Shown: piece after piece, positions 1 through 33,358 of the stretch
How positions within the stretch are numbered: position 1 is the first letter of the stretch
How the letters are laid out: each line of letters begins with the position of its first letter
Source of the DNA: a virus
Taxonomy: Duplodnaviria; Caudoviricetes
DNA: 33,358 bases
Direction: 5' to 3' (one strand)
Virus record (IMG/VR): IMGVR_UViG_3300023197_000048
Span: 1-33,358 of that record
Notes under the pieces: generated by a model
Told to the model about the DNA's origin: nothing
What the model saw: the letters and a program-made list of their open reading frames with translations, nothing else
Databases searched by the model: none
Position numbers and translations under genes: made by a program

Positions 1-341
1 AGAAAAGCCAGGGTGAGGGTCTGAGTTTCCGTGGAGCCATAGAGAAACACAGAGGCAGCCAGTCTGAGGAGGGTGAGGCATAATGACTGGTGCCACACTG
101 GTCTCTAAGAGTGATACTGTAAATGAGAGTAGGGTCTATAAGGGCAGTTTCCGTGATTTGCCTGATGAGACCATTTACTCTGACCTATTCGGTCTGGCTA
201 CAGGTACGCCTTTCGACGAAAGGGCAGTACTGGAGAAAGAGCTACAGCCTATCTATGAAGCCATACAGGAAAGGACAGAGGATGGTGAGACTTTCCGTGA
301 GGCATCTACAGAGGTAGGTAAGGCATATCTCGGTACCAGTG
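1..341 (+). repeat. Terminal direct repeat, left copy
   Basis: Aligns without gaps to 33018..33358; I counted 14 substitutions. Confidence 0.97.
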
Positions 342-1234
342 ACATCAGCCTGCCTATCTTTCCCCGTGAGGAGTTTATCAACCTGGCTGTAAGACGGACC
401 CCTTTCGTGGAGGCTATGCCTCAGATAACCACAGAGACCAAAACTGTGGAGCAGGACAGTGTGACAGACACAGGGCAGCCTGAGATAGGTGGAGAGGTAG
501 GTATACCCAGTGATGCTGCTGAGGAGACCATAGAGACTCAGCAGTTAGAGGTATCATACTGGAGGGTTAAGGGGTCTGTCAGTGGTCCTGTGGGGTTAGC
601 TGCTCAGACTCTACGAAACAGTTTCTCAGTGGACCAGGATTACAAGACCATAGCCATGAAAAACTTCACGGAAAACCTGGCTCTAAACGGTGACCCCACC
701 ACCAATACCACTGATGGGTCTGTCACCGATGAGAGAGGGTTTACTGGTCTGAGGTTTAGACTGGATGGTACCAGTAATGATGTTACCCCCCAGGCAGGCA
801 CAGGCACCAGCATCATACCTGAGGAGATCCGCAGGCTCCAGAGACTGGCTGGTGAGGATGGTGGAGACATGGGTAGCCTCATGGGTATCACAGACCTGAA
901 AACCCTCACGGACCTGAAAAACCAGGCTGATGACCATGACCCACTGGAGATAAGGACAGTAGATGGAGAGAGGACCATAGACCTGGGTGCCAGAGGCATC
1001 AGGCTGGATGGTATGCCTATAGTGGTCAGTGACTTCATGCCTAACTCTGATAACAGTAGAGAGTTTATAGTCACCGACATGAGGTTTAGCAGGATGCACA
1101 ACCTCTCTGACCTGGTAATGGAAAGCCTCGGTAAGACCAGAGACTCGGACGATTACTTCATGAAACAGTATGGGGTCTACGAATTAGCTGCTGGTGCTGA
1201 GGATTACAGTGCCAGACTGAGCAGCCTGGCATAA
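83..1234 (+). CDS. Major capsid protein (HK97 fold)
   Basis: 383 aa; follows the scaffold gene with a TAATG overlap; ENLALNGD, GFTGL and LDGMPIVVSDFMP motifs are typical of HK97-fold MCPs. Confidence 0.9.
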   Translation: MTGATLVSKSDTVNESRVYKGSFRDLPDETIYSDLFGLATGTPFDERAVLEKELQPIYEAIQERTEDGETFREASTEVGKAYLGTSDISLPIFPREEFINLAVRRTPFVEAMPQITTETKTVEQDSVTDTGQPEIGGEVGIPSDAAEETIETQQLEVSYWRVKGSVSGPVGLAAQTLRNSFSVDQDYKTIAMKNFTENLALNGDPTTNTTDGSVTDERGFTGLRFRLDGTSNDVTPQAGTGTSIIPEEIRRLQRLAGEDGGDMGSLMGITDLKTLTDLKNQADDHDPLEIRTVDGERTIDLGARGIRLDGMPIVVSDFMPNSDNSREFIVTDMRFSRMHNLSDLVMESLGKTRDSDDYFMKQYGVYELAAGAEDYSARLSSLA

Positions 1235-1248
1235 CCGAGGTGTAACAG

Positions 1249-1536
1249 ATGACCGAAGATTACAGAGGCAGAGGTGCCTCACAGATAGAGGGTAGACAGG
1301 AGAGTGGTACAGCCACCATAGATGACCCCAGCAGCAGCCAGACTGTCACGGTCACCTTTGAGGAGCCATTTGCAGACACACCTGATGTGGTGGGTCTGGC
1401 AGCATCAGACAGTAATGCTGTAAATTACAGTAATGTCTCTAAGGACAGTTTCGACATTACTACAGCAGGCACAGGAGGCTCAACAGTAGATGTGGGGTGG
1501 ATAGTGACAGGACCTGGTAGACCAGGAGAGACCTGA
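1249..1536 (+). CDS. Small beta-rich virion protein (head decoration/fibre, H-lectin-like)
   Basis: SGTATI..VTVTFEEPFADTPDVV..SFDI..VGWIV pattern; directly after the MCP; SD GAGGTG. Confidence 0.55.
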   Translation: MTEDYRGRGASQIEGRQESGTATIDDPSSSQTVTVTFEEPFADTPDVVGLAASDSNAVNYSNVSKDSFDITTAGTGGSTVDVGWIVTGPGRPGET

Positions 1537-1554
1537 GGTGATGAGGTGGTCACC

Positions 1555-1989
1555 ATGGGTGATATAGCTGGGTTTTTGCCTCCTGAGGAGCCTCACAGGA
1601 TACCTTATGAGTATCTGGAGGACCAGGGTGCCCATAGCACCAGGCAGATGGTAGTACCAGGTCCTGAGGCAGTCATCCTAACAGGTAGGTCTGATGCTAA
1701 GAGGATACTGGGGGATGTGCTGGGTCTGGAGAGACTGCCCACAGAGGTAGCTGAGGAGGCTCTGGAGGAGTACCAGGCAGAGGATGGTGATGTGGAGGGT
1801 GTGATAGAGCAGTGGCTACAGGACCGTGAGGAGGAGCCAGAGGATGCTGCTGAGGGTCAGGCTATACCTGAGGACCTGGAGGCTCTGGAGTACAGTGAGC
1901 TACAGGACCTGGCTCAGGAGCATGACATAGCAGCTAACCAGAGCACCGAGGATCTGGTAGAGGCACTGGAGGGTGAGACAGGTGGCTGA
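1555..1989 (+). CDS. Head-associated protein with a C-terminal Rho_N/HeH-LEM-like domain
   Basis: C-terminal LEYSELQDLAQEHDIAANQSTEDLVEAL; the ATG at 1555 follows an SD GAGGTGG. Confidence 0.6.
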   Translation: MGDIAGFLPPEEPHRIPYEYLEDQGAHSTRQMVVPGPEAVILTGRSDAKRILGDVLGLERLPTEVAEEALEEYQAEDGDVEGVIEQWLQDREEEPEDAAEGQAIPEDLEALEYSELQDLAQEHDIAANQSTEDLVEALEGETGG

Positions 1990-2067
1990 GGTAGAGGAGA
2001 CTCTGACCATAGCCTCAGGAGGTACCCAGACCAGCACCTTAGCAGACTGCCAGGGCGATAGGCAGGC

Positions 2068-2772
2068 ATGACAGAGCCATACAGTAGTAAAAAGAGGGTA
2101 AAACAGCAGACTCAGGTGGAGGGTGATAACCTAAACCTGACCAGCAGTGAGTTTGATGACCTGATTACCACCCTCCTCAAGCAGAGTAGAGACAAGATAG
2201 ATAGTTACTGCAGGAGAGATTTTAACCTCCACACCGAGGAGACCATACTGCTGGATGGAGGAGACCAGCAGAGCATAAACCTACCCTCACCTGTCCACAC
2301 AGTCAGCGAGGTAAAAGAGGATGGTAACCTGGTAGACTCAAGTGATTATGAGTGGACGCCATACGGTACCCTCACCAAAACAGCAGAGGAGAGTGTTAGC
2401 AGGCAGTACCACTATAGTGCCACAGACCCAGTGGGCACCAGTCTCACAAAAAAAGCCTGGTCAGAGGGTACAAACAACATAGAGGTAACACTGACTTATG
2501 GATACTATCAGGCTCCAGAGGACCCAGCAGACACATATCCAGATGAGAGGTGGATAATCCCAGAGGATGTGCTGGGTGCTGAGGTAAAGATGGTGGATGA
2601 TGCTCTGCAGGGTCTCCTCTCCAGGAGAGAAAACACCACCCTCCAGATAGATGACTTTACAGTGGAGACTAACCTGCCTCAGGTGACTCTCACACAGGAC
2701 CAGAGAGATATGCTAGAGGAGCACCGAGTTAAGGGTCTGGGTAACATGCCCTGGAGCCAGAGGAGGCAGTAA
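2068..2772 (+). CDS. Head-tail adaptor (gp6/gp15-like)
   Basis: IDSYCRRDF, LPSPV..VSEV, NIEVTLTYGY and IPEDV motifs; position after the head genes. Confidence 0.75.
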   Translation: MTEPYSSKKRVKQQTQVEGDNLNLTSSEFDDLITTLLKQSRDKIDSYCRRDFNLHTEETILLDGGDQQSINLPSPVHTVSEVKEDGNLVDSSDYEWTPYGTLTKTAEESVSRQYHYSATDPVGTSLTKKAWSEGTNNIEVTLTYGYYQAPEDPADTYPDERWIIPEDVLGAEVKMVDDALQGLLSRRENTTLQIDDFTVETNLPQVTLTQDQRDMLEEHRVKGLGNMPWSQRRQ

Positions 2773-2900
2773 TGGCTGAGTCTCATTACGGTGAGACCTG
2801 TGAGGGGTGTGGTGGACCCCTGAGGGGTCAGATAGTTAAGTATGGTAGTGAGAAATACCACCCTGGGTGTGTACCCAGAGAAAGTAGCCAGGAGGAGTAG
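2772..2900 (+). CDS. 42-aa LIM-type zinc-finger microprotein (not in the ORF track)
   Basis: MAESHYGETCEGCGGPLRGQIVKYGSEKYHPGCVPRESSQEE; CxxC-x16-HxxC; TAATG overlap, SD GGAGG, and it fills the gap exactly. Confidence 0.8.
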   Translation: MAESHYGETCEGCGGPLRGQIVKYGSEKYHPGCVPRESSQEE

Positions 2901-2905
2901 AGTCT

Positions 2906-3394
2906 ATGAGCCTCAGCATAGAGCTAAATTTTGAGGATCCTACAGAGTTTGAGGAGGAGGTAGGTGAGGTAGTGGATAACTGGAGCAGTCACCGTGAGGC
3001 TATGATGGTGGCTGCTGGTGAGAAAATAGTGGGTAATCTAAAAAGTGAGGCACCAACAAACACAGGCAGGTTAGGTGATACCATCAGGCAGGTGGGATCT
3101 GGTACAGAGAGGAGGATTTTAGCAGGTGGTAAACAGGGTGTGGATTATACCCTGCCACTCATAGAGGGTAGTAGACCACACCCACCTGGCTCCTCTGACC
3201 CCTCTCAAAATAGAGCACTAAGCAGGTGGGCACGTAGGAATAACTACCCTGGTGGGTTTGAGAGTATATACTGGAGCATTTTCTGGTATGGTACAGAACC
3301 TAACGATTTTGTCACACCTGCCTTATCTGATGCTGAGGAGGGGGTACAGGGTGTGATGACACAGGTTTTACGTAACCGAGGGGTGTTAGACTAA
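2906..3394 (+). CDS. HK97 gp10-like neck/tail-completion protein
   Basis: EAPTNTGRLGDTI, IEGSRPHPP and GTEPNDFVTPAL motifs. Confidence 0.75.
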   Translation: MSLSIELNFEDPTEFEEEVGEVVDNWSSHREAMMVAAGEKIVGNLKSEAPTNTGRLGDTIRQVGSGTERRILAGGKQGVDYTLPLIEGSRPHPPGSSDPSQNRALSRWARRNNYPGGFESIYWSIFWYGTEPNDFVTPALSDAEEGVQGVMTQVLRNRGVLD

Positions 3395-3397
3395 CCC

Positions 3398-3892
3398 ATG
3401 ACTGTAGCTGTAGACTGGAGCCAGTGGCACCTAGAGACACTAAACGCACTGGAGGATGCTGTAATTAACTCCTCGGTCTCCTGGGGAACTAAGCCAGGTG
3501 GTGAGGCATGGGTGGTGGTGGGTGACAGTACACCCTCTGGCATCACCTACCCAGCAGCCTTCATACCAGAGTTTACCAGTGACAGAGACCCTGGTGAGTC
3601 AGATAAGGGCACTGAGCTAAGAGAGATTAGTGCCACAGTCTGGGTGATAGTAGAGAATGATGTAAAGCAGCAGGAGGCTAACCTGAGAGATGCTGTAGAG
3701 ACAGGTGGAGAGGTGTTAAACGGTCTCTATGATGACAGGACCCTCTCAGACACATGTGATAACCTGGATGGTGACAGTATGGAGGCAGGTGCTGCTGTAG
3801 TAGATGGGGAAAATGTGGCAGTAGTGGATCTGAGCCTAACCATCACTAAACAGGCTACTATATATGAGCAGAATCTGAGAGATACCGCATAG
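3398..3892 (+). CDS. Putative tail terminator
   Basis: Lies between the neck and tail tube genes; 164 aa; YPAAF motif. Confidence 0.55.
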   Translation: MTVAVDWSQWHLETLNALEDAVINSSVSWGTKPGGEAWVVVGDSTPSGITYPAAFIPEFTSDRDPGESDKGTELREISATVWVIVENDVKQQEANLRDAVETGGEVLNGLYDDRTLSDTCDNLDGDSMEAGAAVVDGENVAVVDLSLTITKQATIYEQNLRDTA

Positions 3893-3902
3893 CAACCTAA
3901 CT

Positions 3903-3910
3903 ATTATAAC
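3903..3910 (+). promoter_or_regulatory. Putative TATA box for the tail tube operon
   Basis: ATTATAAC in the intergenic gap upstream of SD GAGGT and ATG 3946. Confidence 0.45.
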
Positions 3911-3945
3911 CTCAGCACCGTTATAGCCAGTCAGAGGTAACAGAG

Positions 3946-4476
3946 ATGCCACCTTTAGAGCAAAAAATAGTGGGTGACATAATCACAGTAGAGCATGGCA
4001 CCTACTCCAGCACAGACTCATCATGGACATGGACGCAGGTGGGTAAGACCAAAGGAGCCATAGATGTAGACCCAGGCACCGAGGTAGCAGAGTCGGAGAT
4101 ACATGATACAGATCACATGGATAAGGTACCCACAGGGGTAGCATGGGTGTTTAGTGGTGAGCACCTTTTACTGGCTACCCTCGGTGGTCTGGAAACTTTG
4201 GGTTTATACGACAGTACAGCAGGCACCCTACAGGGGTATGCTGATTACGGCAGGGTAGATGAGGCTAACCCAGCAGATGGAGATGAGGCAGTCAGAGTGA
4301 CTGCTTACGACAGTCAGACAGACTTAGAAAATGATGACCCACTACTGAGTTATGAGCTTTATAACGTGGTAATCATCTACTCCAGCCAGAGCATCAGTAA
4401 GTCTGACTTTTCTGCTGGAGAGTTTGAGATCCACGTAAGAGATGACCCAGTGGTGGCAGCACCCTCTGGCTCCTGA
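3946..4476 (+). CDS. Major tail tube protein
   Basis: WTQVGKTKGAIDV motif; beta-rich; precedes the chaperone and tape measure genes. Confidence 0.7.
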   Translation: MPPLEQKIVGDIITVEHGTYSSTDSSWTWTQVGKTKGAIDVDPGTEVAESEIHDTDHMDKVPTGVAWVFSGEHLLLATLGGLETLGLYDSTAGTLQGYADYGRVDEANPADGDEAVRVTAYDSQTDLENDDPLLSYELYNVVIIYSSQSISKSDFSAGEFEIHVRDDPVVAAPSGS

Positions 4477-4488
4477 GGCACTAACTAA

Positions 4489-5082
4489 ATGAGCACCACA
4501 GATACCACCGAGGATGAGGAGAGGATAGAGCAGGCTAAAAAGACTGAGCAGGCATGGAAAGACCTAACCGAGGAGGAGAGGCTGGAGATACTGGAGGATG
4601 CTGAGGAGGAGGTAAAGGTACCTGGCACAGCAGGCTCAGAGTCAGTCAGTGACCAGGAGGCTCTGGATGCTGTAGACCTGATAAACCAGAAAATGGAGCA
4701 GGCAGGCTGGTCCTGTACTGTCCTGGATGAAATAGAGATAGACATGAGGATACCATCAGAGGAGGATCTGGATACCCTCAGTGAGGTGGGCACACTATTC
4801 AACAAGATAAACCAGGAGGATGAGGTGGATGATGTGCCTGAGGAGGTGATAGATGAGGCTGAGGAGATGGACAAGAAAATAAATATCCTCCTCGGTGGAG
4901 ACCCAGATGATCCAGAGGATGACGGTCTTGTGGCAGAGGACCGTATGGGTTACGCATATTTTGAGGATGGTAGTAACTACCCAGCAGAGATGAGGACACA
5001 GTTAGTCTATGCTCTAATCACCAGGTATCAGGACAGGGTGAGTCATATCATGTCCTTTCGCTCAGAGTCAGGAGGGTCATAA
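4489..5082 (+). CDS. Tail assembly chaperone (gpG-like)
   Basis: Between the tail tube and TMP genes; ends just after the slippery TCC TTT CGC. Confidence 0.75.
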   Translation: MSTTDTTEDEERIEQAKKTEQAWKDLTEEERLEILEDAEEEVKVPGTAGSESVSDQEALDAVDLINQKMEQAGWSCTVLDEIEIDMRIPSEEDLDTLSEVGTLFNKINQEDEVDDVPEEVIDEAEEMDKKINILLGGDPDDPEDDGLVAEDRMGYAYFEDGSNYPAEMRTQLVYALITRYQDRVSHIMSFRSESGGS

Positions 5083-5275
5083 CTGGGTCAGACTGCTCAG
5101 GTACTGGAACCTCACCCCAGGAGAATGGTATGACCTGGGGCACTTTGAGAGGAGATTTATGGTGGAGCACTGGATGAGCCTGCAGAAAGACCAGAGACAG
5201 TCTAATAACCCTGGGGCATTTAATCAGGGTATGGATGAGGGTGACATACCAGCATCACTCAGGAGGCACATCTAA
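4489..5275 (+). CDS. Frameshifted tail chaperone (gpGT-like, about 261 aa) via a +1 shift at 5053..5061
   Basis: The +1 frame is open from TTC 5057 to TAA 5273-5275, which abuts the TMP ATG at 5276; the extension reads AQSQEGHNWVRLLRYWNLTPGEWYDL... Confidence 0.8.
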
Positions 5276-7090
5276 ATGGCATCTGGTGAGGTACTGGCTG
5301 AGTTAGTCTTAGAGGGTGCTGATAGTTTTCAGGGTGAGATGAAGGATACCGAGGAGCAGATAGAGAAAACTGGTGAGGGTGCCAGTAATGCCTCTGAGGG
5401 GTTTGATGAGGCAGAGCAGGGACTTTTAGATATAGATGAGGCAGGTGCTGCTGCTGGTGCTGCTATGGCTGGTGTGGGTGCTGGTATGCAGACTGCTCTG
5501 GATAACAGCAGAGATACCAGAGCCACCTTAAACCGTACAGCAGTCACCCTGGGCACTACCAAAGAGGAGACAAATGCTTTAGCCAGAGAGTTATCCAGTG
5601 CTACAGCACCCATCTCTGAGGTGAGCACTACCATGGATCTACTGGCTCAGCAGGGTATAGAGAGTGAGGATAAGATGAGGAACCTCACAAATACCATCAA
5701 CCAAGTCAGTAGTGCCACAGGTCTGGCTGCTGATGAGCTAACCCGTAACATGGGTGCTGCTCTAAGAGCCATGGGTGGGGATATGTCTGATGCCTCAGAA
5801 AAGGCTGATACCTTTACTTTTGTCGCAAATAGGACCAGCCTGAGCATGGATAGGTTTGCAGATGCTCTACGTGAGTCTGGTCCTGAGCTACAGGAGATGG
5901 GTCTGAGCATAGAGGATAGTGCTGCTTTACTGGCAGCCATGCAGGAGGAGGGTATACAGGGTGAGGAGGCTATGACCAGGCTCAGACAGGCTATAGATGA
6001 CGGTGCTGAGAGCCAGGAAGAGTTAGCTGATAAACTCGGTGTGTCCACCAGCACTATAGAAAACCAAAGGTCTGAGTTAGAGGCATCAGAGGATGTGACC
6101 CAGCAGTATGCCAGTGCAAATGATTCTGCATCAAGTACCATGGACAGGCTCAGGTCAGGATTTAATGATACCATGGTCATGGCTGGTAACATGCTCCAGC
6201 CTATAAATGCCCTGGCTCCTGCACTGATAGGTCTGGGTGCTGCTCAGAGCCTGGTAGCCTCTATTAACTTTGGGGCAGTGGTCCCATCATTCACTGCTGT
6301 AGCTGCTGCTGCTGCTCCTGTGGTGGTGCCCCTCTTAGCTATAGTGGCAGCAGCCACTGCCCTGGCTCTGGCATGGGAAAATAACTGGCTGGGCATCAGA
6401 GATAAAACAAATGCTGCTATAGACTTTGTGGCGCAAAAACTGGGGTGGGGAAAGCAGCAGGTTAAAAATATAATCGGTGGCATACTGGGATTTTTCGGTG
6501 ACCTTAGAGATAAGCCAGTAGAGACTGCCAAAGAGGGTTTTAATGCAGTAACCACCTTCATAACTACCTGGTCACCTGGTGCTATAGTAGCCAGGAAAGC
6601 AGCAGAGATGCTGGAGGGTCTGGATATTACAGATGATGCTAAGCAGGCAGGCAAAGACCTTATTTTTGCTTTTGTAAACGGAATTAAGGCAGTGGGTAAC
6701 CTGCCAGAGCAAGCAGCAGAGGAGGTAGTGGAGAGAGTCAGAAAAAAGCTACCCAGCAGTGATGCTGAGGAGGGTCCACTGTCTGACCTATCAGAGTCTG
6801 GTAGGTCTTTGCCCCAGGTCCTGGCTCAGGGTATGACTGAGGGTGAGGGTGAGGTGAGTAGAGCAGCCTCCAGACTGGCTGGTGCTGCTAACCCAGCCAC
6901 TGCCCAGGCAGCTACTGCCCCAGGAGGCTCTGGAGGCTCTACAGGGACCACCGAGGAGGTTAGAGAGGTGAGGCTAATGACAGATGACCAGACCTTAGAG
7001 GAGGTATTTATGCCCATAGCAGAGGTAGTGGTGGAGAGAAAAGACAAATCCAGGCTACAGGAGCACCGTAGAGATGGAGAGAGGAGATAG
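5276..7090 (+). CDS. Tape measure protein
   Basis: 604 aa, Ala/Gly-rich helical; hydrophobic stretch followed by LAWENNWLGIRD; LPSSDAEEGPLSDL motif. Confidence 0.93.
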   Translation: MASGEVLAELVLEGADSFQGEMKDTEEQIEKTGEGASNASEGFDEAEQGLLDIDEAGAAAGAAMAGVGAGMQTALDNSRDTRATLNRTAVTLGTTKEETNALARELSSATAPISEVSTTMDLLAQQGIESEDKMRNLTNTINQVSSATGLAADELTRNMGAALRAMGGDMSDASEKADTFTFVANRTSLSMDRFADALRESGPELQEMGLSIEDSAALLAAMQEEGIQGEEAMTRLRQAIDDGAESQEELADKLGVSTSTIENQRSELEASEDVTQQYASANDSASSTMDRLRSGFNDTMVMAGNMLQPINALAPALIGLGAAQSLVASINFGAVVPSFTAVAAAAAPVVVPLLAIVAAATALALAWENNWLGIRDKTNAAIDFVAQKLGWGKQQVKNIIGGILGFFGDLRDKPVETAKEGFNAVTTFITTWSPGAIVARKAAEMLEGLDITDDAKQAGKDLIFAFVNGIKAVGNLPEQAAEEVVERVRKKLPSSDAEEGPLSDLSESGRSLPQVLAQGMTEGEGEVSRAASRLAGAANPATAQAATAPGGSGGSTGTTEEVREVRLMTDDQTLEEVFMPIAEVVVERKDKSRLQEHRRDGERR

Positions 7091-7092
7091 AG

Positions 7093-7554
7093 ATGCCTGA
7101 AAACGCTAAGTGGCTGTTTGATGGAGGGATAAAAATAGATGGTATGCTGGAGGATACACCAGACTATATCAGGGGTAAAGAGATAACAGTCACATGGCTC
7201 TTTAGACCCTCCTCAGCCTCAAAGGGGTATATCAGGAGGTATAACGACGTAAAAGAGTGGATGGATGTAGCTGGTAAGGTGGCACTAAACAATACTAATG
7301 CCCATGAGCCTCGTTTTGAGTTCCAAACTACAGGAGATGAGAGGAGAGGGTCACCCCTGGTAAAGGTAGAGCCTCAGTATGGTGCTCAGGACCACACTCA
7401 GGCATTTTGGGGTCTCATCCTCGGTATGGAGGACCAGACTGTTAACCCCAGGCAGAGGTGCCTCCTCCAGATGGATCTGGTGATGGTGACCAGGCTCATA
7501 GACCACCCCCAACGTGAGCAGGTATTAAGTGAGTTTAGTCCATCTTTTGTCTAA
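7093..7554 (+). CDS. Putative distal tail protein
   Basis: Directly after the TMP; assigned by synteny only. Confidence 0.45.
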   Translation: MPENAKWLFDGGIKIDGMLEDTPDYIRGKEITVTWLFRPSSASKGYIRRYNDVKEWMDVAGKVALNNTNAHEPRFEFQTTGDERRGSPLVKVEPQYGAQDHTQAFWGLILGMEDQTVNPRQRCLLQMDLVMVTRLIDHPQREQVLSEFSPSFV

Positions 7555-7557
7555 CCC

Positions 7558-10500
7558 ATGGCTTATGAGATAGACCTGATAAATAAACAGAATAGGTCTG
7601 ATATAATCACCCTAGAGGTAGATGACTGGGGTAGTAAGGATATAACCCACACTCATACAGGGGTCTCTACCTGGCAGTTAGATGTGGCTCCTCACCAGCC
7701 AGGTCTGGATGACAGGATACTAAATGAGGTTAGGGTCTACTACATGGAGGATGGTACCAGACAGGAGCAGATACTATTCGGTGAGCTACTGGCTACCTCT
7801 CACAATATCACCGAGGGTAAGACCACCCTAGAGGGTGAGGGTGTGGCAGTCAGGCTGAAAAGGTCAGTCACTCAGGTAAAGTACCAAAACCAGCCAGTCT
7901 GGTGGGCACTGGATAGTTACGTAACAGACTTTCTGCCTAACTGGTCATGGACCGTGATACCACCAAACACCCAGACTGTAAAAGATGGTGCTACAGTGGT
8001 ATCAGAGACGGACATGGGTGAGTTAGTAAACCCCCCCGAGGAGCACCCTGTCCACATAGATGGGGGTAACCTGAGATTTTACCAGAGTGCATTCACCCAG
8101 GAGGCTGAGGCATTTGATAGTGCATCTGGAGCAGCAGCACCCTGGGGTGCCTCTGACTTTTCAAATGTAGATAATACGTTTTCCTCAGATTCTAACTCAT
8201 CTGGTGAGATAATAGCACTGGGTGGCACCGAAAACGCAGAGTGGACCTTTACGACAGAGTACAGGATACCTGCAGAGGCATTTGAGCTAAAGGTCAGGGA
8301 CAGGTTTAGAGAGGATGACAGTCTGAGTCTGGAGTTTGAGGGTAGGATAGAGTGGCAGATAGACATAGGTGACACAGGCACCTTTGAGACTATAGACGTG
8401 TTTGATACTGCTGGTGGTGACTCAGTATATAAAGACCTGTCATGGAGGACCAAAACCAGTGAGGGTGACCTGACCATACCTCAGGGCACCCACAGGCTCA
8501 GGGTAGAGGTGGTGAGAAACGACGAAAGTACCGCAAACACGTATTTAGTAGACCTGATATGCCCACATGATGCCAGGTTTAGTTATGATTTTGTAGAGGA
8601 GGAGTTAGATACCCTACAGGGACCACAGCACTACCCACAGGGGTGGAGGACCGAGGTGGCAGATGTAGATGAGGGTAGTAACATCACCCAGGCATCTGTC
8701 TCCTCGGTGTGGCTGGATGGTGCTACAGGAGCAGGACAGGCATGGCATGCCAGGAATAACCAGGGTCTGAGCTACCAGGAACGTGAGAATACTGCCTCAG
8801 CCACATGGGATTTTGGTGCTGATGACCTGGTGGGCAGCATCCTCCAGGTGGATGTAACCCTCTCCAGAAAAGGTAACAGACCAGACAAAACACCCAGCAC
8901 TGGGTTTGAGACCCAGGAATTACAGGAGGTGGATGTGACCCTTACCACAGATGACCTGGGCATCATAGAGGGTGCTAAAGAGTACTCAGGCACCGATTTT
9001 GAAAACCTCCAGACCCTCCACAGTGATGCTAACATGGTCTACTCAGTAGACCACACAGTACTCACCGAGGAGCCACAGGCTCAGAGCCACAGACCTGGTG
9101 ACAGGGTTAGGTCTAACAGTTTTGACTGGCTCAGCCTGAGCTATGGCAGAGACCTATACGATTATGCTAACAGAGCAGTGGGGTTTACCAGGAGAAAGTC
9201 AGGAGGTAGGGATAAGGTGGTCAGAGAGGATGAGAGTGAGCAGACTGCTAAGGGTGAGACTGTAGGCATAGCTGAGATATTTAGCAGAGTGGACCAGGAC
9301 CTGTCAGAGCTAAGGTTTGAAACACGTAACCTGCTCCAGCAGGCAGTAGATGGTGAGGTTTTCCATGCCTCAGGTGACATAGAGCCACAGTATATCAGAC
9401 CAGGCTTTACTCAGGATCTGGATGAGGTACCTGTGAGGGTCTTTTTAGAGGAGGTGGCTTATTCTTTCGGTCCTGGAGATGCCTCTGTCAGTCTGTCTAT
9501 GGGTAAGTTAGATGACTGGAATAAGACAGTAGTGGAGAGTAAGAATAGAGAGAGACAGACCAGGGCATCTATAGGCACTGAGGTAGCTGAGGATGAGGAG
9601 CCTGGAGATGATGAGCCAGAGGAGGAGGGTGATGTAGACATAACCATCACAGGTACTAACTCACCGATAGATGAGGGTAGCAGACTCAGTGTGGAGTTTG
9701 ATGCCACCAACAACCTCAGTGAGCCTCAGGAGGCTCAGCTAACACTGGAGATATTAGGACCTGGAGAGGGTGGTGTGGTGGAGACCCTGCAGATAGACTT
9801 TACTGCTGATGAGACTAAGAGCTTAGAGGCTGGGTGGCAGACAGAGCCAGGAGATGCTGGGAACTATACTGCCACAGTCTCCAGTGGCACCGACAGTGAC
9901 AGTAAACAGGTGACTGTAGAGGAGCCAGAGGCTGAGGGTGATGCCTCTGTCACCATCACAGGCACTAACTCACCTGTAACAGAGGGTGATGATGTGGTGG
10001 TCACATTTGATGCCACCAATAACCTCAGCACCAGCCAGGACATACAGTTTACCCTGGATGTGGATGTGGATACACAGGTACAGGATACTGTCACCCTATC
10101 GTTTAGTGATAGTGAGACTAAGACAGGCATAGAGCTAAGGTGGACCACCGAGGATGGAGATGCTGGAGACTATACTGCCACAGTAGAGAGTGGCACAGAC
10201 TCAGATACTGCTCAGGTGACTGTGGAGGAGCCAGACACTAACCCCACAGGAGATGTGGATATATCTAACCTCACCACTAACTCACCTGTGGAGGAGGAGG
10301 ATGTACTGGTGGCTACTTTTGATGCTACCAACAACCTCACCCAGCAGCAGGATGCTGAGATTACCCTGGATGTAGATATAGATGGGCAGACACAGGATAC
10401 CACAGGCACCCTCTCATTTACTGATGGTGAGACTAAGACAGACCTGACTCTACAGTGGCAGACTGAGGAGGGTGATGCTGGAGACTATACAGCAGAGGTA

Positions 10501-12972
10501 GCCAGTGATACCGACAGTGCTACAGCCAGTGTGACAGTAAATGAAAAGAGCACATCTGGAGACCTGGGTGTGTCCATCACAGGTACTAACTCACCTGTAA
10601 ATGAGGGTGAGGATCTTAGAGTTACGGTTAACGTAAGTAACAGCAGTGGCTCAGAGCAGAGTGGTATAGTGGGTCTCTCAGTGCCCCAGTCTGCTCAGAG
10701 GGATTTTGTAGGGGTGACCTTAGGTGATGGTAAAACCGAGAGACACACCCTGGTCTGGAGCACTGAGGATGGTGATGCTGGAGTATTTACAGCAGAGGTA
10801 TCCAGTGGCACAGACTCAGATACTGCCCAGGTAGAGGTGGAGGAGGTAGGACCAGGACCCTCTGGTGATGTAAATGTCACCATCACAGGCACTAACTCAC
10901 CTGTGGAGGAGAGTGAGGCTCTGACGGTCACCTTTGATGCCACCAACAACCTCAGTGAGCCTCAGGAGGCAGATTTAGTACTGTCTACCATAGACCCCTC
11001 AGGCACCGAAAGGGACCGAGATACCACAGGCACCCTCTCCTTTACTGCTGATGAGACTAAGACAGACCTAACTCTACAGTGGCAGACACAGGAGGGTGAT
11101 GCTGGAGACTATACAGCTAAGGTCAGGAGCCAGACAGATAGTGATACCACACCCATAAAGGTGGTAGATGATAGTGAGTCACAGGGTGATGTAGACATAA
11201 CCATCACAGGTACTAACTCACCTGTGGAGGAGGGTAATGACCTAAATGTGGATTTTGAGGCAAAGAATAACCTAAACTCATCACTGACTGCCACCCTCAC
11301 ACTGGATGTAGATGAGGGTACAGACACAGAAAAAGACTTTTCGGTGGAGGACTTTACTGCAGGACAGACCAGAAACCTCACCCTCACCTGGAGCACTGAG
11401 GCTGGAGATGCTGGTGACTATACTGCCACAGTCTCCAGTGGCACTGACAGTGAGAGTGTGGGTGTGGAGGTGGTGGAGGAGATAGCTGGGGGTGATTTTG
11501 ACGTTAACATCACAGGTACTAACTCACCTGTCGAGGAGGGTGACCTACTGGATGTAGATGTTACGGTCACCAACAACCTCACCCAGCAGCAGCAGGGTAC
11601 CGTGAGCCTGTCCATCTTAAATGGTGGACCTGGTCAAGTTGATACCACTCCAGTGGATCTGGGTGGTGGTGACTCTGTAGATATTACCCTCTCCTGGCAG
11701 ACACAGAGTGGTGATGACGGATTTTATACAGCAAAGGTAAGAAGTGGCACCGACAGTGACAGTCAGAGCATCAGGGTGTTTGAGGAGCAGCCAGTGGGTG
11801 ATGTAAATGTCACCATCACAGGTACTAACTCACCTGTATTAGAGGGTAACTGGCTGGATGTGAGTGTGGAGGCTACTAAAGATGCAGATACAAATGATAC
11901 TTTAGAGGCAGTTATAACCCTGGCTCTGGATGGTAACCAGGAGGATACACAGACCCTACTTTTAGAGGATGGTGAGACTATAAACACCACCCTCTCCTGG
12001 CTTACCCAGACAGGAGATGCTGGAGACTATACAGCCAGGGTAGACTCTGGAGATGACAGTGATACTGCCCAGGTGACTGTAGAGGAACCAGACCAGACCT
12101 TTGATTATAGTTTGAGTGTTACATGTGGCGAATTTAACCCAGGTGATGCAGCACCCTCTACTGATGTATCTGCTGAGATACAACTTAACCAGGGTCCTGT
12201 AATAGAGAGGGATATACTACTTTTCAAAATAGAGCCAAATGGTACCCAGTCATTTGTGGAACGTAAAATAAGAGAGTTAGATGCCTCCACCACTGTGGAT
12301 TTTGAGTATTTCCTGGGACAGACCGATATAGAGGAGGCTCCAATAGAGTTTTGTGTGGAGTTTACAGACCCACAGCAGACAGAGTATAGAAAGTGCTGCA
12401 CATCCAGCAGTGGATTATGTAGTTATCAAGATATAGGGGTTAATGGTAATGCTGGTAACTTCTTTACCACACCCTCAGAGGAGACCCCAGAAAAATGCAC
12501 ATTTACTGGTGATTTTGAGTTTTCAGCTAAATGGTTTTGGCAGGTGCTAAACCCTGATAAATTTGATACCACCTCTGCAGTCTATACTCTCACTGGAGGT
12601 GGGATTGATATACTGAGATTAAGGGCAGCTAATTTAACAGGCAGTTCCCAGCTTGGTACATCAGACAGGCTAAATCTTAGCATAAATACCAGGTCAGGTA
12701 GTGCTGCCACCAGTGACCCTAATGAGATGGATGTATCAGAGAATTTGGTCAGTGCTCAGACAAAAATTACCATGACTGACACAGAGGCTGAGTTATTTAT
12801 AGGTGATAGTGATGGTAACTTTTCTAGCTTATTACAGGCACCTGTAGACCCATCTAACTGGGGTGGTGTTACTGATTTAGAGGGTTACGTAAGAGCAAAT
12901 GGTGACCAGGTACATGACCCAGATGGTCCATTTAACATTATAAGTAGCGTGGAGGATGCTCAGGTGTTTTAA
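7558..12972 (+). CDS. Tail hub/central fibre adhesin with 8 CARDB/Ig-like repeats
   Basis: 1804 aa; hub-like N-terminus; eight GDVxxTITGTNSPVxEG...WxTxxGDAGxY repeats; unique Cys-containing C-terminus. Confidence 0.85.
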   Translation: MAYEIDLINKQNRSDIITLEVDDWGSKDITHTHTGVSTWQLDVAPHQPGLDDRILNEVRVYYMEDGTRQEQILFGELLATSHNITEGKTTLEGEGVAVRLKRSVTQVKYQNQPVWWALDSYVTDFLPNWSWTVIPPNTQTVKDGATVVSETDMGELVNPPEEHPVHIDGGNLRFYQSAFTQEAEAFDSASGAAAPWGASDFSNVDNTFSSDSNSSGEIIALGGTENAEWTFTTEYRIPAEAFELKVRDRFREDDSLSLEFEGRIEWQIDIGDTGTFETIDVFDTAGGDSVYKDLSWRTKTSEGDLTIPQGTHRLRVEVVRNDESTANTYLVDLICPHDARFSYDFVEEELDTLQGPQHYPQGWRTEVADVDEGSNITQASVSSVWLDGATGAGQAWHARNNQGLSYQERENTASATWDFGADDLVGSILQVDVTLSRKGNRPDKTPSTGFETQELQEVDVTLTTDDLGIIEGAKEYSGTDFENLQTLHSDANMVYSVDHTVLTEEPQAQSHRPGDRVRSNSFDWLSLSYGRDLYDYANRAVGFTRRKSGGRDKVVREDESEQTAKGETVGIAEIFSRVDQDLSELRFETRNLLQQAVDGEVFHASGDIEPQYIRPGFTQDLDEVPVRVFLEEVAYSFGPGDASVSLSMGKLDDWNKTVVESKNRERQTRASIGTEVAEDEEPGDDEPEEEGDVDITITGTNSPIDEGSRLSVEFDATNNLSEPQEAQLTLEILGPGEGGVVETLQIDFTADETKSLEAGWQTEPGDAGNYTATVSSGTDSDSKQVTVEEPEAEGDASVTITGTNSPVTEGDDVVVTFDATNNLSTSQDIQFTLDVDVDTQVQDTVTLSFSDSETKTGIELRWTTEDGDAGDYTATVESGTDSDTAQVTVEEPDTNPTGDVDISNLTTNSPVEEEDVLVATFDATNNLTQQQDAEITLDVDIDGQTQDTTGTLSFTDGETKTDLTLQWQTEEGDAGDYTAEVASDTDSATASVTVNEKSTSGDLGVSITGTNSPVNEGEDLRVTVNVSNSSGSEQSGIVGLSVPQSAQRDFVGVTLGDGKTERHTLVWSTEDGDAGVFTAEVSSGTDSDTAQVEVEEVGPGPSGDVNVTITGTNSPVEESEALTVTFDATNNLSEPQEADLVLSTIDPSGTERDRDTTGTLSFTADETKTDLTLQWQTQEGDAGDYTAKVRSQTDSDTTPIKVVDDSESQGDVDITITGTNSPVEEGNDLNVDFEAKNNLNSSLTATLTLDVDEGTDTEKDFSVEDFTAGQTRNLTLTWSTEAGDAGDYTATVSSGTDSESVGVEVVEEIAGGDFDVNITGTNSPVEEGDLLDVDVTVTNNLTQQQQGTVSLSILNGGPGQVDTTPVDLGGGDSVDITLSWQTQSGDDGFYTAKVRSGTDSDSQSIRVFEEQPVGDVNVTITGTNSPVLEGNWLDVSVEATKDADTNDTLEAVITLALDGNQEDTQTLLLEDGETINTTLSWLTQTGDAGDYTARVDSGDDSDTAQVTVEEPDQTFDYSLSVTCGEFNPGDAAPSTDVSAEIQLNQGPVIERDILLFKIEPNGTQSFVERKIRELDASTTVDFEYFLGQTDIEEAPIEFCVEFTDPQQTEYRKCCTSSSGLCSYQDIGVNGNAGNFFTTPSEETPEKCTFTGDFEFSAKWFWQVLNPDKFDTTSAVYTLTGGGIDILRLRAANLTGSSQLGTSDRLNLSINTRSGSAATSDPNEMDVSENLVSAQTKITMTDTEAELFIGDSDGNFSSLLQAPVDPSNWGGVTDLEGYVRANGDQVHDPDGPFNIISSVEDAQVF
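9628..12090 (+). repeat. Eight tandem coding repeats of about 300-320 bp (CARDB-like)
   Basis: Recurring ACAGG(T/C)ACTAACTCACC and GATGCTGGAGACTATAC blocks. Confidence 0.9.
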
Positions 12973-13337
12973 TGGATAGTATTTTAGACTCTTTGAGTGA
13001 CCTGAGCAGTATACTCCTGGGCATACCTGCTGTTTTGCTGGTCTGGGCAGTGGGTCTGACTGCCAGACAGAGGAAACTGCTAAATGTTGTCATGGGTGAT
13101 GAGACCAGAGAGGGTATACTGGAGAGGCTGGGCATCATAGAGGAGGAGATGGTGACCGAGGAGGATATGGGTGAGTTAGAGCAAAACCTGGAGCAGAAAA
13201 TAGAGGAAAACGCAGCAGATCCTGAGGATATGAAAGAAGTAAAGGGTATGCTTAGGACCCTCTGCTTAGCACAGGATCTGGAGCCAGAGGACCTGGGTGG
13301 AGATGGTGGTAGTTTCCTCGGTGGAGATGATGACTGA
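12972..13337 (+). CDS. Membrane-anchored coiled-coil protein (possible lysis/holin-like)
   Basis: Single N-terminal TM segment (ILLGIPAVLLVWAVGL) with an acidic coiled coil; last gene of the late operon. Confidence 0.55.
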   Translation: MDSILDSLSDLSSILLGIPAVLLVWAVGLTARQRKLLNVVMGDETREGILERLGIIEEEMVTEEDMGELEQNLEQKIEENAADPEDMKEVKGMLRTLCLAQDLEPEDLGGDGGSFLGGDDD

Positions 13338-13728
13338 GGTTAACAGGTTTTGTTAGGCTGGTGTTAAGATGGATGTTTAGCTTATGTTAGGTGTTAGGCT
13401 CCTGAGCCAGGCTGATGTTAAGCTGGAGGGTCTAACTCAACAGATACTTTACACAGACTGTAAGGCTAAGAGCCTGAGGCACAAGCAGATTTATGGTAAT
13501 GTGGCTGAGTACCTATAGAGTAGGCTATAGCAGCCCCCATGATGAGCAGTAGCTATGAGGAGGAGACCGAGGAGACCACCCTAATCCTACCTTAGAGAGG
13601 TTACGTAAGCCTATCTCAGTAGATTAACACCTTACATACACTAAACATACATATACTGTTTAGTATCTGACTTAACCAACCTGTGCTTAACAGTAAGTTT
13701 TTAGTGCTTAGTATATCACTCTAAACAC
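13338..13728. promoter_or_regulatory. AT-rich control region with TGTTA(A/G) repeats; candidate origin or operator block
   Basis: TGTTAR-like copies at 13351, 13362, 13374, 13385, 13392 and 13416; inverted copies at 13624-13727. Confidence 0.5.
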
Positions 13729-14235
13729 ATGGGTACAGGTGACCAGTTACCATCAGACTGGGCAAAGAGGAGAGAAAAGATACTGCTTAGAGATGATTAT
13801 GAGTGCAGAAACTGTGGGGTTATTGGTGGCATGGATGGACCAGCTACATTAGAGGCTCATCATATAGTACCAGTTACACTTGGTGGCTCATCACGAATAA
13901 AAAATTTAGTGACCCTCTGTGCAGACTGTCATCCTAAAGCAGACAAATGGACCCAGGTAGATGACCTGAGTGAGCTACTCACAGACCGAGAAATAACAGC
14001 AGATGACCATGATGCCAAATCAGAAATACTGGAGGATACTACAATACTCAGCCAACGTGAGGCTAAGATCCACATCCTCAAAGAGGAGGGGCACACCCAC
14101 CGAGAAATAGCTGAGAGACTGGATACAACAAAAGGCAGTATTGATGCTCAGTCACACAGGGTAACGAAAAAACTAAAACAGGCTGCTAATACACTCAGGT
14201 TTGTAGGTCTTGATAAGGTACAGACAGATAAATAA
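13729..14235 (+). CDS. HNH endonuclease fused to a C-terminal LuxR/sigma-region-4-type HTH
   Basis: RDDYECRNCG...EAHHIVP...GG...NLVTLCADCH; LSQREAKI...GHTHREIAERLDTTKGSI. Confidence 0.85.
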   Translation: MGTGDQLPSDWAKRREKILLRDDYECRNCGVIGGMDGPATLEAHHIVPVTLGGSSRIKNLVTLCADCHPKADKWTQVDDLSELLTDREITADDHDAKSEILEDTTILSQREAKIHILKEEGHTHREIAERLDTTKGSIDAQSHRVTKKLKQAANTLRFVGLDKVQTDK

Positions 14236-14259
14236 CTACTACTGCCTCAGAGCCACAAA

Positions 14260-14345
14260 CTTTATACTACTGCCTCACTAAGTACAGAGTAGAGCAGACA
14301 GTCTGAGGCAGTACCACACAGTCTGCTCTGGAGCAAAGACCACAG
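14260..14345 (+). promoter_or_regulatory. Early promoter (TTTATA) with a conserved leader hairpin
   Basis: TTTATA at 14261; AGAGCAGAC/GTCTGCTCT stem; TGCTCTGGAGCAAAGAC is shared with 17186. Confidence 0.6.
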
Positions 14346-14930
14346 ATGACAGAGACAGAGAGAGAGACCGAGGAGACCGAGGTAGAGGCAGAAAAACAGA
14401 CCGAGGAGTACCAGCCTACCCTCCATGTGACAGGCTCAGGTCCTGTCACTGTAGAGAGGCTGATAGGCACACAGATCCATGGAGGTGGCACTATAGAGGA
14501 GGAGCAGGTGCTACAGATAGATGCAGAGATAACTCCTGAGGAGATAGTAGAGGCTCTGGAGGGTGTGAGAAACCCAGACAGAGCAGTAAACAAAAGAAGG
14601 CTACTGGAGTACATCACCGAGGATGAGACCATAGAGATACCTGGCAGTCAGACAGAGGAGATAGATGAGTGGACCTTAGAGGTACAGGGTGAGGTGAGAG
14701 ACATGGAGATCCTACTGAAGACAGTAAAGAAGGCAGAAATTGATAACCAGTGGTCTAAGAGTAAAGCCAGGGTATCAGTCTATTCAGACCTAAAAGCCAG
14801 GGGCATATTTGGCTCTGGTCTCTACGTAGCAGGCATGAGGAGGCAGTTAATCAACCAGGAGGAGGTAGACCTGACCACTGCCCAGGCTCTGGTGGACCAC
14901 CTAACCGAGGAGGAGGATGACAGTGAGTAA
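14346..14930 (+). CDS. Hypothetical protein
   Basis: 194 aa, acidic, with typical codon usage; first gene after the promoter. Confidence 0.75.
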   Translation: MTETERETEETEVEAEKQTEEYQPTLHVTGSGPVTVERLIGTQIHGGGTIEEEQVLQIDAEITPEEIVEALEGVRNPDRAVNKRRLLEYITEDETIEIPGSQTEEIDEWTLEVQGEVRDMEILLKTVKKAEIDNQWSKSKARVSVYSDLKARGIFGSGLYVAGMRRQLINQEEVDLTTAQALVDHLTEEEDDSE

Positions 14931-15468
14931 AACCACACCTCTCCAGAGCACCCTGAGCCAGGACCAGGGTAAGGCAGTGGTCCTGAAAGTAGGCAGAAAG
15001 TACACCTATCTGGCTGCTCTGGGTGATAACTCCAGCAGCAGTGAGCCTATAGGTGTGGGTAGAGTAGACCAGACTGACTTACCCACCGAGGTGGAGCCAG
15101 GCATGGTCATCACCCTCTCAGATAAGAGCATAGCACTGGGTGGTGCTGGAGGTGGCTACATAGAGAGAGACCTGGTAGAGCTACAGAAAGACCTACAGTG
15201 GCATGCAGAGCACAGTGAGGAGGATGACGTAGCCAGACATGCCCAGGAGGCTCTGACACACCTGGAGAGACCTGTAGAGTTTGAACGTAAGGGCAGAGCA
15301 GTAGCTGAGGAGTACCTGGAGATGGTGAGTGACCAGGGCACCAGTGACTGCTCTACAGTGGATGATATAGCAGCTAAGCACGGTCTATCTGTCAGAGAGA
15401 CCTACAGGCAGCTAAACCAGAGGGTGCCTGAGTCTGTGAGGCTGAGGAAAGGTGATGAGGATGAGTGA
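14917..15468 (+). CDS. Hypothetical protein with a C-terminal HTH
   Basis: TVDDIAAKHGLSVRETYRQL; the start may be GTG 14923. Confidence 0.65.
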   Translation: MTVSKTTPLQSTLSQDQGKAVVLKVGRKYTYLAALGDNSSSSEPIGVGRVDQTDLPTEVEPGMVITLSDKSIALGGAGGGYIERDLVELQKDLQWHAEHSEEDDVARHAQEALTHLERPVEFERKGRAVAEEYLEMVSDQGTSDCSTVDDIAAKHGLSVRETYRQLNQRVPESVRLRKGDEDE

Positions 15469-15712
15469 GGACAGAGTAGAGCCAGACATAGAGACCTGGA
15501 GAGAGTCAGATGATGTAGAGGGTAGTGTGACTCTCCTGGTAAAAAACCCACAGATAGGCTGGGTAGAGCCTGCTCTGGCATTTGAGGATAAGGATGATGC
15601 TAAGGCTGCTAAGAGGCAGATGGTCCAGCCAGATGCAGCCAGGCTCCTCCATGATGTGCCTCTCATACCTGCTGGAGCAGAGCCAGGCACCGAGGGTGGT
15701 GGAGATGACTGA
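15461..15712 (+). CDS. Hypothetical protein
   Basis: Overlap-coupled acidic ORF (MSEDRVEP...). Confidence 0.65.
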   Translation: MSEDRVEPDIETWRESDDVEGSVTLLVKNPQIGWVEPALAFEDKDDAKAAKRQMVQPDAARLLHDVPLIPAGAEPGTEGGGDD

Positions 15713-15917
15713 CCACACCGAGGACCAGCCTGAGTGTAAACTGCTGGGGTGCTCTAACCCAGCACAGGGTACCAGTGGCTCTGCCAGATTCTGCTCAGAC
15801 CAGTGTGAGGTAAAGTATGAGCACATCAAATCAGATGCTGAGGATGCTCAAAGAGCAGCAGAGGAGGAGAGTAGAGAGGAGGCTGGTGAGGCATACTGGA
15901 GAAATAGCAGGCTGTAG
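15705..15917 (+). CDS. FCS/TRASH-like zinc-finger protein (70 aa)
   Basis: CKLLGC...RFCSDQC; the ATG at 15705 follows GGTGGTGGAG. Confidence 0.7.
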   Translation: MTDHTEDQPECKLLGCSNPAQGTSGSARFCSDQCEVKYEHIKSDAEDAQRAAEEESREEAGEAYWRNSRL

Positions 15918-15962
15918 ACCAGTCTCATAAACCCTATTCTGCTATATCCATCTCATTTAGAC

Positions 15963-16056
15963 AGTGTGCACACTAAGAGACATATCTGACCTATAACTGT
16001 GCTCTATCATAGGTCATATATGACCGAAAGATTCGAGTGGACAGGACATATATGAC
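15963..16056. promoter_or_regulatory. Operator/iteron cluster
   Basis: Palindrome AGTGTGCACACT at 15963; three G(A/T)CATAT(A/C)TGAC copies at 15979, 16013 and 16045. Confidence 0.65.
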
Positions 16057-16062
16057 TCATGT

Positions 16063-16305
16063 ATGAGACCAGCAGATGCAGCATGGCATGGCATCCTCCA
16101 GACAAATGCCAGAGTACGTAACCCAGTCAAAATAGGCACGATTAGGAGGACCTTAGAAACCTCAGAGAGAATAGACCCAGAGGCAGTACCCTCAGACAAG
16201 ACTATACAGAGGACCCTCAAAACCATGGAGCAGTTAGGACATGTGAGGCAGAGCACAGGAGGTAAGAGGTGGTTTATAGAGCTAAAAAATCACTCAGTAG
16301 AGTGA
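16063..16305 (+). CDS. Winged-helix DNA-binding protein
   Basis: PSDKTIQRTLKTMEQLGHVRQSTGGKRW; basic, unlike most of the proteome. Confidence 0.7.
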   Translation: MRPADAAWHGILQTNARVRNPVKIGTIRRTLETSERIDPEAVPSDKTIQRTLKTMEQLGHVRQSTGGKRWFIELKNHSVE

Positions 16306-16544
16306 GGACAGAAATGGTGGCAGTCAGATCTACCCTGCTCATTTAACTCACCCATCCTCTCCTGTATGGCACTGATGACTGCCTGCCTCTCCTGGTGCTC
16401 TGCCTCTATCCTGAGCCAGGTCTGGCACTGTTTAGCACACCAGAGACCATTAATGAGCACCTGGAGGGTGGGCAGGGACCTGTAGCTGAGGCTCCACAGT
16501 GGCTCACCCACCTCATCTTTACTGGCTCTTTCGTGTTTAATCAC
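16290..16544 (-). CDS. Hypothetical protein (84 aa)
   Basis: The GTG start overlaps the upstream minus-strand gene; WLRIEAEHQERQAVISAIQERMGEL helix. Confidence 0.55.
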   Translation of the reverse strand: MIKHERASKDEVGEPLWSLSYRSLPTLQVLINGLWCAKQCQTWLRIEAEHQERQAVISAIQERMGELNEQGRSDCHHFCPHSTE

Positions 16545-17097
16545 CCTCACCCTCCTGCTTACTGCCTGTGAGCCTGAGGCACCACTGCCCATGCCTCTTT
16601 TCTCTTTCCACATGTCCCAGCAGTATGCCCTGCTCCACCTGCTCCTCTACATCCTCCATAACTCGGTGTACCTGTGTGTTATGCTCTAAATCCAGCCACC
16701 TCTTTATCCTGGCTGTTTTTACCCAGTTACCCACCAGATTCTGCTCTACTATCCTACTGTATACCTGTCTCACCCTGGCATCACTTAGGCTACCATCAGC
16801 ATCTGGTGCCATATCTAAGAGGATCTTAGCACCAGCCTCACCGTTTATCTCTCCTCGGTTTAACTGCCTCACTAAGTCCTGTGTACCTCTCAGGTCCTGC
16901 TCCTGCTCCTCCTGCTGCTGCTCCAGGTCTCTAATCTTCTTGTGGAGCCTCCCCACCTCTCTAACCAGCATATCCACCTGCTCCTCAGTGGTCATCTCCT
17001 CGGTGTTATCATCCAGCCACCTCTCTATACCCTCGGTGTTATCATCCTCTGCCATGTGGTACTGCCTCCATAGAGCATCAGTTAACACCCCACCCAC
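16537..17097 (-). CDS. Coiled-coil protein with a probable C-terminal wHTH
   Basis: Coiled coil followed by TARIKRWLDLEHNTQVHRVM...GHVEREKRHG; the purine skew flips here; the true start is probably MAEDD. Confidence 0.7.
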   Translation of the reverse strand: MGGVLTDALWRQYHMAEDDNTEGIERWLDDNTEEMTTEEQVDMLVREVGRLHKKIRDLEQQQEEQEQDLRGTQDLVRQLNRGEINGEAGAKILLDMAPDADGSLSDARVRQVYSRIVEQNLVGNWVKTARIKRWLDLEHNTQVHRVMEDVEEQVEQGILLGHVEREKRHGQWCLRLTGSKQEGEGD

Positions 17098-17207
17098 TTA
17101 TAACTTTACACCAGATGTAAAGATATTGTTATACCATAATTATAAGTGGCAGCCTGTTATAGTGACAGAGTAGAGCACCAGGTGGTGCTCTGGAGCAAAG
17201 ACAGACC
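17098..17207. promoter_or_regulatory. Divergent promoter region with an operator and leader hairpin
   Basis: CTTTACA-N5-TGTAAAG at 17104..17122; TTATAA at 17140; AGAGCACC/GGTGCTCT stem. Confidence 0.65.
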
Positions 17208-17714
17208 ATGGAGAAAACAGAGACCGAGTTACCGACAGAGCCAGATGAGATAGACCTGATAATAGGGGGCAGCCAGATAGTGTGCCCCATCACAGGTAGG
17301 ACAGTAGAGGAGACCGAGGTGATGACAGTGGTGGATGGTATATTTTTCGCAGATGAGACCAATCTGGCTGCTATACAAAGGTGGCAGGCAGAGGCAGGAG
17401 AGGAGCAGGTGGATAGAGTGAGGAGCCACCACCAGGATCTGGTAGAGCAGGTGATAAACCACCAGCAGCAGCCTACTGAGGAGCAGAGGCAGGCAGATGA
17501 GTACATAGAGAGGACAGACACAGGTGTGAGCATAGAGCATAAGATGACCAGGGGAACAGGCACCAGGGACCAGGATACCCTCAATACCAAAATCAAAGGT
17601 GCCACCCTCCAGGAGGCTCTGACAGACCTGGAGCAGGCTAAGCCTAAGGTTAGGCAGTACATGCAGGAGGTAAGAGGCTACCAGCCAGACTCTGAGGAGG
17701 ATGATGACAGATGA
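17208..17714 (+). CDS. Hypothetical protein (RGTGTRDQD motif)
   Basis: 168 aa; the C-terminal motif resembles a family I recall from haloarchaeal mobile elements (not verified). Confidence 0.7.
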   Translation: MEKTETELPTEPDEIDLIIGGSQIVCPITGRTVEETEVMTVVDGIFFADETNLAAIQRWQAEAGEEQVDRVRSHHQDLVEQVINHQQQPTEEQRQADEYIERTDTGVSIEHKMTRGTGTRDQDTLNTKIKGATLQEALTDLEQAKPKVRQYMQEVRGYQPDSEEDDDR

Positions 17715-18172
17715 GTGGAGAGACTAAGACCATCAGGCAGTATCTGGTAGTGGACCATGTAAAGGACAGGATGCGCGCGCGGAAAAGTAAACCCAGCAGC
17801 AGTGAGTTAGGCACAAATGAGGTGATAGTGGAGGCTAAGGTGGAGGTAAATACACGCCCTGAGCCAGATATACCTACCATAGCTGCTGAGGTGAATGTAT
17901 CAGAGACTCAGGTATATACAGCCACACTGGAGGCTCTGGAGCCAGAGGACCTACCAGACTGGACAGATGAGGCAGAGGCAGTGGTAGAGGAGGAGTTAAG
18001 CGGCACCGAGGACCTGACCACCGAGGAGCAGGAGGCAGTGGTGGATGAGCTAACCACTAAGACCATGCTCCAGACCAATACCAGACCCAAAACCGAAAGG
18101 GTCAGGAGGCATGTAGACGGTCTGGTGGGCACCAAACTGGGCACCTCTGAGGAGGATACCAGTGCCAGATAG
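17711..18172 (+). CDS. Hypothetical protein
   Basis: ATGA overlap; 153 aa; contains the GCGCGCGCGG run. Confidence 0.75.
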   Translation: MSGETKTIRQYLVVDHVKDRMRARKSKPSSSELGTNEVIVEAKVEVNTRPEPDIPTIAAEVNVSETQVYTATLEALEPEDLPDWTDEAEAVVEEELSGTEDLTTEEQEAVVDELTTKTMLQTNTRPKTERVRRHVDGLVGTKLGTSEEDTSAR

Positions 18173-18515
18173 TACCAGCTACCAGTGTGAGAGGTGTGAG
18201 GAGCAGAGCACAGACCAGATGCTCAGGACAGGCAAAGATGGGCAGAGGCTCTGCAGAGACTGTTATAACCAGGGTCCTGACAAAGATCTGGGCATCATAG
18301 ATGACTGGCAGTATAGAGATGGTGAGCATCCACAGGTAGCGCTCCAGACCGAGGAGGGGCATGAGCATAGCCTGGGCGTTTCTGGCAAAGACCATGCTGA
18401 GAGATTAGGTGATGCCTACAGTGGTATGATGCTGGTAGACCGAGGTGACAGTATAGACACAGAGGGGACAAGCACCTCTCCAGGTGATAGGGTCAGAGAG
18501 GCATTTAACAGATGA
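18162..18515 (+). CDS. Zinc-finger protein, paralog A
   Basis: CERC...LCRDCYNQ..DKDLGIIDDWQY...VDRGD. Confidence 0.75.
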   Translation: MPDSTSYQCERCEEQSTDQMLRTGKDGQRLCRDCYNQGPDKDLGIIDDWQYRDGEHPQVALQTEEGHEHSLGVSGKDHAERLGDAYSGMMLVDRGDSIDTEGTSTSPGDRVREAFNR

Positions 18516-18838
18516 CCGATAAAGACAAACACAGGGACAAACCCCTGGAGGAGTACACTCTGGAGGAGATAAACCAGAGGCTCCAGGAGATAGATGCTGA
18601 GGAAAAACACACAGAGCACCAGATGAGTAGGCTACAGGAGATAACTACCCTCCTCAGAGACCTAAAGAAGTATGCTGAGGACCCCACCTTAGAGGCTCAG
18701 CTAACACTAATCCAGGCTGAAATATACCACCTCCAGGAGGAGATAAACCAGAGGCATTATGGTTTCCACACCACCAGGCAGTACCTCAGGCACCGAAAGA
18801 GAGACAAGACAGAGGCACCAGGGGTGGCTGATGACTGA
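18512..18838 (+). CDS. Coiled-coil hypothetical protein
   Basis: Heptad pattern; LEEINQR/QEEINQR repeat; ATGA overlap. Confidence 0.7.
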   Translation: MTDKDKHRDKPLEEYTLEEINQRLQEIDAEEKHTEHQMSRLQEITTLLRDLKKYAEDPTLEAQLTLIQAEIYHLQEEINQRHYGFHTTRQYLRHRKRDKTEAPGVADD

Positions 18839-19196
18839 ATATGATACCTGCAGCAGGTGTAATTCCCCCTTAGGCTCCACCAGAAAACCCACAGATGATG
18901 GGGTGGTATGCTACTCCTGTTATAATCAGGACCGAGATGAGCGCCTGGGTGAGATAAAAGACTGGTACTATATTCCTCCAGAGGGGTGTGAGAGTACCAG
19001 TAAGCACCAGATCCTGCTGGAGACAGACCAGCAGAGAGTAGCCAGAGAGACAGTGGAGGATGAGCAGCAGGCAGTAGAGGTGGGCAGAGTCAGATTAGGG
19101 CACCATATAGTAGACAGAGGTGACCAGTGGCTCATAGGACCACTGAGGAAAGTACAGAGCAGTACAGACATAGATATACAGGAGATAGAGACATGA
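18831..19196 (+). CDS. Zinc-finger protein, paralog B
   Basis: CSRC...VCYSCYNQ..DERLGEIKDWYY...VDRGD. Confidence 0.75.
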   Translation: MTEYDTCSRCNSPLGSTRKPTDDGVVCYSCYNQDRDERLGEIKDWYYIPPEGCESTSKHQILLETDQQRVARETVEDEQQAVEVGRVRLGHHIVDRGDQWLIGPLRKVQSSTDIDIQEIET

Positions 19197-19435
19197 ACCC
19201 ACCACCAGCAGAGCCAGATGAGACCGAGATAAGCAAAGAGCAGCTAAAACGCAAACCGTTTTCAGAGTGGAGCAGTGAGGAGGTAGAGGCTGCTCAGGAC
19301 ATGACACATAACCTACCTGTGAGCATGCTCACGGTGGGCAGGCTCCAGGAGCATGGGCAAAAGAGCATGTCCTGGGATAGGATAGTAAACCAGGTGCTGG
19401 ATAAGGCAGAGGAGGCAGAAAATGAAACGGAATAG
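19193..19435 (+). CDS. Ribbon-helix-helix (CopG-like) regulator
   Basis: NLPVSMLTVGRLQEHGQKSMSWDRIVNQVLD matches the archaeal RHH pattern; ATGA overlap at 19193. Confidence 0.6.
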   Translation: MNPPPAEPDETEISKEQLKRKPFSEWSSEEVEAAQDMTHNLPVSMLTVGRLQEHGQKSMSWDRIVNQVLDKAEEAENETE

Positions 19436-19526
19436 AGAGGAGATGGAGTTTGTAGTAGGGGGTCTGGGCAGTTTTGGCTGGGGCAAAGGCACCCCAGATC
19501 AGGAGGAGGCTGATGAGGATGAGTAA
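19422..19526 (+). CDS. 34-aa microprotein (not in the ORF track)
   Basis: MKRNREEMEFVVGGLGSFGWGKGTPDQEEADEDE; SD GGAGG; overlaps both neighbours. Confidence 0.5.
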   Translation: MKRNREEMEFVVGGLGSFGWGKGTPDQEEADEDE

Positions 19527-19809
19527 GGAAAAGATATTAAAGAACCTGAGTGGCACCAGAGGTGTGTCTACGGTCTCCAGAGTTCCCACCCTAATGCCTG
19601 CTGAGGCACCAGCAGAGGCAGAGATTATGGTAGAGTACACCGAGGGTGGAGACGGTGCCCAGGTGACTAAGCTACTCATCAGGCTCATGGATGAGATGGA
19701 CCTGACCACTTGTGGTAAAGTGGAGAGAGGACCCAAAACCACCATATATCTGGCTGAGCCAGACTGGTGGCATCTCGGTGAGATAGAGGGGGATGATGAC
19801 GGTGAGTGA
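19519..19809 (+). CDS. Hypothetical protein
   Basis: MSKEKIL... start overlapping the microprotein stop. Confidence 0.65.
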   Translation: MSKEKILKNLSGTRGVSTVSRVPTLMPAEAPAEAEIMVEYTEGGDGAQVTKLLIRLMDEMDLTTCGKVERGPKTTIYLAEPDWWHLGEIEGDDDGE

Positions 19810-20188
19810 GACAGACCAGGACCGTAGCAGAAAAGAGATGCTGGAGGATTTTGAGGATATAGTGGAGCAGGAGAAAAACCTGGCTATAAACCATCTGGTC
19901 CTGGCTAACCCAGACCTGACCGAGGAGCAGATAGAGGAGGAGATGGGCAGCCATGATACTGCCACAGTGGAGGTAGACATGCCTACCCTCTCCACCATCC
20001 TCCATGTCTTTGAGATGAACGTAAAGGCTGCTGATGAGCCAGGGCAGACTCTAATAGCCTGCCATGGATTTAGCCAGTTAATGGAGAGTCTGACCGAGGA
20101 TGAGCTAACCACCCTTACAGAGCAGGTGGATGAGCACCATCCTCTGGAGCAGGAGGAGGACCAGGAAAATGGAGGCATGTATAGATGA
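19793..20188 (+). CDS. Hypothetical protein
   Basis: Acidic and overlap-coupled. Confidence 0.7.
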   Translation: MMTVSETDQDRSRKEMLEDFEDIVEQEKNLAINHLVLANPDLTEEQIEEEMGSHDTATVEVDMPTLSTILHVFEMNVKAADEPGQTLIACHGFSQLMESLTEDELTTLTEQVDEHHPLEQEEDQENGGMYR

Positions 20189-20391
20189 CAAGACTCTACA
20201 AATGTGACCTTAACCTCAGTGATGACTGCCTGAAGGTGGTAGAGGAACGTCACCAGGTACTACTCATGGACATAAATGAGACAGACCTGGATGACAGGCT
20301 ACATGCCTGCCCAAAATGCCTGCCTGACCACATCAGCAGCCAGTTAGACCTACAGAGCAGGGGCTTACAGGGGCTGGATGAGGATGAGTGA
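20185..20391 (+). CDS. Zinc-finger microprotein
   Basis: YKCD...DDC...HACPKC. Confidence 0.65.
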   Translation: MTRLYKCDLNLSDDCLKVVEERHQVLLMDINETDLDDRLHACPKCLPDHISSQLDLQSRGLQGLDEDE

Positions 20392-20578
20392 CGAAAATGG
20401 AAACGGTACACCGAGGAGAGAGGTAGCTGTAGACATATCAAACCCTCATGTCAGGGTCAGAGATGATGATGCCAGTCTGGAGGAGATAGTAGAGACCACC
20501 ACAGACCTACTGGAGGAGGTAGAGGCAGCACATGAGAGGCAGAAAATAGACACAGATTCAGGAGAGTCATACAGATGA
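20384..20578 (+). CDS. Hypothetical protein
   Basis: MSDENG...; overlap-coupled. Confidence 0.6.
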   Translation: MSDENGNGTPRREVAVDISNPHVRVRDDDASLEEIVETTTDLLEEVEAAHERQKIDTDSGESYR

Positions 20579-21318
20579 GTACACTAAGCCAGACCCAGAG
20601 GCTCCAGAAACTGCCTGAGCCAGAGAGTACAGAGGTACAGGGTACAGTCACGGATAAAGTAGCAGCCTGCCTGGTCTCATATCCACACACCAGGCAGCAT
20701 GATGATTTACTCTGTGTCTACTATCATCTACTCTATGATGACTGGCAGTATAGGACAGAAACACCTAACCACCTCATCCTCAGGATACCTGATGAGGCAG
20801 TAGACTCAGCCACCAGTGCCTCCTCTATCCTCAGGAGCAGGAGAGAAATACAGGACAGGCTACCTGAGCCAGAGCACCCTCTGGAGGACCAGATAGATAC
20901 ACACTGGCACCAGAGAGAGTGGCAGCAGCACCTGATAAAAAGAGAGAGTAAAATAGCATCAGAGTGGTATGGTCAGGGTGGCTACCCCCTCCTCGGTGAG
21001 AGAGAGACTAAGGACCAGGTGGCATGGCTCCTGTCTAACCACCCAGAAACCAGAGACAGTGATAACAGACTCATCTGGAGGTGGAGGAGGCTCTTTGCAG
21101 GGTGGCTTAACCGAGGAGATAGGTCAGTCTACTCTGTACCTAAGGGGTGGCTCTGGCAGGAAACCACACCAGCCTCCATAACCAGGACCAGGAGGAGGCT
21201 CCAGGAGAAAGGTCTGTTTACTGCCTCAGAGACAGTACAGCAGGCACGGAAAGACAAAGAGGAGGCAGTCAGACAGGCATACAGAGCAGGTAACTCTCCA
21301 GACTGGGGTGAGCTATAG
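20575..21318 (+). CDS. Putative DNA-binding protein with an internal domain duplication
   Basis: DKVAACLVSYPHTRQHDDLL...SSILRSRREIQ and DQVAWLLSNHPETRDSDNRL...ASITRTRRRLQ. Confidence 0.7.
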   Translation: MSTLSQTQRLQKLPEPESTEVQGTVTDKVAACLVSYPHTRQHDDLLCVYYHLLYDDWQYRTETPNHLILRIPDEAVDSATSASSILRSRREIQDRLPEPEHPLEDQIDTHWHQREWQQHLIKRESKIASEWYGQGGYPLLGERETKDQVAWLLSNHPETRDSDNRLIWRWRRLFAGWLNRGDRSVYSVPKGWLWQETTPASITRTRRRLQEKGLFTASETVQQARKDKEEAVRQAYRAGNSPDWGEL

Positions 21319-21687
21319 ATGACTGAGTTACCCTTTAGCTACCTCTATCCCAAACTGATGCATCCAGTATTCCCCACCCTCAGGAGATATGACCGTTTTG
21401 GCTCAGTGGGTGATGTAGTGAGGGTGAGGGTAAAGCCACTGGAGTATACTGCTGAGGCAGAGGTACTGGCAAAATCTAAGAGGACCTGGGCAGACATGGG
21501 TGAGCACTTTGTCACCTATGATACTGCCACAGATACCAGAGAGGGGGCAGAGGACCACATAAACCAGTGGTACCGTAACCCCATCAAAGATACCGAGGAC
21601 CTGACCCTATACACACTCAAATGGATGGACCACCAGAGAGTGATTAAACACCTCACAGAGGAGGCATCAGTAAATGTCACCCCATGA
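21319..21687 (+). CDS. ASCH/PUA-like domain protein
   Basis: LPF...FPTLRR...VGDVVRV pattern of the ASCH fold. Confidence 0.55.
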   Translation: MTELPFSYLYPKLMHPVFPTLRRYDRFGSVGDVVRVRVKPLEYTAEAEVLAKSKRTWADMGEHFVTYDTATDTREGAEDHINQWYRNPIKDTEDLTLYTLKWMDHQRVIKHLTEEASVNVTP

Positions 21688-22207
21688 GGTGATAGGGGCA
21701 TACCTGACCACCGAGGATGACAGGACCCAGACACTACTCCACTCTAAGTATCTGGAGCCTGAGCAGGACCTACCAGAGGACCGAGGTGGCAGAGGCTTAG
21801 ACGTAGAGAGCAGGATAGTGAGCCTGGAGGATCTGGAGGTGGAGGACCACAGACTCTATGATGCCTGGCATTACGGTCTGGATATGTACGTAGAGGTAAA
21901 AAGCTGTAAAGCACAGTACACTAATGGAGCATCTGGCAGGCTCCTGATATACCAGCAGAGGCATCAGGACCGTAAGACCACAGAGGAGCACATCAGGTAT
22001 ATCTTTGCGGTTTACTGCCAGAGCAGGGTGCTATACACCACTCTCACCCTCAGTGATGTGGAGCAGCTACTGGAGGACCATGACCTATCCTGGAGCAGAA
22101 ACGATAACCAGGGTGTAAAGGGACCTAAGGCTAAAATCTCATGGAGGCACTGGCTACCTGAGGAGCACCACCAGACAGTAGAGCAGTGGGGTGATGCCAG
22201 TGCCTAA
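21674..22207 (+). CDS. PD-(D/E)XK restriction-endonuclease-like nuclease
   Basis: LYDAW...YVEVKSC...GRLLI...YIFAVY. Confidence 0.65.
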   Translation: MSPHEVIGAYLTTEDDRTQTLLHSKYLEPEQDLPEDRGGRGLDVESRIVSLEDLEVEDHRLYDAWHYGLDMYVEVKSCKAQYTNGASGRLLIYQQRHQDRKTTEEHIRYIFAVYCQSRVLYTTLTLSDVEQLLEDHDLSWSRNDNQGVKGPKAKISWRHWLPEEHHQTVEQWGDASA

Positions 22208-22415
22208 ACAGATAGGCAAAGACTGCCCCAGGTGCCACAAACCCCTCACAGGACCTAAGTGCAGGCACTGTGGTCTGGATACCCATGAGGCAGATATAGT
22301 CAGGTGCTCTGACTGTGGAGACAGGACCACCAAAGAGGTGGCTAAAGAGGTGAGGACCCAGAAAGACATTAGTGCCAGATGGGTCACAAAATACTACTGC
22401 CAGGGGTGTGCCTGA
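22191..22415 (+). CDS. Double zinc-finger microprotein
   Basis: CPRC, CRHC, CSDC and CQGC motifs. Confidence 0.7.
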   Translation: MMPVPKQIGKDCPRCHKPLTGPKCRHCGLDTHEADIVRCSDCGDRTTKEVAKEVRTQKDISARWVTKYYCQGCA

Positions 22416-22600
22416 TGACTGATGAGCCACTATTCTGCCCTGACTGCCACGATAGGTGTAGCCTGGTCCATGAGGAGGGTGGCACCGAGATATATGGGTG
22501 CTCTAACCAGCATCACCATCCTAAGCAGGACCTACTCACCAGAGAGGAGGCTGTAGAGGGTGGAGACCAGAAAAGCTGGAGAGAGAGGTTAGGGATATGA
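22415..22600 (+). CDS. Zinc-finger microprotein
   Basis: FCPDC...GCSNQH; TGATG overlap. Confidence 0.65.
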   Translation: MTDEPLFCPDCHDRCSLVHEEGGTEIYGCSNQHHHPKQDLLTREEAVEGGDQKSWRERLGI

Positions 22601-23415
22601 CGGAAAAAACAGAGCCTAAGCATGTGGCACTTTTCAGTGGTGGGCATGACTCACTGGTAAATGCCCATTACTGTATGGGGAAAGGGTACACTGACAAGAT
22701 TCTGCATATAGATACAGGTATAGGCATACCAGAGACCCAGGAGTTTGTGAGAGAGGTGTGTGAGCAGTATAACTGGGATTATGAGATAATAGGCTCAGAT
22801 CACAGTTATGAGGAGATGGTATTAGAAAATGGTTTTCCTGGTGCTGGTGCCCATGGAATAACTTACATCAGGCTAAAGGATAGGGCACTACAGGAATACA
22901 GCACCAGAGTGGATGGTAAACCCCATTACTATACAGGCATCAGGCAGTCAGAGTCTGACAGGAGGATGAGGACCACCACCACCGAAAGGGTAGAGGAGGC
23001 TAAGCAGTACTATTGGCACAGTGAGATTATAGACTGGTCAGAGGACCAGGTGAGAGACTATATGGAGGCATCAGAGCTACCACAGTCACCTGTAAAACAG
23101 ACATATCACCACTCTGGAGAGTGTTTATGTGGTGCTTTTGCCAATAGAGAGGAGGAGTTAACTATACTACAGGCACATTACCCAGAGGTGGCTGAGAGGA
23201 TAAGAGACCTGGAGCAGAGGGTACAGAAAAACCACCCAGAGACCCAGAATATAGCCTGGTGGGGTCATAACAACATGCCAGACAAAGAGTTAAGGGCACT
23301 AAAAGCAGAGAGTAGTGAGGAGCAGCAAAGGCTGGAGGAGATAAACCAGAGACTCTGCAGAGACTGTGGGGTTAACCACCAGGATCTGGCTCAGGAGGCT
23401 GATGAGGATGACTAA
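22597..23415 (+). CDS. PAPS-reductase family PP-loop protein (CysH/DndC-like)
   Basis: LFSGGHDS PP-loop, HIDTG, GIRQSESDRR, IIDWS and SGECLCG motifs. Confidence 0.88.
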   Translation: MTEKTEPKHVALFSGGHDSLVNAHYCMGKGYTDKILHIDTGIGIPETQEFVREVCEQYNWDYEIIGSDHSYEEMVLENGFPGAGAHGITYIRLKDRALQEYSTRVDGKPHYYTGIRQSESDRRMRTTTTERVEEAKQYYWHSEIIDWSEDQVRDYMEASELPQSPVKQTYHHSGECLCGAFANREEELTILQAHYPEVAERIRDLEQRVQKNHPETQNIAWWGHNNMPDKELRALKAESSEEQQRLEEINQRLCRDCGVNHQDLAQEADEDD

Positions 23416-23884
23416 GCCACAACTACATAAAGACCTGATAGACCGTGAGCCAGAGGGTGAGTATAGCACCGAGGAGGACCTATGGAGCAGCCAGTACATA
23501 GGACCCATTACAATAGGTGGAGATACAGTATACATAGACCGTGAGGCATTAGACCTGACCGAGGAGCAGGTAGATTATGCCATAGAGCAGGGCTTAGTCA
23601 GATCCATACCTGCTGATGTATACCTCAGGAACAGAGGAAACACACCCATCTCCACCCAGGTAGATTATGACGACATACAGCAGGAGTTAAAGGTAGAGCT
23701 AAAAGCACAGGATACACCTGTTTTATCCCTACCTGAGGCAGTTAGTGCCTGGAGCAGATACACCAGCACCCTGCTCAGAGACCCCTCTAAGGCTAAGAAA
23801 CTGAGAGGGTTAGCTAACCTGGCTCTGGTGGTAGGCATACAGGTCCTGCTCCTCCTCGGTATACTCTGGTGGGTGATAGGATGA
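23408..23884 (+). CDS. Protein with a C-terminal membrane anchor
   Basis: C-terminal LALVVGIQVLLLLGILWWVIG. Confidence 0.65.
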   Translation: MTKPQLHKDLIDREPEGEYSTEEDLWSSQYIGPITIGGDTVYIDREALDLTEEQVDYAIEQGLVRSIPADVYLRNRGNTPISTQVDYDDIQQELKVELKAQDTPVLSLPEAVSAWSRYTSTLLRDPSKAKKLRGLANLALVVGIQVLLLLGILWWVIG

Positions 23885-24159
23885 GTGAGACCATAGAGTG
23901 GACTTACCAGGAGGCTATAAACCATCTCTATGAGGATCTACCTGAGCCAGGCACCTTCTTAGGACCAGATGAGGGTATATATTTCCGACATGGAGAGGAG
24001 GACAGGATAGGCAAAATAAAAGAGCAGTACCCTACCAGTACAGCAGCCTCTCCAGAGGGGGCATTAGTAGTGGTATCAGTTAACTCAGAGCACAGGCTGT
24101 ATACTTATGATGACATAGCCAGGAAAATAGCACAGGGTGACTGGAGGGTGCTGGAGTAG
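23881..24159 (+). CDS. Hypothetical protein
   Basis: ATGA overlap; MSETIEW... Confidence 0.65.
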   Translation: MSETIEWTYQEAINHLYEDLPEPGTFLGPDEGIYFRHGEEDRIGKIKEQYPTSTAASPEGALVVVSVNSEHRLYTYDDIARKIAQGDWRVLE

Positions 24160-24175
24160 GGTGCCCCTTTTAGAG

Positions 24176-24340
24176 CTAACCCTGCTGCTCCTCGGTCTCC
24201 TCCTCTACATCCTCATCAGGCTGTAAACCACTGTCTCTCTGCCTCCTCCAGTACCTCCAGGAGGCTCTAAAGGACCAGGCGACCAGAAAAGCCACCACAC
24301 CCACAATAACGTACAGGGTGATATTTAGAAAATCTGCCAC
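24176..24340 (-). CDS. 54-aa single-pass membrane protein (not in the ORF track)
   Basis: GTG start after SD GAGGT; MADFLNITLYVIVGVVAFLVAWSFRASWRYWRRQRDSGLQPDEDVEEETEEQQG. Confidence 0.7.
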   Translation of the reverse strand: MADFLNITLYVIVGVVAFLVAWSFRASWRYWRRQRDSGLQPDEDVEEETEEQQG

Positions 24341-24349
24341 ACTCTAACC

Positions 24350-24604
24350 TCACCCAAACTCATGGGTAGTAGGACCAAAACCAGCATAAGGTACACCCAG
24401 CCTGCTGATGAGACCGAAAACCAGCAGAGGCACACCCACCACTGGCATCCAGAGCATTATTATACCTATCCCTGACAGTACTGCTGTACTCCTCCTGGCT
24501 ACTTTCTCTGGGTTATTGTCACACTCTGGGCACTGGTCCACATCTACGTAAATCTCCTCACCACACCTCTGGCACTGGTCTGTCTCTCTTTCTGTAGTAC
24601 TCAT
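24350..24604 (-). CDS. Zinc-ribbon membrane protein
   Basis: CQRC...CPEC followed by a hydrophobic hairpin. Confidence 0.75.
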   Translation of the reverse strand: MSTTERETDQCQRCGEEIYVDVDQCPECDNNPEKVARRSTAVLSGIGIIMLWMPVVGVPLLVFGLISRLGVPYAGFGPTTHEFG

Positions 24605-24636
24605 AATCTCATATAATCATTACTGGTATATCAGTT

Positions 24637-25104
24637 TTACTGCTCTGGAGGCTCCACAGAGTACTCCACACCCTCTATATCCAGAAACTGCCTGAGCCTA
24701 CTCACACCATCCTCCACCTCTAACTCCTCTCTCCTCCAGTGTGCCCAGGGGTGGCTCATAGCATCAGGCTCTGTATGCACATCTATCTCCAGCCTCTCAC
24801 CCTCGGTAAAACCTCTAAGATGTAACTGCCTCCATGGGTACTCATACAGACTGCTGTAAAAAGGTCTCCTCATGTTTAGCTGCTCACCATAATAGTGGTA
24901 AGACAGGAGCCACCCAGCATCATAATAGTGCCTACCCATCATCACCCTCAGATCCTCTGGCTCCATATCCTCCTCTATCACCAGGGTGGTCACCGAGGAT
25001 CTGGCTCTGGTGGTCACAAACCTATACCACACATAAAAAACCTCTTTGAGCAGCCAGGAGACCCACCAGGACAGTGCTGAGCAGCTATTACCTCTCTGAG
25101 CCAT
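24637..25104 (-). CDS. Hypothetical protein with conserved-looking His motifs
   Basis: YYGEQLNMRRP, QLHLRGF and VHTEP...HPWAHW; start uncertain. Confidence 0.7.
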   Translation of the reverse strand: MAQRGNSCSALSWWVSWLLKEVFYVWYRFVTTRARSSVTTLVIEEDMEPEDLRVMMGRHYYDAGWLLSYHYYGEQLNMRRPFYSSLYEYPWRQLHLRGFTEGERLEIDVHTEPDAMSHPWAHWRREELEVEDGVSRLRQFLDIEGVEYSVEPPEQ

Positions 25105-25322
25105 GCCTGCCCACCTATAGCACCAGGAGACTCATCAAACTATCCCAGATGGGCTTAGAGGGTATATAAAATATATTTGGTTATTTGATAAATCCAGATA
25201 CCAGAGCACCACCTTTATGATATGAGTCTACGTAAACTGGATTAGGGTCAGGGGCACATCTGTGGTGCTCCAGAGCACTGGTACTGCCTCATAATCAGCA
25301 CCGTTTTTGCCCCAGACCCACC

Positions 25323-25330
25323 TTTTTATA
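25323..25330 (+). promoter_or_regulatory. TATA box for the terminase operon (possibly bidirectional)
   Basis: TTTTTATA about 40 nt upstream of ATG 25371. Confidence 0.55.
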
Positions 25331-25370
25331 CAGCAGAGGTGAGTATACCCATCACTGAGGCACACCATAG

Positions 25371-26117
25371 ATGGGCACGAAAGCAGAAAGACGTAGAAAC
25401 CTGGTGCTAAAATGGTATCACCTGGATAACATCAAGAACATAGAGGAATTGAGAGAGAGGCTGGAGCAGCATGGCTATATGAAGGTATCAGCCTCCACTA
25501 TCCGTAACTACCTCCATTATGATGAGATGGGTGAGGAGACCATGGAAAAGGTCAGAGAGAGACATGCTGATGCCAGGCTCCAAATAGCTGAGAAACTGGA
25601 TAGTAAGCATGACAGAGCCAGAGCATCAGAGGAGCAGGCTACCAGAGATGTACCCATTAAGGCAGTGGTACCAGCCACCACTAAGGCAGATGGTAGACGT
25701 AACCAGGTGACTGTACCCTATGGCTGGGAAAGGATAGAGCCAGGTGAGTCAGATTACCCAAGCTGGGCAGAGGACCGAGATACACCCATCAGGATACTGC
25801 CAGAGGAGGAGACCAGAGTAGAGGGTGGTGAGCACTACCCAGTGACAGATCCATTTAACCAGCCTAAGTACACCACCCAGATGGTAGGTATAGAGAGAGA
25901 TGTAGAGGACCATAAGAGCAGGAGTTTTCTGAGGCAGGAGCAGACAGACCACCTGGAGACTAAAGCAGATGTGCTGGGTGTGACCGAGGACAAGATAGAG
26001 TTAGGTGGCTCTGTCTCTATAGAGCATGATATAGATGTGCCTGATGAGATAGTGGAGGCTATACAGCAGGCTGCTGAGCACAGACTGGCTAACCCAGAGG
26101 AGGGTGAGGATGACTGA
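25371..26117 (+). CDS. terS: Terminase small subunit
   Basis: N-terminal HTH (VSASTIRNYL); EDKIELGGSV C-terminus; directly upstream of TerL. Confidence 0.7.
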   Translation: MGTKAERRRNLVLKWYHLDNIKNIEELRERLEQHGYMKVSASTIRNYLHYDEMGEETMEKVRERHADARLQIAEKLDSKHDRARASEEQATRDVPIKAVVPATTKADGRRNQVTVPYGWERIEPGESDYPSWAEDRDTPIRILPEEETRVEGGEHYPVTDPFNQPKYTTQMVGIERDVEDHKSRSFLRQEQTDHLETKADVLGVTEDKIELGGSVSIEHDIDVPDEIVEAIQQAAEHRLANPEEGEDD

Positions 26118-27654
26118 CCCCACCGAGGACCTACCAGAGGAGCCAGAGGACCAGTTAGATGACCAGACTCTGGCAGGCATCTATAAGAGCACCTATCAGC
26201 ATCTGCCCAGCTTCATAGACCTGATATTTTGTGACTCATTTGAGGACTTTACCAGGGGTGAGTGGATCTTAACCAGAGCTAAGTTTATGCAGGGCAGCCA
26301 GAAAACCTGCCACATAGGACCCAGAAACCACTTTAAGAGCACAGGCATCTATGCCCACTGGCTATGGAAAATCTGGCAGGCACGGTTTAATGCCTCAGAC
26401 CAGTACACCTGGGCAGATGGACCAGCCACCCTGGAGGCTCATTATTTCAGCTATAAGGAAAAATCAGCAGCCTACCATATCGGTCAGGCATCAGATTCAA
26501 TCTGTGCCCTGATTGAACGTAACCCATGGTTTAGCAGCCTCCAGGACCTAAAACCCCAGGCAGAGACTAAGGGTAAATGGACATGGGATAACCAGCACAC
26601 TCAGAGCATCACCCCACATGGTATGCTGAGCCATGTGAGAGGTATCCATGGAGATATATGTTACATAGATGACCCTTTTCAGGACCCAGACAGTAAGGGG
26701 CAGGAGAGACAGACCCTTAACCCTACCAAAATCCTAAAGATAAACTACATTTTCAAGACTGCTATAAAAGGCATACCTAACCCTGGTGATGAGATGCATA
26801 TAGTCACCACACCCCAGACTGAGGAGGATTTTGTTTTTGATGAGGCACTAATGCAGGAGTTTGAGAAACGTGAGGACCCAGCTATACAGGACCACCAGGG
26901 TGAGCATGTCCTGTGGTCAGAGTGGATGGATTACCAGCACCTCCTCCAGGAAAAGTCAGAGATAGGGCAGAAACTGTTTAACCAGGAGTACATGGTACAA
27001 CCTATGAGCAGAGAGGTGGGCTTTTTCTCAGAGCAGGAGGTGAGCAGCATGGTACAGACAGGTCTACAGGATCTGGATGACCAGTATGGTCTCACTGTGG
27101 ACCCACATCAGGCTGGGCACCCACCTCAGCCTAAGGTGACCCTCGGTTTTGTAGCTGGTCTGGATATAGGCAAAAAGAGGCACCCAGCACATCTGGCTGT
27201 TTTCAGAGTAGTGCCCACCGAGGAGCAGGACCAGAGCAGGCTCATCCAGGTCCATAGCAGATGGATGGATAACTGGGATTATGTGAGGCAGGTGGAGTAC
27301 TGTAAGACTATAGACAGGTATCTGGGTATAGATAAACTGCTCTACGATAACACCAGGGGTGAGTTTGAGAGTATAGAGGAGATGGGCAGGCTACCTGGCT
27401 GGATGAAAGGGGTGACCCTCTCAGGTAAGACTCAGGATAAGATGAGCACATACTTTGATGTGGCAGCTACAGATGACAGGCTCCACTTACTGCCTGAGGA
27501 CAGACAGGAGAGACAGATTTTAGCAGTGAGTAATGACCTGGAGGCAGTGGAGACCGAGGAGGGGCACGGTGAGTCTTTTTACTCAGTGGGTCTCTCAGTC
27601 ATGGCTGAAAACCAAACCCATTTTGGTGACAAAGTTAAGTCACTGGAGACATGA
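26110..27654 (+). CDS. terL: Terminase large subunit
   Basis: Walker A GPRNHFKST, VRGIHGD, Walker B CYIDDP, VTTP, FNQEY and nuclease AGLDIG. Confidence 0.93.
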   Translation: MTDPTEDLPEEPEDQLDDQTLAGIYKSTYQHLPSFIDLIFCDSFEDFTRGEWILTRAKFMQGSQKTCHIGPRNHFKSTGIYAHWLWKIWQARFNASDQYTWADGPATLEAHYFSYKEKSAAYHIGQASDSICALIERNPWFSSLQDLKPQAETKGKWTWDNQHTQSITPHGMLSHVRGIHGDICYIDDPFQDPDSKGQERQTLNPTKILKINYIFKTAIKGIPNPGDEMHIVTTPQTEEDFVFDEALMQEFEKREDPAIQDHQGEHVLWSEWMDYQHLLQEKSEIGQKLFNQEYMVQPMSREVGFFSEQEVSSMVQTGLQDLDDQYGLTVDPHQAGHPPQPKVTLGFVAGLDIGKKRHPAHLAVFRVVPTEEQDQSRLIQVHSRWMDNWDYVRQVEYCKTIDRYLGIDKLLYDNTRGEFESIEEMGRLPGWMKGVTLSGKTQDKMSTYFDVAATDDRLHLLPEDRQERQILAVSNDLEAVETEEGHGESFYSVGLSVMAENQTHFGDKVKSLET

Positions 27655-27676
27655 GATAGACTAACCGAGGACCAAC

Positions 27677-30403
27677 ATGCCTAAACTCAGCATCAGAGAC
27701 AGGTTAGCATCCAGTATATGGTCAGGTGATGTGGAGCATTATGACGGCAGTTACCAGGTAGGTAATCTGGCAGGTAGAGTAAACAAACAGACCGAGGAGG
27801 AGAGGGTGGGCAGGGTACCCAGCACACACCTATCACCGTTTAAGGGTGAGCAGAGACCATTTGACCCCTTTGAGCTAAGACAGTTAGCAGACACTGAGGC
27901 AGTACAGTCTGCCATTAACCATATAGTGGCTGATTTTAAGGCAGTGGATGCTATACTGAGTGACCTAAAACCAGACCAGGAGCCTGCCAGTGAGGATGTA
28001 AGGGACCTGACCCAGACCCACCTGGATAACATCACACCGAATAACAAAAGCAGGGCAGTAGTAGATGAGGTGTGGAATAGGGACCTACTGGAGGTGGGTA
28101 ACTGTATAGGCATCAAGACCTTTAACATAGATAACAAAAGGGTGGAGGTAAACCCCTTAGATCCAAACACGTTTACCGTCGAATATGACAGGCATGGTAA
28201 GATAACTGCCTTTTATCATTACCCTCATGTCAGTAATGCCAGGCACCGAGGTAATCCCATAGAGGTGCCTCCAGAGAGAGTCATCTGGGGCACCTACCAG
28301 CCTGAGTCTGCCAGGGGCATGGTCTATGGTCACTCTCCTGTGGAAAAACTGAGGAGGGTCATCAGCATCATAGGTGGTCTGGTGGAGCAGGAGATAGGTG
28401 ACCTGGAGGAGGGTATGCCTCCAGGTATAGTGAGCCTGGTGGGTGACTGGTCAGACAGAGACTATAACAAGTTTGAGGATTATTGGGAAAATAACGTACA
28501 GGGTGAGAGGCATAAGGTGCCTCTGGCTAAGGGTGAGGCAGAGTTTAAGCCCTTTGCCCCATCCTACTCTGACCTACAGCTACTGGATAGGCAGAGGTGG
28601 TATTACAAACTGGTGGGTGCCATTTTCATGCTACCCATCTCTGAAAACGGTTTAGGCATAGGTCAGGAGGTTAACAGAGCCACCGACATAAGCCAGAGAC
28701 AGAGGTATAAGCAGAAAGTCATCAGGTCCATGCTCCAGGAGAGAGAGACAGTATGGACCACCGAGGTAATCCAGCAGGTGCTCAGTGACAGGCTCCAGCT
28801 AAGGTATGACCCAGGTATGGACCTGATGGAAAGGGGTAAGGTAGTGGAGCAGGAGGCTACCCTACTCCAGCAGGGTGTAAAGACCATAAATGAGGTGAGG
28901 AGCAGACTGGGTAAGGAACCTGTAGACTGGGGTGATGTACCTCCTCAGGTGGCTTTTGCTGGAGTAGGTGGCTCTGGTGGAGGCTCATCTGGAGGACCAC
29001 CTGGAGGATCTGGTGGTGGAGGACCAGGACCAGGTGGCACAGGTCCTGAGCCAGACAGAGCTATATTAGAGGAGATGGGCATGACCGAGGACCAGATAGA
29101 GAGACTGATAGATGAGGGTTTTAAGACTGCCAGAGGAGGGTGCCCTAACTGCTCCTCTGGCAAAACCTCAGTGGGTAAACCTTTCGGACCCTGGCAGGAT
29201 TTTGATGACTGCGTGGAGCACTTTGTGGCACAGGGTGATGACAGAGAGACTGCCAGGAGAAAATGCGGGCAGCTACAGCAGGAGTTAAAGCAGGAGGTAG
29301 GTAAAGAGGGTGAGCAGAGCATAGAGGATAACCCTCTCAGAGAGACTGATGAGTGGCAGCAGTTTGATTTTCAGCCTGAGGAGATGAGGGTACTCAAAAA
29401 GGATCTGGGTGACCTATTCGGTAAATTCTTGAACGACATGCAGCAGGCTCTGGAGGAAAACCAGGACCTGTGGCAGGCTGATGAGAGGCAGAGTGAGGCA
29501 GAGAAAAGCCTACCAGACTTTTTTAAGTTGATAGAGCAGGAGATAGGCATAGACCTGGCTCAGGAGATGGGTGAGGTACTGGCTACCCACAAAACCAGAC
29601 AGGTGCTCAAAGGTAAGGATGATATAGAGCAGGAGTTACGACAGGCAGGCATGGATGCTGATGACGTAAACCTGGATGGATTTACAGATGCCATAGCTAA
29701 CAGACTCACTGCCAGGAGCCTGGAGGTGACTAAGCCAGTGAGCCAGAGGCTAAAAGATGACCTACAGGAGACCATACAGGAGGGGTGGCAGGAGGGTAAG
29801 AGCATCACCGAGGTGGAGAGAGATATAGAGGGTGTGACAGACAAATGGCAGGGCACAGATGCTGAGAGGTTAGCCAGAGACCAGTTAGGAAAGGCAGCCA
29901 AAGAGGGTAGGCTGGAGACTGCCAAAGAGACTGCCAGTGATGTAGGTGGATGGGATAAGACATGGTTAGCCACCCTGGATAGTAGGACCAGAGACAGTCA
30001 CGCAGACATGGATGGTACCACTGTAGGTCTAAATGAGCCATGGATAGTAGACTATACGCCAGATGGTGGACCCTCTGGAGTTACCGAGGAGTATCCAGGT
30101 GCCTCCAGGTGGGGCATCCAGTGCAGGTGTGATTATGAGCTAACACCTAAGGGTGTGGCTCAGTCAGTCAGAGGGTGGGCAGAGGAGATGAGAGAGACCA
30201 GTGAGGTGGCTAAAAGCATAGAGAAAGACCTACCAGAGGGTCAGACCCTCGGTGATAGGCTCTTAGCCCTGGAGTTAAGAGTGGAGAGGAGAGACCTATC
30301 CCGTAACCAGGCACGGAAAGAGTTAGGGGTGGGGTCTAAAGCCACCTACTATAACTGGATAAAGCAGGCTGGTCTCTATGATGAGGGTGGTAGTACTCTA
30401 TGA
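27677..30403 (+). CDS. Portal protein fused to a MuF/SPP1 gp7 domain and a C-terminal HTH
   Basis: YGHSPVE and GVKTINEVRSRLGKEPV (portal); KTWLATLDSRTRDSH..MDG and QCRC (MuF); RNQARKELGVGSKATYYNW (HTH). Confidence 0.9.
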   Translation: MPKLSIRDRLASSIWSGDVEHYDGSYQVGNLAGRVNKQTEEERVGRVPSTHLSPFKGEQRPFDPFELRQLADTEAVQSAINHIVADFKAVDAILSDLKPDQEPASEDVRDLTQTHLDNITPNNKSRAVVDEVWNRDLLEVGNCIGIKTFNIDNKRVEVNPLDPNTFTVEYDRHGKITAFYHYPHVSNARHRGNPIEVPPERVIWGTYQPESARGMVYGHSPVEKLRRVISIIGGLVEQEIGDLEEGMPPGIVSLVGDWSDRDYNKFEDYWENNVQGERHKVPLAKGEAEFKPFAPSYSDLQLLDRQRWYYKLVGAIFMLPISENGLGIGQEVNRATDISQRQRYKQKVIRSMLQERETVWTTEVIQQVLSDRLQLRYDPGMDLMERGKVVEQEATLLQQGVKTINEVRSRLGKEPVDWGDVPPQVAFAGVGGSGGGSSGGPPGGSGGGGPGPGGTGPEPDRAILEEMGMTEDQIERLIDEGFKTARGGCPNCSSGKTSVGKPFGPWQDFDDCVEHFVAQGDDRETARRKCGQLQQELKQEVGKEGEQSIEDNPLRETDEWQQFDFQPEEMRVLKKDLGDLFGKFLNDMQQALEENQDLWQADERQSEAEKSLPDFFKLIEQEIGIDLAQEMGEVLATHKTRQVLKGKDDIEQELRQAGMDADDVNLDGFTDAIANRLTARSLEVTKPVSQRLKDDLQETIQEGWQEGKSITEVERDIEGVTDKWQGTDAERLARDQLGKAAKEGRLETAKETASDVGGWDKTWLATLDSRTRDSHADMDGTTVGLNEPWIVDYTPDGGPSGVTEEYPGASRWGIQCRCDYELTPKGVAQSVRGWAEEMRETSEVAKSIEKDLPEGQTLGDRLLALELRVERRDLSRNQARKELGVGSKATYYNWIKQAGLYDEGGSTL

Positions 30404-30702
30404 AGTGCAGAGACCTATTACCTAAAGGTGGTGATAGTGAGGTACATGAGGCATGGGCAGAGCTATTTAGCAGAGAGGTGTTAGGGGCAGTGGTAACAGG
30501 CACCAGTGCTGGTAAACTGGTAGAGTGGTGCCTAACCCTGGTCTCCACTCTCCTCGGTGTGTCATCTAACAACCTGGCTGCTGTACTGGTCCATATACTA
30601 CTCTGGAGCCTCACCATCTGGGCAGGTGTGTGGATCTTTGTCTACTGGCACAGGATTACTGAGGCTGCTCAGCAGGCAGCAGAGGGGGCAGTCAGTGATT
30701 AG
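30400..30702 (+). CDS. Small multi-pass membrane protein (holin-like candidate)
   Basis: Two to three hydrophobic segments; ATGA overlap with the portal gene. Confidence 0.6.
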   Translation: MKCRDLLPKGGDSEVHEAWAELFSREVLGAVVTGTSAGKLVEWCLTLVSTLLGVSSNNLAAVLVHILLWSLTIWAGVWIFVYWHRITEAAQQAAEGAVSD

Positions 30703-30720
30703 GTTAGGGGTAAGAGAAAG

Positions 30721-31051
30721 GGTGGATATTGTGCCCCTCCACCAGGGGTAGGGTATAGTATTTTCCCCCTATACCAGGGGTGCGCGACTGACGGAACAGG
30801 TCACATCATCTCACTCACCATTAGGTGAGGGGTCTCACGCAGACAGGTTACGTAAGTCCCTGTCTACCAGTGTGGTATTACATCACATGCCACTTAGTTT
30901 TTACTCTGCCTCAGTGTCATCTCTCTGTCTGACATAGATTTATAACCGAGGAGGTAGTAGCTGAGTCTACAGGCTGAGAGATGCCTGACCCTTTCCACAC
31001 CACCTCTAAACCTACCTCCATGGGTGGTGTACTCTTTGCTGCTGAGGCAGA
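30721..31051. ncRNA. Candidate structured non-coding element
   Basis: At least five local hairpins and two long-range complementary pairs in a gene-free gap; strand unresolved. Confidence 0.4.
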
Positions 31052-31077
31052 TAAAAGGTTATAGGCACCCAGAGTAT

Positions 31078-31668
31078 ATGATGACCATGGTAGAGGCAGG
31101 ACTTACAGAGGCAGTAGTAACAGACCAGGGTAGAGTGACAGGTGCCAGGTTTGAGATATACCAGCCTGCTGGTCCAATATCAGCAGAGGAGGGTAGAGAG
31201 TTTGGTGGAGAGCTTAAACTGGAGGTGGTAAATGAAGATGGTGAGCTACTTAACCAGGGGTCTGAGCCTGGGGAAAATGTCACCATCACCCCAGGTGGTC
31301 TACCCACAGTGGTAGACTTTAACATGGCAGATGATAATGTGACCTTTCCCCTCGGTGCCAAAGGGAATACAGCCAGGCTGGTCCTAAATGCTGGTCCGAG
31401 GGTGCTGGTAGAGGGTCTGACTCTGGATGACTTCATAAACGTAAACATCAGAGGAGACCCTGAGAGTAGGCAGAAACTGTCAGAGGATAGGGTGAGGGAT
31501 ATAGCCAGGCAGGTAGTACAGTCTGAGTTAGATGACAGAGCGGTGGGTAACCGAGGAGGGGGCACTGGAGGTGGAGCCAGTGGATCTGGCTCTGGTGGCT
31601 CTGGGCAGCAGAGGAGCAGGGCACCAGATGCAGGTAATCCGTTCCTCAGGTTCCTGCCATGGACCTGA
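31078..31668 (+). CDS. Hypothetical beta-rich protein with a Gly-rich tail
   Basis: MMTMVEAG... start preferred; C-terminal NPFLRFLPW. Confidence 0.65.
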   Translation: MMTMVEAGLTEAVVTDQGRVTGARFEIYQPAGPISAEEGREFGGELKLEVVNEDGELLNQGSEPGENVTITPGGLPTVVDFNMADDNVTFPLGAKGNTARLVLNAGPRVLVEGLTLDDFINVNIRGDPESRQKLSEDRVRDIARQVVQSELDDRAVGNRGGGTGGGASGSGSGGSGQQRSRAPDAGNPFLRFLPWT

Positions 31669-31717
31669 GCAGCTAAGCAGCTAAGCCTGACTGTACGGTA
31701 CTGTACTGTCAGATAAA

Positions 31718-31728
31718 CTTTTTATATA
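31718..31728 (+). promoter_or_regulatory. TATA box for the head operon (probably leaderless)
   Basis: TTTTTATATA about 25 nt before GTG 31753. Confidence 0.65.
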
Positions 31729-31752
31729 CCCACCCATACTACTCAGTAGACA

Positions 31753-32157
31753 GTGCCTGAGCAAATCCAGAAAACAGTGGAGATACTAAAGGTGGATGAG
31801 GAGAGACAGGTAGTGACAGGACCTGTCTTAGTGCCTGGTGAGGAGGACAGGCACGGTGATGTAGTGAGCAGAGAGAACATAGAGGATGTGGCTTACAAAT
31901 TCATGGAGGAGTACCAAAATATAGACTTGATGCACACCTTTGAGGAGACAGGGGTGCCTGTAGGCAGTTTTGTCACGCCCAGTGAGATGGAGATGGGTGG
32001 AGAAACTGTTAAAGCAGGCTCCTGGCTCATCAGCGTCAGGGTGACAGATGAGGAGACCTGGCAGGGTATCAAGTCTGGTGAGTATACAGGCTTTAGCATC
32101 TATGGTAAAGGTACCAGAGAGACCATAGGTGAGGATGAGGTGGAGCAGTATGCCTGA
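31753..32157 (+). CDS. XkdF-like prohead serine protease (catalytic part)
   Basis: VVTGPVLVP..DRHGD, IDLMH, GSWL and WQGIKSGEYTGFSIYG. Confidence 0.88.
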   Translation: MPEQIQKTVEILKVDEERQVVTGPVLVPGEEDRHGDVVSRENIEDVAYKFMEEYQNIDLMHTFEETGVPVGSFVTPSEMEMGGETVKAGSWLISVRVTDEETWQGIKSGEYTGFSIYGKGTRETIGEDEVEQYA

Positions 32158-33100
32158 CCTACTCACCCTGGATTTTGTTAGCCATGTCTCTATAGTGGAT
32201 GAGCCTGCTGTACCAGATGCTGAGGTGCTGGTAGCCAAAAGAGCAGAGGGGGCAGCAAAACAGCGTCTGGATGTTAACCAAAACCAGCTTATCAGTGTGT
32301 TTACTGATACTGTGCAGAGCCTGGCTGAGGCAGATAATAGCAGGACCCAGAGCCAGGTAAGAGCAGACTTAATCCAGGAATTAGCTGAGGAGGCTGATAG
32401 GTCCGAATCCACAATAAGGAACATACTAAGTGGTGATATTAGCACTGTACCAGAGGAGGTAGCAGATGCCCTGGTCACGGTGCTGGAGGTAGACCCAGAA
32501 GATATAGGTGAGGAGCAGGAGGGGACCGAGGATGAGGAGGCAGAGGCATCTAAACAGGCTGGTGACCTATACACCACCCTAAGAAAAAGCATGTCAGATG
32601 ACACAGATCCAGAGGCATTAGTAGAGTCTATGAAAGAGGCAGCAGAGCAGATGGAGGATGCTGCTGAGCAGATGGAGGAGGCAGCAGAGGCACAGACAGA
32701 GACCACCGAGGAGGGTGGAGACACAGGAGGCAGTGAGCAGGAGGGACAGGGTGGAGGCTCTGACACAGATGAGCAGAGCATCCGTGAGGAGATACAGGAG
32801 CTAAACGACAGGATAAACCAGGAGTTTAGCACCGAGGAGGAGACCGAGGGTGAGGAGACCGAGGAGGAACCTGACCCCACCGAGGTAGAGGTAGATCCTG
32901 AGGCAGATACCGAGGAGCAGGTAGCACAGATGGGTAAGAAGGTAGAGGCAGCTATAAAGGCTGCTGGGCAGGAGGGTAGAGTAGGCTCCAGGACCAGTGC
33001 GGGTGATGGAGACACAGAGAAAAGCCAGGGTGAGGGTCTGAGTTTCCGTAATGCTGTAGAGAAACACAGAGGCAGCCAGTCTGAGGAGGGTGAGGCATAA
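32150..33100 (+). CDS. Capsid scaffold protein with an N-terminal protease-type VSIVDEPA motif and an HTH
   Basis: ATG 32150 after SD GAGGTGG; HVSIVDEPAVPDA; IQELAEEADRSESTIRNILSG; long acidic coiled coil; abuts the MCP. Confidence 0.75.
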   Translation: MPDLLTLDFVSHVSIVDEPAVPDAEVLVAKRAEGAAKQRLDVNQNQLISVFTDTVQSLAEADNSRTQSQVRADLIQELAEEADRSESTIRNILSGDISTVPEEVADALVTVLEVDPEDIGEEQEGTEDEEAEASKQAGDLYTTLRKSMSDDTDPEALVESMKEAAEQMEDAAEQMEEAAEAQTETTEEGGDTGGSEQEGQGGGSDTDEQSIREEIQELNDRINQEFSTEEETEGEETEEEPDPTEVEVDPEADTEEQVAQMGKKVEAAIKAAGQEGRVGSRTSAGDGDTEKSQGEGLSFRNAVEKHRGSQSEEGEA

Positions 33101-33358
33101 TGGCTGGTGCCACACTGGTCTCTAAGAGTGACACTGTGGACGAAGATAGGGTCTATAAGGGCAGTTTCCGTGATTTGCCTGATGAGACCATTTACTCTGA
33201 CCTATTCGGTCTGGCTACAGGTACGCCTTTCGACGAAAGGGCAGCACTGGAGAAAGAGCTACAGCCTATCTATGAAGCCATACAGGAAAGGACAGAGGAT
33301 GGTGAGACTTTCCGTGAGGCATCTACAGAGGTAGGTAAGGCATATCTCGGTACCAGTG
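33018..33358 (+). repeat. Terminal direct repeat, right copy
   Basis: Matches 1..341 at an offset of 33,017. Confidence 0.97.
33100..33358 (+). CDS. Major capsid protein N-terminus (partial, variant copy in the terminal repeat)
   Basis: MAGATLVSKSDTVDEDRV... versus MTGATLVSKSDTVNESRV... at 83. Confidence 0.9.
   Translation, partial: MAGATLVSKSDTVDEDRVYKGSFRDLPDETIYSDLFGLATGTPFDERAALEKELQPIYEAIQERTEDGETFREASTEVGKAYLGTS

Follow-up and report, generated by a model that had tools for sequence, protein, structure and literature searches.

Avoidance of restriction sites has been described in haloviruses of the HF1 group (PMC7230728), in Hardycor1 (PMC7911831), and in pL6 plasmids (PMC11431627), where, as in the virus described here, CTAG, GGCC, and TGCA are rare or absent; Hardycor1 likewise avoids non-palindromic tetramers (PMC7911831). 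In bacteriophages, depletion of CRISPR PAMs leaves a short motif rare on both strands after control for codon bias, an effect shown mainly between phage groups, and for type I-C the reported motif is GAA/TTC (PMC4246573, PMC12174588). A third relevant virus is HHTV-1 (Madisaviridae, KC292025), which infects H. hispanica and carries a trinucleotide-level purge whose internal pattern for CAA (observed/expected [o/e] CAAS 0.01, CAAT 0.17, CAAA 0.29) is that of the virus described here, and for which our literature search found no published account.

We analyzed a 33,358-nt stretch of viral DNA (the window, meaning the entire stretch). Approximately 85–90% of CG and (C/G)AA(C/G) words are gone from both strands of this 33-kb halovirus. 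Its main features are as follows.

1 to 33017, both strands: one unit length of the genome of a tailed halovirus (50.5% GC), with the purge on both strands
83 to 1234, plus strand: major capsid protein (phrog_25898), 23–26% identical to those of HHTV-2 and HCTV-2
1501 to 2100, plus strand: test segment with 3 CG, 0 GAA, 0 TTC, 0 CAA, and 1 TTG
21319 to 23415, plus strand: possible DNA-related module (ASCH-like, 21319–21687; phrog_2095 gene, 21674–22207; PAPS-reductase-like, 22597–23415)
26110 to 27654, plus strand: terminase large subunit
27677 to 30403, plus strand: portal plus MuF fusion
33018 to 33358, plus strand: terminal overlap of 341 bp, repeating positions 1–341 with few mismatches, which we read as a circular or permuted assembly end

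A first-pass annotation had claimed a genome-wide purge of CG, GAA/TTC, and CAA/TTG, and whole-window counts bear this out: CG occurs 316 times (o/e 0.15), with o/e of ~0.29–0.30 for GAA/TTC and 0.29 for CAA/TTG. Our recount of the test segment was identical to the earlier one, and GGCC and CCGG, whose absence had been noted by eye, both number zero. Words purged on both strands of positions 1–33017 comprise CG, SAAS/STTS, GGCC, CCGG, CTAG, GA-N2-TC, GA-N7-TC, A-N7-TCC, GGGAG, and many 5- to 6-mers. Tetramers below 0.25 number 32 of 136, compared to 2–25 in the halovirus isolates scored, and 39 of the 64 palindromic hexamers are missing, compared to 23–49 absent or rare in ten halovirus isolate stretches (14–50 kb). 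The ten isolates differ in that none is CG-poor (0.87–1.63) or SAAS-poor (1.02–1.64); the window stands apart through a dinucleotide whose bias is opposite to that of the host and through the loss of degenerate bipartite cores.

The purge is independent of reading frame and codon use. In 45 hand-picked genes, Glu is encoded by GAG (994/1079), Gln by CAG (501/525), and Arg by AGR (505/571), as the annotation had claimed, and Phe by TTT (174/221). When these genes were shuffled with amino acids and codons preserved, the deficit persisted: C|G codon junctions number 172, compared to 829 ± 18 after shuffling. It also persisted out of frame, where the observed and shuffled counts in the two frames were 31 versus 98 and 83 versus 174 for GAA, 13 versus 34 and 16 versus 80 for TTC, 43 versus 212 and 96 versus 158 for CAA, and 91 versus 117 and 7 versus 65 for TTG. 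The 2,920 nt not covered by the listed genes, which include ~340 nt of a duplicated coding end, show the same strand-symmetric deficit (CG 0.17, GAA/TTC 0.32, CAA/TTG 0.21). Residual SAAB sites are evenly distributed over the 45 genes (p = 0.31; for unspared CG, p = 0.043). The purge even bends the choice of amino-acid pairs: pairs that force an S-AA junction number 74, compared to 119 expected (p = 6e-6), with control pairs at 203 versus 222.

The trinucleotide deficits proposed earlier are real, but the plain trinucleotide is not the unit; the true core is S-AA-S/S-TT-S. The o/e is 0.11 for S-AA-S and 0.11–0.13 for S-AA-S/B, compared to 0.78 for S-AA-A, and 60 of 278 Glu codons are GAA before A, compared to 24 of 793 before other bases. 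V-TTS lies at 0.10–0.21 and T-TTS at 0.74–0.82, with log-odds in the window of −2.3 to −3.6 and −1.2 to −1.5, respectively. CG loss is a patchwork. Although 111 of 136 hexamer contexts have log-odds below −2, ACCGAG, ACCGAA, and AACGTA are neutral; of the 108 Thr-Glu pairs, 53 use ACC-GAG, whereas GCC|G is found in 0 of 299 cases. Among 48,384 bipartite words tested against a strand-aware null (symmetrized expectations are inflated by strand skew), 24 are strongly depleted and 22 of these have A-N7-T spacing, including GA-N7-TC (26 versus 158 expected) and AC-N6-TCC (4 versus 40). Deficits thus fall on both palindromic and bipartite words of the kind read by restriction-modification (RM) systems.

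A likely host is the haloarchaeal genome G311, as judged from type I-D CRISPR spacers that match the virus with 1, 2, and 4 mismatches. The matches, with two more degenerate ones, are listed below.

2972 to 3011, plus strand: protospacer 2975–3011, 2 mismatches (PAM-distal), flank GTG; G311 type I-D array 1, spacer 20 of 47
17097 to 17134, minus strand: protospacer 17131–17097, 1 mismatch, flank GTA; array 2, the fifth of 119 spacers from the cas end
26546 to 26582, minus strand: protospacer 26579–26546 in the terminase gene, 4 mismatches (3 in the related virus L001), flank GTC; array 2, spacer 70
14328 to 14364, minus strand: degenerate protospacer, 5 mismatches (some PAM-proximal), flank TCT; array 1, spacer 19
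749 to 784, minus strand: degenerate protospacer in the capsid gene, 7 mismatches (6 in L001), flank GGT; array 2, spacer 3

DNA searches of the class (401 genomes), order, and family gave spacer-like matches only in G311, whose single cas1 locus is type I-D. None of 90 spacers from G267, five from G352, and one further G311 spacer lay within 8 mismatches of the virus. Because G311 is CG-rich (1.50, compared to 0.15 in the virus), the virus does not mirror it, although deficits in GGCC (0.03 in G311), CTAG (0.14), GATC (0.21), TGCA, and AGCT are common to both. Viruses usually match the oligonucleotide signature of their host; the clade of the window inverts it (SAAS is 0.11, compared to >1), so host prediction based on composition would fail for this clade.

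G311 carries a heavy load of RM genes: six PF01555 and seven PF02384 matches at approximately ten methyltransferase loci, two of which adjoin type II restriction endonucleases detected by PADLOC, together with type I and IIG-like genes and three Mrr matches. One locus, L142, encodes a 904-amino-acid fusion that puts methyltransferase and specificity regions in one chain; its top PDB match is RM.BsaXI (E 4e-27), consistent with a type IIB enzyme. The specificity match spans about half of a type I S subunit, and such a single-domain layout is the kind that gives symmetric bipartite sites. By gene content, G311 carries RM systems of types matching the purged words: type IIP pairs, type I and IIG-like genes, and the BsaXI-like fusion.

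Selection on DNA by a sequence-reading host defense is supported by these data, and they uphold the restriction-site half of the earlier proposal: palindromes are absent, bipartite words with A-N7-T gaps are depleted, context exceptions are sharp, and the CRISPR-linked genome is rich in RM genes. We consider it somewhat probable that the purge is extreme restriction-site avoidance that has eroded the shared cores of pooled host systems. Long purifying selection by pooled restriction-type systems (types I, IIB, IIG, and IIP) of a haloarchaeal host lineage, with many recognition sites sharing short cores, would erode whole classes of di- and tetranucleotides. The virus would rely on avoidance, as no methyltransferase was found among 39 of its proteins (Pfam, PHROGs), six small ones (NCBIfam), or five searched with PADLOC. 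Avoidance of restriction-type systems is indicated because the A-N7-T gaps match type IIB geometry, as given for HaeIV and BsaXI (PMC4081073, PMC9159934). The window resembles such type IIB and type I sites (HaeIV, BsaXI, AloI) in this spacing and purges both the symmetric GA-N7-TC and the asymmetric A-N7-TCC, but its bipartite words, with four specified bases, are more degenerate than any single described site. We infer that G311 enzymes recognize purged words, and that pooling rather than a single short-motif reader lies behind the loss of CG and SAAS, since CG loss is a patchwork whose neutral contexts differ between relatives, SAAS penalties vary with flanking bases (likelihood ratio tests, 207 and 157, 31 df), and the A-containing cores eroded in other haloviruses are not the same ones (HHTV-1: CAA 0.11, GAG 0.22, GAC 0.22; Hardycor1: CAG 0.23). 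The strength of the purge lets one viral genome reveal the defense vocabulary of a host population, including bipartite type I/IIB geometry, and exact methylome predictions follow from it.

Relatives of the virus, sought with the capsid gene as marker, show which parts of the purge are shared. Against Saparoviridae (HHTV-2, HCTV-2), the capsid is 23–26% identical and the portal 27–30% over part of its length, and the terminase matches only Hafunaviridae-type records (~27%). Scans with portal and terminase brought up no relatives besides L001 and G402. Fragments, mostly 80–95% alike, are present on contigs from four other runs and were left out of motif counts. L002, L003, and the 21–36% capsid matches (mostly 32–45% GC) combine CG of 0.3–1.25 with a normal SAAB level, and we did not count them as relatives. 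The SAAS purge is common to three related viruses (log-odds −1.8 to −5.1) whose other purged words differ; SAAS is not penalized in CG-rich relatives or in the host. CG exceptions in two SAAS-purged relatives are unlike those of the window: in G402, ACCGAG is absent and other CG contexts are spared, and L034 spares TCGA. The A-N7-T purge is missing in G402, so A-N7-T leaves the shared core unexplained.

We also considered the PAPS-reductase-like gene as a cause of the purge. The window and G402 both carry it; a search for it in the CG-rich proviruses G001, G441, and G442 found none, and as a query against viral contigs it gave no match. Homologs (34–36%) occur in HFTV1 and HRTV-29, which are unpurged, so no link to the purge is shown. 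The window has no tRNA genes, and the ESM Atlas returned no function for 20575–21318.

A dedicated host system that reads very short, degenerate motifs (S-AA-S, and CG or CGA), acting on top of ordinary restriction avoidance, is a possible but doubtful source of the purge; it may, for example, pair Mrr-type modification-dependent cutting with a promiscuous methyltransferase or a different kind of DNA-modifying enzyme. In the window and G402 alike, SAAS carries a penalty of at least ~4-fold in each of the 32 dinucleotide contexts on its 5′ side and each of the 32 on its 3′ side. Such universality, together with the sharing of SAAS among three viruses with otherwise different purged words, resembles one degenerate reader more than a pool. 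The depletion of S-AA-forcing amino-acid pairs is also in keeping with such a reader, as is the presence of Mrr_cat in eight of nine genomes of the G311 family, and for part of the halobacterial dam family a degenerate short site is predicted (PMC6471742 Table 2). However, some CG contexts are fully neutral and differ between relatives, dam-type PF02086 was not found in G311 and exceeded the cut-off in two of nine family genomes, our searches yielded no candidate gene, and self-protection of a host rich in CG and GAA is left unaccounted for. Tentatively, a haloarchaeal lineage could have a defense that reads S-AA-S and CG/CGA on incoming DNA and drives a virus clade to invert the host signature and adjust its proteins, with HHTV-1 and Hardycor1 reflecting sister readers of other cores. 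Should a single system read SAAS or CG, this would be a new kind of archaeal short-motif immunity; if the sister readers exist, halovirus genomes would form a readable catalog of short-motif immunity yet undescribed.

Pooled restriction avoidance has difficulties of its own in the likely host. G311 is itself enriched in CG, SAAB (1.17), GA-N2-TC (1.99), and GA-N7-TC (1.22), and no match to the C5 methyltransferase family PF00145 was found in it.

Loss of TTC and TTG in their role as type I-B CRISPR PAMs, with CG and longer words lost to separate restriction avoidance, is unlikely. TTC and TTG (each ~0.29) are depleted more than TTT (0.97) and CCC (0.80), which follows the rank order of interference strength in H. 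hispanica (PMC4066796). The T-TTS penalty persists, a TTC-rich host would fit because bearing a PAM is free of cost to the host, a type I-B cas1 is present in G352, a member of the host family, and PAM depletion is published for bacterial phages. However, the size of the penalty varies with the −4 base, and H. hispanica is reported to read positions −1 to −3 only, with −4 not used (PMC4066796); in G402, the T-TTS log-odds are −0.5 to −0.6. In contrast to published phage PAM depletion, the deficit in the window is ~10-fold and −4-dependent. HHTV-1, which purges TTG, is enriched in GAA/TTC (2.27); it also differs from the window in purging GAG, GAC, and TAG and in keeping CG (0.88). Matching spacers all come from G311, and none of the five G352 spacers lies within 8 mismatches. 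The earlier suggestion of PAM evasion therefore fails for the one CRISPR system for which targeting of the virus is shown, as the type I-D PAM, GTN (PMC8482600 Table 1), is undepleted: o/e is 1.35 for GTG, 1.12 for GTA, 0.98 for GTC, and 0.58 for GTT, with log-odds of +0.2, +0.2, and −0.4 for the first three, which flank the three best protospacers. This is a clean negative for PAM evasion, since the PAM in use is untouched.

Context-dependent mutation without selection (methyl-C deamination at CG, A-to-G at SAA) is very unlikely. An excess of CA/TG (1.27) and AG/CT (1.46), lower conservation between the window and L001 at CG than at GC positions (0.62 versus 0.79), and a GC content of 50%, compared to 65% in CG-rich relatives, would fit. 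However, transitions make up 75 of 143 changes at CG (52%) and 245 of 450 at GC (54%), and the T/A ratio at four-fold sites is the same before G (552/660) as before C (157/186). Mutation also leaves unexplained the absolute zeros (0/299, 0/74), the neutral ACCGAG, and the A-N7-T gaps.

Ordinary codon bias or host mimicry, suggested by the extreme in-frame codon use, has next to no likelihood and is refuted for the genomes sampled, as the deficit extends out of frame, to both strands, and to intergenic DNA, and CG is 1.14–1.62 in G311 and in loci sampled from 24 further genomes of its class. In G436, which has the lowest CG of the genomes sampled, CG is 0.76–0.80 and SAAS 1.06–1.11. Avoidance of UV-sensitive dipyrimidines was likewise rejected, as TTT, TTA, and CT are undepleted.

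The depletion of CG, GAA/TTC and CAA/TTG described in the first-pass annotation is real. Its counts for positions 1501-2100 were exact, and across the genome CG stands at 0.15, GAA/TTC at 0.30 and CAA/TTG at 0.29 of expectation, with zero copies of GGCC and CCGG. When codons were shuffled with amino acids and codon use kept, C|G junctions numbered 172 observed versus 829, and out-of-frame GAA, TTC, CAA and TTG were low in all eight classes (0.11-0.78). Outside the gene list, a sample of 2,920 nt of which ~340 nt is a duplicated coding end, the values were 0.17 for CG, 0.32 for GAA/TTC and 0.21 for CAA/TTG. Because the deficits persist in the codon-keeping shuffle, out of frame and outside genes, the purge acts on DNA, on both strands and evenly across genes. 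Amino-acid pairs that force S-AA (S, C/G) are also scarce in the window (74 versus 119 expected, p=6e-6; control, 203 versus 222); G402, a viral relative, has no such deficit (116 versus 122).

The purge has a defined structure. S-AA-B (B, C/G/T) fell to 0.10-0.21, compared to 0.74-0.82 for S-AA-A and 0.59-1.16 for W-AA-N (W, A/T). No Lys AAG came after a four-fold codon with C or G in third position (0/74), and Glu was encoded as GAA 60 of 278 times before A versus 24 of 793 before other bases. Using a conditional-logit model of synonymous choice that holds the protein fixed, we obtained log-odds of -2.7 for CG, -3.2 for SAAB and -1.2 to -1.3 for SAAA, the last two indicating a modest general penalty on TTC and TTG that is far larger unless T precedes. 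Whichever dinucleotide flanked it, SAAS was penalized: log-odds ran from -1.3 to -6.3 over the 32 contexts upstream and the 32 downstream, and their heterogeneity was significant. For CG, log-odds were below -2 in 111 of the 136 hexamer contexts; ACCGAG, ACCGAA and AACGTA were neutral, and ACCGAG makes up 91 of about 307 CG sites. GCC|G did not occur (0/299), GA-N2-TC was found 16 times versus 233, and GGGAG, CTAG and many asymmetric hexamers have zero or almost zero copies. When 48,384 bipartite words were scanned with strand taken into account, 24 proved depleted, 22 of them with A-N7-T spacing; examples are GA-N7-TC (26 versus 158) and AC-N6-TCC (4 versus 40). A-N7-T-type geometry is described for the sites of HaeIV and AloI (PMC4081073) and BsaXI (PMC9159934).

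The signature is shared by L001, a relative with ~87% nucleotide identity to the window. More distant relatives keep part of it: SAAS and CG are 0.20 and 0.37 in G402 (capsid identity 61%, GC 54.5%) and 0.19 and 0.56 in L034 (57%, 6.7 kb only). In both, CG loss is weaker than in the window, the GA-N2-TC, GA-N7-TC and GGGAG purges are absent and the spared CG contexts differ. Ordinary composition (GC 64-65%, CG 1.34-1.42) was seen in four loci whose capsids are 42-45% identical, one of them a Halococcus provirus (L033). This pattern indicates that the purge is derived and belongs to one subclade, in which a common core is joined by lineage-specific extras.

To find a host, we searched 401 genomes of the class for spacer-like matches, which occurred only in G311, a haloarchaeal genome. 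A type I-D operon (Cas10d, Csc2, Csc1, Cas3', Cas1d), the sole cas1 locus of G311, lies between the two CRISPR arrays. Six of the 166 spacers read match the window with 1, 2, 4, 5, 7 and 9 mismatches, and three of the six lie within the first five cas-proximal positions; none of 498 shuffled spacers fell below 12 mismatches. The G311 lineage was thus exposed to the window virus or close kin, and the virus may have other hosts as well. The three best protospacers have the 5′ flanks GTA, GTG and GTC, within the GTN class of type I-D PAMs (PMC8482600, Table 1). In the window these words stand at 1.12, 1.35 and 0.98, respectively, and are unpurged; GTT, which overlaps the S-TT pattern, is at 0.58. 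Among the 166 spacers of the arrays (G311:C6:435439-459980), nine contain no SAAB and one CG at most. Of these nine, three match the window virus, and the other six may derive from other purged elements. Separately, window 1870-1965, the C-terminal module of a 147-aa gene, matches chromosomal DNA of three G311-family genomes (G311:C1:46043-46116, G431:C2:16083-16179 and G267:C11:64494-64522; 71-93% over 29-97 nt), which adds a second hint at the same host.

Across 120 kb of G311, the values are 1.50 for CG, 1.62 for GAA/TTC and 1.17 for SAAB, against 0.03 for GGCC, 0.14 for CTAG and 0.21 for GATC. The virus therefore has host-like palindrome deficits but reversed CG and SAAS content. CG is 1.14-1.62 in loci of 24 other genomes of the class and 1.10 in G019 (GC 46-49%). 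G311 has a heavy restriction-modification (RM) load. Its methyltransferase loci number about 10 (one match with an internal stop, two split), PADLOC identified two type II endonucleases, and there are also type I and IIG-like genes and three matches to Mrr; no C5 methyltransferase was matched in it. The product of one locus (L142) is 904 aa long, fuses methyltransferase and specificity parts, and has RM.BsaXI as its best-matching relative of solved structure. A serine recombinase-like gene, seen by eye at L142:3434-3910, adjoins the fusion gene, which suggests a mobile RM cassette.

The data establish the purge and its structure, the link to G311, the RM load of that genome and the unpurged type I-D PAM; the mechanism is inferred. 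The favored explanation, somewhat more likely than not, is that a virus with no detected methyltransferase passes through a host population of many RM specificities; every recognized site would be lost, and a core common to many sites would vanish too. Halobacterial RM genes are described as patchy and often transferred (PMC6471742), and type IIG systems as numbering more than one per Halobacteria genome (PMC10609329). Such pooled selection explains well why CG and the bipartite words were lost and why relatives differ. It explains SAAS less well, because no context is spared and the core is kept across the subclade. For this reason a single degenerate reader of short motifs is an alternative for SAAS, though an unlikely one.

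Less probable still is the part of the first-pass annotation's proposal that has TTC and TTG purged as type I-B PAMs. The order of loss, strong for TTC and TTG and weak for TTT and CCC, is the H. hispanica interference order given in PMC4066796, and one G311-family member, G352, has a type I-B cas1. However, that source describes H. hispanica recognition as limited to -1 to -3, while the window deficit hinges on -4, and type I-D, the CRISPR seen targeting the virus, has an unpurged PAM. Moreover, HHTV-1, with H. hispanica as recorded host, has GAA/TTC at 2.27 (first 18 kb) and CAA/TTG at 0.09-0.11. HHTV-1 (KC292025, 1-38000) is also purged of GAG/CTC (0.22), GAC/GTC (0.22) and TAG/CTA (0.23), with GAA-words at 1.4-3.3 and 25 of 136 tetramers below 0.25. 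In Hardycor1 (positions 3000-23000), CAG/CTG is 0.23, CAAG 0.07 and GAAG 0.15, yet GAAC is 3.3, a wider purge than the three asymmetric tetramers in Table 2 of its paper. Haloviruses thus show repeated purges at trinucleotide scale, whose cores are not those of PAM lists, and HHTV-1 with its host is a culturable system in which short-core purges could be tested. None of 10 isolate halovirus stretches (14-50 kb, mostly partial genomes) was poor in CG or SAAS.

That mutation made the deficits is very improbable: between the window and L001, with each change tallied in both directions and strands, transitions at CG (75/143) resemble those at GC (245/450), T before G shows no excess, and the zeros, spared contexts and gapped words favor selection. 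CG sites do turn over faster (conserved 0.62 versus 0.79), which fits either process.

Earlier publications describe palindrome avoidance in haloviruses and in pL6 plasmids (PMC7230728, PMC7911831, PMC11431627, PMC3119063), PAM depletion in bacterial phages (PMC4246573, PMC12174588) and asymmetric methylated motifs in one Haloferax strain (PMC11001535). The window purge works like restriction-site avoidance and shares three features with it; a match to measured enzyme sites would be a fourth. In the open-access literature searched, we found no report of a CG- or trinucleotide-scale purge in haloviruses.

The genome unit is 33,017 bp plus a 341-bp terminal overlap, with a GC content of 50.5% and acidic proteins. 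Its genes include:

83-1234, capsid gene
7558-12972, tail protein (1804 aa) with tandem CARDB-like Ig repeats
21319-23415, clustered ASCH-like, phrog_2095 and PAPS-reductase-like genes
26110-27654, terminase

A tape measure, a portal-MuF fusion and a prohead protease are also encoded. The closest isolates by capsid are HHTV-2 and HCTV-2 (23-26% identity). Pfam and PHROGs returned no methyltransferase, integrase or polymerase family for 39 proteins searched, six small ORFs had zero NCBIfam matches, and the window has no tRNA genes. About a dozen substitutions and one compensating indel pair distinguish the overlap copies (1-341 and 33018-33358), which suggests a strain mixture at the assembly join. 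The 21319-23415 cluster may be a DNA-modification module. A nuclease-like EVK motif was spotted by eye in the phrog_2095 product, and the PAPS-reductase-like gene, also in G402, has 676 homologues at E<=1e-30. Six of the residual GA-N7-TC sites lie inside the tail protein gene. Unspared CG reaches 16.5 per kb in the capsid gene, more than twice the genome average, and SAAB peaks at 15.8 per kb in an HNH-HTH gene (13729-14235); these two genes are possibly more recent acquisitions.
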